Origin: Dehalococcoidia bacterium
GTDB lineage: Bacteria > Chloroflexota > Dehalococcoidia > Lucifugimonadales > UBA3495
Direction: 5' to 3'
Assembly (NCBI GenBank): GCA_965203975.1
Contig: CBDBDT010000001.1
Location: forward strand, 904,029-968,028
Length of the DNA stretch: 64,000 nucleotides
Shown here: positions 1 to 64,000 of the stretch, piece after piece
Layout of the letters: each line of letters begins with the position of its first letter
Position numbering within the stretch: position 1 is the stretch's first letter
The notes under the pieces: model-generated
What the model saw: only the letters and a program-made list of their open reading frames with translations
Databases searched by the model: none
What the model was told of the DNA's origin: nothing
Translations under genes and position numbers: made by a program

Positions 1-840
1 GGTGTATTCCCCGTGAGTGAGGCAGATCCGCATCGCGCAGCGGCTGCATGGTCCGTACTGCTGTCTCTCGGTTTGGTGGAGGTTGAACCTGTCGTGAAAG
101 GGGTCCATGTACAGGAACCAGTTCCCCTGGATCTGGTCACAGTTAGTGCATACGTTGGCCAAATACTTGAAACCAACGGTTGCGCTCATGCGGCGTTCTA
201 GGTTTGCGCCGTTCTTTCTTACGAACTCGAGTTCCTCGCTGGTGAACTCATCCTGTTCGAGGGTTGACCCGTCGATGCTTCCGATGGCGACGTTCACATT
301 CTGACCGCAGTTCCAGCAGTCCTTAGTACTGACGATGATGGTCCTCATCGGCAGGGGAGTGAGACATTCCTGGCACTTCGGCCTCTGGCAGAGACGCGTG
401 TGGGCGTCGATCCTCAGGATTCCACTTTCCAGTTCCTTCAGTCTGGTCTTGATCGTGAGGGAGGCGTCGAGAGCTCTGTTCCTCCTTCTCCCGGTGAACT
501 CCCGATCAGCGTTGAGGTGGAACTCCACCACTTCGATGCCGTGTTCAAGGGCGTACTCGTGGACGTTGGTCTCGGGCTTGTGGGTGTCCACGACTTCGAT
601 GAACCGCAGGGGAACACCTTCGTGATCAAAGACTGAAAGGTCGGGCCTCACTGGCCCGACAGCTTGGTTCCTCTCGACGCTGGCTGCTCTTGCCATCAGG
701 TCGATGGTGAGTTCCTCATGGCATTCGTTGCACTGGGCGGTTGCCTCCAGGGTGCCGGCTAGATTCTCCCGGGCGTGCTTCTCCAAGATTCCCACGGCCT
801 GCTCGTGGGAACTTTCAGATCTATGTCTACTTCGGGGCAC
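1..840 (-). CDS. Putative nuclease, CoiA-like PD-(D/E)xK core plus multiple zinc ribbons (partial, C-terminus beyond left edge)
   Basis: Absent from the ORF track because it has no stop in the window. GTG at 840-838 lies 7 nt after AAGGAG (853-848). My translation is open for 280 codons to base 1. It contains RPDLSVFDHEGVPLRFIEVVDTHKPETNVHEYALEHGIEVVEF and the Cys pairs CNEC, CQRPKCQEC, CWNC, CTNC, CSRC. Confidence 0.6.
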   Translation of the reverse strand, partial: MPRSRHRSESSHEQAVGILEKHARENLAGTLEATAQCNECHEELTIDLMARAASVERNQAVGPVRPDLSVFDHEGVPLRFIEVVDTHKPETNVHEYALEHGIEVVEFHLNADREFTGRRRNRALDASLTIKTRLKELESGILRIDAHTRLCQRPKCQECLTPLPMRTIIVSTKDCWNCGQNVNVAIGSIDGSTLEQDEFTSEELEFVRKNGANLERRMSATVGFKYLANVCTNCDQIQGNWFLYMDPFHDRFNLHQTERQQYGPCSRCAMRICLTHGEYT

Positions 841-872
841 CTCTAGTCTCCTTCGCTGCCACACTTTTGTTT

Positions 873-2030
873 TCAGAGCAATTCCTCAATGGGTAGGAAC
901 CCTTGGTCCACCCACCAGTTTGGGGCCCGATTGCCTGGCATCAGGAGGTCTATTTCTTTGGCTTTCTGCCCTCCCCTTCCATGGTTATTGGAAACTCCCG
1001 GATGGGGAGCTGTAGTTTCCCGGGCAAACAGCTTCCGGCGTGGCCATGTTCCTCTCAAAGCTGAGATGCACATTTCGGAGGTTCGACCCCGGTGGTCACT
1101 ACGGACAAGTATCGCAGCTCCCTTTTTCAGGTGTCTCTTGGATTCTCGAAAGACTTCACTGATGAGCTGTTGGTAATCTGTTTGGTTCTCGAAGCGAGCT
1201 GATTTCCTCCAGTCCTTTCTGAACGGGTATCCTAGCATCCATAGCCTGATCCAGTGGTCGTTCCAGTAGTCTGTCACACCGCAGTAGGGTGGGGATGTGA
1301 GTAGCAGGCTGGCTCCAGCTTCGCCCTGAGCTTTTAGTTCCTGGCGCGAATCTCCCAGCAGGGCGGTCCCATGTGCTTGTTTTGGAATGCCGTGCTCATA
1401 ACGCCGCCGGATTTTGTCTTCCAACAAAGCCACTGGGTCCACGTCGGGAGGCCGCGAAAGCCCCTTGTCTGTCCACCAACCGACTGCGTAGCCGGGGGAG
1501 AACGCGATTGTAGGCGACATTGAGTTGGACAGGCCCGCCCCTTGCTTGTCCTGCATATGGAGCGCTATGAATGCCATCAGGGTGCGGTCCACACTGGAGT
1601 CCCGCCAGTCGAGTTCGCGGCGAGCCGATCTCAACAAAGCCCGGACCGCTGGGGACCATGCCATAACTTCAAACCGACAGCGCCCGCGTCGGTCGCTGGG
1701 ACGGCGGGCATTTGCTACTTCCGTGAGTCGGGTCACAACTTGGTCGGCCGTTGAGGCGGGGTGCAGCTTGACGGCGGCAAAGAGCCATGCGATCGGGTTT
1801 ATGTCGATTCCGAGAGCGGGTCTTCCCAAGACAGCGGCAGCATAAGGGCTGTTCCCTCTTCCGCAGAATGGATCAAGGACCAGCTCTCCTGAGCGGGTTA
1901 GATTGATAACTACGTCGCGAATGAACGCCTGCGGGAACATGGCGTAGTACCGACCGAGTCCGTACCAGCGGCCGATGGCAGTGTTCCTTGGCCATGGTTG
2001 GATAGGCTTGGGCTGGCTGGTTCGGTTCAT
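873..2030 (-). CDS. N6-adenine/N4-cytosine DNA methyltransferase
   Basis: SAM motif VLDPFCGRGNSPYAAAVLGRPALGIDINP and catalytic motif LLLTSPPYCGV. The start is taken at ATG 2030-2028, which forms an ATGA overlap with the stop of the upstream ORF. The track's longer N-terminus (to 2354) is R/P/G-rich low complexity. Confidence 0.85.
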   Translation of the reverse strand: MNRTSQPKPIQPWPRNTAIGRWYGLGRYYAMFPQAFIRDVVINLTRSGELVLDPFCGRGNSPYAAAVLGRPALGIDINPIAWLFAAVKLHPASTADQVVTRLTEVANARRPSDRRGRCRFEVMAWSPAVRALLRSARRELDWRDSSVDRTLMAFIALHMQDKQGAGLSNSMSPTIAFSPGYAVGWWTDKGLSRPPDVDPVALLEDKIRRRYEHGIPKQAHGTALLGDSRQELKAQGEAGASLLLTSPPYCGVTDYWNDHWIRLWMLGYPFRKDWRKSARFENQTDYQQLISEVFRESKRHLKKGAAILVRSDHRGRTSEMCISALRGTWPRRKLFARETTAPHPGVSNNHGRGGQKAKEIDLLMPGNRAPNWWVDQGFLPIEELL

Positions 2031-2350
2031 GGTGCAAGGCTTCGGATCAAGTCCGTACCTGCGCGGAGGGGGATCGCGGCCTGACTGTGCGCACGTCGGA
2101 GCGCTAGGAATTGGTCTGTACCCACCCCTAATGGTCCGGCCGTGTTCACTGCCGCTCCTAGCACGATGGGCTCTGCCGCGTTGGTGAGAGGTGGTTCTGC
2201 CTCCGGTTGGGCGATGTTCAGGACCAGTCGCTGGCCGGCTTTCGTCTTCATCACCATCGGTCGTCCATAGTGCGTCAGTTCTCCCCATGGCTTTGGGCTG
2301 CGCGAGTGACGGGCCACTATGTTGGCTCGAATGTAATCGTTGTCTGGCAA
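2027..2350 (-). CDS. Hypothetical 107-aa protein (possibly a C-terminal extension of NurA)
   Basis: Its stop overlaps the methyltransferase start (ATGA at 2030-2027). It is in the same reading frame as the NurA-like gene, separated only by TAG 2395-2393 and 14 sense codons. It has a TTG start and no clear RBS. Confidence 0.45.
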   Translation of the reverse strand: MPDNDYIRANIVARHSRSPKPWGELTHYGRPMVMKTKAGQRLVLNIAQPEAEPPLTNAAEPIVLGAAVNTAGPLGVGTDQFLALRRAHSQAAIPLRAGTDLIRSLAP

Positions 2351-2392
2351 CCACAGGTGATCGTTTGGGATATGTAGACCAGGTGCTGGGGC

Positions 2393-3340
2393 CTAGTCTA
2401 GCTCCTCGGCGTGGTTCACGAATGGCCCCGTTTTCACACCTGACATTACCAGTAGTAATGCCCCGGGATGTTTTTCATTGAGCGCGTTTTGGATGTTTTG
2501 AAGTTCCTTGCGAACGGCCTGTGCGAGTACTGCTACCGTTCCGAATGCCGCGAGCTGTCCGTCCATCACGAATGCAGTGTTGCCGATAGCTACTCGGCCT
2601 TGCTCAGATTGGACGAGGTACCGTAGGCTGTTCACCAAGGCCAGAATTTCCAGCGTGTCTCTGACCCGGCTGTGGCACTCTGCTGGGGAAGTGTTTTCCA
2701 AGAACTGGGTGTGGATCCGGAGGCCGTCTGTGGGTAGGACTTCGACACCGCATGCTGGGCAGTGATCTACTTGCCCAGGGTCAGGCATGCTCAGATTTTT
2801 TGTTGAGCAATCTGGATTCGGGCAGTCGTCGACTCTGTGGTGGGGACCAAGCAGGTGGTGCAGGGTTTCGGCGAAGGTTTCTCCTCCAACGCTTGCCTTT
2901 TCGAGTTCGCTGTTGAAGATTTCTCTGAACCAGGTTCTGGGATCTGTACCGTCTTTTTTCCCGGCGTTCATGCCTGGGAGTATCATGCCCAAGCTTTCGC
3001 CTTTCTCGGTTTCTCGCAGTAACCTCGGGCTGACTGCGCCGCTCTCTGGAAGGCGTTGTAGCGTTTCCAGCTTCTTCAGATCCATTACCACTACTCCCAG
3101 GGAGACCAAGCCGGCTTCCGTGGATGGAAGCGCCCCTGGGATCGGCTCGTAGATATTTGACCCGTCTATAGCTAGTATGTGAGTTCGCGATGTTCCTGCG
3201 GGGCAGGGTTGGAATGGAGGCAGGGGCAGGGGTTGCCCACTGTGCCTCTCTTGGAGTTCAGCGCGGAACGTCTCCACTACCCCGCTTTCGGCAATGGCCC
3301 GGATGGCTGCTAGCCCGGCGCGTTCGTCTTCGTACGGCAT
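2393..3340 (-). CDS. nurA: NurA-like nuclease with inserted zinc ribbon
   Basis: N-terminal ILAIDGSNIY and C-terminal AFVMDGQLAAFG resemble the NurA acidic motifs. It has a CPNPDCS...CPACG ribbon and starts 6 nt after the HerA-like stop. Confidence 0.65.
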   Translation of the reverse strand: MPYEDERAGLAAIRAIAESGVVETFRAELQERHSGQPLPLPPFQPCPAGTSRTHILAIDGSNIYEPIPGALPSTEAGLVSLGVVVMDLKKLETLQRLPESGAVSPRLLRETEKGESLGMILPGMNAGKKDGTDPRTWFREIFNSELEKASVGGETFAETLHHLLGPHHRVDDCPNPDCSTKNLSMPDPGQVDHCPACGVEVLPTDGLRIHTQFLENTSPAECHSRVRDTLEILALVNSLRYLVQSEQGRVAIGNTAFVMDGQLAAFGTVAVLAQAVRKELQNIQNALNEKHPGALLLVMSGVKTGPFVNHAEELD

Positions 3341-3346
3341 AGTGCT

Positions 3347-5575
3347 TCACAGCAACGGATGTTGGTTTGTGCGGTGATCGTTCTCTTCCATGGTCTCGCC
3401 ATTGTTGGGCGTGCTTGGGTCTTGGGCATCTTCAATGGCGAACTTGTCCAGTTGGACCGGCACTGTATACGCCTGGGACAGGGTTCTGATTCGGACGAAT
3501 CCCTGCTCGCTGACCTTGCCGATCTGGTCTGTGAAGTCGGCGAAGTCCATGTAGTCCGCCACGAACCGTCTCTCAGTGTTCGAGTTGAGGTAGGAAAGCA
3601 CCCAGTTGTCGGTTTCGGTAAGGATTTCTCGCATAACGGTACTGGGTGCCTGTGTTGCCAGTACCATCCCGATGTTGTATTTGCTGCCTTCCTTCGCCGT
3701 CTTCGCCCACACAGTTTGCAAAGCGTTCCGGGCGTTGGCGTTTGGCAACAGATTGTGAGCTTCCTCGATGTAAACGACGATGTGTCCTTCCGTCGCTTGG
3801 GACTCGTCGGGAGGCTTTGATGGATCATGTCGAGCAAGAGCGCTCCTGAACTTGGCCTGTTGGGACTGGAAGATGCGCCACATGACCCGCTCGGCCGCAG
3901 CTTGGTTTTGCTCCGGCTCTCCTGCTGACTGGTCAATGATGACTAGCTTGCCCTTCTCCAGGTCTTCGACTACGGCTTTGGCAAAGTCGTTCTCGGCTTC
4001 GGGATCGTGTTGCTCGTGCGCGATTTGGAATACCCGTGGACCGTTTGGTGTCCTAAAGATGCTGATTACCGCTTTCAACCGTTGGTCTGCCCAGGGTTCT
4101 CCACTTCCCTTCGGTCGGCTGATGTAAGCGTTCTCGAACGCTTGGTACGCCCCCCTGTTGTCCCTGACGAATTTGTCCAATGCGGTGAACACGGTTTGGA
4201 GCTGTGCCCAAGTGATTCTTCCTTGGGGTTCGTTCGCTCGCTTCAGAATCTCAGCCGCCTGATGGTACTCGGTTCTATTGTCGCTGTGCTCATTTTGGTC
4301 AAGGTCTAAGTGTTTGGTGATTTCTGGCCCGAGAAGGCTCCCTGTTCCACCCACGATCCTAAGTGATGGTTCACGAGGGGGGCGTAGCCCGGCGGCGGCG
4401 AGGGCGGTCTGGTATGCGAGAATCGTCCTTTGGTATCGTACCTGCGCCCCACGGCTGCCCGTGATGTTCTGCGGAACCGATATGTCGGCGTCACGGAATG
4501 CTGTGGTGTAGCGGTCTGTCTCTGCCTCCATGATGTTGTTGATGATCGCCCGGCCAGCCGTCAACTGTTCCAGTACAGCCTCAACTGATTCGAGCGTCAG
4601 TGGTGTCTGGAATGGGTCCCCGAAAAAGTTGAGCTTCATTACTTTGCGTTGTTTATCCCAATCTGGGGGCGGGAGTAAACCGTAAGTGGTTACTTCTGGA
4701 CCCCTAGGCAATCCTATGGTTTCGTGGACTCGATGCAGTCCCTTGCCGTCTTGGTAGGTATCCTGAGCGTATTCGCCGCTGAGGTCGAAGATGACCTGCC
4801 CCACTCGATGTTTGGGGTTGTCCTTGCGAATCTGGTAAATTAGCTCCGCTACAATTTTGAGGCCGTTAGATTTGCCGGAGCGCGACATGCCGAAGTAGGC
4901 GGTACGCCTTTTCAGGATATCTGTCGGGTTGATCCGGAAGTCCGCCCTTGTAACTCCGTCGGGGTCTGCAGCTGCGAACCTGGTGCGGCCTATTTTGGCC
5001 TCTTTCCGGGCGACCGGGATGTCGTTGGTTCGATGTTGGTGATTGACGATTAAGTCCAGCGACTCGGCATCTGGTTTCCACACCATCAGTTCATTGACGG
5101 CATAGTAGTTGGCGATGTCCTCAGCGTAGCGATATGTGCCGTCGTCTCTGGCGATGAAAGTGCCGAGCACCGAGCATTCCAGTCCGTGCAAGGACATTTT
5201 GTCTCTCACCCAATCCGGAAGTCGGTCTGCCCAGGGGCCTTGGTTTCCCGAGTCCTCTATGCTCTCTTGTCGGGTCTGGTCGTTAGCAGCCGCGGCGGGA
5301 AGGCGGGCTTCGCTTTGGATTCTGAGCAGGATGAACGACTCATCCCCTTCCTGGTTAACCTTGGCTGCCATCAGGAATCCATTCTTGGGCAGACCACCCG
5401 CCTGCTCACGGTCGTGGTCGTACACTGCAACAATAGCGTTGGTGTATGAAATGGTGTATACACTGCCGACGAATTTTGCCCGTTCACGGAACGGAGTTCG
5501 CCTGGGTTGTCCAGCACTTTGCTTCAATGATTCCAACAGGGAGGAGTTTTCCTCTGCAGATGTTCCCAGAACCAT
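3347..5575 (-). CDS. herA: HerA/FtsK-superfamily ATPase (DUF87-type)
   Basis: 742 aa with Walker A FGMSRSGKSNG and Walker B-like IVVYIEEAHNLLP. An N-terminal barrel-like segment reads GSVYTISYTNAIVAVYD. The ATQAPS motif is present, and AGGAG lies 10 nt upstream of the ATG. Confidence 0.85.
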   Translation of the reverse strand: MVLGTSAEENSSLLESLKQSAGQPRRTPFRERAKFVGSVYTISYTNAIVAVYDHDREQAGGLPKNGFLMAAKVNQEGDESFILLRIQSEARLPAAAANDQTRQESIEDSGNQGPWADRLPDWVRDKMSLHGLECSVLGTFIARDDGTYRYAEDIANYYAVNELMVWKPDAESLDLIVNHQHRTNDIPVARKEAKIGRTRFAAADPDGVTRADFRINPTDILKRRTAYFGMSRSGKSNGLKIVAELIYQIRKDNPKHRVGQVIFDLSGEYAQDTYQDGKGLHRVHETIGLPRGPEVTTYGLLPPPDWDKQRKVMKLNFFGDPFQTPLTLESVEAVLEQLTAGRAIINNIMEAETDRYTTAFRDADISVPQNITGSRGAQVRYQRTILAYQTALAAAGLRPPREPSLRIVGGTGSLLGPEITKHLDLDQNEHSDNRTEYHQAAEILKRANEPQGRITWAQLQTVFTALDKFVRDNRGAYQAFENAYISRPKGSGEPWADQRLKAVISIFRTPNGPRVFQIAHEQHDPEAENDFAKAVVEDLEKGKLVIIDQSAGEPEQNQAAAERVMWRIFQSQQAKFRSALARHDPSKPPDESQATEGHIVVYIEEAHNLLPNANARNALQTVWAKTAKEGSKYNIGMVLATQAPSTVMREILTETDNWVLSYLNSNTERRFVADYMDFADFTDQIGKVSEQGFVRIRTLSQAYTVPVQLDKFAIEDAQDPSTPNNGETMEENDHRTNQHPLL

Positions 5576-5976
5576 GATGGTCTAACTCCTGAGGTTTGGT
5601 TGCTGGAAGTATAGCAAAGGCGGACTCCCTCTTTGTTGGTTTGTTCAGGAAGGGGCTCCTGAGGGGTCTATGAGTCCATTCACAGAGCTTGACCTGCCCG
5701 TCCCGGGTGGGGGGCAATGCCCTTGGGAAATTGGTATAGTTTAACTACCATCCCGGCCACTGGAGAACTCCCTCCGCAGGCCGGGATTTTCATTGAGGAG
5801 GCTGGTGAAGATCGACCGTCCGGCACTTTCCGGCAACGCCGGAGGACCCTCTGAGGAGTTTGGACGGATGTGACGGAAACCGTAAGCGTGAGCCGGGTTT
5901 GTGAAGAAAACCAGCGTGAAAAATCACCCGAATGGTTGAGTCATGAGTCGGGTTTTGGTACGCTTGTTCGAGAAAA

Positions 5977-6876
5977 TTGAATATGAGGGGAGGGGGAGGC
6001 CGCAAGAGCTGGCACTCGAGCGGCCCGGACCGAGACACCCCGGAGCGGAGAGCAATCAAGGTGTCAACTTCCACCATATCAGGCGGCGATTACGCGCCGC
6101 AACATCGTAATGGTCTGCCCGAGCTTCTGGCGAGCTTGGATCAGCCCGCCCTGGAAGCCTACATGGCGGTCCCCGTCCCGTTGGACGGCGGGGGCGCCGC
6201 TTTGCCCCCCGGCCCGGCAGCGGCGCCGGCCTACAACCTGGAGGCCCTCCGGCTTCTGGTAGACGAACTCTGGCCTCCCCGTCCGCCCAGGTCGGGGATC
6301 CGTGGCCGTCCGCCGGTCCATCGGCTTCCAGTCGTCTGCGCACTCCTGCGGGTCTGCGACCCTTCCAGCGGGGTCGTGTACAACCTCCTGGCCGAGCACG
6401 ACAGGCTCAAGTCGGATGAGGACTACCGTCGGCAGTCCGGCTTCCTAAACCGACTCCCCTCGAGATCTGTGTTCACCAAGACCCACGACGTGATGGTGGA
6501 GTACTGGTCCCGGTTCCGGGATTGCCAGATCAGGTTGCCCGGTCCTGCAGATGGCAACGGTTCCGGCCAAGCGAGCTTCGGCGAGCAGTTGCAGCTCTTG
6601 GACTGGAACGGGAATCTCCCGCCGTTGCTCGACCTGAATGGAAGCCGCCGGTTCCCGGCCGTTTCGCAGCGGACAAACGGGGCTTCCGCGTCGGTGCCTG
6701 GCCCCGGTCCCTGTTCCCGTGGGTCCGTCGGCTATTGGCCGTCCTACAACGATGCCCGGGTACACGAGGCCGGAGACGTGATGGCTTTGCTGGGCGGTTT
6801 GGGCGATATCGTGAACCTGCTTGAGTGCGAGAATCTCCCGCCCAGGGGGAGGGGCAGGCCCAGGACTCCCCTATGA
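5977..6876 (+). pseudogene. Transposase-like ORF (IS5/DUF772-type N-terminal region), probably truncated
   Basis: GIRGRPPVHRLPVVCALLRVCDPSSGVVYNLLAEHDRLKSDEDYRRQSGF resembles the InsH/DUF772 N-terminal domain. I could not recognise a DDE core. The ORF runs straight into the acetyl-CoA synthetase remnant. Confidence 0.35.
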
Positions 6877-7198
6877 CACCCAGCTGGGGCCGGTGGTGCT
6901 CTTCGGGACCGGCGGAGTGATGGTGGAAGTCTACAACGACGTGGCGGTGCGGCACTGCCCAATCACAAAGACGGAAGCCCTGGAGATGGTCCACCAAGTC
7001 AAGGGAGTCAAGCTTCTGCAAGGTTTCCGGGGCGCCCCGGAAGCGGACATTGACGCGCTGGCGGACACCCTGGTGCAGGTCTCCCAAATGGCGGTTAACC
7101 TGGAGGGGAAACTGTCGGAGCTGGACATCAACCCCCTGATGGTGCTGCCCAAGGGTCAGGGAGTGAAGGTGGCCGACGCCCTGGCTGTGCTCCAGTAG
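6866..7198 (+). pseudogene. C-terminal remnant of ADP-forming acetyl-CoA synthetase / acyl-CoA synthetase (ATP-grasp part)
   Basis: YDTQLGPVVLFGTGGVMVEVYNDVAVRHCPITKTEALEMV...LLQGFRGAPEADIDAL...LSELDINPLMVL matches only the last ~110 aa of this ~700-aa family. No upstream part is present. Confidence 0.7.
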
Positions 7199-7268
7199 GG
7201 AACGCCTCCCAAGGCCAGCGGAACCGAAGGGAGCGCCGTCAACCGGCACTCCTGTGGCCTGTTGACAT

Positions 7269-7652
7269 TCAGGCCTTTGCTGTAAAGGGCTCCAGCACTG
7301 CCAGGAGTTCCGCCATGCTGGTCAGGTCCTCCCTGATAGCCTCCGGGTCCAGGTCGCCGGCCAGCTCGTAGAAGTTTACGTGCAGGATCTCCGCCCGCCC
7401 ATGCAGGAATGGAAGGCGGTCGTTGCCGCTCAGCCGGCGGGCCTGGTTCATCACCCGGTGGAAGTGGCTGTGCCGGTCGTACTCCCAGCCCTGGACGAGA
7501 GCCACGGCCTTGGCCATGTGGGCGGCCGCGCCCCAGCCCTTCTCGGATGCCTGATGCAGGTCTCCGTCGGCCAGGTGCTGGCCGGCCCTGTCGAGGAACT
7601 CTCGTGCCTGGGTTGTGTGCCTGGCCGCTTCGGTGCTGTTTCCGTTGACCAT
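7269..7652 (-). CDS. PaREP1/HEPN-like helical protein
   Basis: 127 aa. AREFLDRAGQHLADGDLHQASEKGWGAAAHMAKAVA...LHVNFYE resembles the PaREP1/HEPN-like pattern (EK-WGA...KA, LH..FYE). Confidence 0.5.
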   Translation of the reverse strand: MVNGNSTEAARHTTQAREFLDRAGQHLADGDLHQASEKGWGAAAHMAKAVALVQGWEYDRHSHFHRVMNQARRLSGNDRLPFLHGRAEILHVNFYELAGDLDPEAIREDLTSMAELLAVLEPFTAKA

Positions 7653-7696
7653 ATCCTTCTATTGGCCGCTCTTGGCCCGCATGTCAACCGGCGCTC

Positions 7697-8095
7697 CTAG
7701 TCTTTTTCCTGGAGGACCTCGCCGGAAAGGGCGGTCACCCGGTCGACGTGGACCAGGACAGCGGCTCCGGTGCGTTCCGGGTCCCGGTCGAGTTCGCCCT
7801 GAACGGTGCGGGACATGACATTCTCGCGGACCGGGCCGCTCTCGACGACCTCGGCGGTCCCGTGGAACCGCCAGTTAATGCGGCGTTCCGGGTTCCGGTA
7901 GAACACGACAACCTGGGGATTGTCGGTCACGTTTTCCATGGCCGAGCGGCGGGCGCGTTCCCAGTAAGCCAGGGTGGTCGGGTCATATACCAGGACGCTG
8001 CCCTTCATGCTTATCTGGGGCCGCCCCTCGCCGGAGGCGGTGCCCACGATACAGCAGCAGCCATCGGCGAGGGCATTGTCCAACAGTTCCTGCAT
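7697..8095 (-). CDS. Pyridoxamine 5'-phosphate oxidase-family (FMN-binding split barrel) protein
   Basis: The start is moved to ATG 8095-8093 (GGAG upstream). MQELLDNALADGCCCIVGTASGEGRPQISMKGSVLVYD...VVVFYRNPERRINWRFHGTAEVV is typical of the family. The track's upstream extension is low complexity. Confidence 0.75.
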   Translation of the reverse strand: MQELLDNALADGCCCIVGTASGEGRPQISMKGSVLVYDPTTLAYWERARRSAMENVTDNPQVVVFYRNPERRINWRFHGTAEVVESGPVRENVMSRTVQGELDRDPERTGAAVLVHVDRVTALSGEVLQEKD

Positions 8096-8125
8096 TTCTC
8101 CGCTTATGTCAATCAATGTTCCCCC

Positions 8126-8209
8126 GGGCTTTGCACCAAAGCTCAAGCCTGAACCAAAAGTATGATTCAACTTCGAAGTTGAACCAGAACTAGGTGTTGA
8201 ACCAAAAGT
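8126..8209 (+). repeat. Left terminal inverted repeat with subterminal TGAAYCA motif array
   Basis: Terminal 15-mer. 20-mer TGAACCAAAAGTATGATTCA at 8150-8169. Perfect 18-bp palindrome TTCAACTTCGAAGTTGAA at 8166-8183. Further half-sites at 8180-8190 and 8198-8209. Confidence 0.6.
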
Positions 8210-8513
8210 CGGCCTGGTTGGGGCGATAATAGCAGAGATGAAGGCATGGAAGAAGCCCGTCCTGGATGGCAGGACGGGCCAGGTTTTTGTGTGGCATGTG
8301 GTGGGTTCTCTCCCAGGGAGGAGCATTACAATCGCGGTGAGGCTATCCGGAGGTGGTTGACCGATGGAATAAGCTGAGTGGAGCTACGAGGCTCTGCAAG
8401 TTAAACCGGGCGTCAGATTGCTCCTGACGCCCGGTTGGCTTTTGGGGTCTGAAGAGAACTGCCCGGCCGATGCCGGGCAGTTTTCAATTGACAAGAGCTG
8501 TATGAAGAACATC

Positions 8514-8542
8514 TTGACAAAAGGCGTTCCCAATGATAAAAA
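8514..8542 (+). promoter_or_regulatory. Sigma-70-like promoter (TTGACA, 17-nt spacer, extended -10 TGaTAAAAA)
   Basis: TTGACA at 8514-8519, a 17-nt spacer, TG at 8534-8535 and TAAAAA at 8537-8542. It lies in noncoding DNA upstream of two hairpins. Confidence 0.35.
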
Positions 8543-8641
8543 CCCGAACCGCTATTGTCAAAGAGGCGAGTGCAGAAGTTGGAAAACCTGCCTCGCCTCC
8601 TTTGGTTGGGGCGTGGAGTGGGATTAGGTCATGGAGTATTG

Positions 8642-8672
8642 AGGCCCCGGTGCTTCCTCACCGGGGCCTTTT
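8642..8672 (+). terminator. Intrinsic-terminator-like hairpin (last of five in 8255-8672)
   Basis: AGGCCCCGGTG cttcct CACCGGGGCCT followed by TTTT. It has an 11-bp perfect stem. Confidence 0.5.
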
Positions 8673-8686
8673 CGCGGGTTGGGGGG

Positions 8687-8962
8687 TTAGGGGGCTATGG
8701 TTAGAGTTGCGGTTGGGATGGATTGTATCTCGCCCTCGGCTATGTCTAGGGGTGAGAGAAGGTCGCTGGGGGAGATGAGTGAGAAGAGGTCCTTCGGGGA
8801 GGTTGCTCTGATTTGCAGGTGCCCATCGGCCGAGCGGTTGATAGTTAGCATGAGGGTGATACCTTCCCCGTCGTCAAGTGTGTGGGTATATCCTAGGGAC
8901 TGTCGAGCGGATTCGTGCCAACCGTTGACGAGGTCGGATAGCAGTTCCGAGGTGATTTCCAT
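8687..8962 (-). CDS. Hypothetical protein (91 aa)
   Basis: ORF-track entry with no recognisable motif. It sits immediately downstream of the 8986-9276 gene on the same strand. Confidence 0.45.
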   Translation of the reverse strand: MEITSELLSDLVNGWHESARQSLGYTHTLDDGEGITLMLTINRSADGHLQIRATSPKDLFSLISPSDLLSPLDIAEGEIQSIPTATLTIAP

Positions 8963-8985
8963 TGGATTCTCATTGTGGGTTTGGG

Positions 8986-9276
8986 TTAGTGGATAGGGAT
9001 AGCGTATTCAAGTAGGTCTAGGCGGGCGAGCCAGTTGAGGACTCGTAGGGGTAGTTGGCCTGCCCAAGAATTTATGGGGGTTACGAAGAGCGTGTCGTTC
9101 TCGTCGAGAATGTGGAGTAGTGCTTCTACCACTTGCCCGGGGTCCTTGCTGGTGTGGATTGCCCACGAGGATTGTGCGACTCGTATCCACGCTGGATAGG
9201 ATTTGAGTGCGGCGTACAGGTCGGGGTATTTCTGGATGGGGCTATGCAGATCGTAGGTTACTAGGAGTGTATTCAT
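8986..9276 (-). CDS. Hypothetical small protein, possibly Cas2/VapD-like fold
   Basis: The start is moved to ATG 9276-9274 (GGGAGGA upstream). The pattern MNTLLVTYDLHSP...WIRVAQSSWAIHT...DTLFVTPI is reminiscent of small beta-alpha-beta-beta-alpha-beta proteins. This is a weak inference. Confidence 0.45.
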   Translation of the reverse strand: MNTLLVTYDLHSPIQKYPDLYAALKSYPAWIRVAQSSWAIHTSKDPGQVVEALLHILDENDTLFVTPINSWAGQLPLRVLNWLARLDLLEYAIPIH

Positions 9277-9842
9277 CTCCTGGGTCCTCCCTGTGGTCTC
9301 TTTACAGTATGCGGGTCGCGGCTCTTCCAACTCGGGCAATTCTCCGAGCCATGCGGGTAGCTGGGCTGTTAGAGAGCGGGCGAGGCGGGTTAGCTGCGCG
9401 TCTTCGGCTAGTTGGTGGAGTGCGGCGTCCGCGACGCCGAAGAGGGGAGGGTTTTTTGCGGGGAGTGGACATGGTCAACCTCTCTTGGCTCCCCTGAAGC
9501 GAGGGGCGAGAGCTTGACGCGACCGGGTTGTTCTGTGTTAGGGTAACCCCGGCCCCATGTAACTCGCCTGATCAGCGCAGGGGGCTGTTTCGGATTTGGC
9601 CCGCAGTTGTGGCTGCGGGCCTTTCCCATGGTACCCGGAAATTTTGCCCCGTTCAAGTTATGAGAGGCAAGTGCATTTGGTCTGTTAACCTGGCGACCTG
9701 CCCTTGGCGTGGAACCTGGCGGAAAAAATCCGACTTTTGGTTCCGCTTATTGACCCTGTCAGTCCGAGAGTGGCACTTGGCCGCAAACGTCGTAGAGCGG
9801 CGGTCGCGGCGCTTGCGGATGGAGCCTCGGGCGGCGGGTTAC

Positions 9843-10334
9843 CTACCCGTGAGAATTCACATCTAACGAGAACTTCAACCTGCGGCCTTTGTATGCCCTT
9901 CCAGTCCCTGTGCATACGCGAGGCCAAACTGTAACGTTCTCCCTTTGTCCGACTGTTATGTCAAAGTCATTCAAACATTTACATAGGGTTTGGGCGGGAA
10001 AGTACCAATCTTCCTGACTCCCTGAACGGATAGTCGCTGGTAGTTCAGGGTGGGAACGAGGGGGTGGGGCAGCCATGAGAAGGGGGAACCCCCAATTCCG
10101 GGCGAACATAACACGGATGTCTTCGACTTCGACATCCACTCTGTCTACATTCCTGATGGTTACTTTCAGAGCATTCTCCGGAAAGCCATATTGCCTAGTT
10201 ATTCTGCCGCGTTCCTCCAATATCTGAATTTTAATGCTTGGACGATAGTGTCTGTAGTACCATGTTCCAATTAAGGATATTACGGCGGTTAACGCACCTA
10301 CGGCTAAACTAATTTCGGTGACCAATGATGGCAT
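9843..10334 (-). CDS. Membrane-anchored hypothetical protein
   Basis: ATG at 10334 follows GGGAGAAGG. An N-terminal TM helix reads SLVTEISLAVGALTAVISLIGTWYY. GC is low (a 60-nt spot count gave about 42 percent). Confidence 0.55.
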   Translation of the reverse strand: MPSLVTEISLAVGALTAVISLIGTWYYRHYRPSIKIQILEERGRITRQYGFPENALKVTIRNVDRVDVEVEDIRVMFARNWGFPLLMAAPPPRSHPELPATIRSGSQEDWYFPAQTLCKCLNDFDITVGQRENVTVWPRVCTGTGRAYKGRRLKFSLDVNSHG

Positions 10335-10355
10335 CCTTCTCCCTGACAATCTCCC

Positions 10356-10616
10356 CTACGGAAACTCCTGCACCACCGCCACATGCTCGGCCAGGGCGAT
10401 GCCCTTGGCGACGTCGGAGCGGTAGGCGGGCGGGATGTCGGCCTGGATGACGATCTGCGCCGCCGAGAGGTGGGCAATCGGGGTGGCGAGGATGATGCCG
10501 AACAGGTGGATGGTCACCAGGGCCTTCCCGCTGGCCTTGCCCCGGTCGTACATCTCCCGCAGCCGCCCCTCCAGCTCAGCCGTCCATTCCCGGAGGGTTT
10601 GGGGGTGGGTGGTCAT
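10356..10616 (-). CDS. Hypothetical soluble protein (86 aa)
   Basis: ATGA overlap (10616-10613) with the upstream small membrane ORF. Confidence 0.5.
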   Translation of the reverse strand: MTTHPQTLREWTAELEGRLREMYDRGKASGKALVTIHLFGIILATPIAHLSAAQIVIQADIPPAYRSDVAKGIALAEHVAVVQEFP

Positions 10617-10822
10617 GGGTCAGGTCTTGCGCCAGCCAGCCAGAACCCTTCGGAGAGAAAATAGGTGTAGGCGCATGCAAGGACCCCTGCCCCCGTGGAT
10701 AAGACTTGTTTTGTTAACAAGCCGGAAGTCCCAACATCGGTCGGCAGAGCGCAGAAACACCACACGCCACAGCCCGCCCCGACGGCAATAACAACCGCCA
10801 TTCTTACGTCTTCTACAATCAT
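10613..10822 (-). CDS. Small two-TM membrane protein (69 aa with the shorter start)
   Basis: ATG at 10822 is preceded by GAGGAAG. Hydrophobic stretches are MAVVIAVGAGCGVWCFCAL and GAGVLACAYTYFL. The longer track start (10927) would overlap the upstream gene by 70 nt. Confidence 0.4.
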   Translation of the reverse strand: MIVEDVRMAVVIAVGAGCGVWCFCALPTDVGTSGLLTKQVLSTGAGVLACAYTYFLSEGFWLAGARPDP

Positions 10823-10856
10823 TGTGTCTTCCTCAGACAGATCCTCTACGACAGTT

Positions 10857-11201
10857 TCAGCGGATTTCCCTCGTCGTATCGCCAATACGTCTCCCATTCG
10901 GCACACCTGGGCCGAGTACGTCCTCAACAGGACCTCCTCCCACTATGACCGGAGGGCGTGTAGGGTCAAGTTTGTCGAATATTGCTACCAACAGCAACGC
11001 CGAAGCACCGGATATAACTGCGAAAGGAATCGCAACGGCTTTCAAAGACTCTGGAACCCAAGGAAGGAACACGGACACGGCGGTGAGCACCGCGATACCT
11101 TCCCCTGCAATCATGATCCACTCCCTCAAGGGCCGCATCCGTGCAAAGAACACTTGAACCTTAGTGCGTCTCATGAATGAGGACAAACCCGATAGTGGCA
11201 T
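10857..11201 (-). CDS. Two-TM membrane protein (114 aa)
   Basis: Hydrophobic segments are WIMIAGEGIAVLTAVSVFLPWV and AVAIPFAVISGASALLLVAIF. It starts 9 nt after the HNH pseudogene stop. Confidence 0.5.
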   Translation of the reverse strand: MPLSGLSSFMRRTKVQVFFARMRPLREWIMIAGEGIAVLTAVSVFLPWVPESLKAVAIPFAVISGASALLLVAIFDKLDPTRPPVIVGGGPVEDVLGPGVPNGRRIGDTTREIR

Positions 11202-11210
11202 GATTTCTCC

Positions 11211-11638
11211 TTAACCCACGATCTCCGCCAGCCGGGCTACCAGGTACTCCTGGGGGCGATCGCCCTTGAGGGAGTTGCAGGCCCCGCAGAGGAGCTGGAG
11301 GTTCTCGATGTGGTCCGTCCCACCTCGGCTCTGGGGATGATATGATCCACGGTGAAGTTGCGGAAGGGGAACATCACCCGGCATCCGGAGCACAGCGCTT
11401 CCTGCTGCCCGAAGAGGACGTGCTTGTTCTGGTGGTAGTTGACCGGGGCCTCGATGTCCGTCCGCCGGGGGATGTCGGTGGCGGCCTGCGACGCTTCCCG
11501 GTAGGTCTTGTAGTCCTCCCGGAGATGATCACCCATCTCCCGAAGTGCTTGCGTTCCAGGTCCTCCTGCATGAGGGCGTCGGCCCTGACCTGGTTCAGCG
11601 GAGGATGCTCGAACTTAACAATGTCCTTCAACCTGCCT
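11211..11638 (-). pseudogene. HNH endonuclease pseudogene (two 1-nt frameshifts; 5' end severed by IS1)
   Basis: Three consecutive frames carry ...FEHPPLNQVRADALMQEDLERKHFG / GDHLREDYKTY...CSGCRVMFPFRNFTVDHIIP / SRGGTDHIENLQLLCGACNSLKGDRP. The original ATG at 12526-12524 is in frame across the IS once one TSD copy is removed. Confidence 0.7.
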
Positions 11639-11717
11639 CTCTTCTCGGTATTCCCGACGTGTGTTGGTGTAGGGTTTAGAATAGTGGGCGGTAGCGAGAG
11701 TTGTATGGCAGTGAGGT

Positions 11718-12041
11718 GTGGTGATGGCTCAACCCAGGGTTTATCGAGACGGGATGCAATGTCCCAGGTGTGGTTCGAACTGGCTTCCCAAGCACGGCAA
11801 GTCCCGGGGCAAGCAGAGATACCGCTGCCAGCAATGCCTTTACCACTTCACCCTTGATGCCGAGCATCCCCACCAGCCCGAGCGAGTGAAGAACATGGCT
11901 GTGGCCATGTATGCCGAGGGCAACAGCATTGAGGCCATCGGCCGGATGTTGGGTATGAAAGCCGGGACAGTCTACTCCTGGGTCAAAAAAAGCCTGCCAA
12001 GCCCGGAATCTGTTGCGGATCGTGGTCGAGCAGCGCAGTGA
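11718..12041 (+). CDS. insA: IS1 InsA-like protein (zinc finger plus HTH)
   Basis: CPRCGS...YRCQQC zinc-finger pattern and an HTH-like segment NSIEAIGRMLGMKAGTVYSWVKK. Confidence 0.85.
   Translation: MVMAQPRVYRDGMQCPRCGSNWLPKHGKSRGKQRYRCQQCLYHFTLDAEHPHQPERVKNMAVAMYAEGNSIEAIGRMLGMKAGTVYSWVKKSLPSPESVADRGRAAQ
11985..11991 (+). promoter_or_regulatory. A7 slippery run in the insA/insB overlap
   Basis: gtcAAAAAAAgc lies inside the 11959-12041 frame-overlap window. Confidence 0.6.
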
Positions 12042-12468
12042 CCGCAGCCGGGGACGGGGGTTGCCCAGGGTCATATCCTTCGATGAGATGTGGAGCTACG
12101 TTGGAGCGCGGCGTCGGGAAAAACGCCGGGAGTGCTGGGTGTGGACGGCGGTAGTGGAGGAGGCTGACGGACGGAAGTGGGTGGACTTTGAGGTGGGAGA
12201 CCGCTCCGAGGCCACCTTCTTGCGTCTCTATGGGCGGTTGCCTGAAGCGGAGAGGTATCGCACGGACGCCTACCAAGTGTACGGATGGCTGCCGCGGGAC
12301 CGGCACGAGGTGGGCAAGGGCAGCGAGGTGAACCGGAACGAGGGACTGCATTCCCGTTTAAGGGACAAGTTGAACCGTCTTCACCGCCGGACCAAGGGCT
12401 ACAGCAAGAGCATGACCATGCTCAGCGACTCCATTGCCTTGGTCTGCGTAACTCTGAAACTGACCTAA
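12013..12468 (+). CDS. insB: IS1 InsB-like DDE transposase part
   Basis: VISFDEMWSYVG...CWVWTAV...YRTDAYQVY...NEGLHSRLRDKLNRLHRRTKGYSKS is typical of IS1 InsB. The frame is open from 11959. Confidence 0.85.
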   Translation: MRIVVEQRSDRSRGRGLPRVISFDEMWSYVGARRREKRRECWVWTAVVEEADGRKWVDFEVGDRSEATFLRLYGRLPEAERYRTDAYQVYGWLPRDRHEVGKGSEVNRNEGLHSRLRDKLNRLHRRTKGYSKSMTMLSDSIALVCVTLKLT

Positions 12469-12522
12469 CACCAACACACGTCGGGAATACCCTCTTCTCC
12501 TTGAGTCCCCCCTCGTCTCCGT

Positions 12523-13527
12523 TCATCCGATCTCTCCAATCCGCGCACGTTCCACGGCTTGGCGTGCTGCGCGGAGGAGTCCCTCTTTGTTGGCCATTTT
12601 CTGACTCTGGTGCCTTTCGTCCTGTTCCCGGAGTTGAGTCTGCATGGCGTACCAGTCATCCGAGACTCTTGTGTCTCGTGTTCTTGGTGTCCACTTGATC
12701 GCCAGCATCCGGGACTTTTCTAGGGAATCTCCGGTTCGTCCGTATAGGAAGCGGCAGTTGGATTCGTGGTAGTAGTCGCGGTTTAGGGTTAGGGCTTTTT
12801 CGTTATCTATGACTGGTCCCTTTTCGAGCAGGTTCTTCTTGGTCACCCAAAGGTATACCAAGAGGCACTTGCTGTTGATGGGAAGAATGACTTGGCTACC
12901 CGGATTCCGGAGATCGCGGTCTCCTCCCACCGAGGTTCGCACGGCCAGAACCGGTGAGTCACCGATTATGAACGATCCATCTTGGGTCGCGTAGTTCGCC
13001 GTCAATCCCATGGATCCCAAGACGGTCAGGATACCGTTGTCTTCCCCGTCGAACAGCAGCTTGAGATAGTCGTGGGTGAGTCGTTCGTCCACGAACTCTT
13101 TGGTGTCTTGTTCGTTGACTAGGCCCCCAGAGGACATGAACGCATCTGTCAATTCTCCGGCGGTAGATGCGATGATTTCTTCCCTCACATTGGCTTTGTC
13201 AATCCCGTTGTAAGGGTCGTTTATCAACATCGCGGCGACTAACCGGTCGAGGGATTTTCGTTCCCTCCGGGTTATCGAAGTGGTTCCCTTCCTGATCTTT
13301 TCGATGACGGGGGTTGCGTCCTGTTCGATGCTTCTCATCAGCCCATCGTCTGCGTCGGTCAGAAGTCTTTGCTTTGAAGCTACTTCAGAAACCTTGCAAA
13401 CCTCTATTGTTCCCGTGGTCTTGTCCAATCGGAGGACCCGGCTGGCTTTCCCTTTCAAGCCAAACCCTTTCAGAAGGAACTGGGGAGTCCAGTGTTGGTT
13501 AGTGTCGTTCCAAGTGCTCGGCTGCAT
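12523..13527 (-). CDS. DUF4238-like protein
   Basis: 334 aa. The N-terminal QHWTPQFLLKGF matches the H-x-P-x-F-L-L/K-x-F signature I associate with DUF4238. Its stop forms an ATGA overlap with the original HNH start (12526-12523). Confidence 0.6.
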   Translation of the reverse strand: MQPSTWNDTNQHWTPQFLLKGFGLKGKASRVLRLDKTTGTIEVCKVSEVASKQRLLTDADDGLMRSIEQDATPVIEKIRKGTTSITRRERKSLDRLVAAMLINDPYNGIDKANVREEIIASTAGELTDAFMSSGGLVNEQDTKEFVDERLTHDYLKLLFDGEDNGILTVLGSMGLTANYATQDGSFIIGDSPVLAVRTSVGGDRDLRNPGSQVILPINSKCLLVYLWVTKKNLLEKGPVIDNEKALTLNRDYYHESNCRFLYGRTGDSLEKSRMLAIKWTPRTRDTRVSDDWYAMQTQLREQDERHQSQKMANKEGLLRAARQAVERARIGEIG

Positions 13528-13538
13528 CTCTCAACCTA

Positions 13539-14084
13539 TCAACTTCGAGAGGTCTGGGGCATGGTGGCGTCGTCCCGGTCTCCGTAGACCACCAGCTCCC
13601 CATCCTCCCAGTATGCCATCCCGTCCACCACCTCCACCGTCTCCACGCTCACCCGGCACACCCGCCCCAGCAGGTCTATCACCCGCTCCTTGTGGTCGGA
13701 GAAGCGATAGGTGTTGAACCGCTCCCGGATGGTCGGGTCCCGGGGCTTACGTTCCTTGTACTGGTCCAGCACCCACTCCAGCGCCGACCGGCTCCCCAGC
13801 CGGTACTCCCACGCCTTCGCCGGAACGCCGGACAGCGTCGTCCGCTCGTCCAGCGTAATCGTCCCCCGTTCCTTGTCCGCCCGCAGGATGGTCCGCTTCG
13901 GTTCGACATCCTCTCTGTCCACCCGCTCCAGCTGATACGGCTCCACCGACTCGAACCCGACGTGCAGGTCCAGCAGCCGCTGCCCCATCTCCGCCCAGCG
14001 GTGGAAGTCCTGGTAGAAGGGCAGCCTCGGAAACTCCCGCAGCAGGTCCACCGCGTACTCCTGCAGGGAGCCCAATCCTGGCAC
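13539..14084 (-). pseudogene. C-terminal fragment of a type IIG (MmeI/type ISP-like) restriction-modification enzyme
   Basis: LSGVPAKAWEYRLGSRSALEWVLDQYKERKPRDPTI resembles the C-terminal specificity-domain tail of type ISP/IIG enzymes. No methyltransferase motif IV lies upstream. Confidence 0.6.
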
Positions 14085-14264
14085 AACGTCACTCGCTCGT
14101 TCTTGGTTGGGTTGGGCTAATGCAGGGTAAAATAAATGGGGAGGGCGATGCTAAGTCCTTCGGCGGGCCCCATGTTGACGCAAAACGGACGGTGCGCCTA
14201 CCATAAGCCACCTGTCGTCCGGTCGTCAGGCCATACAGACTTTTTCGGTAATCAAGAGGTGGAT

Positions 14265-14558
14265 ATGCCAGAGCCTTTCGAGATTTTTGCCGACGCGTTT
14301 ACCGTGACGGTAGGCGCTTGGGGATCTAGTATGAGCTTCCAATTGCGAGAGGCCCATCCAGAAGCAACGTCGATTAAGCAACCAGAACGTCTGGGCACTG
14401 TAAGGATGAGTACCGAGCACCTAAAAGCCATGGTCTTTATACTCAGACGACAAGTACTACAATATGAGCAATCTCAGGGGGTGAAGTGTGATGTGCCCAC
14501 ACAAGTCTTGGCACAGATGCAGATTCCCCGAGAAGATTGGGATGTCTTTTGGAGTTAA
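14265..14558 (+). CDS. DUF3467-like small protein
   Basis: ATG at 14265 follows AAGAGGTGGA. FADAFTVTVGAWGSSMSFQLRE...VRMSTEHLKAMVFILRRQVLQYEQ fits my recollection of DUF3467. GC is low. Confidence 0.5.
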   Translation: MPEPFEIFADAFTVTVGAWGSSMSFQLREAHPEATSIKQPERLGTVRMSTEHLKAMVFILRRQVLQYEQSQGVKCDVPTQVLAQMQIPREDWDVFWS

Positions 14559-14571
14559 GGAGGAGGTTGTA

Positions 14572-15042
14572 ATGGCTGCCGCAGGGACCATAAAGTTCAC
14601 GGATTCGGAATCCATCACCACCGAGTCTTCCGATTTTAGCTGTCGTAACTTCGCCGAGGAAACTTTGCTGCAGACTAGCAAAGTCGCGGTCGTAGGCGTA
14701 GGCACAATTTCCTCAGGTTTCTCGGGGTACACTTTTGATGTCTTGCTATGTGACAAATTCAAAACACTGGCGGAGCGTTGGAAGGCAGAGACCATTCATA
14801 TATCATCGTTGTCGGATATAGAGAGCCACAGTGCATACCAAGAAATCATCAGCATGGGGCAAGCGGTAGTCCCATTGATCCTCTGGGAACTGGTCATTGA
14901 CCCAGATTGGTGGTTCATGGCCCTGGATTCGTTGGTGGACACGCCACCTCCTCTGGAAGGGGACGACGGGGACTTAATGAGATTGAGCGCGAAGTGGGTC
15001 GATTGGGGCGAATCCAATGGCTACCTCCCCTCGACCCAATAA
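14572..15042 (+). CDS. Hypothetical protein (156 aa)
   Basis: ATG at 14572 follows a strong RBS, AAGGAGGAGG (14557-14566), placed just after the upstream stop. No motif was recognised. Confidence 0.55.
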   Translation: MAAAGTIKFTDSESITTESSDFSCRNFAEETLLQTSKVAVVGVGTISSGFSGYTFDVLLCDKFKTLAERWKAETIHISSLSDIESHSAYQEIISMGQAVVPLILWELVIDPDWWFMALDSLVDTPPPLEGDDGDLMRLSAKWVDWGESNGYLPSTQ

Positions 15043-15460
15043 CGTATTCGGTCTCTTTGATCAACTCAAAGGCTTTCGCGTTACGAGTCCGCGTACCCGC
15101 ATATACAATTGTATAGCTTGGGCGGCAGGAAGCGACAATGCTTGGTGGTGGCCACAAGGGCAACGTTCCTACTGGCCTCTGACAAAAAAGAGCTCGGAAG
15201 ACGTTCCGACATTTGAGGCCGCCTTTCGGACGCTTGGGTATGAACCATGCGCGGACGGTGACTTGGAGCAAGACGTCGAGAAAGTTGCCATATATGTCAA
15301 AGACGGGAAAGTAAAGCATATGGCACGCCAAGTCCCCAGCGGTTGGTGGACCAGCAAACTTGGAGCAGCAGAAGATATTGAGCATGAGAGCCCCGCCGAG
15401 TTGGAAGGGAAAGAATACGGGCAGGTAATGCGTTATATGGGCCGCCAACGGTCGGCCTGA
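15017..15460 (+). CDS. Hypothetical protein with YNCIAWAAG motif (possible cysteine hydrolase)
   Basis: 147 aa. An N-C dipeptide in RIYNCIAWAAG with downstream His residues loosely recalls papain-like/NlpC-type hydrolases. This is weak. Confidence 0.5.
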   Translation: MATSPRPNNVFGLFDQLKGFRVTSPRTRIYNCIAWAAGSDNAWWWPQGQRSYWPLTKKSSEDVPTFEAAFRTLGYEPCADGDLEQDVEKVAIYVKDGKVKHMARQVPSGWWTSKLGAAEDIEHESPAELEGKEYGQVMRYMGRQRSA

Positions 15461-15587
15461 TCTTCGGGCAGGCCGACCTAGCCTCAGAGAATTTAAGGGA
15501 CTAGAAGACTCTCCAGCCCTTCTTTTTCGAAAACAATACCTACCTACCTCAACCTTGAGGGCGATTTGATTACAGGTTCTATCCCTG

Positions 15588-16733
15588 CTAGACCATGGGC
15601 ACCGACAACCCCGACCTTGATGTACCGGGGTCGACGGGCAGGTAATTGATCAGGTTGGTGACGAAGGTCCCCGTCCCCGTCGCCGGGTCCAGGATCTGCA
15701 CGTTCTCATCCGCCAGCGTCTTCCCGAAGTGCTTCTCCAGCAGGTAGTCCGCCCCCCGGATGATGAAGTCCACCACCTCGTTGGGCGTGTACACCACCCT
15801 CAGCCGGTCCGCCGCCGCCGGGTTGTACGCCGTGTAGAAGTCCTCGTAGATGGCCTTGAGGAACTGCTGCTTCTCCCCGTAGTCGGCGATCTCGTCCGCC
15901 GCCCGCCCGATGACCCCGTAGTAGGCCCGCAGCCGCTCGATGGCCTCCCGCCGCACGTCGCCGGTGAAGAAGGTCCGCTCCAGCCCGTCCAGCTGCCGCG
16001 CCACGTTGTTCTCCCGGTGGAACTGGTCCTCGGCGAACACCCGCAGGAAGATATCCTTGGTCAGGATGTGCTGCAGCAGCATCTCCCGCACGTCCGCCGA
16101 TGAGACCGCCGGCCCGATGGTCTTCCGGCACAGGTCCAGGAAGGATGCCGCCGCTTCCTGGTACTCCGGGTTCTCCTCCTCTGCTTCCGCCACCGTCGCG
16201 CGCAGGTTCTCCAGCACCGCCGGCAGGTCCGCCTTGAACTGGCCCTGGGCCTGCCGGAACTCCTGGATCTCCGGCAGCTCGTAGTCGAGAAACACCCGGA
16301 TCAGCCGGTGCAGCTCCCCGTCCCGGGACATGTCCACCCGCATCGCCTCGCTGCCGTTCTGCACCAGCACCGCCGTCTGCGAGTCCTCGAAGATGATGTT
16401 GTCCCTGGGGTAGCCCCGGTTGAACTTGGCCTGTATCTCGGCCTCCAGGTCGTCGTGGCTGTCCTTCGCCTCCCAGTACCCCCGCGCCATCCGCAGCGAG
16501 TCCTTCACCGTTCCGTCGGGGCGGTTGCTGTGCGCCGCGCTCAGCTCGTCCACCAGGGCCAGCTTCTCCCGGTGGTCCCGGCAGTACGAGTCCAGGCACA
16601 CCGCAAAGGCCCGCCGGATGCTCTGCTCGTTGTCCGACCCGCCGAACTCGATGAACCGCTCCAGGTCGGCGTGATACTGCTCAATGTGCGGGTAAGAAGG
16701 CATAACCCGATTATACTCCAGCCCGCTCTCCAT
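15588..16733 (-). pseudogene. N-terminal fragment of a type IIG (MmeI-like) restriction-modification enzyme
   Basis: PD-(D/E)xK-like RPDGTVKD...GYWEAKD, then the methyltransferase lead-in VYTPNEVVDFIIRGADYLL and SAM motif I ILDPATGTGTFV. Homology stops right after motif I. Confidence 0.7.
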
Positions 16734-16986
16734 CCCCGCCCCGCATACAGCATTGAACGCGGTTCTTCCAGAAAAGCGTTCTTGTCGTCCGAGAGCCCCT
16801 CGCTGTTGCAGCCGGTTCCGTCTACGCCGGATTGACTACGTTCAACCAGGCTCTCGGCCTCCGGTGTCACCGTCAGGCTGACTTCGGCCGGTTCGCGGGC
16901 TTGGGAGGCTCAACATGGGGACCGTGAAGAACATGTAGGGCGCTGGGCGGGTGGGTTAGCTGGTTTCGCTGGGCCTGGCTTTGAGC

Positions 16987-17068
16987 TTGAACCAAAAGTA
17001 CCTTCTGAATCATTAGTCGGAAGCTGAATCAAAAGTATGGTTCAAATTGTGGTTTTGGTGCAAAGCCG
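16987..17068 (-). repeat. Right terminal inverted repeat with subterminal TGAAYCA motif array
   Basis: Terminal 15-mer at 17054-17068. 20-mer TGAATCAAAAGTATGGTTCA at 17025-17044. Half-sites at 17006-17017 and 16987-17000. Confidence 0.6.
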
Positions 17069-17360
17069 TTCCCCCACATATCCACCGCCGGCCGACTCTC
17101 GGGGCCGTTACCCTGAGAAGGGAACGGAGGATCGGCCGAGCGTGGCCGCCGGCAACGGTGGCCAGACTGAATATAGTATAATGCGCTGGATTTCCCGAAA
17201 GCCGTCCTACGCCTTCAACCGGTTGAAACCGGAGTCCCGGAGGCGTCGGCGCGAGGCGTAACAGTTACGAATACCGGCCGATTCTAGACCACCGGTTTCC
17301 GGTTGGCAACGACAGCGGCGCCAGTACCGGGGCCAGTCCAGCGTACACTAGGAGCAGGCA

Positions 17361-20300
17361 GTGTCCCAAGCGATTGAAATTCACGACCTACCCCAATCCG
17401 GCCAGTTGCAGGTTGTCTACCGAAAGCCGGATGCCACCCTCGAAGCCCCTCCTTCAGAATTCTCCAACCCGCTGGAACCATCCGACCACCGGGAGCTCGA
17501 CTGGTACTTCCGCGAGTACGCGGACCAGCCCTTCGGCCCCAGCCAGGCCCGTTCGGAGGCGGTGGAGACCGGGCTGAGAAACCTGGGACGGGTGCTGTTC
17601 GAATCAACGTTCAACGCCAACCCGGAAGCGTCCGCCATCTACGCCCAGGCTTCCGGGGACGGCCTCGGGGAAACCCGGCTGGAGATCGTTTCCTCCCGGC
17701 GGGAATTCCTTACCCTGCCCTGGGAACTACTGAACGAGACGGAAGCTGGGTATGCGGCCACCCAGATGGCCAGTGTCATCCGCCGCAGTCCAACCGGAGC
17801 CGCCGGTGAATTCGACCCGGAACTGCCAACGGACCAGCTCAACGTCCTGCTCATCGCCCCGCGTCCATCGTTGGATAACGGCCTTTTCCGGGGCGGGTTG
17901 GCCTCCGAGACCGCCGTTGCCCTGGAGGGCCTGGAGGTGCAGGCCGAGCTGGAATACGTCAGCCCGCCCGGTTTCCAGGGGCTGACCGATGCCCTGGAAA
18001 ACAACCCCAGGTATTACCACGTTGTCCAACTCGACGGAATCACGGCAGGTGATGAACCCGGGACAATAATCCTGGAAACCGGCGCAGGACCGGAGCCGGT
18101 GCCGACAGCCCAACTGGGCCAAACACTTGAATCGGCGCAGGTGCCGGTGGCGTTCCTCACCGGGGCCGAAGGCGACCATCAGGAAACTTGGGGCACGCTG
18201 GCGGAAGCGGCCTCGGACCTGGCGGAGCACGGGGTGCCGGTGGTGGTGTGCCTCCCATATCAGCTGGCGGACTCGGCCAGCCGGGAAATGTTTGTCCGCC
18301 AGTTCTACCAGTCCCTGGCGGGCGGCATGGATGTCGCAGCCAGCGCGGCCACGGCGCGAAACGCCCTGATGGAATCGCCGGTGCGGGTGATTTTGTCCGG
18401 CAAGCAGGTGATGTGGGACTGGGTTGCGCCGGTCACGTTCCAGTCCCGGGAATATTCTCCCAAGGCTATCGAAGGGGAGGCGCCCGACCCATTGGCCCCG
18501 CCGATGCTCCAACCCCAACAGCAGGATGTGAACGTAGAGATGCAGCTGCCCGCCGCCGGGGCCTTCGGCCTGGTGGGCCGGCAGGGAGAACTGCACCGGC
18601 TGGAGCGAATGTTCACCGAGTCGCCCGCGGTGATGCTGACCGGTCCGACCGGGGGCGGCAAGACGGAGCTCTGCCTGGGCCTGGCCAGGTGGTTCCAAAG
18701 GATTGGCAGGAAACAGCGGCCTGGCGGGGTGTTCTACACGACCTTCGAGGCGTCCCACCCGTCGGGGCTGGAGCGAATAGTACACGAAATCGGGACGAGC
18801 GTGGCGGGTCTGGAGTTTCCCGATTTGAGCCTGGACCAGCAGCGGCAGTGGGTGGTGGAGTACCTGCAGCAGCACCCTTCCCTGCTTATCTGGGACAACG
18901 TGGAGAACGCGGCGGGTTTTCCGTCAGGATCGCCCGGGCTGCTGGAACCGGAGGAACTTAGAGGACTGAACGAGTTCATCGCCAGCGTGACGGGTGAGGG
19001 ACAAAGCTGGGTCCTGCTGGCTACCCGGCGGGATGGGGAAAACTGGCTGTCCGTCCCCCATCAAACCATGACCCTGCCCGGCCTGCAGGGCGGCGACCGC
19101 AAGGAGCTGGCCGCCGCGATACTTTCCCAGGCCGGCGTTGAGCCGGGACGGTTGTCCCCGGAAGTAGTGGATGTCATCGACTTCGTCGAGGGCAACCCGC
19201 TGGGGATGAAGATCGTGCTGCCGCGATTGAAGGACGTCCCGGCCACGGCACTGCTGGCCGAACTCCAGCGGACGCTGGAGAGCCTTCCTGAATCGGCCCT
19301 GGAAGAAGGCAGGCTGCCGTCGCTGACGGCGACGATGGAATTTTCATGGGGAAAGATGTCCCGCCGGAGCCGGACCCACCTCCCCTTCCTTGCCCTGTTC
19401 CAGCGCCGGGTGATGATGGACATTGTGAACCACATGACTGGCGAAGCCGGGTACAAGGGAGCCATGGGCGAGGAACTGGGTTGGGGAGCGACCCGGACGC
19501 TGCTGCGGACGGGGCTGGCCGATGGCTTCCTGGAAGGAGTGTCTCCCAGCGTGTACCAGATTCATCCGGCGCTGCCCTGGTTCTACGGGCGCAAGCTGGG
19601 ACAGCAGGTGGCGACGGCCCGGCTGGGCGACCTGGAACAGGAGTACGTGCGGGTCTACGCGGACACGGCGGACTACTTCATGGAGTCCCTCTACGAAAAC
19701 CAGGACGCGGGAGTGACGGCAATCCTCGCGGAGGAGGGCAATCTGACCCAGGCTCTGGGCCTGGCCCTGGAGGCCCGTCATTGGGACAACGCTCAGCTCC
19801 TGGTCCAGCCGCTGGCCCAGGTCTACCGGATGCAGAAGCGTTTCGCGGAACTGCGTCGCTTGCGGCGGCAGTTGCTGGAAGTTGTCGGCGTGACGGCGGA
19901 GGAAGCGGCATCCAATGCTGCCGAGGAGTTCTGGACCTACCTGCTGGGAACGGAAGCCAGCGAGTCGGTGGATGTGGGAGACCTGGAGTACGCCGAGGAC
20001 CTGAACCGCCAGCTGTACGACTACCTTTCCGGCCTGGAGGGAAGCTCCGAGGACCCCAGGGTGGCGGCGGTATCCCACCAATTCGGGCAGATTGCCCTGC
20101 GCAGGTTCCGGCTGGACGAGGCGGCAGGCTGGTTCGAGCAGTCCCTGGGAATTATCGAGAACGGGGAGGACCAGGCCTCGGTGGCCGACGATTACTTCGC
20201 GTTGGGACAGGTCAAGCAGCACCAGCGCTACTACACCGAGGCCAAGGAGCTGTATCAGAAAGCCCTGGACATCCACCAGCGTCTCCCCGACGAGGAGGAG

Positions 20301-21035
20301 ATGGTCAAGGACTACCGGGCGCTGGGAGCCGTGTCCCACCTCAGGTTCGAGTACCAGGAGGCGGATAGCTGGTACCAGCGGGCACGGGCCATCGTCGAGG
20401 AGCAGCGGGACGAGGAAACGGCGGTCCTGATTTTCCATGAGCTGGGTACGGTGTGCCACTCCCAGTACCTTTTCGACGAGGCCATCGACTACTACGAGCA
20501 GGCGTTGAACCTGGCGGACCGGCTGGGAATGGAGGCGCAGATGGCGGTGGAGTTCCACCACCTGGGCCTGCTCCAGCAGAACCGGGGCATCATCTACGAC
20601 GAGGCCGAGGAGTGGTACGTCGCGGCGATGAACCAGTGGGATTTGGTGGGCAACCGGCGGGCGGTCGGGGATGAGTGCCGGCAGCTGGGGGTGCTGTTCC
20701 ACGAGCAGAAGCGGTACGAGGACGCCGCCAAGTGGTACCACCAGGCGCGGGAGATTTTCGAGGAGCTGGGTGACCTGCTCCGGGCGGCCCGAACCTACGG
20801 TCAGCTGGGGATGGTGGCCGAGGAGCAGGAGGATATTCTGGGGGCTCTGGAATGGGTCGCTCGGACCTACCAGTTGGCGATGGACTACAACCTTCCCATG
20901 GTGGTGCAGGTCAAGGCGCACCTGGCCCGGCTGAGGGATAAGATGGGGCTGGACGGGTTCGAGGAGTGGTGGCAGGACTTCACCGGCGAGGCCGCTCCGA
21001 CGGACCTGGACGTGGATACCAGCACGGTTTTCTAG
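17361..21035 (+). CDS. STAND NTPase: CHAT-like N-domain, NB-ARC-type ATPase, C-terminal TPR array
   Basis: 1224 aa with a GTG start after AGGAGCAGGCA. Walker A is LTGPTGGGKTE, Walker B is LLIWDNVENA, then LLATRR and GNPLGM (GxP). It has more than 10 TPR-like repeats (YFALGQV..YYTEAKELYQKAL etc.). The N-domain has LPWELL and CHAT-like blocks. Confidence 0.85.
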   Translation: MSQAIEIHDLPQSGQLQVVYRKPDATLEAPPSEFSNPLEPSDHRELDWYFREYADQPFGPSQARSEAVETGLRNLGRVLFESTFNANPEASAIYAQASGDGLGETRLEIVSSRREFLTLPWELLNETEAGYAATQMASVIRRSPTGAAGEFDPELPTDQLNVLLIAPRPSLDNGLFRGGLASETAVALEGLEVQAELEYVSPPGFQGLTDALENNPRYYHVVQLDGITAGDEPGTIILETGAGPEPVPTAQLGQTLESAQVPVAFLTGAEGDHQETWGTLAEAASDLAEHGVPVVVCLPYQLADSASREMFVRQFYQSLAGGMDVAASAATARNALMESPVRVILSGKQVMWDWVAPVTFQSREYSPKAIEGEAPDPLAPPMLQPQQQDVNVEMQLPAAGAFGLVGRQGELHRLERMFTESPAVMLTGPTGGGKTELCLGLARWFQRIGRKQRPGGVFYTTFEASHPSGLERIVHEIGTSVAGLEFPDLSLDQQRQWVVEYLQQHPSLLIWDNVENAAGFPSGSPGLLEPEELRGLNEFIASVTGEGQSWVLLATRRDGENWLSVPHQTMTLPGLQGGDRKELAAAILSQAGVEPGRLSPEVVDVIDFVEGNPLGMKIVLPRLKDVPATALLAELQRTLESLPESALEEGRLPSLTATMEFSWGKMSRRSRTHLPFLALFQRRVMMDIVNHMTGEAGYKGAMGEELGWGATRTLLRTGLADGFLEGVSPSVYQIHPALPWFYGRKLGQQVATARLGDLEQEYVRVYADTADYFMESLYENQDAGVTAILAEEGNLTQALGLALEARHWDNAQLLVQPLAQVYRMQKRFAELRRLRRQLLEVVGVTAEEAASNAAEEFWTYLLGTEASESVDVGDLEYAEDLNRQLYDYLSGLEGSSEDPRVAAVSHQFGQIALRRFRLDEAAGWFEQSLGIIENGEDQASVADDYFALGQVKQHQRYYTEAKELYQKALDIHQRLPDEEEMVKDYRALGAVSHLRFEYQEADSWYQRARAIVEEQRDEETAVLIFHELGTVCHSQYLFDEAIDYYEQALNLADRLGMEAQMAVEFHHLGLLQQNRGIIYDEAEEWYVAAMNQWDLVGNRRAVGDECRQLGVLFHEQKRYEDAAKWYHQAREIFEELGDLLRAARTYGQLGMVAEEQEDILGALEWVARTYQLAMDYNLPMVVQVKAHLARLRDKMGLDGFEEWWQDFTGEAAPTDLDVDTSTVF

Positions 21036-21123
21036 CCCGCTATCCAGGACACCCCTGTTCCAGGCTAGTGAGTTGCTATGAATGAGCTGCCATCTTAGAG
21101 GGTGGCCCCAGCGGAGGTTAGTC

Positions 21124-23112
21124 ATGGGAGTATCCAAAGTAGAAGTCCACAGCCGGCAGCCCTACTGGGACGGGAAGTCCTTCGGGGACGCCGGTCCTTA
21201 CGAGCTGATCGAAGGCACGGCGTTTTTCTCGGCGGACCCGGGCCATCCCGACAACAGCCTGATTGGGGACATCGAGCTTGCGCCGCGAAACGATGCGGGG
21301 ATGGTCTGTTTTTCGGCTCCGTTTCGCATTTTGCGTCCGGTGGAAACAGATCGAGGATGCCGCACGGTCTTCCTGGATGTGGTGAACCGGGGGCGAGGGC
21401 GTGCTTTCAAGCTGATCAACGACGCGCCGGATGACGGAGGCCCGCTGGACCCTCCTGACCCGGGGAACGGGTTTTTGATGCGTCGGGGCTACACGGTGGC
21501 TTGGTGCGGCTGGCAGCACGACGTCCCGGGCGTGCCCGGTCTGCTGGGGATAGACGTTCCGCAGGCCGTGCGCACGGACGGGCCGGTCTCCGGCAGGATG
21601 GCCGTGACCTTCCAGCCCTCCGTTGCATCCGACGTCCAGATGCTGTCCGAGCGGGGGCACCGGCCCTATCCAACCAACCACCTGGAAGACTGGGAGGCCA
21701 CGCTGACCGTCCGGGATTCCGAGGAAGGGGAACCGCGCCCGGTGCGCCGGGACCAGTGGCATTTTGCCCGTGTCGAGGGCGGACGGCGGGTCCCCGATCC
21801 GGCGCACATTCACCTGGAGTCCGGGTTCCAACCCGGCCGGATCTACGATGTAACCTTCTCCACCAGCCACGCCCCGGTCGCCGGACTCGGACTGCTGGCC
21901 ACCCGGGACTTTATTTCCTTCTTGAGGCACGGCTCCTCGGCAGCGGGCAACCCATGCGCTGGGGAGGTTGACCTGGCACTGGGATTCGGCCAGTCCCAGA
22001 GCGGACGGTTCCTGCGCCACCTGCTCTTCCTGGGATTGAACCTGGACGAGGGGGGCCGCCAGGTATTCGACGGCGTCATCGCTCATGTGGCGGGAGCCCG
22101 GCGCGGCGAGTTCAACCAGCGGTTCGCCCAACCCTCCACGGCCCACCGCCGCAGCATGAGCAACCTGTTTCCCTTCACCGACACCCCTGAAACCGACGCG
22201 GAACTCGGCGCAACGGAAGGGCTCCTTGACCGCCAGCGGGCCAAGGGCGGCGTGCCCAGGATTTTCCTTATGAATTCCGCCTCGGAATACTGGTGGGCGC
22301 ACCTCTCGCTGATTCACACCGACATCAGCGGCGCCAGGGACATCGAACCGTCGGATGATGTCCGCATCTTTTACTATGCGGGAACGCAGCACGCATCAGG
22401 GAGCTTCCCGCTGGTCAGCGGCCAGGGCCCGGGGGAGACGCGGGGACAGCAGCCGTTCAATTGGGTGGACTACCGCCCGGTGCTGAGGGCGTCCGTGGCG
22501 AACCTCGACGCCTGGGTCAGGTCCGGCACCGCGCCGCCTCCCAGTTGCCACCCGCGGCTGTCCGACGGAACGCTGGTCACTCCCGACGAGGTGGCGCCTG
22601 CCTTCCGGGCGATCCCGGGGGTGAATTTCCCGGTCCACTTGAAACGCTTCTCCCGGCTCCATTTCGACCCCACAGCAAGCTCGGCGGAGAACCTGCCAGC
22701 CAGTATCGGCAACCCCTACCCCGTCCTGTCTCCGGCGGTGGACGCCGACGGAAACGAGCTGGCCGGAATCAGGCTGCCGGACATTTCAGTGCCCCTCGCC
22801 ACCAACGCCGGGTGGAACCTGCGGCATCCCGAGGTCGGAGCGGAGGGACAGGTGATAGGAACCACGGGATCGACAATACCCTTTGCCATGACTAGGGAAG
22901 AACGGGAAGCCAGGCAGGACCCCCGTCCATCCATCGAAGAACGTTACGATTCCAAGGAGGCCTACCTGGCTCAGGTCAAGGAGGCCGCCTCCGGCCTGGC
23001 AGAAAGGGGTTTCCTGCTTCCAGATGACCTGGCAACGGTAACCAAACACGCCGAAGAACGGTTCGACGCCCTGGCCGCCGGGGCCAGGCAGCCCCAACCA
23101 GCGGATAATTAG
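21124..23112 (+). CDS. Large alpha/beta-hydrolase-like protein (uncharacterised family)
   Basis: ATG at 21124 follows GGAGG. GPYELIEGTAFFSADPGHPDNSLIGDIELAPRN...FLDVVNRGRG...GNGFLMRRGYTVAWCGWQHD matches a conserved bacterial family I recall as annotated alpha/beta hydrolase. Confidence 0.55.
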   Translation: MGVSKVEVHSRQPYWDGKSFGDAGPYELIEGTAFFSADPGHPDNSLIGDIELAPRNDAGMVCFSAPFRILRPVETDRGCRTVFLDVVNRGRGRAFKLINDAPDDGGPLDPPDPGNGFLMRRGYTVAWCGWQHDVPGVPGLLGIDVPQAVRTDGPVSGRMAVTFQPSVASDVQMLSERGHRPYPTNHLEDWEATLTVRDSEEGEPRPVRRDQWHFARVEGGRRVPDPAHIHLESGFQPGRIYDVTFSTSHAPVAGLGLLATRDFISFLRHGSSAAGNPCAGEVDLALGFGQSQSGRFLRHLLFLGLNLDEGGRQVFDGVIAHVAGARRGEFNQRFAQPSTAHRRSMSNLFPFTDTPETDAELGATEGLLDRQRAKGGVPRIFLMNSASEYWWAHLSLIHTDISGARDIEPSDDVRIFYYAGTQHASGSFPLVSGQGPGETRGQQPFNWVDYRPVLRASVANLDAWVRSGTAPPPSCHPRLSDGTLVTPDEVAPAFRAIPGVNFPVHLKRFSRLHFDPTASSAENLPASIGNPYPVLSPAVDADGNELAGIRLPDISVPLATNAGWNLRHPEVGAEGQVIGTTGSTIPFAMTREEREARQDPRPSIEERYDSKEAYLAQVKEAASGLAERGFLLPDDLATVTKHAEERFDALAAGARQPQPADN

Positions 23113-23171
23113 CCGTCGGACTACTAACAACGGAACGATGCCCGTATACCAGCCACCGCAAGGAGAGCGCG

Positions 23172-24014
23172 ATGAACGTAGGAACCTCGGTACCTTTGCC
23201 CGCTTACACCATAGACCCGGCATTCATGGCCCGGAAGGCCGAGGAACTGGGGTTCGATTCCATCTGGTACGCCGAACACCCCATTCTGCCGGTCAATAGC
23301 GAGAGTCCCTTCCCCAGCGGCGGTCCCATCCCCGAGACCTACGCCCACTTCTCCGACCCGTACATTTCCCTGGCCCGGGCTTCCTCGGTGACCACCACCA
23401 TCAAGCTGGCCACCGGGATTACCCTGGTGCCGGAACGCAACCCGCTGGTGTTGGCCAAGGCCATCGCCACCCTGGACCGTTACAGCGGAGGCCGGTTCAT
23501 GTTCGGGATCGGCGCCGGATGGAACCGGGAGGAAACCGAAATCATGGGCGGGGACTTCGACCATCGCTGGACCCAGACCCGGGAGGCGGTGGCGGTGCTG
23601 AAGGAGCTGTGGACCAAGGACGAGGCCGAGTTCCACGGCCGCTACTACGACTTCCCCCCGGTCAAGTGCAACCCCAAGCCGGTGCAGGACCCCCATCCGC
23701 CGGTAATCCTGGGCGGAATGGCGCGTAACGTCCTGCGAAGGGTGGCAACTTGGGGGGATGGCTGGATGCCCAACCGGATCAGCCCAGCGGATTTGGAGCG
23801 GAGCCGGGCTACCCTGGACAACCTGGCGGCGGAGCTGGGCCGGGACCCGGCCTCCCTGACGATAACGGTCTACGGACAGGAGCCCAACTTGGAAGCCCTG
23901 CGTTCCCTCTTCGACGCTGGAGCTGACCGGGTGGTGGTGCGCCCCGATTTCGTGGAAACCGAAACGGAGATGGGAGAGCAACTGGAGCGGATCGCGGAAG
24001 CGGTCATCCGCTAA
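23172..24014 (+). CDS. LLM-class (luciferase-like) F420-dependent oxidoreductase
   Basis: AEELGFDSIWYAEHP, LATGITLVPERNPLVLAKAIATLD and RFMFGIGAGW. AAGGAG RBS. Confidence 0.85.
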   Translation: MNVGTSVPLPAYTIDPAFMARKAEELGFDSIWYAEHPILPVNSESPFPSGGPIPETYAHFSDPYISLARASSVTTTIKLATGITLVPERNPLVLAKAIATLDRYSGGRFMFGIGAGWNREETEIMGGDFDHRWTQTREAVAVLKELWTKDEAEFHGRYYDFPPVKCNPKPVQDPHPPVILGGMARNVLRRVATWGDGWMPNRISPADLERSRATLDNLAAELGRDPASLTITVYGQEPNLEALRSLFDAGADRVVVRPDFVETETEMGEQLERIAEAVIR

Positions 24015-24073
24015 TCACACCGCCAGCGCCATCGCAACCCATCAAGCTGAAGCAACCTGGAGGACCGCAAGGA

Positions 24074-25426
24074 ATGGACCGCACATCACAGCTACTGAGT
24101 TCCTACGCCTGCCGGCTTTCCTACGAAGACCTGAGTCCGGCGACGATACACCAGATTAAGAGAACGGTAGTGGACACCTTCGGGTGCGCCATCGGGGGAT
24201 ACCTTTCGGAGCCGGCCAAGATCGCCCGGCGATTGGCGGCCGGGGTCAACAGCGTTGCCCCTTCCCGCATCATCGGCACCGGGGACCACAGTTCGATGGA
24301 CCTGGCCGGGTTCGCCAACGGCGTGATGGTGCGCTACCTCGACTGCAACGACTCCTACTTTTCCCCGGGGGGAGGACATCCCAGCGACATGATTCCGGCA
24401 GCCCTGGCGGTGGGGGATACGTTGAGCGCCGACGGGCCGTCATTGATCACGGCCATCGCCCTGGCCTACGAAGTATTCTGCCGGATCTCGGACGAGGTGC
24501 CCGAATCGGGATGGGACCAGGGCATCTTCAGCGTCATCGGGGCTGCCTGTGCCGCCGGGAAGCTGATGGACCTGGACGAGGAACAGATGGCCCATGCCAT
24601 TTCGCTGGCGGCGGTCCCTAACATCCCCCTGAGGGTGACCCGCATGGGTGAGCTTTCCATGTGGAAGGGATGCGCGGCGGCCAGCGCAACGCGGGCCGGA
24701 ATCTTCGCGGCGCAACTGGCCGCCGAGGGGATGAACGGCCCCTTCGAGCCCTTCGAGGGGAGAAAAGGGCTGTGGGAATCGGCCTTGGGGCGGGACATCC
24801 AGTTGGACAAGATGGGGGGAGGGGACGAACCCTTCCTGATTACCCAGAACACCTTCAAGTTCTATCCGTCGCAGATTCACACCCAGAATCCCATCGGGCT
24901 GGCCATTGAGCTGCATTCCCAGGTTGACGTCGCCGATATCGAGTCCATCCATATCAGGAGTTACCGGAGCGCGGTGAGTAGCGCGTCGACCGAGCCGGAG
25001 AAGTGGGACCCGAAGACCCGGGAAACCGCCGACCACAGCATCCCCTTCCTGGTGGCGGTCGGGCTGCGGGACGGGGCGGTTACCCCGGCAACCTTCGCCG
25101 CGGACCGTATTGCGGACCCGTCTCTCCGACCCATATTGGCCAGGATGACGATTGAAGAGGACCCGGGCTTCACGGAAAAATACCCGTCGGAGTACAACTG
25201 CCGGATCGAAGTCAAGACTAAATCCGGGGCGAGTTATGTTGCCTCCGGGCCTTATCCCAAGGGGCACCGGAACAACCCTTTGAGCGACGCCGAGGTCAGC
25301 GAAAAATTCCGGCGTCTGGCTACTCCCATGCTTTCCGGCGAGCAATGCGACGAAGTCCTGGGACTGTTGTGGAGCCTGGAGCAGCAGCCGGACATGGACG
25401 ACGTATTTGATGCGCTGGTAGTATAG
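24074..25426 (+). CDS. MmgE/PrpD-family protein
   Basis: 450 aa. LDCNDSYF..GGHPSD and overall PrpD-like pattern. Confidence 0.8.
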   Translation: MDRTSQLLSSYACRLSYEDLSPATIHQIKRTVVDTFGCAIGGYLSEPAKIARRLAAGVNSVAPSRIIGTGDHSSMDLAGFANGVMVRYLDCNDSYFSPGGGHPSDMIPAALAVGDTLSADGPSLITAIALAYEVFCRISDEVPESGWDQGIFSVIGAACAAGKLMDLDEEQMAHAISLAAVPNIPLRVTRMGELSMWKGCAAASATRAGIFAAQLAAEGMNGPFEPFEGRKGLWESALGRDIQLDKMGGGDEPFLITQNTFKFYPSQIHTQNPIGLAIELHSQVDVADIESIHIRSYRSAVSSASTEPEKWDPKTRETADHSIPFLVAVGLRDGAVTPATFAADRIADPSLRPILARMTIEEDPGFTEKYPSEYNCRIEVKTKSGASYVASGPYPKGHRNNPLSDAEVSEKFRRLATPMLSGEQCDEVLGLLWSLEQQPDMDDVFDALVV

Positions 25427-25595
25427 GCGGGATTTTCGCCGGAAGACCGTAGCGCGGGAGGTTTCACCCGCGGGTTTTAGTGCCTGCGGGTTCGGGGAGG
25501 TGATGTGGCGGCGCAGACGTGGGGAATCCGGTACGGCGGCCGGCACGTATTAAGGGAGACAGGAACCGCTGTCTTCCGGCGCCTGGAGACGGGCG

Positions 25596-26168
25596 GTGGC
25601 TAGTTACAGTGAGTTGGAAGACATCCAGCTCATCCAAATGACCGCTGGTGGCGACGGTCACGCTCTCGAAGAGCTGTATTCCCGCTACTCGACAGCGGTT
25701 TACTCGTTAGCCCGGTATATGCTGCGTAACGAAGCTTCGGCGGAAGATGCGACGCAGGACATTTTCCTCAATATATGGACCAAATCGGCGAGCTACAAAC
25801 CGGAGCGGGGAGCGCCGCGGTCGTGGCTGATGAGCGTGGCCCACAACAAGATTATCGACATCATCCGGTCCCAGCGCCGGCACCAGAACCTGGGAGACCA
25901 GGGGGATTACGAAACGCTGGACCTTCTTCCGTCGCGGTCCCGGCCCACGGACGAAGAGGCGGAACTGAACATCGAACGGGAACGCATCGTAAAGGCGCTG
26001 GACGGGCTGCCGGAGGGGCAGAGGTCGGCGCTGATCTTGGCCTATTTCGAGGGGTACTCGCAATCGGAAATCGCAGCCAAGCTGGGACTCCCCCTGGGAA
26101 CGGTGAAAACGAGAATGCGGCTGGGAATGCAGAAGTTACGGCTGGAACTGGAGGCCGATGTCGCTTAA
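25596..26168 (+). CDS. ECF-type RNA polymerase sigma-70 factor
   Basis: Region 2 (DATQDIFLNIW) and region 4 (LILAYFEGYSQSEIAAKLGLPLGTVKTRM). Confidence 0.85.
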   Translation: MASYSELEDIQLIQMTAGGDGHALEELYSRYSTAVYSLARYMLRNEASAEDATQDIFLNIWTKSASYKPERGAPRSWLMSVAHNKIIDIIRSQRRHQNLGDQGDYETLDLLPSRSRPTDEEAELNIERERIVKALDGLPEGQRSALILAYFEGYSQSEIAAKLGLPLGTVKTRMRLGMQKLRLELEADVA

Positions 26169-27087
26169 CCTAAGGGACCATCCCGACGATCTCTTCGAAG
26201 CCTACGCGCTGGAAGCACTGGATGCTTACGAAGCGAATCTGGTCGACCAACACTTGGAGAACTGCTCCCGGTGCCAGGTCCTGGCCGGCCGGGCGTTGGA
26301 ATCGGTCACCCGCCTTGCCATGGCCGTGGAGCAGGCCCCGGCCCCCCCGGGGATCCTCGACCGGGTGATGGCGGAGATTAACCCTCCGGCGCCGGCGGTG
26401 AATTCGGCCGCGAACAACCAGACGCGCTGGTGGGCGCTGCCCCGGTTCATGCTTCCTTCCTGGTTTACTCTCCGGGGACTGGCTCTCCCTGCGGCTGCGG
26501 CGGTGGTGCTGGCCCTGTTCGGGCTGTCGGTGGCTCTAAACCTGAGGCTGGCCGAGCAGGTCGACGACATGGCCCAACGGAATTCAACGGTGACGGCGCA
26601 GATGGCCAATGCCTTGCAGGAAACCGAAAGGCTGCAGCGGGAGACCTCCATCCTTGCCGCCCAGATGGAAAGTTCCGGGATAGTGTCGCTGGGGAAAATC
26701 TCGGATTGGACCGCCACCCTGATTGGCAGCTACCTAGATGCCTTCCCGGAAACTCAACCCGTGATGTTGGAACCGTCGGAGGAACATTCCGGCCACGAAG
26801 GGTTTCTGCTGGTTGAAGACGAAGGAATGAAGGCGACGATGATGATTTCCAGCCAGAACCCGGCGACAGGCAACACGCCGTACCTGGTCTGGCTGGTTAG
26901 GGGCACGGACTGGACCCCGGCGGGAGAGGTAATGGTGAACGAGTCCGGGCAGGGGACGCTGAACATCGAATCCGGCCAGTCCCTGTTCGAGTTCGACTCG
27001 GTGAACGTTACGATGGAAGGGCAGGAACCGGCCCGTGACCAGGTCGTGTTAACCAGCCGGATTCCCCATCAAGCGAACCCCAAGTAG
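26158..27087 (+). CDS. Anti-sigma factor (ZAS-type zinc motif, membrane-spanning)
   Basis: HLENCSRCQ (HxxxCxxC). A TM segment reads LALPAAAAVVLALFGLSVAL. It overlaps the sigma gene by 11 nt. Confidence 0.7.
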   Translation: MSLNLRDHPDDLFEAYALEALDAYEANLVDQHLENCSRCQVLAGRALESVTRLAMAVEQAPAPPGILDRVMAEINPPAPAVNSAANNQTRWWALPRFMLPSWFTLRGLALPAAAAVVLALFGLSVALNLRLAEQVDDMAQRNSTVTAQMANALQETERLQRETSILAAQMESSGIVSLGKISDWTATLIGSYLDAFPETQPVMLEPSEEHSGHEGFLLVEDEGMKATMMISSQNPATGNTPYLVWLVRGTDWTPAGEVMVNESGQGTLNIESGQSLFEFDSVNVTMEGQEPARDQVVLTSRIPHQANPK

Positions 27088-27105
27088 GAGACCCGAGCTT
27101 CACGG

Positions 27106-27255
27106 ATGACTGCGGAGCCTCGGAAACCCAAGCCGGCGCCCGGGCCGGCGATCCCCCAGTCGGCCTGCGAGATTTGCGGCGGGCCAACGCTGGAACTGCA
27201 TTGCAAGATTCAGTGCCGCAACTGCGGGTACACCCGGGACTGTTCCGACCCCTAG
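27106..27255 (+). CDS. Possible 49-aa zinc-ribbon protein
   Basis: My translation is MTAEPRKPKPAPGPAIPQSACEICGGPTLELHCKIQCRNCGYTRDCSDP. It is below the ORF-track length cutoff, and its RBS is poorly spaced. Confidence 0.3.
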   Translation: MTAEPRKPKPAPGPAIPQSACEICGGPTLELHCKIQCRNCGYTRDCSDP

Positions 27256-27305
27256 CCCAGCCGGACGCCATCCACAGAGAAACGATCTCAAAGCCGTCTA
27301 CCACC

Positions 27306-27391
27306 TTCCCGTCATTCCCGCGCAGGCGGGAATCCAGACCCCCGTAAATCCCTCCCCTCAGGAACGGCAACCGAAGTAAGCGCCCTCCCTC
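27306..27391 (+). repeat. REP/MITE-like hairpin repeat, copy 1 (with downstream module)
   Basis: Core CCCGTCATTCCCGCGCAGGCGGGAATCCAGACCCCCGT at 27308-27345, with the hairpin at 27314-27333. It is followed by the module CCTCAGGAACGGCAACCG. Confidence 0.9.
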
Positions 27392-27394
27392 TCG

Positions 27395-28849
27395 TTACTC
27401 CCCGCGCGGGAACGGCCACCACCCCGGGTAGTCCCGCAGACGCAGGTGGCGGAAAAGTTCGGGATGGGTATCCACCGCGAGCTTCATCGCCTGCGAGACC
27501 GGTTCCCGGATAGCGTCGTGGGCCAGCTCCGACGTTCGCAGCTTGAAGAGATGGTAGCACTCCCTCAGGTTGACGTGGGCCAGTGCGCGGCGGTAGTGGG
27601 CGTGGGTCACCAGGTACTGGGCGGCGGTTGGGGATACTTCCTGCACCCGCCGGAAAGTCTGCTCCGCCCGTCCCAATGCGGACTCGAACACCGGGCTCAT
27701 TCCCGCATCGCGGATCAGGGATGGCAATCGGTATCCCAGGTCCACCGTGGCGGGTTGGGGGAGACAGGTCAGCATCCGGTGGCGCCTGAACTCGCGGAAT
27801 GCGCCGTAATCCAATGTGAACTCGAAGGTGTAGTGTACGGTCTCGAATTCGCGCCCGGGAAGATCGTGGGGCCCGATCCCTTCGACGCAGCGGTGGATTA
27901 TGTCATATCTCCGGGACTCGGGCATGGCCTGGACCGTTTGAAGCACGTCGTCGTAGCCGTTCCCTGAGTGGCGGTAAAGGAGGGCGGCGGCAAGTCTTTC
28001 CACCGCATCGGTATCCCACCCGACGAGCCGGGCCGGGATAACGGGAGCCGCCGCGCCACCTCCCGGGATAGCTTCCCCTTCCCCGGTCCCGGCCTCGGAA
28101 GCCAACTGCTTCTGCTGTGCTAAGACATCGGTGAGATAGGCGTTCTCGTCGGCGTATTTGATCAGCGTGGGAGTGACTGTGCGGGCCTGCTCGCGAATCT
28201 CCAATCCCAGGTCCCGTTCCTCGGCCAGTTCGGCGGACAGGAGCTTGGTGACTGCGTGTTCCAGGGTGCGGGCGTTGGCGGTGACTCCCACGTTCGTCAG
28301 CGTGGCGGCGGGCAGGACCTCCCGGCACTGGTCCGTGGCAAAGCGCCGCAGCCGCAGGCGATAGGCGGAATGGCGCTCCCCATCCCGCCGGGGATATTCC
28401 CCGGCCAGGTGGGCGATGCAACCGTCGAGCAGTTGTGAATAGGCCTGGAACAGGCGCCGGCAGGCGCTGTGGTACTGCTCCAGCAGCTGGGGGAAGGGTT
28501 CCAGTTCCCTGGGGGTGTGGTAGCTGCCGGCCGGCAGGACCTGGTACCGGGATGATTTCTCGGTGTAGGAGGCCAGACGGTTGTCCTCCAGGGCGTCGCA
28601 GGCCAGTCGGGAGACGTTCTCCACGGCCAAATGCACAACCGCGTGCTCGGCGACGGAGGCATGGCCGTATCCCAGGACCCATCGCTCGTGGAAGTCGGCG
28701 GCGCGTTCCCGGCTGACCTGCTCCGCTATCTCGTCGAAGGATTCCGGGCTGCGCGAGGTCATTGCGAAGACGACCGCGATCTGCTCCTCGGTCAGATCGT
28801 GGGCGTCGAGGGGGTACACCCGGCGGCTGAGGGCGTGTTCAGTGTCCAC
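27395..28849 (-). CDS. thyX: FAD-dependent thymidylate synthase, tandem two-domain ThyX
   Basis: 484 aa, about twice the usual ThyX length. The first half has TEKSSRYQ and the second half has FREFRRHRMLT. Confidence 0.7.
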   Translation of the reverse strand: MDTEHALSRRVYPLDAHDLTEEQIAVVFAMTSRSPESFDEIAEQVSRERAADFHERWVLGYGHASVAEHAVVHLAVENVSRLACDALEDNRLASYTEKSSRYQVLPAGSYHTPRELEPFPQLLEQYHSACRRLFQAYSQLLDGCIAHLAGEYPRRDGERHSAYRLRLRRFATDQCREVLPAATLTNVGVTANARTLEHAVTKLLSAELAEERDLGLEIREQARTVTPTLIKYADENAYLTDVLAQQKQLASEAGTGEGEAIPGGGAAAPVIPARLVGWDTDAVERLAAALLYRHSGNGYDDVLQTVQAMPESRRYDIIHRCVEGIGPHDLPGREFETVHYTFEFTLDYGAFREFRRHRMLTCLPQPATVDLGYRLPSLIRDAGMSPVFESALGRAEQTFRRVQEVSPTAAQYLVTHAHYRRALAHVNLRECYHLFKLRTSELAHDAIREPVSQAMKLAVDTHPELFRHLRLRDYPGWWPFPRGE

Positions 28850-28918
28850 CCGGTTTATTGTCGCCGGGAATCCAAAGATGCGCCAAGGAAAATTATCTCC
28901 TAGTTGGAGATTTCTGGT

Positions 28919-29704
28919 TCACGGCTTGCGGCAAACCAGCATGGCCCAGCGGTGCCGGAACATTAGCTGCCCGTCTTCCAGATACGGATACATCCCGGTT
29001 TCGGGGCCGCCCGATAGCTCGGATTGTAAATGCCGCAGGATCAGGGCCCGAGATTCGTCGGGGGTCTGGGTCATGTCCATCCAGCTCTCAACGCTGCGTT
29101 GGGCCTCGAAGGCGGAGGTGCGGGCGATTTCCAGGCCGCATTCCTCGGCCATGGCGCGGAGGCGGCTGACGGGCAAGGCGTTGGTGTGGGAGGGGTCCCG
29201 AAGACGTTCCAGGCGGTTGTGAGCCTCGGCGGTGGCGGGGTCTTCGGAGGTGGTGAGGTCAATGATGGCGACGTGCCCGCCGGAACGACAGACGCGAACC
29301 ATTTCCCGCAGGCACATGCCGGGGTTTTCGACCTGGTGCATGGCCAGGCGGCATGCCACCAGCGAGAAGCTCTCGTCTTCGTAAGGCAGACTGCGGGCAT
29401 CGCCCAGGTCGAAGGTGACGTTGGTCAACCCCTCTTCGGCGGCCAGTTGGCCGCCCCGGGCCACCATCTTTGGGGTCACGTCGACGGCAACGGCCTGGGC
29501 AACCATCGGGGCCATTCCCCGGGCCAGGACCCCGGTGCCGGCGGCCACGTCCAAAACCCGCATATCCGGGCGCAACTCCAGGTTCTCCAGACTCCATGCA
29601 AGGGCATGTTCGTTGCCGCCGGATACGACATAGGCATCCCAGTTAGCAGCCTGCTGGGAGAACTGTTCCTGAATCAGCTCGTCGTGGGTCCTTTCCTGAG
29701 ACAT
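28919..29704 (-). CDS. Class I SAM-dependent methyltransferase
   Basis: VLDVAAGTGVLARGMA motif I. Methyltransf_11-like. Confidence 0.8.
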   Translation of the reverse strand: MSQERTHDELIQEQFSQQAANWDAYVVSGGNEHALAWSLENLELRPDMRVLDVAAGTGVLARGMAPMVAQAVAVDVTPKMVARGGQLAAEEGLTNVTFDLGDARSLPYEDESFSLVACRLAMHQVENPGMCLREMVRVCRSGGHVAIIDLTTSEDPATAEAHNRLERLRDPSHTNALPVSRLRAMAEECGLEIARTSAFEAQRSVESWMDMTQTPDESRALILRHLQSELSGGPETGMYPYLEDGQLMFRHRWAMLVCRKP

Positions 29705-29758
29705 TCCCTGCCTTTACCCCCTGGCTTTCCGGCGAGGCGCGGGCCGCCCTGCTTGCGG

Positions 29759-31396
29759 CTAGACCAGCGCCCCGAATCCGTTGGGAATCTCCACCTCTAT
29801 CAACTGCACCCGGTCTGCACGCACCGCCTGTTCCAGTGCCTTCGACAGACCATCTACCGTGGACACTCGGGTGCCGGGGACTCCGTAGGAGTCGAAGAGC
29901 TTGATGAAATCCGGGTTCACCAGGTCTGTGCCCATCAGGCGGTCGCTGAATCGGGCGCTCTGGTATCCCTTGAGGACTCCCCAGGCGTTGTCGTTGAAAA
30001 TGACGATTACGGGGTTGATGCCGTACTGAACGGCGGTCCCCAACTCCTGGGCGTTGTACTGGAATCCACCGTCGCCGGTGATGCAGACCACCGGACACTC
30101 GGGTTTGCCAACCTTGGCGCCCAGCGCGGAGGGAAAGCCAAACCCCAATCCGGCCCAACCCCAGGGATACATGAACTGGCGGGGCTGGTCGATGGTCAGG
30201 CAGCGGGCCGCGCGGCTGGCCGGGACAGTTGCGTCCAGGGTGAAAATGGTGTTGTCGGGTGTGGCCGCACGGATCGCTTCGAAGGTGCGTAGTTCGTTGG
30301 CCCACGTATCCTGGAGGGCCTGGTATTGCTGTCCTTTCAGAGCGGCGACCTCCTGCCGGTACTCCGCCGAGCTTTCCACGTCACTGCTTCCGATACCCTG
30401 CAGCAGCTGGGAGACGACGGCCCGGGAATTGGCCGTGATGGAAACCGTCGCCGGATAGTTCTTGCCGATGTATTCCCCGTCCAGGAGGATGTGGACCAGG
30501 TTATCCGGCAGCTTCAAGTCCACGCCAACGGTGGAGCGGTAGGCCAGGGCGGAACCGAGAACCAGCGCGGCATCACACGAGCCCAGCCAGTCCTGTGCCG
30601 GATTTTCTCCCCAGATGCGGCGGCCCAGCGCGGGCCCCAGGGACAGGGGGTGGCTTTCCGGGAAGGCCCCCTTGGCCCCGTCCGTGGTGACCACCGCCGC
30701 TCCCAGCTTTTCCGCCAGTTCGATGACCTCGGCCGCGCCGCCCTGGGACTGGACCTCCTCGCCGACCACGATGACCGGGCGTTTCGCGTTGAGCATGACC
30801 TGGAGGGCCCGCTCGACCATCGTGGGATCACCCTGGGGGATGTCAGGCTCCCGGGGGCGCAGAATCTCCACCTCGGCCTTCTCTCCCAGCATATCGGTGG
30901 GCACTTCCAGCTCGATGGGCCGGGGACGGCGCTCCTGGAAGCGGCGGAAGGCTTCGACGAAATGATCCGGGATAGCCTCCACCTCGCCGATCATGGCGTT
31001 CCAGTCGGTGACGGCGCGGAACATCCCCAGCTGGTCCTTGGTCTCGTGGGTCGCCAGCTTGTTGCTGCCGACGAATTCCCGCTCAACGTTGGTGGTCACC
31101 TGCAGGATGGACGAGCTGGAGAAATAGGCTTCCCCCATTGCGCCCATGGAGTCAGCGGCCCCGGGGCCGGTGCTGGTCAGCAGAACCCCCGGCTTGCCCG
31201 TGGCCCGGGAGTAGCCGTCCGCCATGTACCCGCACCCCAGCTCCAGCCGGCCTCCGATGAAGCGGAGCGAGTCCTGGTTGTCGAAGAGAGCGTCAAAGAG
31301 GTCCAGGGTATGGACCGAAATTATCCCGAATATCGTGTCAACATCCTGGGCCTTCAGCGATTCGGCGATGGTCTGTCCACCGGTCATCATGGGCAT
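29759..31396 (-). CDS. Thiamine-diphosphate-dependent enzyme (acetolactate synthase-like)
   Basis: ThDP motif ITGDGGFQYNAQELGTAVQYGINPVIVIFNDNAWG. 545 aa. Confidence 0.85.
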   Translation of the reverse strand: MPMMTGGQTIAESLKAQDVDTIFGIISVHTLDLFDALFDNQDSLRFIGGRLELGCGYMADGYSRATGKPGVLLTSTGPGAADSMGAMGEAYFSSSSILQVTTNVEREFVGSNKLATHETKDQLGMFRAVTDWNAMIGEVEAIPDHFVEAFRRFQERRPRPIELEVPTDMLGEKAEVEILRPREPDIPQGDPTMVERALQVMLNAKRPVIVVGEEVQSQGGAAEVIELAEKLGAAVVTTDGAKGAFPESHPLSLGPALGRRIWGENPAQDWLGSCDAALVLGSALAYRSTVGVDLKLPDNLVHILLDGEYIGKNYPATVSITANSRAVVSQLLQGIGSSDVESSAEYRQEVAALKGQQYQALQDTWANELRTFEAIRAATPDNTIFTLDATVPASRAARCLTIDQPRQFMYPWGWAGLGFGFPSALGAKVGKPECPVVCITGDGGFQYNAQELGTAVQYGINPVIVIFNDNAWGVLKGYQSARFSDRLMGTDLVNPDFIKLFDSYGVPGTRVSTVDGLSKALEQAVRADRVQLIEVEIPNGFGALV

Positions 31397-31464
31397 GGGG
31401 TCTCTCCTTCCGTGGTAAGTGGGCCGACGGGTCTAAGAGGGTGCGTGAGAAATACCCATTTGCC

Positions 31465-31504
31465 CTCCCGTCATTCCCGCGCAGGCGGGAATCCAGACCC
31501 CCGT
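31465..31504 (+). repeat. REP/MITE-like hairpin repeat, copy 2
   Basis: Core at 31467-31504, identical to copy 1. Confidence 0.9.
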
Positions 31505-31575
31505 CGCCCACATCCCTCCACCTGTGTACCCTGTTGCAGTGCCTCTTGATATAGTTTCCAAATAGTCCGGCGGGT

Positions 31576-32985
31576 CTAAAGCAGCAACGTCACCGGGTTT
31601 TCCAGGACGCGCTTCACTTCCATGAGGAACTGGGCGGCCTCCGCGCCGTCCGCGACCCGGTGGTCGGTGGACAGCGTCGCCTTCATCATCTGGCCCACGG
31701 CGAGTTGTCCGTCGCGGACCACGGGCTGCTCCTTGACCGAACCTACGGCAAGAACGGCAGCGTGGGGCGGGTAGATGATGGCCGCAAAGCTCTCCACATC
31801 GAACATTCCCAGGTTGCTGACGCTGAAGGTGGTGCTGCTGTATTCGTCATTGCGGAGGTGGCCGCTGTGGGCCCGCTGGATGAGGTCCTTGCTGGCGGCG
31901 GCCAACTCCACCAGGCTCTTTTCCTGGCAGTTGGCAATGCCGGGGACCATCAGTCCCGCTTCCAGGGCAATGGCGATTCCGATGTTGACCTGGGGGTGAA
32001 ATTCCAAAGCCCCGTCGGAGAAGGAAGCGTTGAACTTGGGATGCCGCCCCAGGGCCAGGGCGCACGCCCTGACGATAAGGTCGTTGACTGTAACCCGGGA
32101 GTCGGATTCAACGGCGTCGTTGATTTCCTGGCGAAGGGCCATGGCCCTTCCCATGTCAATCTCGGCGGTCACATAGAAGTGGGGCGCTTCCCGCTTCGAG
32201 TCCGAGGTCACCCGGGCGATGGCCTGGCGCATCCGCGAAAGGTCTACCCGCTCTGCGGCCTCGGCCGGAACGGCCACCGCACCGCCGTCTGGACCGGAGG
32301 GCGCTTCCGATACCGGGGTTGGAGCGGGAGGACGGTATTCCAGCAAGTCCTTCTCGACGATGCGTCCACCGGGACCGGTCCCGCTCACTTCCGACAGGTC
32401 AATGCCCCGTTCTCGGGCCAGACGTCGGGCAATGGGCGATGCGCGGACCCCGGCCGGGGGTTCCGCCGGAAGGGCGGGCGGCTGGTATTCCAGAACGTCC
32501 CTTTCCACAATCCGCCCACCTGGACCGGTGCCGTTTACATCCCCCAGGTCAATTCCCCGTTCCCGGGCCAGGCGGCGGGCTATGGGTGATGCCCGCAGGC
32601 GGCCCTCATCGGCTGTCCCGGTGTCGGAAGTCCCAGTATCGGAAGGGGAAGCTGCTGGCTGGGAGGACCGGGCCGGTCCTCCCGCTGAATCGGCCGGGGC
32701 TGCATCGGGAGGCGAGGCTGGAAGGTCATCTTCCGGGAGGGCCTCGCCGGGAGCCGTGATGATGGCGATGAGTTCACCCACCGGGACCACCATCCCCTCA
32801 GCGGCGACTATCCTGCCTACAACCCCGCCGGTATAGGCCTCGAACTCGACGGTGGCCTTGTCCGTCTCGATATCGGCCAGGACTTCGCCCCGGGCGACGG
32901 TCTCGCCTTCCTTCTTGTGCCAGCGGACCACGGTGCCTTCCCGCATGTCGTAGCCCATCTGGGGCATCACTATGCTTGTCGCCAA
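31576..32985 (-). CDS. Dihydrolipoamide acyltransferase (E2) with one lipoyl and two E3-binding domains
   Basis: Lipoyl motif IETDKATVEF. The segment ASPIARRLARERGIDL..GTGPGGRIVE.D is duplicated. The catalytic DHRVADG motif is present. Confidence 0.9.
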   Translation of the reverse strand: MATSIVMPQMGYDMREGTVVRWHKKEGETVARGEVLADIETDKATVEFEAYTGGVVGRIVAAEGMVVPVGELIAIITAPGEALPEDDLPASPPDAAPADSAGGPARSSQPAASPSDTGTSDTGTADEGRLRASPIARRLARERGIDLGDVNGTGPGGRIVERDVLEYQPPALPAEPPAGVRASPIARRLARERGIDLSEVSGTGPGGRIVEKDLLEYRPPAPTPVSEAPSGPDGGAVAVPAEAAERVDLSRMRQAIARVTSDSKREAPHFYVTAEIDMGRAMALRQEINDAVESDSRVTVNDLIVRACALALGRHPKFNASFSDGALEFHPQVNIGIAIALEAGLMVPGIANCQEKSLVELAAASKDLIQRAHSGHLRNDEYSSTTFSVSNLGMFDVESFAAIIYPPHAAVLAVGSVKEQPVVRDGQLAVGQMMKATLSTDHRVADGAEAAQFLMEVKRVLENPVTLLL

Positions 32986-33073
32986 GACGGCCTCCCTGCA
33001 AAGAATTCCGGCGTCAAAGTCCGGTGATCATCCAATGGTCAAACGCAGGAGGGGTGTCCGTGTCTGCTGGAGT

Positions 33074-34459
33074 CTATCCATGAATCGCCCTTCCCTCGGC
33101 GCCCAACGCCGCTTCCTTGAGCATTTCCGAGATGGAAGGGTGGGCATGGACCGCCCAGCCCAGTTCCAGGGAAGTGCCCTCCAGGAGTCGGGTCAGGGAC
33201 AGCTCCCCCAGCAGCTCGGTGACTTCCGGGCCAATGAGATGAGCGCCCAGCAGCTCGCCATATCGCGCATCCATGACCAGCTTGACCAAGCCCTCCGTCT
33301 CCCCCATTGCCATGGCCTTGCCGTTGGCGAGGGCGTTCATCTTTCCGACCTTCACCTCGTGGCCCTGGGCCACGGCCTGTTCCTCGGTCAGACCGAAGCT
33401 GGCCACCTGCGGCTGGCAATACGTCGCCTTGGGCATGTAGGTGTAGTCCAGGGGCTCGGTTTCCTCACCGGCAATCGCTTCGGCGGCGGTGACCGCCTGG
33501 GCCGATGCGGCATGGGCGAGGGCCAGCTTTCCGGTGACGTCTCCTATGGCGAACACCCCGGGAACGTTGGTGGTCATGCGGTCGTCAATGCTTATGTAAC
33601 CCCGCTCGGTGGCGACGCCGATGCGGTCCAGCCCCAAGCCTTCGGTGTTGGCCTGAATGCCGACGGCCACCAGCACCTTTCCGGCTTCGATGGTGTGCTC
33701 AACTCCATTCTGATCAACGGTGACGGAAACCCCGCCGGCGGTGGGAACCACGCCTGAAACGCCGGCGCCGGTCATGACGTTGATGCCGTGTCGGGAAAAG
33801 GAACGCTCCAACTGCTGGCTGATTTCCTCATCCTCGTTGGGGACAAGGCGGGGCAGAAGCTCGACCACGGTGACATCCACGCCATACATCCGGTACACGT
33901 AGGCGAACTCGACGCCGATGGCGCCTCCCCCCACGATAACCATGGACCCGGGAAGGTCCCGGAGGACGATGCTCTCCCGGCTGGTTATGACCCGGTCCCC
34001 ATCCACCGGCAGGGATGGAATGCTGCGGGGACGGGCTCCGGTGGCGATGATGATGTTCTTCCCGTTGAGCCGGTCGCCCTGGGGAGATACTTCAACGACT
34101 CCGGGGGAAACGATGGATGCCTCTCCGGCGATGTGGTCAATGTTGTTCTTGCGGAGGAGATAGGCAACGCCCCGGACGTTGCGGTCCACCACCCTCCTGC
34201 TGCGGTCAATGGCGGCGGAAAAGTCGGCGTGAAAGTTGTCGAACCTCAGCCCGAACTCGTCCGCCCGGCGCACGTAGGAAACTATCTCAGCGTTCTTCAG
34301 CAGCGCCTTGCTGGGAATGCACCCCCAGTTGAGGCAAACCCCTCCTAGGGCATCCCGTTCGACGATGGCAGCCTTCATCCCCAGTTGAGCGCAGCGGATG
34401 GCAGACACGTACCCGCCGGGGCCCGCGCCAATCACCACCACGTCGTAGTCGTTAGCCAT
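33074..34459 (-). CDS. lpdA: Dihydrolipoyl dehydrogenase (E3)
   Basis: Start at ATG 34459. YDVVVIGAGPGGY and the redox centre GGVCLNWGCIPSK. Confidence 0.9.
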   Translation of the reverse strand: MANDYDVVVIGAGPGGYVSAIRCAQLGMKAAIVERDALGGVCLNWGCIPSKALLKNAEIVSYVRRADEFGLRFDNFHADFSAAIDRSRRVVDRNVRGVAYLLRKNNIDHIAGEASIVSPGVVEVSPQGDRLNGKNIIIATGARPRSIPSLPVDGDRVITSRESIVLRDLPGSMVIVGGGAIGVEFAYVYRMYGVDVTVVELLPRLVPNEDEEISQQLERSFSRHGINVMTGAGVSGVVPTAGGVSVTVDQNGVEHTIEAGKVLVAVGIQANTEGLGLDRIGVATERGYISIDDRMTTNVPGVFAIGDVTGKLALAHAASAQAVTAAEAIAGEETEPLDYTYMPKATYCQPQVASFGLTEEQAVAQGHEVKVGKMNALANGKAMAMGETEGLVKLVMDARYGELLGAHLIGPEVTELLGELSLTRLLEGTSLELGWAVHAHPSISEMLKEAALGAEGRAIHG

Positions 34460-34685
34460 TTGCACCAGCGGTTTTAGACATATGAAGTCAGAGGTAATTC
34501 CAGCCGTTTCGGTGCCGACAAAGACCACTACTGTCGGGGAAGGCTGGGCCAACCAATTATACCGGCCACCCTACCGGCGGGCAACGAAGCCGGTTGAAAC
34601 TTCCCTTTCCGGAGCGGCCCTGGTTTGTCCCGAGCCGGGGGTTCTGGTATCATTTACCCCTACCAAGCCGAACCACGAGGTTGTA

Positions 34686-34901
34686 ATGAGACTAGGACCC
34701 TTGGGCCTGACCGAACTGCTGATCATCCTAGCGGTGCTGCTGTTGATCTTCGGGGCTACCCGCCTGCCCGAAATAGGTTCATCGCTGGGCAAGGGAATCA
34801 GGATGTTCAAGACCTCGGTGACCGGCGAAGACGAACCTGCCAAACCGCCCGAGAAGCAGGAAACGGCCAAGGCAAGGACCAACACCGACGACCGGCCATA
34901 G
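34686..34901 (+). CDS. tatA: Twin-arginine translocase TatA/E
   Basis: MRLGPLGLTELLIILAVLLLIFGATRLPEIGSSLGKGIRMFK. GAGG RBS. Confidence 0.85.
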   Translation: MRLGPLGLTELLIILAVLLLIFGATRLPEIGSSLGKGIRMFKTSVTGEDEPAKPPEKQETAKARTNTDDRP

Positions 34902-34942
34902 CCAGCAACAGTCCCATCTCCCGTAGGAAACGAGAGCAAACG

Positions 34943-34972
34943 AAAGGACCGGCGTTTGGGCCGGTCCTTTTT
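34943..34972. terminator. Bidirectional intrinsic terminator between tatA and tatC
   Basis: AAAGGACCGGC gttt GGGCCGGTCCTTTTT, with A-run and T-run on the two sides. Confidence 0.7.
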
Positions 34973-35021
34973 CATTCCCTGTCAGCCCGCTCCGCGGAAT
35001 CCCCAGCTGGAGGAAATGTCC

Positions 35022-35789
35022 TCAGTCAACATCGGAAATCGGAGAGGTCGACCCTGAGAGCCGGTTTCTGCGGCTCCCCGCAATCTTGGCCAGCACAACG
35101 CCGAGCTCATAGAGGACCAGCAGCGGGACCGCCACCAATATCTGGTTCACCGGGTCCACCGTGGGCGTTATGACAGCGGCGAGGATGAAAGCAATTATCA
35201 GCCAGTAGCGGCGGAACCGGGAGAAAGCCCTGGCCGGAACGATCCCCAGGCGGGCCAAGAGGACCATGACCAGCGGCGTCTCAAAGACTAGCCCCATCCA
35301 CACCAGCAGGCGGATCATCACGTCCACCAGGCTGCTGATCCGCACCATCGGCTGGACAACGCCATCCCCGAATGACAGGAGAAACGGGAGCGCCTGGGGC
35401 GTCAGGACGAAGTATCCGAAGGCCAGTCCCGACGCAAAAGCCAGCACCGCCGCGGGCATGAAGATTAACAGGTAGCGCTTTTCCCGGTCCGTCAGTCCGG
35501 GGGCGGCGAACCGGACGGCCTGGTACAGGATGACCGGGAAGGCCAGCACCGCGCCGCCGACCATGGATATCTTGAAGCTGGTCGTCAGCGATTCGGTGAC
35601 CTGGGTCGCGATCAGCGTGACGCCCTGTCCGTCGTTGAGTTCCTGGGCCGGCCGCTTGAGTAGCAGTACGACATCCTCCCAGAAGGCGAAGACGACCACG
35701 GTGCCGACGAGCAGGGCGATAACCGAAATCAGGAGCCGCCGCCGCAGCTCCTGGAGATGTTCCCGGAGCGACAGTTCCCGGTCGTTCAC
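35022..35789 (-). CDS. tatC: Twin-arginine translocase TatC
   Basis: 255 aa, polytopic. LREHLQELRRRLL and a TatC-like helix pattern. Confidence 0.9.
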   Translation of the reverse strand: MNDRELSLREHLQELRRRLLISVIALLVGTVVVFAFWEDVVLLLKRPAQELNDGQGVTLIATQVTESLTTSFKISMVGGAVLAFPVILYQAVRFAAPGLTDREKRYLLIFMPAAVLAFASGLAFGYFVLTPQALPFLLSFGDGVVQPMVRISSLVDVMIRLLVWMGLVFETPLVMVLLARLGIVPARAFSRFRRYWLIIAFILAAVITPTVDPVNQILVAVPLLVLYELGVVLAKIAGSRRNRLSGSTSPISDVD

Positions 35790-36043
35790 CGTGTGTCGGG
35801 TCCAGGAGGGTCTTCCCTGGGGCCCGGTCCGGTGGGATTGGGGGGGCCGGGTCGGCGGTCATCCCCAGGTCGGCGGTCATCCAGTGATGCCGCTTCGGTT
35901 ATGTCGCCAACGGTCCGGCGGATTTCGCGCCACACCTTCCCGGTGGTGCGGGCCATTTCCATCGTTCTGGCCGGGCCCAGCACGAGGAATCCCACAACCA
36001 TTATCAGGGCGATTTCGGGAAGGCCGACGCCGAACAGGTTCAC
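35786..36043 (-). CDS. TatA/TatB-family protein
   Basis: MNLFGVGLPEIALIMVVGFLVLGPARTMEMAR. It has 4-nt overlaps with both neighbours. Confidence 0.8.
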   Translation of the reverse strand: MNLFGVGLPEIALIMVVGFLVLGPARTMEMARTTGKVWREIRRTVGDITEAASLDDRRPGDDRRPGPPNPTGPGPREDPPGPDTR

Positions 36044-37920
36044 CGGCGTTTCCCTCCCTGGAAGGGACAGTCAGCCCGGCAGAGCGGCTGGGTCGGCGCG
36101 CACCAGTCCGGTGGGCGCGGACAGCCCATCTGGTCCAGCATTTCCAGGAGCCGGCACAGGGGCAGGCCGACGACGTTGGTGTAGCACCCATCCACCAGTT
36201 GCCCCGGCTTCAGTTCCTCGTCCTGGATGGCGTAGGCTCCGGCCTTGTCCATCGGTGTACCGGCAGCGATGGACGCCTCGATTTCCTCGGCAGCCAGCTC
36301 CCGAAGGGCGATATCCCCTGTCATGCAGTCGGTCAGGATGCGCCGCGTCGGAACGTCTATGACCGTGACGCCGGTGGTGACGTGGTGGCGGGTGCCGCTG
36401 AGTTCGGTCAGCATCCGGCGGGCGTCGTCCTCGTCGACTGGCTTGCCGATTATCCGGCCGTCGTGGACAACAGTGCTGTCGGCGGCGATGACCACCGGGT
36501 TTTCGCCACGGCCGATGAGGTCGGCGGCGACGGTGGCAGCCTTCTTTCGGGATAGCCGCTGCACCATTTCCTGGGCGGTCTCGCCGGGCAGGACCGTTTC
36601 GTCGGCGCCAGATGGGATGATCCTGTACTGCAGCCCCAGGTCCGACAGCAGCTCCCGGCGGCGGGGTGAGCCGGAAGCCAGCACGATGTCCGGCGTCGAT
36701 TGGGCGCTTTCTAGGATAGCAACGCACTCGACGTGGTGGGTTTGGGGAAACATGTCCAGGGGCTGGAGGCGCTGGATCCGGTACGGAGGATGCGGTCCGC
36801 CGCACAGGAGCTTCAGGTCTCGGGCCAGGGTCTCCGGGTCGCAGGAGACGTAGACCACCCGGCGGGGAGCAAGCCGGATGAGACCCTGCAGCGCTCCGGC
36901 CTGGCAACCGGCCCGGGGCGGGTCGAGAATGACGGCGTCCGGCGCGGGATCAATGCTGCCGAGTACGTCTTCCGTTTTGCCCAGGACGAAATCAACGTTG
37001 TCCAGGCCGTCAGCGTTGGCCTTGGCGTCCTCCACTGCCGCCGCCGATTCCTCCACGGCAATTACCCGCCGGACATGGGGAGCCAGGAGCACGGCAAAGG
37101 CCCCTACGCCGGTGTAGGCGTCTAGGACGGTTTCGTCCCCCTTCAAATCCAGGGCTTCCCGCACTGTCTCAACCAGGTTTTCGGACTGGAGAGTGTTGAC
37201 CTGGAAGAAGGATGGGGAGGCGACCCGGAACTCGCGGCCTCCAACGGATTCCCGGTAGTGCGTCTGGCCGGTGGCGATGGGGATGTCGTCGGCTGACAAA
37301 CTGGGTTGGACCAGGAAGTCTCCGGTCTGCTCCCCGGCTCGGACGGACAGCTGGGTGGTCTCCTCGCACCTGTCCTGGAGTTGGGCGATGATATTGTTGA
37401 CTCCCGGGTGCATCAAGCCGCATCCTTCGATGCGGACAAAACGCCGGACCTCTCGGTGAACGAACCCGAGAGCGCCATCCGGCCCGACGGTCATGCGCGC
37501 ATGGTTGCGGTACCCGAACTGTCGGGGAGAAGGCAGGACCGGCAGGACTTCAACGTCCTCAAACCCGCCGACCCGTCGGAGGGCGCTGACCACCTTGCCA
37601 TGTTTCGCACCCAGCTGAGCGGGGTAGCTGATGTGCTGCCACTGGCATCCGGTGCAATACCCGTAGTAGTCGCAGGGCGGTTCAACCCGGTCTTCGGAAG
37701 GAGTCAGCACCTCTACGACCTGGGCCGATACGTAACCCCGCCGGACTCGCAGCACTTCGGCCTCCACCTTCTCCCCGGGAATGCCCCCCAGGACGAAGAC
37801 TTCCCGTCCGCCGTGGTAACCCACGGCTTCACCCAACCTCCCCCAGGACTCCAGGGAGAGGGTCAGGCGCTGCCCACGTTCCAGGCGTTCTGCGGTTGTT
37901 TTGCTGCGGTCTACAGCCAT
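36040..37920 (-). CDS. Fusion protein: RumA/RlmD-type RNA (uracil-5)-methyltransferase plus Maf nucleotide pyrophosphatase
   Basis: Start at ATG 37920. It has a TRAM-like N-terminus, the cluster Cys pattern CDYYGYCTGCQWQH, then FFQVN, DAYTGVGAF, DPPRAG, VSCDP and FPQTHHVECVAILE. It continues directly into IVLASGSPRRRELL...DKAGAYAIQ...NVVGLPL (Maf) with no stop. Confidence 0.8.
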   Translation of the reverse strand: MAVDRSKTTAERLERGQRLTLSLESWGRLGEAVGYHGGREVFVLGGIPGEKVEAEVLRVRRGYVSAQVVEVLTPSEDRVEPPCDYYGYCTGCQWQHISYPAQLGAKHGKVVSALRRVGGFEDVEVLPVLPSPRQFGYRNHARMTVGPDGALGFVHREVRRFVRIEGCGLMHPGVNNIIAQLQDRCEETTQLSVRAGEQTGDFLVQPSLSADDIPIATGQTHYRESVGGREFRVASPSFFQVNTLQSENLVETVREALDLKGDETVLDAYTGVGAFAVLLAPHVRRVIAVEESAAAVEDAKANADGLDNVDFVLGKTEDVLGSIDPAPDAVILDPPRAGCQAGALQGLIRLAPRRVVYVSCDPETLARDLKLLCGGPHPPYRIQRLQPLDMFPQTHHVECVAILESAQSTPDIVLASGSPRRRELLSDLGLQYRIIPSGADETVLPGETAQEMVQRLSRKKAATVAADLIGRGENPVVIAADSTVVHDGRIIGKPVDEDDARRMLTELSGTRHHVTTGVTVIDVPTRRILTDCMTGDIALRELAAEEIEASIAAGTPMDKAGAYAIQDEELKPGQLVDGCYTNVVGLPLCRLLEMLDQMGCPRPPDWCAPTQPLCRADCPFQGGKRR

Positions 37921-38032
37921 ATTCAGGTCACTCCCGAAGATACTATAATCCAGGAGACCCGAACATTGAAAGGTTGAGTCGGTGGTCAGGCAGGGCTTTC
38001 GCATAAAGTCTGATTCGATCCTTTCATCACTC

Positions 38033-38072
38033 TTCCCGTCATTCCCGCGCAGGCGGGAATCCAGACCCCGGT
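38033..38072 (+). repeat. REP/MITE-like hairpin repeat, copy 3 (with left arm AAGTCTGATTCGATCCTTTCA from 38008)
   Basis: Core at 38035-38072. Confidence 0.9.
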
Positions 38073-38141
38073 AGGCCCTTCAAACGATTGCCGGCCCCTG
38101 GGCGCAACTTTGCAATCATCTTGTTGCCCACGCGAGTCGTG

Positions 38142-38169
38142 TTGACCCTGGCCGGTGACCGGGTATAAA
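38142..38169 (+). promoter_or_regulatory. Sigma-70-like promoter upstream of trxA
   Basis: TTGACC at 38142-38147, a 16-nt spacer, and TATAAA at 38164-38169. Confidence 0.5.
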
Positions 38170-38268
38170 CTTCGACCACTGAAGAGTCCGCCGGCGGCGC
38201 CCGAATCGTTGCTAGTGCAGCGGCGCCGAGAGGTGGACTTACTAATGAAACCAAGATTTGGAGGCCTG

Positions 38269-38598
38269 ATGCCTGAACCTATCGAAGTCAACGAGAGCAG
38301 TTGGGACGACGAAGTAATCAATTCCGATTTGCCGGTCCTGGTGGATTTCTGGGCCGAATGGTGCGGCCCTTGCAAGATGATCGCTCCCGCCGTCCACGAC
38401 CTCGCCCTTGAGTACGACGGCAAACTGAACGTGGCCAAGGTGGACGTCGACAACAACCCGAACATCGCCATGAAGTACGGTATCCGCAGCATCCCAGCCC
38501 TGATTTTCTTCAAGGACGGCAAGCCCGTCGACCAGCACGTGGGAGCGGCACCCAAAGGCAGGCTCAAGCAGAAGATCGACGCAGTCCTGGGCAGCTAA
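38269..38598 (+). CDS. trxA: Thioredoxin
   Basis: WAEWCGPCKMIAP active site. ATG at 38269 follows GGAGG. 109 aa. Confidence 0.9.
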   Translation: MPEPIEVNESSWDDEVINSDLPVLVDFWAEWCGPCKMIAPAVHDLALEYDGKLNVAKVDVDNNPNIAMKYGIRSIPALIFFKDGKPVDQHVGAAPKGRLKQKIDAVLGS

Positions 38599-38621
38599 CC
38601 TCCTGCTCCCGCGGTTTTCGG

Positions 38622-38718
38622 GGGAGTGGATGGGGCCCGGTGGCTCTTGCGGTCTTCAAAACCGTTATGCCTCGTGAAGAGCGGGGTAGGTGGGTTCGAC
38701 TCCCTCGCACTCCCGCCA
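38622..38718 (+). tRNA. selC: tRNA-Sec (anticodon UCA)
   Basis: Hand-folded. The acceptor is GGGAGTG/CACTCCC plus GCCA. The D-stem is 6 bp with the 4-nt loop CGGT. The anticodon loop is CTTCAAA with TCA at 38656-38658. The variable arm has a 7-bp stem. The T-loop is GGGTTCGACTCCC. One mismatch each is tolerated in the T stem and the 8th acceptor pair. Confidence 0.85.
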
Positions 38719-38734
38719 ACCGGCAACTGGACCG

Positions 38735-38766
38735 AAACCCCTGCAGCAACAGGGGTTTCGTGTTTT
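38735..38766 (+). terminator. Intrinsic terminator after tRNA-Sec
   Basis: AAACCCCTG cagcaa CAGGGGTTT followed by cgtgTTTT. Confidence 0.7.
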
Positions 38767-38874
38767 CCCGCAGGGACAGCAGCGGATGAAAATTGAAGGC
38801 CCCAAGCTCTCCCCTGCTAGATTCTCGAAAACGTCACGCCGTCACCACAGGCGAAACAAAAGGAGTTCAAGCAA

Positions 38875-39063
38875 ATGATTCCCCGCTACCGTGGCAAACT
38901 GGGCGAGTACATGTGGCAGAAGGAGATGGAGCGGCTCAACCGTTACAAGGACCGGCCTTGGGAATTGCAGGCTCGAGCACAATCGGGAGGGGAGCTCATA
39001 GTCCTGATGATTGTAATCGGGGTCGCCTTCGGGGGACTGATGCTCCTGTCCCTGTTTGATTAG
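38875..39063 (+). CDS. Small membrane-anchored hypothetical protein (62 aa)
   Basis: AAGGAG lies 9 nt upstream. A C-terminal TM helix reads LIVLMIVIGVAFGGLMLLSLF. Confidence 0.4.
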   Translation: MIPRYRGKLGEYMWQKEMERLNRYKDRPWELQARAQSGGELIVLMIVIGVAFGGLMLLSLFD

Positions 39064-39229
39064 AACCGGAAGAACAACCGTCCCCGCCACAACGCGGAGC
39101 AAAAAGGAGCCGGACTGGCGCACAGTCCGGCTCCTCCCCATTCTCTTGATTATGACCTGGTGACTATCTCAAAACCATTCACCGTCCTCCCATCCACCCC
39201 GCGCAGAGCCTGCCCCGCCTTCCTTCTCT

Positions 39230-39320
39230 CCCGTCATTCCCGCGCAGGCGGGAATCCAGACCCCGGTAATACCTCCCCTTCAGGAACGGCAACCAGAGCA
39301 AACCCTCCCTCCCGTCACCC
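39230..39320 (+). repeat. REP/MITE-like repeat, copy 4 (91-bp unit)
   Basis: Core at 39230-39267 plus the CCTTCAGGAACGGCAACCAGAGCAAACCC module. It is near-identical to 39426-39515. Confidence 0.9.
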
Positions 39321-39355
39321 CTCCCCAGGGATGGTAACCAGAGCAAGCCCCCTCT

Positions 39356-39388
39356 CCCGTCGTCCCTGCGGAGGCAGGGACCCATCAG
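39356..39388 (+). repeat. REP-like repeat, copy 5, compensatory-variant hairpin
   Basis: CCCGTCGTCCCTGCGGAGGCAGGGACCCATCAG, with the hairpin TCCCTGC ggag GCAGGGA at 39363-39380. Confidence 0.85.
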
Positions 39389-39425
39389 CCTTCCCCCAAC
39401 CCTGTCTCCCGCACCCAGCACCCTT

Positions 39426-39515
39426 CCCGTCATTCCCGCGCAGGCGGGAATCCAGACCCCGGTAATACCTCCCCTTCAGGAACGGCAACCGGAGCAAACC
39501 TCCCTCCCGTCACCC
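39426..39515 (+). repeat. REP/MITE-like repeat, copy 6 (second copy of the ~91-bp unit, 90 bp here)
   Basis: Core at 39426-39463. It differs from copy 4 by one substitution and one 1-nt deletion. Confidence 0.9.
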
Positions 39516-39584
39516 CCATACAAAACCAGCCCCCACGAAGGCGGGGGCTGGAATACGGGGACACGATGACTCTCACCCACCCTC

Positions 39585-41222
39585 CTAGAACTGCGACCGG
39601 CGAGCCTCCAGGTTGGCATGGACATCTATCAGGACCGTCCGGCCATCCGCGTTTAGCCGCTTGGCCTGTTCCAAAGCCGAGGCCACCTCGCCCGGTTCGC
39701 TGACCGTGATGCCGACTGCACCCATGCCTTCGGCAATCTTGGCGTAATCGCCGCTCATCTGGGTCGCCCCAAACAACTCGTTGGCGGTAGGGTATCCGCC
39801 GGGGTAGGTCGCCATGCCGCCGTTGTTCAGGACAATCGTCGTGATGGGAGCGCCGGCCCTGACCGACGTCTCGATATCCAGCCCCGACATCCCGAAGGCT
39901 CCATCCCCCATGAAGTTGAGGCAGAACTTGTCCGGGCGGGCCAGCTTGGCTCCGATCATCAGGGGGATGCCGTATCCCAGGTGGGTGGTCTTGCCCCATC
40001 CAATGTAGCTGTGAGGAACGCTGGCGGTGTAGAAGGGCATGATGGTATCCCGGGGAGCGCCGGCGTCGTGGGTGACGATGCTGTTGTCTTTGTCCAGCAC
40101 CCGCTCCAGCTCGCCGATGACACGGTAGTGGCTGATGGGCTTTTCGTCGGTCTCGAGGATATCCGCCCACTCGCCCATCCAGGCATCCCGCATGGTCGCG
40201 ATTTCCGATTGCACTCCCGTGGTGCCCTTGCGGCCGCTTGCCCCCGCCTGCTCCTTGACCTCATCGATCATTGCTTTCAGGGTCAGCTTGGCGTCTCCGG
40301 GAAGCCCCACATCCACCGGGAAGTCCTTGTTGATGTCCTCGATGCTCTCCACGTTGTGGATGATGACCTTGCCGCCAGGGATGGGTTGCCCGTAGCTGGT
40401 GCGGGTCATGCTGGAGCCGACGGCGAAGAGAACGTCCGATTCCTGGAGCCACGTGCGGGCGGGCAGTGACGTGGAAGCGCTCCCCGACCCCAGGGCGAGG
40501 GGATGGCTCTCGTTGAAGGACGATTTGCCCGGCATGGTGCAGTAGACAGGTATCTCCGCCAGCTCGGCGAACTCCGTCAATTCCTTGGAGGCTCCGGCGA
40601 AAAGGACACCCATCCCCGACCAGATAACCGGCTTGCGGGCATTCAGCAGCAGCTCCACCGCCTGCTTCACGTCGGCGGGGTCGGGAGCCTGGCGGGCCCG
40701 CTTGGGCGCTTGATAGTTCAGGTCGGCTTCGGAAACTTCCTGGGTGCCGACGTCGGCGGGAATCTCCACAATTACCGGCCCTGGACGGCCGTTCCGAAGG
40801 GCGTGGAAGGCGCGGCGCATGACCGCGGAAACCTGGCTGGGCTGGGTGATAACCTCTCCCTGCTTGGAAACGCTGGCGTAGGTCCGCACCGGCGAGAAGT
40901 TGGGTTTTACCGAATACTGGCTCAGCGCCGGCCCGCCGGGCAGGTACAGGATCGGCACATTGTCGCTGTATGCCTGGGCCAGGCCCCCCATCGAGTTCTC
41001 TGACCCCGGACCGCCCTGGGTGATGGTGACGCCGAATTTCTCCCGCTGGTTCAGGCGGCTGTACCCGTCGGCAGCCATCAGCGCGCCCCGCTCCTGGCGG
41101 AACATGATAGTGCGGATACCTTCCTTGGCGGCGTGTTCAATCAGCTGGTTGGAGGGGAAACAGGACACCCACTCCACCCCTTCAATCTTCAAGATTCGGG
41201 CAACGGCTTCCATCACGTTCAT
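39585..41222 (-). CDS. Thiamine-diphosphate-dependent enzyme (acetolactate synthase/sulfoacetaldehyde acetyltransferase-like)
   Basis: 545 aa with GGPGSENSMGGLAQAYSDNVPIL. The ThDP motif is MGDGAFGMSGLDIETSVRAGAPITTIVLNNGGM. Confidence 0.85.
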   Translation of the reverse strand: MNVMEAVARILKIEGVEWVSCFPSNQLIEHAAKEGIRTIMFRQERGALMAADGYSRLNQREKFGVTITQGGPGSENSMGGLAQAYSDNVPILYLPGGPALSQYSVKPNFSPVRTYASVSKQGEVITQPSQVSAVMRRAFHALRNGRPGPVIVEIPADVGTQEVSEADLNYQAPKRARQAPDPADVKQAVELLLNARKPVIWSGMGVLFAGASKELTEFAELAEIPVYCTMPGKSSFNESHPLALGSGSASTSLPARTWLQESDVLFAVGSSMTRTSYGQPIPGGKVIIHNVESIEDINKDFPVDVGLPGDAKLTLKAMIDEVKEQAGASGRKGTTGVQSEIATMRDAWMGEWADILETDEKPISHYRVIGELERVLDKDNSIVTHDAGAPRDTIMPFYTASVPHSYIGWGKTTHLGYGIPLMIGAKLARPDKFCLNFMGDGAFGMSGLDIETSVRAGAPITTIVLNNGGMATYPGGYPTANELFGATQMSGDYAKIAEGMGAVGITVSEPGEVASALEQAKRLNADGRTVLIDVHANLEARRSQF

Positions 41223-41444
41223 AAGCGACCTACCTGCAATTCCTGATTGGACGGCAACGGATCATTTCAGCCGTTCCGTCCACGTTAATCCGGCGGCACC
41301 CCTCAGGGTGGCGCCCAATGGGATACTAACGCCCGCCCCCGCAAAAGGCAAGGGAGTCCTGGCCTCGGGCGAATCCCTCCGGTTGCCTCTATCCGGTGTC
41401 TCTGATACGCTACGCCGAGCCATCCCCCTCTGAAAGATTGTCGA

Positions 41445-42188
41445 TTGTCTTCTCCCTCCGGCGTCAGCGCCTCCCTTTTCGTCACCTGCATCATCGACCA
41501 GTTGTACCCGGACGTAGGGGTCAGCACGGTGCGGCTCCTGCGGAGTCTTGGGGTGGAGGTGGACTTTCCCCGGGATCAGACCTGCTGCGGCCAGCCCCTC
41601 TTCAACTCCGGCTTTGCCAGCGACGCCCGGAAACTGGCCGTGCGGGTCCTGAACCAGTTCGCGGACAGCCAATACGTGGTGGTGCCCTCCGGCTCCTGCG
41701 CCGCCATGCTGCGGGTCTTCTATCCCGAGTTGTTCGATGATGACCCGGAACAACACAACCGTGCCCTGGAACTGGCCTCGAGAGTATACGAGCTTTCCGA
41801 GTTTGTGACGGGCGTATTGGGAGTGACCAGCCTCGGAGCCGCGGGCGCCGGCGCCGTTACCTACCACCCCAGCTGCCACCTTTCCCGTGAGCTGGGCGCG
41901 GGAGACGCCGCCGAGCGGTTGCTCGCCGGGGTCGAAGGCTTGAACGTCGTCTCCCTGCCCGGCAGGGAGACCTGCTGCGGTTTCGGAGGCACCTTCTCCG
42001 TCAAGTATCCCCACATCTCCGAGGGTATGCTGGAAGACAAGATCGGCAACATAGCATCCACCGGAGCGGACACCCTGGTCGCCTGTGACATGAGCTGCCT
42101 GATGCACATCGGCGGCGGTCTGTCGCGCCAGGGTCATCGCGTAACGGTGAAACACCTTGCCCAGATCCTGGACCCGGGAGCCTCCTGA
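41445..42188 (+). CDS. lutA: Lactate utilisation protein A ((Fe-S)-binding, CCG domains)
   Basis: LFVTCIIDQLYPDVG...DQTCCGQP and a second ETCCGFGGTF. Confidence 0.85.
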   Translation: MSSPSGVSASLFVTCIIDQLYPDVGVSTVRLLRSLGVEVDFPRDQTCCGQPLFNSGFASDARKLAVRVLNQFADSQYVVVPSGSCAAMLRVFYPELFDDDPEQHNRALELASRVYELSEFVTGVLGVTSLGAAGAGAVTYHPSCHLSRELGAGDAAERLLAGVEGLNVVSLPGRETCCGFGGTFSVKYPHISEGMLEDKIGNIASTGADTLVACDMSCLMHIGGGLSRQGHRVTVKHLAQILDPGAS

Positions 42189-43657
42189 TGCCCGCGGTCC
42201 AGACCCGGGACTTCATCCCCGCCTCTTCCATATCCATCCGCGACCCCCAGCTCCGGCGGGCGCTGCAAAGGGTAGGCGCTGGCTTCGACGGGGCCCGGCG
42301 GGAAGCCATCGAGGAAGTTTCCCCCGAGGCGTGGGAGGCGTGGCGCGAAGAGGCCCGGGCCGTCAAGGCCCACACCCTCGACCACCTGGACTATTACCTG
42401 GAAATGCTGGCCCGCAACGTGGAACGCAACGGAGGGCAGGTCCACTTCGCCGTTGACGCCGCCGAGGCCAACACCATAGTCTCCAACATCGTCCAGTCCC
42501 GCGGCGTCCAGGTGGTGACCAAAGGCAAGTCAATGGTGTCCGAGGAGCTGGACCTCAACCACGTCCTCGAAGCAGCCGGAGTCGAGGTCTACGAAACCGA
42601 CCTGGGCGAGTACATCATCCAATTGGCGGGAGAAACGCCCTCCCACCTCGTCGCGCCGGCCCTCCACAAGACCAAGGAGCAGGTGGCCCAGCTCTTCGCC
42701 GCCAAGCTGGGCGTCCCCTACAATGACGACATTGAGGAAATGGCCCGGGTGGCCAGGGTCGCCCTGCGGGACAAATTCCTGGCGGCGGACATGGGGATAA
42801 GCGGCGCCAACTTCCTTATCGCCGACACCGGCAGCCTCGTCATCATCACCAACGAAGGGAACGGCCGCCTCTGTACCTCCGCGCCCCGCATCCATGTCGG
42901 CATCGCCGGGATGGAGAAGGTTATCCCCTCGCTGGAAAATCTGGCCCTGTTCCTCAGACTGCTGCCCCGGTCGGCAACGGGGCAGCGGATTACTAGCTAC
43001 CTCAGCATGGTTAGCGGACCGCGCCGGGAGGCGGACGAGGATGGCCCGGAGGAGTTCCACCTCGTCATCGTGGACAACGGCCGTTCGCGCCTGCTGGCCG
43101 ACCCCAAGCTGCGGGAAGCCCTGTACTGCATCCGTTGCGGCGCCTGCCTCAATATATGCCCCGTTTACCAGAAGGTCGGAGGACACGCCTACGGCTGGGT
43201 CTACCCCGGTCCCATCGGCTCCATAGTGACCCCTGAGTTGGTGGGTCTGAAGGAGGCCAAAGACCTCCCCTTCGCTTCCAGTCTCTGCGGCGCCTGTCGC
43301 GAGGCATGTCCGGTTAAAATCAACATCCCTCGGATGCTGCTCCACCTGCGGGAGCAATTGAAGGAGAGTCCGGCCCCGGAAGTGCGCTCGGCAACCCGCC
43401 GGGAGCGCCTTCTTGCCCGGGGATTCACCGCAGTTATGTCCCGCCCCGCCCTTCTTGCGCTGGGCAGGAAAACCGCCCGGGTGTTGCAGGTTCCCTTCGC
43501 CAAGGGCGGTAAGATAGCCCGCGCTCCATTGCCGCCTTTCTCCCGCTGGAGCCGGTCCCGGGACCTGCCGGCTATTCCGGCCCGGAGCTTTCGCGACATC
43601 TGGGATCGGGAACTTTCCGACCCCCGACCTTCCAATCCCCGGCGGAACGGCCGTTAG
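42188..43657 (+). CDS. lutB: Lactate utilisation protein B (4Fe-4S ferredoxin-type)
   Basis: CIRCGACLNICPVY and CGACREACPV. TGATG overlap with lutA. Confidence 0.9.
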   Translation: MPAVQTRDFIPASSISIRDPQLRRALQRVGAGFDGARREAIEEVSPEAWEAWREEARAVKAHTLDHLDYYLEMLARNVERNGGQVHFAVDAAEANTIVSNIVQSRGVQVVTKGKSMVSEELDLNHVLEAAGVEVYETDLGEYIIQLAGETPSHLVAPALHKTKEQVAQLFAAKLGVPYNDDIEEMARVARVALRDKFLAADMGISGANFLIADTGSLVIITNEGNGRLCTSAPRIHVGIAGMEKVIPSLENLALFLRLLPRSATGQRITSYLSMVSGPRREADEDGPEEFHLVIVDNGRSRLLADPKLREALYCIRCGACLNICPVYQKVGGHAYGWVYPGPIGSIVTPELVGLKEAKDLPFASSLCGACREACPVKINIPRMLLHLREQLKESPAPEVRSATRRERLLARGFTAVMSRPALLALGRKTARVLQVPFAKGGKIARAPLPPFSRWSRSRDLPAIPARSFRDIWDRELSDPRPSNPRRNGR

Positions 43658-43658
43658 C

Positions 43659-44423
43659 GTGGCGCAATACCCGGGAACCTCCCAGTCGGATTTCATCGCC
43701 TCCGTCCGGCGGGCTCTGGGTCGGCCGGGTCTCGACGCGGTTGAGCCCCTTTCCACCCGCGCCGGGGACGGTCTTGAGGAACTGGAAGCTCGGGCGGTTG
43801 ACCTCAATCATAGATTGAAGGAATCCCGGGGCGAGCTGGTTTCCCTGCTGGCGGAGACGGCCGCCTTGCGGGGCTGGCACGTCCACCGGGTGAGCCAAGG
43901 CGAGGCCGCAGTGGGCGTCGTGGTGGATGTTGCCCGTTCTGTGGACGCGCAACGGATCGCCCGCTCAGGCCAGGATGTTTTCTCCGAGATTCCGGTGGAC
44001 GATGCGTTGGGAAACGCTGGCCTCCGGGTAGCCGCAGCCGTCATGGGGGACGACCGGGGCCGGGACGAAGTGCGGCAGGATATCATCCGCGCGGATATGG
44101 GCGTCACCGGGGTTGATTACGCCGTGGCCGAGACCGGATCGGTGGTAGTGGTGCCCCGGGCCGGCTTGAGCCGGCTGGTTTCGCTCGTGCCGCCGGTGCA
44201 CGTTGCGCTGGTCCGACCCCGGGACGTGGTCGAATCCTTGGATGACGTTTTCCTGCTGCGGCGTCTGGAATACTTCCAGAAAGGCGGCGATATGGGCAGC
44301 TATCTCAACTTCATCACCGGCCCCAGCCGCACCGCCGATATCGAGCAGACCATCGTAATCGGCGTCCACGGGCCCAAAGAAGTCCACATGGTGTTGCTGG
44401 ACGAGCACTCACATGAAGTCTGA
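43659..44423 (+). CDS. lutC: Lactate utilisation protein C (LUD domain)
   Basis: GVTGVDYAVAETGSVVV...SRTADIEQTIVIGVHGP. Confidence 0.85.
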   Translation: MAQYPGTSQSDFIASVRRALGRPGLDAVEPLSTRAGDGLEELEARAVDLNHRLKESRGELVSLLAETAALRGWHVHRVSQGEAAVGVVVDVARSVDAQRIARSGQDVFSEIPVDDALGNAGLRVAAAVMGDDRGRDEVRQDIIRADMGVTGVDYAVAETGSVVVVPRAGLSRLVSLVPPVHVALVRPRDVVESLDDVFLLRRLEYFQKGGDMGSYLNFITGPSRTADIEQTIVIGVHGPKEVHMVLLDEHSHEV

Positions 44424-44560
44424 CCCAATCCTTTCACCTCTCTTCCCGTCATTCCCGCGCCCTCTCCCGTCATTCCCGCGCAGGCGGGAATCCAGACCCC
44501 CGTCGTCTGTTCCCCACAGTATCATGTTGACCGTTAACTGCCAGTTTGACCAAACTGACA
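44415..44560 (+). repeat. Extended MITE-like element, copy 7 (left arm, partially duplicated hairpin core, right arm)
   Basis: Left arm GAAGTCTGACCCAATCCTTTCACC. Half-core at 44445-44460 and full core at 44466-44503. The right arm GTCTGTTCCCCACAGTATCATGTTGACCGTTAACTGCCAGTTTGACC is shared with 48143-48290. Confidence 0.85.
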
Positions 44561-44601
44561 CTCGAGCCATTGACCTTGTACTGCTGGACGAGGAGTAAAA
44601 G

Positions 44602-44943
44602 ATGCCGGTGCGTATCGGGTTCACCGAGTTCCGAAAGCGTATGCTGGAGCAGGAGCTTCAGAACATCGAGCAGTTGCTGCCCACGCTGGGGGTGGAAAAA
44701 GTCATTCTTACCGGGGACATGGTAACTGAGGAATACACCCCCGAGAGCAAGATACAGTTGATCGCCGTCCACGACACGGACCGTCCCTTCGGGCGTCGGG
44801 AGGACTTCTTCTTCTACCACCTGGGCAGCATGGTTCATGTGGAGACCCTGGTGTACACCCCGGACGAGTTCGAACGGTTGCAGGATGAGTTGCCGGCCCT
44901 CAACGCAGCGTGCCGGAAAGGACGCGTGTTATTTAATGCCTGA
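44602..44943 (+). CDS. Nucleotidyltransferase-domain protein (MNT-type antitoxin-like)
   Basis: 113 aa with a [32 protein letters not shown] is a degenerate GS-x-DxD region. It overlaps the downstream HEPN gene by 8 nt. Confidence 0.65.
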
Positions 44944-45337
44944 TCACGAAACCGAGGGCGCCCGCTGGCTGCGTCAAGCCATCCAGGACCTCGACGACGC
45001 CGATTTCAACCGGGAAGGCAACAGGTTCAACGTGGCCTGTTTCTTGGGACATCAGGCAGCGGAGAAAGCCGTCAAAGCGTACCTGTACCACCGGGGAGCC
45101 GAAGACGTCTGGGGCCATTCCCTGAACGACCTGTGCGAAGACGCCAAGATATTCGAGATGTTCTTCGACACGGTCAAAAGCGAGGCCCGCCAGCTGGACA
45201 AGTATTACGAAATAACCCGCTATCCCGGCTTCCTACCCGGCGGAATCCCCTCCGAGGCCTTCGACCGGGACGACGCGGACCGCTCCATCGAACTATCCCA
45301 AATAGTCGTCGACTTCGTCCGGGAGCGCGTCGTCTAG
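44936..45337 (+). CDS. HEPN-domain protein
   Basis: [15 protein letters not shown]...[18 protein letters not shown]...[11 protein letters not shown] is typical of HEPN (PF05168-like). Confidence 0.8.
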
Positions 45338-45489
45338 CAAACCACCACCCAACTCCCTTCCCCCTTGACCAGGAAAGAGCCTGCCCCGCGTAGTCGGGGG
45401 TTAGGATGGGGGTGATGCCTCTCCCCCTTTTACCTTTGCCACCCTGCCATCACCCCCACGCATCCATTTCTCCCGCACCCAACACCTCT

Positions 45490-45526
45490 CCCGTCATCCC
45501 GCGCAGGCGGGAATCCAGACCCCCGT
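45490..45526 (+). repeat. REP-like repeat, copy 8 (1-nt deletion in 5' stem arm)
   Basis: CCCGTCATCCCGCGCAGGCGGGAATCCAGACCCCCGT. Confidence 0.85.
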
Positions 45527-45539
45527 TAACCCGCTCCCT

Positions 45540-45830
45540 TCAACAAACGTCAGGAAACAGGTCATCCCACCCCGGATTCGACAATTCGATTACCCGAATC
45601 TTCCAACCCCGGCGCCACTTCTTCAACGCCTTCTCCCGGCCTATTGCCTGCTCCATCGTCTCATGGAACTCGTACCACACCAGGTTGTCCACCCTGAACC
45701 GTCCGGTAAAGCCGGGGGTCGACCCGCTCCGGTGCTTCCAGACCCTTTCCGCCAGGTTCGACGTCACCCCAACGTAAAGGGTTCCGTTGCGGCCGCTGGC
45801 CAGCATGTAGACGGCGGGATTCTTGCGCAT
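45540..45830 (-). CDS. GIY-YIG nuclease-family protein
   Basis: Start at ATG 45830. AVYMLASGRNGTLYVGVTSNLAERVWKH...REKALKKW. Confidence 0.8.
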   Translation of the reverse strand: MRKNPAVYMLASGRNGTLYVGVTSNLAERVWKHRSGSTPGFTGRFRVDNLVWYEFHETMEQAIGREKALKKWRRGWKIRVIELSNPGWDDLFPDVC

Positions 45831-45963
45831 CAAGGTCCTTTTGTCCAACCGGGTGACCACAATTGGAGTAGCCAGGATGATGTTAACGGTGTGGGTCAGT
45901 CGCCACAACCGGCAAATGTCATCGAAAACCCGGCAAACCCTCTCTCCCTTCACCCCCATGCAG

Positions 45964-46000
45964 AGCCTGCCCCGCGCGGGAGGGGGCCCAGACCCCCCGT
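45964..46000 (+). repeat. Degenerate REP-like unit (different hairpin, same CCAGACCCCCCGT tail)
   Basis: AGCCTGCCCCGCGCGGGAGGGGGCCCAGACCCCCCGT. The AGAGCCTGCCCCGC module also occurs at 39205 and 45374. Confidence 0.6.
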
Positions 46001-46042
46001 AAATCCTTCCCCCCAACCCTGTCTCCCGCACCCACCACCTCT

Positions 46043-46080
46043 CCCGTCATTCCCGTGCAGGCGGGAATCCAGACCCCCGT
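46043..46080 (+). repeat. REP-like repeat, copy 9 (C to T change giving a G-U-compatible pair)
   Basis: CCCGTCATTCCCGTGCAGGCGGGAATCCAGACCCCCGT. Confidence 0.9.
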
Positions 46081-46121
46081 AAACCCTCCCCCGGGGACGG
46101 GAATCCTCACTCAACACCCGT

Positions 46122-46568
46122 CTACCGGGAAAACAGCTCCGACAGCTTCTCCTGCCGGTAGGCGAAGATCCTCCGCAAGTCCGGGGCCACCAGCAAGTTC
46201 CTGACGATGGCTCCCCCGATGACGGCATACTCGACGTGGTCACCGGCGATGGTTCCACTTCCCGATTCTGCGAAGGTATGCACGTGGCGCCAGAACCGGT
46301 ACGGGCCGCGCCGCTGTTCGTCCACGAACAACTCGGGCGGCTCCCACTCGGTGATCTCGCTCTGCCACCGCAGGGGAATCCCCCGCAGCTTGAGCCGGTA
46401 ATCAATTATCGTCCCCGCCCTCATGGTGATGGGCGGCGGAGTCACCACGCGAAACTCCAGCAGAGGCGGCGTGATGATTTCCAGGTTGAATGCGTCGGTG
46501 AAAAACGGGAAGACCTCTTCCCTGGGAAGCGGTAGCCACTGCTCAGTTTCCAGCGTCCATATCTTCAT
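46122..46568 (-). CDS. SRPBCC-family (START/cyclase-dehydrase fold) protein
   Basis: 148 aa. LPLPREEVFPFFTDAFNLEIITPP...RGPYRFWRHVHTF. Confidence 0.7.
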   Translation of the reverse strand: MKIWTLETEQWLPLPREEVFPFFTDAFNLEIITPPLLEFRVVTPPPITMRAGTIIDYRLKLRGIPLRWQSEITEWEPPELFVDEQRRGPYRFWRHVHTFAESGSGTIAGDHVEYAVIGGAIVRNLLVAPDLRRIFAYRQEKLSELFSR

Positions 46569-46702
46569 TATCGCGAAAACGATTGTCCCCGAAAGGCGGA
46601 CAAAGAGAATGAGCCAAGGTCATCGGATGAATCCTGACTCAAATCTTTCACCAATCCCCCTTCACCCTCCCCTCAAAGACGGCAACCGCAGCAAACCCTC
46701 TC

Positions 46703-46740
46703 CCCGTCGTCCCTGCGGAGGCAGGGACCCAGACCCCCGT
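46703..46740 (+). repeat. REP-like repeat, copy 10, compensatory-variant hairpin
   Basis: CCCGTCGTCCCTGCGGAGGCAGGGACCCAGACCCCCGT, with the hairpin at 46710-46727. Confidence 0.9.
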
Positions 46741-46833
46741 AAATCTTTCCCTCAGGAACGGCAACCGGATCAAACCCACTCTCCCGTCCTTCCCACACCT
46801 CCCCTCAGGAACGTCCCCTCCGCCTACCCTTAT

Positions 46834-46871
46834 TCCGTCATTCCCGCGCAGGCGGGAATCCAGGCCCCCGT
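46834..46871 (+). repeat. REP-like repeat, copy 11
   Basis: TCCGTCATTCCCGCGCAGGCGGGAATCCAGGCCCCCGT. Confidence 0.9.
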
Positions 46872-46939
46872 CGCCTCTCCCCGTAGGAATGGCAACCGAG
46901 GCAAAGCCAACCTCTCTGCAACCCCTCTACCGCCCAAAT

Positions 46940-48088
46940 CTACGAGCTGGCTGTCCGCCCGGTGGCTCCGATCAGCCGGATGGTCCGCTCTGCGGCACCC
47001 TGGAGAAGCTCCCCGGTCCGCGCCAGGCTGCGGTCAAAGCTCATGGGACGGTCGGCGATGCACACAATTCCCGCCACCCCGTGGTCATAGAGGGCCTGGT
47101 GGCCGGGTCCCAGGCTTCCTGCCAGGATTACGGTCGGAACGCCCTTGGCGCGAGCGCGTTGAGCAACCCCGACCGGGGCCTTGTTGTAGATGGTGGACTC
47201 ATCGGCCCGGCCTTCGCCGGTAATCACGAGATCGGCGCCTTCCAGGTGCCGGTCGAACTCCAGGACTTCGCACACCATTTCGATCCCTGAACGCAGGTCA
47301 GCGCCTGCGAAGGCCATCAGCCCGGCGCCCAGCCCGCCTGCCGCCCCCGAGCCTGGAGTGTCCAGAACGTCGATTCCAACATCGCGTCTCACGACTCGGG
47401 CAAAGTTGCTCAAAGCCTCGTCCAACTCTGCAACAACCTTGGCTGAGGCGCCCTTCTGCGGCCCGTAGATGGCGGACGCTCCTTCCGGGCCGCACAGGGG
47501 GTTGGTGACATCGGTGGCGCCGATGATGGCCGCCTCTTCCAACCCCTGGTGAAGGCCGCTAACGTCGATGCGGTCCAGGCGGGATAGTGCTGCGCCCCCC
47601 GGCGGAAGCTGCTGCCCCCTTCGGTCCAGGAACTTTGCTCCGAGAGCGGAGGCCATGCCTGCCCCGCCATCGTTGGTTGCGCTGCCGCCCAGGCCGACGA
47701 TAATGCGGGTGAACCCCTTGTCCAGCGCCTCTCGGATGATTTCCCCGGTGCCCCGGGTGGTGGCGGTCCGGGGGTTGCGGCGTTTGGGCGGCACCAGGGC
47801 CAGCCCGGACGGACGGGCCATTTCCACGACGGCGGTTTGCCCGTCTCCCATTACTCCCCAGAGGGCCTCCACCGCCTGGCCCAGGGGGCCGGTAACGATG
47901 CTGCGGAATATCTGCCCGCCGGTCGCGTTTACTAGGGCTTCCAGCGTGCCGTCGCCGCCGTCTGCCACCGGGACCAGAACGGTCTCTGCGGTCGGGTCCG
48001 CGTCCAGAACGCCGCGCTGGATGGCTTCCGCAGCGTCCAGCGCATAGAGACTGCCTTTGAAACTTTGGGGCGCGATAACGACTTTCAT
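46940..48088 (-). CDS. glxK: Glycerate kinase
   Basis: MKVVIAPQSFKGSL...VPVADGGDGT...GLGGSATNDGGAGM...VITGEG. Confidence 0.85.
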   Translation of the reverse strand: MKVVIAPQSFKGSLYALDAAEAIQRGVLDADPTAETVLVPVADGGDGTLEALVNATGGQIFRSIVTGPLGQAVEALWGVMGDGQTAVVEMARPSGLALVPPKRRNPRTATTRGTGEIIREALDKGFTRIIVGLGGSATNDGGAGMASALGAKFLDRRGQQLPPGGAALSRLDRIDVSGLHQGLEEAAIIGATDVTNPLCGPEGASAIYGPQKGASAKVVAELDEALSNFARVVRRDVGIDVLDTPGSGAAGGLGAGLMAFAGADLRSGIEMVCEVLEFDRHLEGADLVITGEGRADESTIYNKAPVGVAQRARAKGVPTVILAGSLGPGHQALYDHGVAGIVCIADRPMSFDRSLARTGELLQGAAERTIRLIGATGRTASS

Positions 48089-48142
48089 GACTGCTGACAC
48101 CCATTATACAACGTACCCCGCCGACGCCCACCGCTATCGCTT

Positions 48143-48290
48143 GAAGTCTGACTCGATCCTTTCACCTTTCCTCCCGTCATTCCCGCGCAGGCGGGAATCC
48201 AGACCCCCGTTGTCGTTCCCCGCGGTATCGTGCTGTTCGTTCACTGGAAGTTTGACCCTATCAGTACTTATGCCGCAGACCTCATCTCGA
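48143..48290 (+). repeat. Extended MITE-like element, copy 12
   Basis: Left arm GAAGTCTGACTCGATCCTTTCACC and core at 48173-48210. The right arm is GTCGTTCCCCGCGGTATCGTGCTGTTCGTTCACTGGAAGTTTGACC. Confidence 0.85.
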
Positions 48291-48500
48291 AAGGTACCTC
48301 CATGCAGATGCCGCAGCTTGACACTCATATATTCTCTTCTCAACCATTGAATTATGTAAGTTAGTGGACGCCTGTCCCTCGCTTTACCCGGTGGGCGGCT
48401 GCCCTGCTGACTCCCTGCGGGATGTTCTTTTGCCAGACCCTCTGATAGAATGCGGCGCAACCCCGGCAGTCCTTCAAAAGAGTCCTTCAAGGGAGCGTCA

Positions 48501-49832
48501 GTGCCGTCCAAGGAAGAACTGAAACAGCGAGCTTTCCAGGAAATCGACCGCCGCTCGGCGGAGATAATCGGTATCTCCAAGACCATCCTTGCCAACCCGG
48601 AGCCGGGTTTCCGCGAATTCAAAACCGCCAGGCTCGTCGCGGACAAGTTCGCCGAATTGGGTATTCCATTTCGGTCTGGGCTGGCGATCACAGGAGTTCG
48701 CGGGGAACTGACCGGCGGCAGTCCCGGCCCAACCATGGCCATCCTGGGAGAACTCGACTCCCTAATAGTCGAAGAACACCCCCATGCAGATGCCGCAACC
48801 GGCGCAGCCCACGCCTGCGGCCACCACTGCCAGATCGGAATGTTGGTCGGCGCGGCTCTCGCGTTGATGCAGCCCTCTGTCCTCTCGGAACTGAGCGGGC
48901 GGATCGCGCTGGTCGCCGTGCCGGCGGAAGAATACATCGAGATCGAATACCGGGACAGCCTGCGCCGGGAGGGTAAGCTGGAATTCCTCGGTGGTAAACC
49001 GGAAATGATCCGGCTGGGGGAGTTTGACGATGTGGACCTGTCGATGATGGTCCACACAACCAGTAATGAGGCGGAAGGGCAACTCTGCGTCAGCGGAACC
49101 AACAACGGGACGTTGGCGAAGCAGATACAGTTCGTCGGTAAGGGTTCCCACGCCGGCGGCGCACCTCACCTGGGGATCAACGCCCTGAACGCGGCGACGC
49201 TGGCTCTGAGCGCCATCCACTACAACCGGGAAACGTTCCGGGATGACGACACGGTCCGGGTACATCCCATCATTACCCGCGGCGGTGAAGCGGTGAGCGC
49301 CGTTCCGGCCGACGTCAGGATGGAAACCTTCGTGCGGGGCAAGAGCGTAGACGCGATCATGGACGCCAACAGGAAGGTGGACCGGGCTCTGCGAGCCGGA
49401 GCGATGGCCGTCGGAGCGAAGGTAATCGTTCAGACCCACCCCGGGTACCTGCCACTGGCCCAAAACGAAACCATGAACGAGGTGTTCCGCTCCAACGCCT
49501 ACTCTCTGGTTGGAAAGGAAAACGTGGGGCGGGTTACCCACCGGACGGGTTCCACCGACATGGGCGACATCAGCCAGATCATGCCCGCCATCCACCCTTA
49601 CGTGGGGGGCGCCACCGGCCTTGGACACGGTGCTACCTATGTCGTCCGGGACTACAACCTGGCAGTTCTCACCGCGGCCAAGTCCATCGCGGCCACCGTC
49701 GTTGATCTGCTGGCCGACGGCGCCGGAGCCGGGGGAAGGATCATTGCAGGCCACCGTCCTGCAATGTCCCGCGGCGAATACCTCCAATTCATGCGGGGCC
49801 TCGAAAAGGAAGAGACCTTTGACGAAGAGTAA
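48501..49832 (+). CDS. M20-family amidohydrolase/peptidase, paralogue 1
   Basis: GTG at 48501 follows AAGGGAG. NPEPGFREFKTA and AHACGHHCQIGMLVGAAL. Confidence 0.8.
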   Translation: MPSKEELKQRAFQEIDRRSAEIIGISKTILANPEPGFREFKTARLVADKFAELGIPFRSGLAITGVRGELTGGSPGPTMAILGELDSLIVEEHPHADAATGAAHACGHHCQIGMLVGAALALMQPSVLSELSGRIALVAVPAEEYIEIEYRDSLRREGKLEFLGGKPEMIRLGEFDDVDLSMMVHTTSNEAEGQLCVSGTNNGTLAKQIQFVGKGSHAGGAPHLGINALNAATLALSAIHYNRETFRDDDTVRVHPIITRGGEAVSAVPADVRMETFVRGKSVDAIMDANRKVDRALRAGAMAVGAKVIVQTHPGYLPLAQNETMNEVFRSNAYSLVGKENVGRVTHRTGSTDMGDISQIMPAIHPYVGGATGLGHGATYVVRDYNLAVLTAAKSIAATVVDLLADGAGAGGRIIAGHRPAMSRGEYLQFMRGLEKEETFDEE

Positions 49833-51180
49833 CACGCTGACCAGGCAGGAACTCAAGCAGCGGGCCTGTGTTGCTATCGAGCGGCGCAAAGCAGAGTTGA
49901 TCGGCGTCTCCCGGGAGATCCTCTCCAATCCGGAACCCGGGTTCCGGGAGGTGAAGACTGCTGCTCTGGTCGGTCAGAAATTTCAGGAGATGGGCATTGC
50001 CCACCGTGACGGGCTGGCGTTGACCGGCCTCAAGGGGACGGTCCCCGGAGGGGCGGGCGCCGGTCCCCGGCTGGCGATTATTGGAGAGCTCGATTCGTTG
50101 GTGGTCAATGAGCACCCCTACGCCGACCCTGAAACCAATGCGGCCCACGCTTGCGGGCATCATTGCCAGATCGGGATGATGCTCGGTGCACTGGCCGGCC
50201 TAATGGAACCCGAGGTTCTGGGTCAATTGTCCGGGGAGATAGTCCCTTTCGCCGTTCCCGCCGAGGAGTTCATCCAGGTGGGGCACCGACTGGAACTTCG
50301 CTCGCAGGGCAAGATAGAGTTCATGGGCGGAAAGCAGGAGTTGATCCGCCTTGGGGAGTTTGACGACGTCGACATGGCGATGATGTGCCACACCGCCAGC
50401 GACATGGGTGACCGCAAGTTTGCCATTGGAGGCACCAGCAACGGCCACGTGGTCAAGTACGTCAGGTTCCTTGGTCGGGGTTCCCACGCCGGTAGCGCGC
50501 CGCACATGGGTATCAACGCCCTCAACGCGGCTTCCTTCGCTCTCCAAGCCATCAACTCCAACCGCGAAGTGTTCAAGGATGAGGACACCGTCCGAATTCA
50601 CGGGATAATGACCCGCGGCGGGGAGGCGGTCAACGCCGTACCATCGGACGTAAGGCTGGAGTGGCGGGTCCGGTCGGGGAGTCCCAAGGCGGTGGTAGCC
50701 AACAGCGCGATAGTGGACCGGTGCTTCAAGGCCGGCGCTCTGGCGGTCGGGGCCAGCGTGAACATCACCAACATTCCGGGCTATCTGCCCATGCGGCACG
50801 ACGCGGGACTCCTGGACCTGTTCGAGCAGAACTCGGGCAGCCTAATCGGGCCGTCCAGCGTTCTGGTGATGCCGGCCCGCCGCAACCGGGGCGGCTCCAC
50901 GGATATGGGCGACCTCAGCCAATTGATGCCGGCCTGCCATCCATATACTTCGGGAGCGGAGGGACCCGGGCACAGCAAGGACTACGTCGTGACCGATTAC
51001 GAATCAGCCGTGATCAACCCCGCCAAGATCATGGCGATGGTGGCCATTGACCTTCTTTTCGACGGGGCGTCCAAGGCCAAGGAAGTCATTTCCAACCACC
51101 GGCCGGCGATGAAGAAGCAGACGTACCTGAAGTTCCAACGGGAACGAGCTACCATCGTGGAGTTCGACGGAGCCGCATAA
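49819..51180 (+). CDS. M20-family amidohydrolase/peptidase, paralogue 2
   Basis: TTG at 49819 follows AAGGAAGAG. NPEPGFREVKTA and AHACGHHCQIGMMLGAL. It is collinear with paralogue 1. Confidence 0.8.
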   Translation: MTKSNTLTRQELKQRACVAIERRKAELIGVSREILSNPEPGFREVKTAALVGQKFQEMGIAHRDGLALTGLKGTVPGGAGAGPRLAIIGELDSLVVNEHPYADPETNAAHACGHHCQIGMMLGALAGLMEPEVLGQLSGEIVPFAVPAEEFIQVGHRLELRSQGKIEFMGGKQELIRLGEFDDVDMAMMCHTASDMGDRKFAIGGTSNGHVVKYVRFLGRGSHAGSAPHMGINALNAASFALQAINSNREVFKDEDTVRIHGIMTRGGEAVNAVPSDVRLEWRVRSGSPKAVVANSAIVDRCFKAGALAVGASVNITNIPGYLPMRHDAGLLDLFEQNSGSLIGPSSVLVMPARRNRGGSTDMGDLSQLMPACHPYTSGAEGPGHSKDYVVTDYESAVINPAKIMAMVAIDLLFDGASKAKEVISNHRPAMKKQTYLKFQRERATIVEFDGAA

Positions 51181-51247
51181 GAAGCTCCCGGCGCAAACCC
51201 TCCGTCGATAAAGGCCGGGCTATCCCGGCCCGTGCCAATTCCCCGGA

Positions 51248-51877
51248 TCAAGCCATCCACTGCGGGAACTGCATCACCACCCCGCCCGCTAACGGGACGG
51301 TCAGGTTGTCGTCCAGGGGCAAACGCGCGGATTCCACGATGCCAGCTGTCACCGCTCCGGCCACCCATCGCCAGTGCCACTCGATTACTCCGGTTCCGGC
51401 CAAGGCCGCGACCACTGCCAGGGAAACAACGATGAACGCAGCAGGCCCCAAGATCGATTTCCCCATGTAGCGCGGTATCGGCCCCCGGAAGCCAACCAGC
51501 GCCGCTGCCGGGTCACCCAGGGCCAGGAAAAACAGGGCCGTCACGGCCACCGGACGGTCGAAGGCGGCGAAAGCTGCCAGGCCCGCCGCCAGCATGAAGG
51601 TGGCGCCGGTGAGTTTGAATCCTTCCTCCGGTTTGAGCAGCGGCGCCAGCCAGCGCAGGAAGGTTCGGTTCAACGAAGGCACCCGGAACCGCATCAAGTC
51701 AAGTGACAAGCTCAGGAAGGTTAGGACCGCCAGGCCTGCCACCATCACAGTAAGCGGCAGGAATATTCCGGCGGCGGCCAGTGCCGACCCCGCAGAGGCA
51801 TGGAAGAGCCTGCGCCAGATGGGAGGAGCCCCGGAAGCGCCTGATTGAACCACAGGCGGATCTTCAGCCGGAGTCAC
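51248..51877 (-). CDS. Polytopic membrane protein, possibly polyprenol/dolichol-kinase (CTP-transferase) family
   Basis: Multiple TM helices. LALGDPAAALVGFRGPIPRYMGKSILG resembles the GD..AA.VG...G..KS.EG motif. Confidence 0.5.
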   Translation of the reverse strand: MTPAEDPPVVQSGASGAPPIWRRLFHASAGSALAAAGIFLPLTVMVAGLAVLTFLSLSLDLMRFRVPSLNRTFLRWLAPLLKPEEGFKLTGATFMLAAGLAAFAAFDRPVAVTALFFLALGDPAAALVGFRGPIPRYMGKSILGPAAFIVVSLAVVAALAGTGVIEWHWRWVAGAVTAGIVESARLPLDDNLTVPLAGGVVMQFPQWMA

Positions 51878-51892
51878 GATGAACTTCGGCGG

Positions 51893-52459
51893 CTAGAAGT
51901 CGATGGAAAGGGAGTCTCCGGCCCTCCACCGGAACTCTTTGAACTTGGTGTCCTTGGGGGCCTCAAAGACCAGCACGCCATCTATTCCCATGTCCTGGGC
52001 GAGGTCGAACGCCTGGAGTGACCCGTCGTCGAGGGTCGCATTCCACAGGAACACTATGTGACGCTCGGCCCCAGGGTTCTCCGGAACCGTTGCTTCCTCA
52101 ACGCGGTCGTTGATGTCGATGGGGAAGTACTTACCCCGGAAAAAATCCCTCAATTCAGCAGCTTTAGAGTCTACGTTGACGATGGCGCTGGTGGCGGTGT
52201 GGTTCTCGACCTTGACCCTCAGGAGGACTAGCTCATTCTCCTGTTCCAGGGGGCCTAGGCGCCAATGTTTCCCGGAATCGTCTCTCGGCCACTTGTACCG
52301 GACCTCGTCGGCCCGTTCTAGGGACACCACGCTGATGTCCAGGGTTTTCCCCCGGTAATACTTCCCGAAGGACGGGGACGCCTCCGAGCACGCCGCAAGG
52401 AGAGGCAAGCCCAAGGCCAGAACTATGATCAATCCGAACACAAACCTCTTGCACAACAA
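51893..52459 (-). CDS. Lipoprotein (DUF4352-like beta-sandwich)
   Basis: Signal peptide with the lipobox LPLLAAC. Confidence 0.6.
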   Translation of the reverse strand: MLCKRFVFGLIIVLALGLPLLAACSEASPSFGKYYRGKTLDISVVSLERADEVRYKWPRDDSGKHWRLGPLEQENELVLLRVKVENHTATSAIVNVDSKAAELRDFFRGKYFPIDINDRVEEATVPENPGAERHIVFLWNATLDDGSLQAFDLAQDMGIDGVLVFEAPKDTKFKEFRWRAGDSLSIDF

Positions 52460-52531
52460 CCCCTAAATCCCCCTTAGCTAAGGTAAGAAATACTTCAGTG
52501 ACTGCGGCCTTGTCGCCGGTTTCCTGCGGGG

Positions 52532-53722
52532 TCAACCCGTCTGCGAAAGGGTGGGCATCGCCCGTAGCTGACGAAGGAGGTCGGACAAGACGTTCAGGAC
52601 GTAGTCGACCTCCTCTTGGGTATTGTTTTTTCCTAATGTCATCCGCAGGCTGCCCCGGGCGGTTTCGGCGGTTTGGCCCAAAGCCAGGAGCACATGGGAG
52701 GGTTCCAGAGAACCGGAACTGCACGCGCTGCCCGACGAAGCGGCGATCCCTGCCAAATCGAGGCCCAAGAGGAGCGACTCTCCCTCCACGCCTGAGAAGG
52801 AAAAGTTGACGTTGTTGGGCAAACGGTTGGACGGATGGCCGTTGAGGATGGCCCCGTCAATTTCCGCTGCGATCCTTTCTATGATCCGGTCGCGAAGGGC
52901 GGCGCAGTGAGCGCCAGTCTCGAGGCGAGTGGCGTTGGCGGTTTCGAGGGCGACCGACAGTCCTACGATAGCAGCAATATTTTCTGTGCCCGACCGTCGT
53001 TCCCGCTCCTGGCCACCGCCCAGCAGAAGGGGGAGGTAAGGTGTGCCCCGACGCATGAACAAGACACCCGAGCCCTTGGGGCCGTAGAACTTGTGTCCGG
53101 ACAGACTGAGCATATCGACGTTCAGTGGACGAACGTTCAGGTCGAGGAACCCCGCTGCCTGGACCGCGTCGGTGTGCATGACGATGGTGCGTCCCAACTC
53201 GCCGGCCCGGCGCCGGACCATAGCTCCGATATCCGATATCGGGTTAATGGTGCCAATCTCGTTATTGGCGTACATCACGGAAACCACGGTTGTCCGGTCG
53301 CTTATTGCGTTGGACACGGCTTCGGGGTTGACCGCGCCGTAGTCGTCCACCGGCAAGTAGGTAACTTCGAACCCCATGCTTTCGAGATACTGGCACGTAT
53401 GCAGGACCGCATGGTGTTCAACGCTGGTGGTGATGATGTGGTTTCCGGTGCTCTGCAGCGCGACGGCAGCGCCGTGGATGGCGGCGTTATCGGCCTCGGT
53501 CCCTCCGCTAGTGAACACGACTTCGTTATTGCGGCACCCGAGGACGGCCGCGACTCTCTCCCGGGCAGTATCAAGGGCGTGACGGGCTTCCTGTCCCACG
53601 TTATGTATGCTGGACGGATTCCCGTAGAAGTGGGTGAAGAAGGGCAGCATCGCCTCCAGAACTTCGGGATCTGTGGCGGTGGTGCCGGCGTGGTCAAGAT
53701 AAATTGTTGCTGGCAGCTCCAT
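52532..53722 (-). CDS. Cysteine desulfurase (NifS/IscS family)
   Basis: [23 protein letters not shown] (PLP lysine) and the active-site SSGSACSSG. Confidence 0.9.
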
Positions 53723-53943
53723 AGGGCAGCTCCGTTCGCTTCGATAATTTTAGCATAGGAGCGGGTCGGGAAGGCCGCATGGGAGGGACGCTTGTTGGGG
53801 GATTCCTTAGTCGGCGCGTCCGCCGGGCGTAGCGCTGTGGCGAGTCGAGAGAACCTGATAGTTGGTGCTGATCTTTGGTGCTTCCAATCCCCGCCGGCAA
53901 CTTTTGACTTGTGACAGGACTTCGCCTGTCCATCCCTCCTCGA

Positions 53944-54855
53944 CTAGTGGGGCGACACACGTTGCCGACAACTCAGGGCGATCAATTTGTACGCCAGCTT
54001 GGCAGCCGTGTACGCGCAGGATGCCGGACCTTCGTTGGGCGCCAACTCGCTGATGTCAAAGCCGACGATCCTGCGGGCCTCGGCAACAGCTCGCAAGAGG
54101 GAGATTATTTCGGCCCATGTCATGCCACCCGGCTCGGGGGTTCCAACGGCGGGCATGAGAGACGGGTCGAAGACATCGAGGTCCACGCTGATATAAACAT
54201 CAGGGCCCAGCCGGTTGATCACCTCCCGAATGTACCCACCGTCGTGCTGCGGCCACGGAAAAAACGGGATGGAATGTTCCTGAAGGTACTCCCGTTCTTC
54301 GAAGCACATGCTTCGCAGCCCCACCATTACCAAGGAGCATGAATCCTGGAGACGGCGGGCAGAGGAAGCATGACCCCATCGGGTGCCCTGGTATTCGTCC
54401 CGAAGGTCGGGGTGAGCATCCAGGTACAGCACAGACAACCCGGGAATGGACTCGGCATGAGCCTGAGCGGAACCAATGGTCACAGAGTGGTCCCCGCCGA
54501 GGACTCCGGTTACCTTTCCAGCAGCGGCAAATTCACGTACTACCTGTCTAACCCGCTGCGCCATGACGGCGGGGTTACCGACGTGAGGCTCAAGAAAGGG
54601 AGTGGTGTGGATACCCAACTCAGCCACATCCAAATCCAGCTCCCAATCGTAATCCTCCAAGGCCGCCGAGGCCTGAATGATAGCCTGCGGACCGTAACGC
54701 GCTCCGGTGCGGAAGGAAGTGGTGCTGTCAATGGGAACGGGAACGAGGACGGCCCACGCCGTGTCGAGCCGACTTTGTTCCTCCGGCAGAGCCAGAAAGT
54801 TGCAGGGTACCCATAGCGGCGGGTTCCCCGGGCCGGCTGCGGGAGTGTCAGCCAC
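53944..54855 (-). CDS. speB: Agmatinase (arginase family)
   Basis: GGDHSVT, YLDAHPDL and SVDLDVFDPS metal-binding motifs. Confidence 0.85.
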   Translation of the reverse strand: MADTPAAGPGNPPLWVPCNFLALPEEQSRLDTAWAVLVPVPIDSTTSFRTGARYGPQAIIQASAALEDYDWELDLDVAELGIHTTPFLEPHVGNPAVMAQRVRQVVREFAAAGKVTGVLGGDHSVTIGSAQAHAESIPGLSVLYLDAHPDLRDEYQGTRWGHASSARRLQDSCSLVMVGLRSMCFEEREYLQEHSIPFFPWPQHDGGYIREVINRLGPDVYISVDLDVFDPSLMPAVGTPEPGGMTWAEIISLLRAVAEARRIVGFDISELAPNEGPASCAYTAAKLAYKLIALSCRQRVSPH

Positions 54856-55279
54856 CCTGCAACGCGGAATGGCCGGTTTCGAGAAGGGATCTCTGATTCT
54901 GGGTTTCCATCAATCCCTGGCGGGAGTCGAGCCACTCGAGCCCGCGGTCGAGGACCCACGTTTTGACTTCGGTCAGATCAAACAGACGCTTGGCGTCTTC
55001 CAATGCCGCCCGATCATCGAAGGATTTGCAGGAGAATATGTCTATATTGACGTAGTGGCGCCTCGGGAAAGTGTGGATGCTAATGTGGCTTTCGGCGATT
55101 ATTACGAAACCAGAAACTCCGGCATCCTCTTCATAGGGGCCATTGTATTCCAGCACGTTGGGTTCGGTTATGCGCGTCATACCAAGAGAATTCGGGTATT
55201 CGAAGAGGAAATCTCTAACGATTTCGCGGTCCCACATTTTTTCCACGCTACCGCCAAATCCGTCGATGATCAGATGCAT
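54848..55279 (-). CDS. speH: S-adenosylmethionine decarboxylase proenzyme (class 1B)
   Basis: ATG at 55279 follows AGGAGG. The self-processing site is AESHISIHTFP. Confidence 0.85.
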   Translation of the reverse strand: MHLIIDGFGGSVEKMWDREIVRDFLFEYPNSLGMTRITEPNVLEYNGPYEEDAGVSGFVIIAESHISIHTFPRRHYVNIDIFSCKSFDDRAALEDAKRLFDLTEVKTWVLDRGLEWLDSRQGLMETQNQRSLLETGHSALQGG

Positions 55280-55604
55280 TCTACCTCCTGCAATAAAATC
55301 CGGGAGACGCGTTGCACAGGTTGCCCCGAGCGAGTCGGATTCCAGATGAATGAGCCGGTTCTTGCCAACCCGGGAGGCTGGCCTTGAGCCGGGAACCAAC
55401 TTGGCAAAATCAGACGTATAGAATATCATCACTGTCGGCTCAAAACAAACGTGCTTTGAGAACGATGATCCAGTTCCGGGGCGGGTGTCTGGAATGGCGA
55501 AAGACAAGTGGGGGTTTCCCGCAACAAGCCCTCTTGGAAGGAACGACGGGACATGGGGTACCCTAGCTTGAACTTTCGCACTGATCCGTCCAGCAAGGTG
55601 CTAA

Positions 55605-56576
55605 ATGGCAGAGATTGCAACTCATCCCGAACAAGACCTGATGATTCAGGCTTCCGGCCTGACTCACTACTACGGACCTTATCCCGCTATCGAAGATGTA
55701 AATTTCGGCGTCCGCAAGGGTGAGATTCTCGGCTTTCTGGGACCCAACGGCGCGGGCAAAACGACCACAATGCGTATCCTCACCGGGTATATGCCTCCCA
55801 CTCAGGGACAGGTAACGCTAGGCGGGTTCGACGTGGTAGAGCAATCCCTGGAAGTTCGCCGCCGAATCGGCTATCTCCCGGAGACCGTTCCGCTGTATAC
55901 CGAGATGCCCGTAACCGGCTATCTAAAGTACATGGGCACCCTGCGGGGAATGCCAGCCCGACGGATCAAGCAGCGGGTGACTGAAGTCATCGAGCTGTGC
56001 CGCCTGGAGGACTACTTCAAGACCACCATCGGTAAGCTGTCCAAGGGTTACCGTCAACGGGTGGGAATTGCGCAAGCAATCCTCCATGAGCCCGACGTTC
56101 TGGTGATGGACGAACCTACCATAGGCATCGATCCAATCCAGGTGGTGGAAACGCGGCGGTTGATCCAGGACCTGGGAAAACAACAAACGGTGGTATTGAG
56201 CAGTCACATCCTCCCCGAAGTCAGCATGATCTGCGAACGCGTGCTAATAATTCACCATGGGCACATCGTTGCGGAGGACACTCCTGAGAACCTAGCCCAG
56301 CGCCTGCAGGGAGTCGAACAACTCCAAGTGGAAATAGGTGGCCCTCCCTCAGAGGTGCTCCCTATCCTGCGCTCAGTGCCGGGAGTATCACAGGTCACGC
56401 ACCGGCACCAGCAAGACCGAGAGATATACCAAGTACGCGTCCAAGAAGGCACCGACCTGAGGGAGGAAATTTCCCGGGTAGTGGTAAGCAATGGCTGGAG
56501 CCTCCTCAGCATGCAGATGATGGGAATGAGTCTAGAGGACATCTTCCTGAGACTCACCACCGAAGAGGAGACGTAG
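55605..56576 (+). CDS. ABC transporter ATP-binding protein (GldA-like)
   Basis: GPNGAGKTT, the LSKGYRQR signature and VLVMDEPT. Confidence 0.9.
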   Translation: MAEIATHPEQDLMIQASGLTHYYGPYPAIEDVNFGVRKGEILGFLGPNGAGKTTTMRILTGYMPPTQGQVTLGGFDVVEQSLEVRRRIGYLPETVPLYTEMPVTGYLKYMGTLRGMPARRIKQRVTEVIELCRLEDYFKTTIGKLSKGYRQRVGIAQAILHEPDVLVMDEPTIGIDPIQVVETRRLIQDLGKQQTVVLSSHILPEVSMICERVLIIHHGHIVAEDTPENLAQRLQGVEQLQVEIGGPPSEVLPILRSVPGVSQVTHRHQQDREIYQVRVQEGTDLREEISRVVVSNGWSLLSMQMMGMSLEDIFLRLTTEEET

Positions 56577-56578
56577 CC

Positions 56579-57292
56579 ATGCGAACTGTCCAGGCAGTAG
56601 CCTGGAAGGAGATTCAGGTCTACTTCAGCAATCCCATGGCGTACATAGTGGGCCTGATCTACCTAGCGGTTACCGGATTCTTCTTCGTCCTTGACCTGGG
56701 CAACCCCTTCCCAGAGGCTTCCCTCACCGACTTCTTCCAGGGCGCAACCATCATGATGGTATTGCTCGCGCCTGCATTGACCATGAGGCTGCTGTCCGAG
56801 GAGCAGAAACTGGGAACCATTGAACTCCTTCTGACATCACCGGTGAGGGACTGGGAAGTGGTCATCGGAAAGTATTCCGCCAGCCTGGTCTTTCTAATTT
56901 CGCTACTGGCGATGACCCTGTACTACCCGGTCCTGCTGTTCCTGTTCGCCAACCCCGACCCGGGACCGATCTATTCCGGTTACCTCGGGCTGATCCTGTA
57001 TGGGGCCGCGGCGCTTTCCATAGGCATCCTGACGTCCACGCTGACCAGCAACCAGATTGTTGCGTTCATCGTGTCGGCCGGAATCCTCTTGCTGCTGTTC
57101 TTTGGGGCTAATGGGGCCGACGTGGTGGAAGGAATCTGGTCCACCCTGATCACAGAAGTCAGCATGAGCAGCCACTTCGCCGACTTCGACCGCGGGGTGG
57201 TGGACACCAAGCACATAGTGTATTTCCTGAGCGCGACGGCCTTCTTCCTGTTCCTGTCGATCCGCGCCCTGGAATCCCGAAGGTGGAGGTAA
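56579..57292 (+). CDS. ABC-2 type permease (GldF-like)
   Basis: 237 aa with six hydrophobic helices. Confidence 0.8.
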   Translation: MRTVQAVAWKEIQVYFSNPMAYIVGLIYLAVTGFFFVLDLGNPFPEASLTDFFQGATIMMVLLAPALTMRLLSEEQKLGTIELLLTSPVRDWEVVIGKYSASLVFLISLLAMTLYYPVLLFLFANPDPGPIYSGYLGLILYGAAALSIGILTSTLTSNQIVAFIVSAGILLLLFFGANGADVVEGIWSTLITEVSMSSHFADFDRGVVDTKHIVYFLSATAFFLFLSIRALESRRWR

Positions 57293-57293
57293 C

Positions 57294-59111
57294 ATGAGCG
57301 ATCGACCCGCCGACCCCTCCGCCGACTGGCGCCGGCAACGAAGACGCCGGGATTCCCAGGGTGAAGTTTCCTCCGATGAGTTAGACTCCTCGGAAGTGGA
57401 GGCCGACGGAGAACCCGAGGGTTCCCGAACACTGTTCAGTTTCCTGGAACCCGCACTCGATTTAATCGGGTCATTCGGCGCACCCATCGTCATCGCTGGT
57501 ATTTTCGCTCTCATCGTAGGCATTGTCCTAGCGGCCTTCGTCCCCGCACTGCGGCTGTACGGGTTCATCGTTATTGGCGTTGGGGGCGTGCTTCTCGCGG
57601 TCATGGCGCTGATATACCTGAGTTCCGTGCTGGCCGCATTCATAAGCCGCACCGGCCGGTATGGGGTCAACTCGCTGATCATGCTGGCCGCTTTCCTGGG
57701 AATCGTAGTGGTATTGAACTTCATCACGTTCAGCAACAACGCTCGCATCGACACGACAGCGAACCAGCAATTCAGCCTAGCCAACAGCACAAGGAACCTG
57801 CTTCGGGATCTTGAAGAGCCGGTGAGGGCAGTAGCCTTTTTCCGGGAGGATATCCCTTACCTTAACGAGGAGCAGCTGATCCGGCGGGTCAAGGTAGAGG
57901 ACACTCTTTCCGAATTCTCAAACCGGTCGTCCATGTTCAGCTACGAGCTGGTTGACCCGGACATTTCGCCGGAAATCGCCCGCAACCTGGGAGTCACAGT
58001 CCTGGAATCCATCGCCATCCAAGGGGAGAGGTCCAAAGTTGTCGACATTGTCCAGCCGACGGACCAATTCTACACAGAGCTGGAGCAGGACCTTTACACC
58101 AGCATCCTAGTGGCCACGGGCCAGGAACAACGAAAGGTCTACTTCCTGTCCGGGCACGGAGAGAAAAGCCTGAACGGGAGCGGAGGAGATGGATACGCGG
58201 CCATCAAGCGCGGCCTGCAACGGGACAACTACCGGCCAGAAACCCTCCGCTGGAATGCGGCCGACGAAGACGTGTCCGTACCGGACGACGCCGCCCTCCT
58301 GGTTATTGCAGGTCCCAGCGGAGAGTTGCCTGAAGCCCATGTGAAGGCACTGGACAATTACCTGCTGGGCCGCAACGCCGATGGCACTAACCGCCGCGAA
58401 GGGGGCCGGATAGTCTTCTTAGCCGAACCTGACACTCCGGATTCCTTCAAGACCTTCCTGTTCGCATGGGGCGTAGTTGTCGATGAGGGTTACATCTTGG
58501 ACCGGGAAAGGTCTGTTCCCGGAAACCCTCAGACTCTCAGGGTCGGCGCCTACAATCCAGGAGCTCCCCCGGAGATAGTCTTTCCCAGAGGCACTTCCCT
58601 GAACGTCTCCTTCATGCCCGGCACCACCCCAGTGCGGGCGATTGACGACGGCAGCGGGGCACGAATCCCAATACCCCTAGCCATCACGTCAGCTGACAGC
58701 TTCCTGATTGACGACGTCGAAAGGACGGAACCGGTCACCGATGGGGAGGAGCCGGACCCGACCGGGGTATTCAGTCCGGCCCTTTACGTCCAAGGAGTAG
58801 GGCCGGTCAACAGCCCCGTCCCTACCTCTCAGCCGGCGGATTACGAAGTATCCGGGATTGTCGTGTTTGGGGACTCGGACTTCATCACCAACAGCTTCGT
58901 TGACCGGGGGAGCAACGCTGCGCTGTTCCTCAACACAGCCAACTACCTCATGGGGGATTTTTCCCTAGTTTCAATACGGGACCGGCAGTATATTTTCCGA
59001 GAGTTCAACCTGGACAAGAACCAGTTCAACTTTGTGCGGTTCTCGTCCTGGTTTTTCCTGCCCGGCCTTATGGGCTTGCTGGCAGCACTGGTATGGTGGC
59101 TACGCCGGTAA
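57294..59111 (+). CDS. GldG-family ABC-transport auxiliary protein
   Basis: 605 aa with N- and C-terminal TM anchors. Its position is conserved after the GldA/GldF-like genes. Confidence 0.7.
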   Translation: MSDRPADPSADWRRQRRRRDSQGEVSSDELDSSEVEADGEPEGSRTLFSFLEPALDLIGSFGAPIVIAGIFALIVGIVLAAFVPALRLYGFIVIGVGGVLLAVMALIYLSSVLAAFISRTGRYGVNSLIMLAAFLGIVVVLNFITFSNNARIDTTANQQFSLANSTRNLLRDLEEPVRAVAFFREDIPYLNEEQLIRRVKVEDTLSEFSNRSSMFSYELVDPDISPEIARNLGVTVLESIAIQGERSKVVDIVQPTDQFYTELEQDLYTSILVATGQEQRKVYFLSGHGEKSLNGSGGDGYAAIKRGLQRDNYRPETLRWNAADEDVSVPDDAALLVIAGPSGELPEAHVKALDNYLLGRNADGTNRREGGRIVFLAEPDTPDSFKTFLFAWGVVVDEGYILDRERSVPGNPQTLRVGAYNPGAPPEIVFPRGTSLNVSFMPGTTPVRAIDDGSGARIPIPLAITSADSFLIDDVERTEPVTDGEEPDPTGVFSPALYVQGVGPVNSPVPTSQPADYEVSGIVVFGDSDFITNSFVDRGSNAALFLNTANYLMGDFSLVSIRDRQYIFREFNLDKNQFNFVRFSSWFFLPGLMGLLAALVWWLRR

Positions 59112-59114
59112 ATC

Positions 59115-59672
59115 ATGAACATCCGCCTGACCATCCTACTGGTGTTCGTGCTAATCCTGTTCGGTGGGGCTTTTCTCTGGTTCCAGTTCAATGCCGAGAA
59201 GGACAGGGTGCCCAATCAACCATGGCTCTACCGCTTGGACGACGGCTCTATCGTTCACATCGAGGTTTCCCACGCTGGGAAGAGGGTCGAATATGACAAG
59301 AAGCCAGGCGGCACAACCTGGTACATCCAGGACCCCGACGGAGAAACGGCGGTCTTCCAGGAAAAATGGAGCGGCACTCCGTTGCTATTGAGTGGGCCCC
59401 GGGTAAACCGGCTGCTCCGGGATACCATTGACGATCCGGCCAAGTACGGCCTGGACCCCCCTTTGAGCGTAATCAAAGTTACCGAACGGAGCGGGCTGAT
59501 CTACGAGTTCCACATGGGGAACACGACGCCCGATGGTGAGAACCAATACACGCGATTGGTAGGGAACCCCAAGCTGTTCACTGTTCCCCAGATCTGGGCC
59601 GAGGTAATCAACCGGCTTGCCCTTGAACCGCCCTATCCTCCTGAAGAAGGAGGGGAGACGGACGCGGGATAG
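59115..59672 (+). CDS. DUF4340-like protein
   Basis: N-terminal TM helix. It sits in the usual partner position downstream of GldG-like genes. Confidence 0.55.
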   Translation: MNIRLTILLVFVLILFGGAFLWFQFNAEKDRVPNQPWLYRLDDGSIVHIEVSHAGKRVEYDKKPGGTTWYIQDPDGETAVFQEKWSGTPLLLSGPRVNRLLRDTIDDPAKYGLDPPLSVIKVTERSGLIYEFHMGNTTPDGENQYTRLVGNPKLFTVPQIWAEVINRLALEPPYPPEEGGETDAG

Positions 59673-59779
59673 ACCACTCCCTCAGATTGCCCGATCTGGC
59701 ACATGCTACGATTTTCTGTCAGACTCGGGATACCGTTTGACAGTTCTCAGAAAGCCATCACACTCTACGGGAGGCCATT

Positions 59780-61027
59780 TTGAAGGCAGAGATTTTTTCC
59801 ATCGGCACGGAGTTGCTGATGGGCGAGTTGACCGATACGAATGGCTCCTGGATTGCGGCTCAACTGCCTGCCCTGGGCATACAACTCCAGTGGATTACGA
59901 TTGTGGGGGATAACCTGGACATGATCTCCGAGGCTTTCGGCCGTGGGATGGCCCGGTCGGACGTTATGTTTACCACGGGAGGACTCGGTCCGACCCAAGA
60001 CGATCTGACACGGGAAGCCGTAGCCAAGGCCTTCGGCGAGACCCCGGTGGTCCAACCAGAGGTTGTGGAGCGGCTGGAACGGTATTTCGAGGGACGGGGC
60101 ATGGCCATGCCCGCCCATAACATCAAGCAGGCTCATCTCATCCCCTCCGCCGAGTTCATCCCCAATCCGAATGGAACGGCCCCCGGATGGTGGGCGGAAA
60201 AGGGTGGGAAGATCATCGTGTCCATGCCGGGACCGCCGGGGGAAATGCATCCCATGTGGGAAAGCCAGGTCGCGCCCCGGCTGCGAGAAATAGTCGATGA
60301 CGAGGTAACCGTCACCCGCAACGTCAAGATATTGGGGATGTCGGAAGCTGCCATTGACGAGGTAATGGACGAATACTTCGGCCAGGAAAATCCCTACCTC
60401 GGAATCTACTCCAAGGCCGATGGAATCCACCTGAGGATCATTGCACGGGCTGCCAGCGAAGAGGAAGCTAGATCAATGATCCAACCAGTGGAGACCGCCA
60501 TCGAGGAGCGGCTGGGAGAATACATCTGGGGCTATGATGACGAAACGCCGGAACAGTCAGTAGGACAGGCGCTTTTGGGGAAGGGGTTGACCATGGCCAC
60601 AATGGAAACCTGCACCGGCGGATTCCTAGCCAACAGCATCACCGAAGTACCCCAGGCTTCCAGATACTTTCGCGGGGGCGTGGTGGCTTTCAGCCCCCAG
60701 CAGGCAGTGGAAAACGGAGTCCCGGCCCGGGTTGTGGAGCAACACGGTCTGGCGAGTGAGAAGGCGGCGGCGGCGATGGCATCCGCAGCCCGGGAAAGGT
60801 TGGACGCCGATTACGGCATTGGCATCGCCGGGGTATCCAGCCCCGAGGGCGAAAACGGACACCCAGCAGGACAGATATTCATTGCAATCGCGGGCCCCGA
60901 CGGCGTCAAGGAACTGGCGATGCGGGTACCTCCGCGACGCATCACCATCAAGCGGCGTGGCTCCAACACCGCCCTAACGGAACTCCGCAAGCTGATCATG
61001 AGCCGGGGAGAATCCTCAAGCGCCTAA
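59780..61027 (+). CDS. cinA: CinA-family protein (competence/damage-inducible; NMN amidohydrolase domain)
   Basis: KAEIFSIGTELLMGELTDTNGSWIA, TTGGLGPTQDDLT and C-terminal ESCTGG-like METCTGGFLA. Confidence 0.85.
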   Translation: MKAEIFSIGTELLMGELTDTNGSWIAAQLPALGIQLQWITIVGDNLDMISEAFGRGMARSDVMFTTGGLGPTQDDLTREAVAKAFGETPVVQPEVVERLERYFEGRGMAMPAHNIKQAHLIPSAEFIPNPNGTAPGWWAEKGGKIIVSMPGPPGEMHPMWESQVAPRLREIVDDEVTVTRNVKILGMSEAAIDEVMDEYFGQENPYLGIYSKADGIHLRIIARAASEEEARSMIQPVETAIEERLGEYIWGYDDETPEQSVGQALLGKGLTMATMETCTGGFLANSITEVPQASRYFRGGVVAFSPQQAVENGVPARVVEQHGLASEKAAAAMASAARERLDADYGIGIAGVSSPEGENGHPAGQIFIAIAGPDGVKELAMRVPPRRITIKRRGSNTALTELRKLIMSRGESSSA

Positions 61028-61057
61028 CGTCGATCTGCATCGTATCCCCAGGGCTCC

Positions 61058-61098
61058 CAAAAAAGAAAGGCGGACATAGCGTCCGCTTTTCTTTTTCC
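61058..61098. terminator. Bidirectional intrinsic terminator
   Basis: AAAAAGAAAGGCGGAC atagc GTCCGCTTTTCTTTTT lies between convergent genes. Confidence 0.75.
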
Positions 61099-61115
61099 AG
61101 GGGTTGGACGGGACT

Positions 61116-64000
61116 TTACAAAGTCAGCTTCCTGTATAGCATGGGGAGACGCTCGGGCAGGGCCCATATATCGCCCAAGACCTCATAACCCATATCTCCA
61201 CACATCTGCTTGAGGTAATCGTGGCCGGCTTTGTCCACAGTCAAGCAGAAGGGCGTGATTTCCTTACGCTTGGCTTCCAATAGAGCCATGTGAGTGTCGT
61301 GGACGGCGTATTCCTTTTCCACGCCCTCCCGACTGTACCCCCGGTCCTGGGGCCGCCCGTCGCTGATCAGGAACATTATCTTGGTGGTGGCGTCCTGGTT
61401 TTCCAGCTTGGTGATGGCGTGCCGGATGGCTGAACCCATCCGGGTGGCATGGAGGGGGGTGATCTTGTCGATCCGCCGCTTGATCTTCTCGTTGAACTGT
61501 TCGTTGATGTCTTTGATGACGTAGAATTCCACGTTCTCGCGGCCGTAGCCAGAGAAACCGTAGATGCCGTAGGTGTCACCGATGGATTCGAGGGCCTGAA
61601 TCAGGAGCGCGGTGCTCTCCTTCTCGAGGTCAATGATGCGCTTGTAGTGTCGGCGTACCAGCCCTTCCCTGCGCCGGCGAAGCCAAACCATGTACTCCAC
61701 CGGATCGTCGGGAGCGTCCCGGTCGTCTACAGTGTGCCGTCCCTCATCGATGGCTTCGGCGGTGGAGGCGCTCATATCCAGCAGGAATACCACTGCCACA
61801 TCGCGGAGAATCTTGTTACGGCGCCAGTAAATCTTCTCGTCGGGCGGGACGTTCATCCGCAGGTCGCACCAAGCTTCCAACGCGGCGTTCAGGTCGATGT
61901 CCTCGCCGTCGATCAAGCGGTAAGTCTTGCGGAAGGTCTCCGGCATTATCAACTCAAACTGCCGCTTGACATGGTTCAGCAATGAGTTGTAGCTGCGGAG
62001 AGAGTCGTTGTAGAAGGTAGTGTCTCCCTCGTCAAGGGTCTTCTCCTTGACGATACACCAACGGGGTTTATAGTCACCGGCGCGGAAGTCCCACTCATCG
62101 TAAACATAGGTCTTCGGTTCCCTGGCTTCGAGTTCTCCACCCTGCTCGTCGTCGTTCAACAGGGGACCGTAACCCTGACCTGGGTTAGAGTCAGGGGGAG
62201 GCATCCCGGCTTCCTTCATGATGTTCTGGGCGAAGGTAGTGGTGCTGTTGTTGATGTCGCCCTGCTCGGCGTCCAGCTCCAACTCCGCGCTGTCCTGGAG
62301 CAATTGCTCCAACTCTTCCTGGGACAAGGGCTCTCCCTCGGCGTTCTGTCCCTGCTCGCTCTGGAGTTTGGTAAGAAGTTGGACCATTTCCGGCTTGAAG
62401 TCTCCGCGGTAGTCCACCGGCTCCGGGGACTGGTACGGGTCTCCTTCGCCGCTTTCTCCCTCAGATTCCTGCTGGCCCGACCGCAGCTTATCCAGGAGGG
62501 ATTCGTACTCCTCCTCAGAGAATTCGCCGGGGTCGTCTAGGTCCTGAGGCTCAAACTGGTCTTCCGGCTCCTGCTGGTTGGCCAGCTTGGAAATTATCTC
62601 GTAGGCCCGCAGGGTCGCTTCGGTAGTGTCTTCCACCGACGCCTCCGCCACCCGCAACGTATGCAGGATACGGGCCAGCATTTCGGCTTCTTCCTGGAGC
62701 TGGACGGGCACGGGAAGGTCGGTGAACTGCTCTAGGGACATATGGATCAGCAGCTCTACCATTGCCTCCTGCATGGGGAGCTCGCGTATATCAGGACGTC
62801 CGGACCTGGCTTCAATCTGGACACGCTCCGCCGCCCGCCGTATTCCGGGGTATTCAAACTTGATGCGGAAGTCCAGCCGACAGTCTTCCAGAACGGTGAA
62901 CAGGTCGAAAGCCAGCTTTTTGTCATCGAACAAGTTGAGGAAGCGCCCAATGTCGGTGTAGGCATGCGTCGATGTATCGAATTCGGGTGAATCAGCCAAT
63001 TCCTGCATCAGGGCGGCCATTTGTTCTGCCCGTCGACGTTCCAACTCCGGCCTGCGCTGTTCCTCGAACTGGCTGGCGGGTTTGTCGAACTCGAACTCGA
63101 AGCTTCCGAATTCAAGGTGCCCGACCTGGTGAGTGGCGACGACCTTGAACCAAGAGAAGTTCTCGTCCTTATTTGGATAGTGGTCCACAACCGGAGGCAG
63201 GAAGACCTTAGTCCCATCGGTGGAAGCCGTGTCTTCGTCCACCCAGCCGATGTTCTTGTTCACCAGTTCCTGGGTGTTCATCACCTCCATCGTGGAGCCG
63301 GCCAAGGCGCTGCAATAAAGCTTGACTACCCCCTTGACGCGGTCCAGCTCCAGGCTGGAAGACAGAGTTTCCAACAAACCCTCAGAGGTGTTGGATTCGA
63401 CTTTGAAGAAGGCTATCCCGCTCTCCGGGTTTTCCTTGACAAGGTCAACGCCGTGTTGGAACCAGACATCCAATTGGTTCATCGTGATGCGGTTCAGGAC
63501 GCCGTTCAGACTCCGCAGGAACGGTGGAACCGCATCCGGGGATATGGCCAGCAATCCCTCGGAAAGGTCGAGAATGTGAGCCTGGGAGCCCTGAGGAACG
63601 GAAGCAAGCGCCTGGGTCCCATCAGCCAGGAAGCGGGATGTCTCCCGCAAGCCAACCTTGGCCATCCGCTCGCCCAGCTTCAAAAAGCGACCGGTCTGGC
63701 CATCATCGACCTGCTGGAGGGCACGGGGGACCACTTCAAGACAACTCTTGACTTCCCGCCAACTCCCCTCCGACAAAGCACGGCACATGGACAGGAACGC
63801 CTCCCGTTCCCGGCCCATTCCCGGCAGCACATCGCGCCCCAGGGAAAGGCACTCCATGGCGACATCGTAGGACTTGTAGGACAGGGCCTCGATGAGGGAA
63901 GCGAATACTTCCACGTCCCAGAAGGGCAAACTTCGGATGAGGTCAGGGCTTACTTCGAAGAACTTGGATGCCAGGGTACTGGACTTCCAAGTCCCCTTGT
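61116..64000 (-). CDS. NorD/CbbO-like von Willebrand factor A domain protein (partial, N-terminus beyond right edge)
   Basis: The C-terminal VWA domain has the MIDAS motif VVFLLDMSAST. The track start (TTG 63929) is not the true start, because my translation of 63930-64000 stays open in frame (KGTWKSSTLASKFFEVSPDLIRS). Confidence 0.75.
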   Translation of the reverse strand, partial: KGTWKSSTLASKFFEVSPDLIRSLPFWDVEVFASLIEALSYKSYDVAMECLSLGRDVLPGMGREREAFLSMCRALSEGSWREVKSCLEVVPRALQQVDDGQTGRFLKLGERMAKVGLRETSRFLADGTQALASVPQGSQAHILDLSEGLLAISPDAVPPFLRSLNGVLNRITMNQLDVWFQHGVDLVKENPESGIAFFKVESNTSEGLLETLSSSLELDRVKGVVKLYCSALAGSTMEVMNTQELVNKNIGWVDEDTASTDGTKVFLPPVVDHYPNKDENFSWFKVVATHQVGHLEFGSFEFEFDKPASQFEEQRRPELERRRAEQMAALMQELADSPEFDTSTHAYTDIGRFLNLFDDKKLAFDLFTVLEDCRLDFRIKFEYPGIRRAAERVQIEARSGRPDIRELPMQEAMVELLIHMSLEQFTDLPVPVQLQEEAEMLARILHTLRVAEASVEDTTEATLRAYEIISKLANQQEPEDQFEPQDLDDPGEFSEEEYESLLDKLRSGQQESEGESGEGDPYQSPEPVDYRGDFKPEMVQLLTKLQSEQGQNAEGEPLSQEELEQLLQDSAELELDAEQGDINNSTTTFAQNIMKEAGMPPPDSNPGQGYGPLLNDDEQGGELEAREPKTYVYDEWDFRAGDYKPRWCIVKEKTLDEGDTTFYNDSLRSYNSLLNHVKRQFELIMPETFRKTYRLIDGEDIDLNAALEAWCDLRMNVPPDEKIYWRRNKILRDVAVVFLLDMSASTAEAIDEGRHTVDDRDAPDDPVEYMVWLRRRREGLVRRHYKRIIDLEKESTALLIQALESIGDTYGIYGFSGYGRENVEFYVIKDINEQFNEKIKRRIDKITPLHATRMGSAIRHAITKLENQDATTKIMFLISDGRPQDRGYSREGVEKEYAVHDTHMALLEAKRKEITPFCLTVDKAGHDYLKQMCGDMGYEVLGDIWALPERLPMLYRKLTL

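Follow-up and report, generated by a model that had tools for sequence, protein, structure and literature searches.

The window considered here, the whole 64,000-nt stretch of DNA that was analysed, contains a cluster of short hairpin repeats that all read in one direction. This raises three questions: what kind of element the hairpins represent, which protein acts on them, and what their common orientation follows.

Hairpin copies in the window and their structure

The repeats share one layout and fall into two stem classes, class A reading CCCGTC-ATTCCCGC-GCAG-GCGGGAAT-CCAGACCCCCGT and class B reading CCCGTC-GTCCCTGC-GGAG-GCAGGGAC-CCAGACCCCCGT. A sequence-only nhmmer scan of the window recovered 12 copies and one half copy, all on the plus strand; the coordinates given for them in an initial annotation of this DNA proved exact once the 6-nt CCCGTC leader was added. 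From left to right, class A copies lie between convergent genes (27308–27345), between two minus-strand genes, for a TPP enzyme and a 2-oxoacid dehydrogenase E2 component (31467–31504), and between divergent genes, where the copy carries the left arm of a 152-nt MITE-like element (38035–38072). A mosaic array at 39230–39515 combines class A (39230), class B (39356), and again class A (39426); both class A copies are accompanied by the module CTCAGGAACGGCAACC, and together they constitute a direct duplication of ~91 nt. The class A copy at 44466–44503, within a ~145-nt MITE-like composite (44415–44560), is directly preceded by the half copy (44445–44464), which retains only the 5' flank and 5' arm. 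Two altered copies, one lacking 1 nt of its 5' arm (45490–45526) and a class A copy with a 5'-arm C-to-T change that leaves a G–T wobble (46043–46080), form the boundaries of a nuclease gene cassette, the latter standing upstream of the gene, ssn. They are followed by a class B copy (46703–46740) and two class A copies (46834–46871 and 48173–48210), the last within a ~148-nt MITE-like composite (48143–48290).

The 20-nt palindrome at the heart of class A, ATTCCCGCGCAGGCGGGAAT, occurs with zero mismatches at 27314, 31473, 38041, 39236, 39432, 44472, 46840, and 48179, with the 1-nt deletion at 45495, and with one mismatch at 46049, the C-to-T change for which preserved pairing with G had correctly been annotated. 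All these matches are on the plus strand, against 0.00 expected from shuffled sequence. The class B counterpart, GTCCCTGCGGAGGCAGGGAC, is found in the window at 39362 and 46709, which places the annotated variant stems at 39356 and 46703 once the leader is counted. Neither nhmmer nor the loop-blind pattern ATTCCC-N8-GGGAAT detected a minus-strand copy in the window, and the nhmmer scan likewise confirmed the absence of copies from 1–27 kb and 48.3–64 kb. The spurious minus-strand open reading frames containing ...GFPPARE and ...LDSRLRGNDG, which the annotation had recorded, are present.

Across the genome, we counted ~165 complete copies and ~70 partial ones. With 85 complete copies on the plus strand and 80 on the minus strand, the single orientation that had been claimed holds within the window but not genome-wide. 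Side module CTCAGGAACGGCAACC has 16 copies, 8 of which sit at fixed offsets of ~+43 or −38 from the core, side module GCAGAGCCTGCCCCGC has 40, and many cores form part of two MITE-like elements of 152 and ~117 nt bounded by terminal inverted repeats; these features bear out the mosaic, BIME-like construction proposed earlier. Comparison with the related genome G001, at ~90% nucleotide identity and hence with fuzzy insertion boundaries, points to mobility: the element at 48143–48290 is missing from the orthologous site, and the element carrying copy 44466 is present at the same site. The initial annotation had also taken the empty left third of the window as a sign of foreign origin. Because 58% of 27-kb stretches in the genome lack any copy, this absence is not unusual by itself and carries no weight. 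A foreign origin is plausible for 1–16 kb alone and not for 16–27 kb, since the former is a low-GC block of defence genes and copies are absent from all 19 genome bins whose GC is below 59%.

To assess the stem, we used 56 distinct sequences from the whole genome, collected irrespective of pairing; 95.3% of their cells pair, against 20–57% in slid controls. Three stem positions change in a compensatory manner, as had been annotated from the window: pair 1 from A-T to G-C in 20 sequences, pair 3 from T-A to C-G in 8, and pair 6 from C-G to T-A in 20. As single-stranded DNA, the hairpin folds at −8.5 to −9.5 kcal/mol. Because three stem pairs covary, selection on the hairpin structure is indicated, and the data support a structured, selected hairpin family acting as a nucleic-acid target, in line with the earlier proposal. 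Class B belongs to the same family rather than to a separate one with flanks of its own, as its copies have CCCGTC and CCAGAC flanks just like the canonical ones.

A published motif and a bracketed GIY-YIG nuclease gene

Letter for letter, the core CGTCATTCCCGCGCAGGCGGGAATCCAG coincides with the Neisseria Transformation Sequence (NTS), a motif that includes dRS3 and that the GIY-YIG nuclease SsnA targets in single-stranded form. Chenal et al. (Nat Commun 2025, PMC11893778) described the broader Ssn family (GIY-YIG, cd10448) together with its Ssn-related motifs (SRM). The hairpin repeats are real and represent a family already described in 2025, which is met here in a genome of the Dehalococcoidia. 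For the published NTS motif CGTCATTCCCGCGMAVGCGGGAATCYRG, the window has 8 exact matches, the whole genome 83, and a reversed-sequence control 0; within the window, neither class B copy matches it, nor do the altered class A copies at 45490 and 46043. The broader SRM pattern HGTCWYN(0-2)YYVSBRHN(0-5)WNVSBRGN(0-2)RNCYNB matches 10 of the 12 window copies and has 159 matches genome-wide versus 32 in the control. In class B, a G follows CGTC, and the pattern fails there at position W.

Inside the cluster lies a gene that the initial annotation had overlooked. This gene, ssn-1 (P0001; 45540–45830, minus strand, stop codon at 45540–45542), encodes a 96-aa single-domain GIY-YIG protein (Pfam PF01541, E 6e-15, residues 6–77, no other domain found), shorter than the 150-aa ceiling for Ssn nucleases. 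No NCBIfam model matches the product, and its best matches among solved structures are weak GIY-YIG hits (E 0.02). Compared by position only, with the proteins unaligned, its Y8, Y19, and E66 have the same spacing as Y6, Y17, and E64, the catalytic residues of N. meningitidis SsnA (PMC11893778). Measured from either end of the matched coding stretch, the repeats are 47 and 219 nt away, copy 45490 lying 14 nt past the stop codon (47 nt to its palindrome). Together, the gene, a ~115-nt conserved leader, and the two bounding NTS copies make up a minus-strand cassette at 45486–46096, the NTS-ssn-NTS architecture published for the Ssn family (PMC11893778). A second copy of this cassette, inverted and decayed, is located elsewhere in the genome (C1:1083140–1083769); homology stops at the NTS copies, and the decayed gene likewise has a class A copy on each side. 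Judged from sequence, the ssn-1 product is a putative member of the Ssn family and the predicted cognate nuclease of these repeats.

The pairing of gene and hairpin extends beyond this genome. The closest relatives of the ssn-1 nuclease are encoded in Dehalococcoidia MAGs, and an ssn nuclease is present in 79 of 251 Dehalococcoidia genomes, usually with flanking hairpins. Of 110 ssn homologue loci spanning many phyla, 60 are bordered on each side by CGTC-hairpin-C motifs no more than 250 nt away.

The likeness to NTS/SsnA thus covers an identical 28-nt motif, directional flanks (5' CGTC and 3' C) around an 8-bp stem and 4-nt loop, clustered and nearly always intergenic copies, and a ~95-aa single-domain GIY-YIG nuclease whose gene is bracketed by repeats. 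There are also clear differences. NTS/SsnA comes from a host-associated proteobacterium, the present system from a Dehalococcoidia (Chloroflexota) MAG with 62% GC; the genes nearby serve ordinary metabolism rather than encoding surface proteins; the two copies beside ssn both run antisense to it, an inverted pair being the commonest layout; and one stem class, starting with G, does not fit the SRM pattern as published. The role in Neisseria may not carry over, because the organism is not known to undergo natural transformation. The Neisseria NIMEs, RS units bounded by dRS3, resemble these repeats in forming intergenic arrays made of ATTCCC-N8-GGGAAT units interspersed with 50–150 nt modules, but the modules here are unrelated in origin and include the two MITE-like elements with terminal inverted repeats (152 and ~117 nt).

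We consider it very probable that the repeats constitute an NTS/SRM-Ssn system, comprising nuclease-target hairpins, the cognate ssn-1 amid their cluster, and an orientation rule, with cleavage as a prediction. By analogy with Neisseria SsnA, the small GIY-YIG endonuclease would bind just one strand of the hairpin, in single-stranded form, and cut it a few bases upstream of CGTC; the predicted ssn-1 substrate is the top-strand, single-stranded CCCGTCATTCCCGCGCAGGCGGGAATCCAGACC. Such a system may be mainly a selfish nuclease-plus-site element, and the solo hairpins and composites would be its non-autonomous derivatives.

Alternative identities and class specificity

The initial annotation had framed the repeats as REP/BIME-type elements mobilised by a RAYT (TnpA-REP), a Y1 transposase of the IS200/IS605 superfamily. 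The Ssn paper itself (PMC11893778) makes this comparison, and the two kinds of element do share several features: short intergenic hairpins of single-stranded DNA with directional flanks, mosaic arrays, a small cognate nuclease gene flanked by repeats, strand-specific biology, and strand-linked orientation. The motif, however, is the NTS, and the bracketed gene encodes a GIY-YIG nuclease rather than an HUH Y1 transposase. A search for Y1_Tnp (PF01797), of the kind the annotation had called for, gave 0 matches across the assembly, from which ~6% of the genome is missing, and did match in control genomes; with no Y1 transposase and an NTS motif, a REP/RAYT system is ruled out for this assembly, and we give this framing practically no credence. 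It is scarcely more credible that the hairpins act at the RNA level, whether to terminate transcription, to stabilise transcripts, or as genes for small RNAs. They are stable, GC-rich, and intergenic (121 of 127 copies by our own gene calls), but no T run follows the stem and copy direction is independent of that of the flanking genes, the intergenic copies being spread without preference over divergent (31), convergent (25), and the two tandem (37 and 28) arrangements. Moreover, SsnA does not bind RNA (PMC11893778), and the Rfam search suggested earlier matched no family for the repeats, returning only tRNA-Sec. A further idea, that the repeats are kept as attachment sites for IS110/Piv-type recombinases, draws on dRS3 being a known recombinase target that serves filamentous prophages in Neisseria (PMC11893778) and on the 9 IS110-family genes of this genome; with just one of these within 1 kb of a copy and the others 9–70 kb away, we judge it very unlikely.

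A different question is whether the system comprises two cognate pairs, ssn-1 cutting class A (ATTCCCGC stems) and ssn-2 cutting class B (GTYCCTGC stems). Class A copies flank ssn-1 and its decayed copy, and class B copies stand on both sides of ssn-2, a second such gene of the same genome (58% identical); furthermore, SsnA requires the stem sequence and not the helix alone, its activity being abolished when the stem sequence is changed with the helix kept (PMC11893778). Against this division, G001 carries 40 class B copies yet only an ssn-1 orthologue, the closest relatives of ssn-2 are associated with other stems, and classes A and B are interleaved within the same arrays. Two separate pairs are therefore a possibility that we regard as doubtful.

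Copy orientation and local GC skew

The direction of the copies follows local GC skew, with the predicted cleavable strand on the C-rich strand. In this genome, orientation correlates with skew at r = −0.69 over all bases, −0.60 at third codon positions, and −0.58 once the coding-strand effect is removed; agreement reaches 87% where |skew| exceeds 0.1, and none of 500 circular-shift permutations attained the observed r. The same relation is seen in G003 (r = −0.64) and in G002, where 17 of 20 clusters agree with the rule. There are exceptions: a cluster of 7 copies just left of dnaA (C2:1550–1580 kb) breaks the rule, and in other Dehalococcoidia the orientations are intermixed or paired. This relation sets the repeats apart from the published account of NTS/SsnA, as neither the Ssn paper (PMC11893778) nor the literature searched mentions a strand, skew, or replication bias for them.

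That orientation tracks replication had been proposed from the window. The link to local GC skew in three genomes fits this proposal, which is supported in part; a tie to fork direction would be tentative, as skew is patchy rather than divided into two replichores, even in a complete chromosome, and shows no clean switch at dnaA. We tentatively entertain, as one possible cause, that NTS direction is set by replication, either because the cleavable strand is excluded from the template of lagging-strand synthesis or because insertion is fork-coupled; this reading assumes that the G-rich strand is the leading strand. On that assumption, the C-rich strand would be the leading-strand template and seldom single-stranded; the cleavable strand would be tolerated there, and copies that expose it in the lagging-strand template would disappear. 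It is also conceivable, if rather unlikely, that replication is not the cause and that copies insert in fixed orientation into a hypothetical C-rich target motif, so that the number of targets on each strand would depend on strand composition alone, segmental inversions then carrying copies and skew together. The very C-rich top-strand flanks, the patchy skew and lack of a clean switch at dnaA noted above, and the weak correlation of orientation with AT skew would all suit such insertion. Against it, the skew rule applies to class A (75%) as well as class B (85%) and persists after the coding-strand correction.

Should replication indeed set NTS direction, Ssn would act on the host's own single-stranded DNA at forks, beyond incoming DNA, and the chromosome would be a map of tolerated NTS orientations. 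Under the fork-coupled alternative, insertion would resemble that of IS200/IS605, except that the enzyme would be of the GIY-YIG type.

Hairpin repeats of the window and their identity

With at most three mismatches, the 20-nt palindrome ATTCCCGCGCAGGCGGGAAT matches ten plus-strand sites in the window (27314, 31473, 38041, 39236, 39432, 44472, 45495, 46049, 46840 and 48179) and none in shuffled sequence, and a pattern search of the window placed the variant GTCCCTGCGGAGGCAGGGAC at 39362 and 46709. Because the palindrome differs from its reverse complement in the loop alone, we also ran a loop-blind search and a sequence-only profile, which detected neither minus-strand copies in the window nor any copies in it outside 27.3–48.3 kb. 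The hairpin repeats described in the initial annotation, all on the plus strand of the window within 27.3–48.3 kb, were correctly observed, including a half copy at 44445, recovered by the profile search, and the copy at 45490 with its 1-nt deletion. Directly upstream of the repeat array at 39.2–39.5 kb is a selenocysteine tRNA gene (38622–38714, plus strand; Rfam RF01852, 67.4 bits).

Across the 4.17-Mb assembly (62.5% GC; two contigs, C1 and C2, with the window at C1:904029–968028), a profile search blind to pairing returned 238 matches, in 165 of which at least seven of the eight stem pairs are formed. These comprise 117 copies of stem class A (ATTCCCGC/GCGGGAAT, loop GCAG), 33 of class B (GTYCCTGC/GCAGGRAC, loop GGAG) and 15 of other classes, such as ATTCCGGC/GCCGGAAT and GCCCCCGC/GCGGGGGC; an identical 32-nt core is common to 67 copies. 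The CCCGTC leader is common to classes A and B, and one in three class B copies also shares the CCAGACCCCCGT trailer, so the variant stems belong to the same family, as had been proposed from the window. Over 56 distinct sequences, the stem cells are paired in 95.3% of cases, compared with 20–57% when the partner is slid, and two-sided changes occur at three stem pairs. Copies with a T-G wobble, GTTCCTGC with GCAGGGAC, bridge the two class B forms; as covariation tallies count sequences rather than events, class B may reflect few founding changes. In some copies, such as that at C2:2027595–2027618, the 4-nt loop is inverted (CTGC, CTCC or TTGC) with the directional flanks unchanged, a pattern that resembles the trace of a strand switch or of loop inversion in the hairpin.

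The palindrome corresponds to the dRS3 unit ATTCCC-N8-GGGAAT, and the full core is, letter for letter, the 28-nt Neisseria Transformation Sequence (NTS) CGTCATTCCCGCGMAVGCGGGAATCYRG defined by Chenal et al. 2025 (PMC11893778). According to that study, SsnA, a GIY-YIG protein with a single domain and 94 aa long, binds and cuts the NTS exclusively when it is single-stranded DNA, and on just one of the two strands; binding needs the C just 3' of the palindrome, cutting needs the three bases 5' of it, and NTS-like motifs, named Ssn-related motifs (SRM), flank the homologues of ssnA across bacteria (PMC11893778). The exact NTS occurs 83 times in our genome and 0 times in the control, and the published SRM pattern gives 159 matches versus 32; eight copies in the window are exact NTS and ten are SRM. 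The published search pattern does not cover stems starting with G, and the published counts therefore probably underestimate the family.

The ssn genes, their cassette and their spread

Besides UvrC, the Pfam GIY-YIG model has three matches in the whole genome: C1:949628–949843 (window 45600–45815, minus strand), a second gene, ssn-2, at C2:2027 kb, and a disrupted copy at C1:1083 kb. The gene in the window, ssn-1, reads on the minus strand from an ATG at 45830 to a stop at 45540–45542 and encodes 96 aa with a GIY-YIG domain (Pfam E 6e-15) and no further domain. Its Y8, Y19 and E66 show spacing identical to that of the catalytic Y6, Y17 and E64 of SsnA. NCBIfam gave no match for this nuclease, and a PDB sequence search returned weak matches to UPF0213 GIY-YIG proteins alone (E 0.02). 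One NTS copy begins 14 nt past the ssn-1 stop (47 nt to the palindrome), and the other lies about 175 nt upstream of its start. The initial annotation proposed a search for a RAYT/IS200-type transposase gene; the whole genome contains no Y1/RAYT transposase gene, and the gene inside the cluster, which that annotation had missed, is this GIY-YIG nuclease with an NTS on either side. The repeats and gene of the window are a good new example of the system published in 2025.

NTS, ssn-1, a conserved leader and a second NTS together form a cassette (45486–46096) that recurs inverted at C1:1083140–1083769, where a frameshift and a TAG codon mark its decay; homology between the duplicates ends at the NTS copies. 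Adjoining the cassette on the plus strand (44602–45337), a small ORF without a Pfam match overlaps a HEPN-domain gene (PF05168, E 3e-26) at the latter's start, and the two look like a nucleotidyltransferase-HEPN toxin–antitoxin pair.

The ssn-2 product is 58% identical to that of ssn-1, and its gene has class B hairpins on either side, one with the loop inverted and the flanks unchanged. The flanking hairpins suggest that ssn-1 may be cognate to class A and ssn-2 to class B, and SsnA activity is abolished when the stem sequence is changed even though the helix is kept (PMC11893778). However, a related genome, G001, carries 40 class B copies with only an ssn-1 orthologue and no ssn-2, so the pairing of ssn-2 with class B is not supported by co-occurrence.

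The closest relatives of the ssn-1 protein are from Dehalococcoidia MAGs (97% and 82% identity), followed by proteins of Alpha- and Gammaproteobacteria and others at 60–67% identity. Homologues were present in 79 of the 251 Dehalococcoidia genomes sampled (58 of 164 genera), often several per genome. A CGTC-hairpin-C motif lies within 250 nt on both sides in 60 of 110 homologous loci; the motifs of 36 of these 60 form inverted pairs, an IS-like arrangement, and in 11 both copies are antisense to the gene, as in the window. The stem sequence varies by lineage, but the helix is kept. One genome of the same class in many short contigs (G014) yielded 17 ssn matches, many of which are interrupted by in-frame stops; this points to a burst of cassette copying followed by decay. 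The complete Dehalococcoidia chromosome G003 (OZ241913.1) holds 1,305 copies of the repeat (533 plus, 772 minus), some in tandem arrays with a 37-nt period made up of a 25-nt hairpin unit and a 12-nt spacer (C1:712853–713099 of that genome and elsewhere).

Larger elements, turnover and excluded roles

Flank clustering showed that many cores are nested in larger units. One of these, 152 nt long and with GGGCTATCGCATGA ... TCATGCGATAGCCC as its terminal inverted repeats, retains both ends in 18 copies and is represented in the window, in part degraded, by the copies at 38035, 44466 and 48173, and an element of about 117 nt (ends AACTATCTCAAAAC ... GTTTTGAGATAGTT) is complete in six copies. A unit of about 91 nt carrying CTCAGGAACGGCAACC builds the arrays at 39230–39515 and 46703–46900. 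The 152-nt and ~117-nt families, found on both contigs, are MITE-like, are both bounded by terminal inverted repeats and hold the NTS hairpin inside each element; no transposase could be assigned to them. IS110 was rejected as the agent, as only one of its nine genes lies within 1 kb of a copy. These genes (C2:983630, 1063795, 1622811 and six more) include three that are apparently identical.

Comparison with G001, at about 90% nucleotide identity over 40.8–51 kb of the window, revealed that the 44466 element is common to both genomes, that the 48143–48290 element is missing from G001 (its exact boundaries and any target duplication being unreadable at 90% identity), and that G001 has extra copies beside ssn. 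The repeats thus show persistence across species as well as turnover.

The copies lack a T-run and show no preference among gene arrangements (31 divergent, 25 convergent, 37 and 28 in tandem), and only 6 of 127 fall inside gene calls made for this analysis; these features speak against a function as terminator or RNA. The Rfam search suggested in the initial annotation matched only the tRNA-Sec gene at 38622–38714 in the window and left the hairpin repeats unmatched.

The absence of repeats from the left 27 kb had been read as a sign of foreign origin; as 58% of 27-kb stretches of the genome lack a copy, this gap alone carries no weight. The proposal fares better for 1–16 kb, where GC content (55–57%) is below the 62.5% of the genome and a defence-type block encodes an N6/N4 DNA methylase, a HerA-like ATPase, split Type ISP restriction fragments and DUF4238. 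The 19 genome bins below 59% GC contain no copies at all, with about 7.5 expected, making a recent arrival of this block plausible, but not of 16–27 kb, where GC is normal.

Copy orientation and strand composition

The single orientation noted earlier holds inside the window and not genome-wide, where the strands are equally used (85 plus, 80 minus). Orientation is nonetheless clumped, with 26 runs observed versus 64 expected (z = −6.9). On C1, 29 of 36 copies up to 952 kb are on the plus strand and 22 of 23 from 981 kb onward on the minus strand, so that orientation switches just right of the window's cluster. Gene direction was ruled out as the cause (r = −0.12, not significant). Orientation tracks local GC skew instead, with r = −0.69 over all bases, −0.65 over genic bases, −0.60 at third codon positions and −0.58 after removal of the mean coding-strand effect; restriction to genic or third-codon positions excludes the elements' own C-richness as the source, and when the skew landscape was shifted circularly 500 times, the observed r was never reached. 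The regional skew effect on the strand bearing the NTS top sequence is about −0.15 and is the same beside same- or opposite-strand genes. The cleavable top strand, with CGTC on the 5' side of the hairpin, therefore lies on the C-rich strand, a rule obeyed by 87% of the 95 copies at |skew| > 0.1. The same relation was recovered in G003 (r = −0.64, p 4e-7; 60 samples of 20 kb each) and in a further genome, G002 (17 of 20 clusters agreeing, r = −0.74).

The proposed correlation with GC skew and replichore is thus borne out for skew, in three genomes. Skew in our genome and in the complete chromosome G003 is patchy, in blocks of 50–300 kb rather than two replichores, and neither shows a clean two-replichore switch at dnaA (C2:1615 kb and 774 kb, respectively). 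Blocks of third-codon GC skew reaching ±0.45 alternate with skew-free blocks in both; frequent inversions between repeats are one possible cause of the patchiness. The cluster adjoining dnaA in our genome breaks the rule, and other Dehalococcoidia have mixed or paired copy orientations.

If the G-rich strand is the leading strand, the cleavable strand would lie on the leading-strand template, which is seldom single-stranded; such a placement would be in keeping with self-cleavage at the fork being selected against. A rival explanation for the same link between orientation and skew is that insertion into a C-rich target is orientation-specific. The SsnA study makes no mention of lagging strand, leading strand or skew (PMC11893778), and no further paper on SsnA was found in the literature searched; the strand rule may be the new element here.

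These results extend the Ssn/NTS system to free-living Dehalococcoidia, with the Neisseria motif kept to the letter and the nuclease present in about a third of the genomes sampled. In the published work, SsnA controls natural transformation of a host-associated pathogen (PMC11893778), a role that probably does not account for all that the system does in Dehalococcoidia. The nesting of hairpins in MITE-like elements, the cassette duplication and the interspecies differences are relevant to how the repeats multiply, and the orientation rule, seen in three genomes, offers a concrete and testable hint as to where inside its own cell the enzyme encounters single-stranded DNA.
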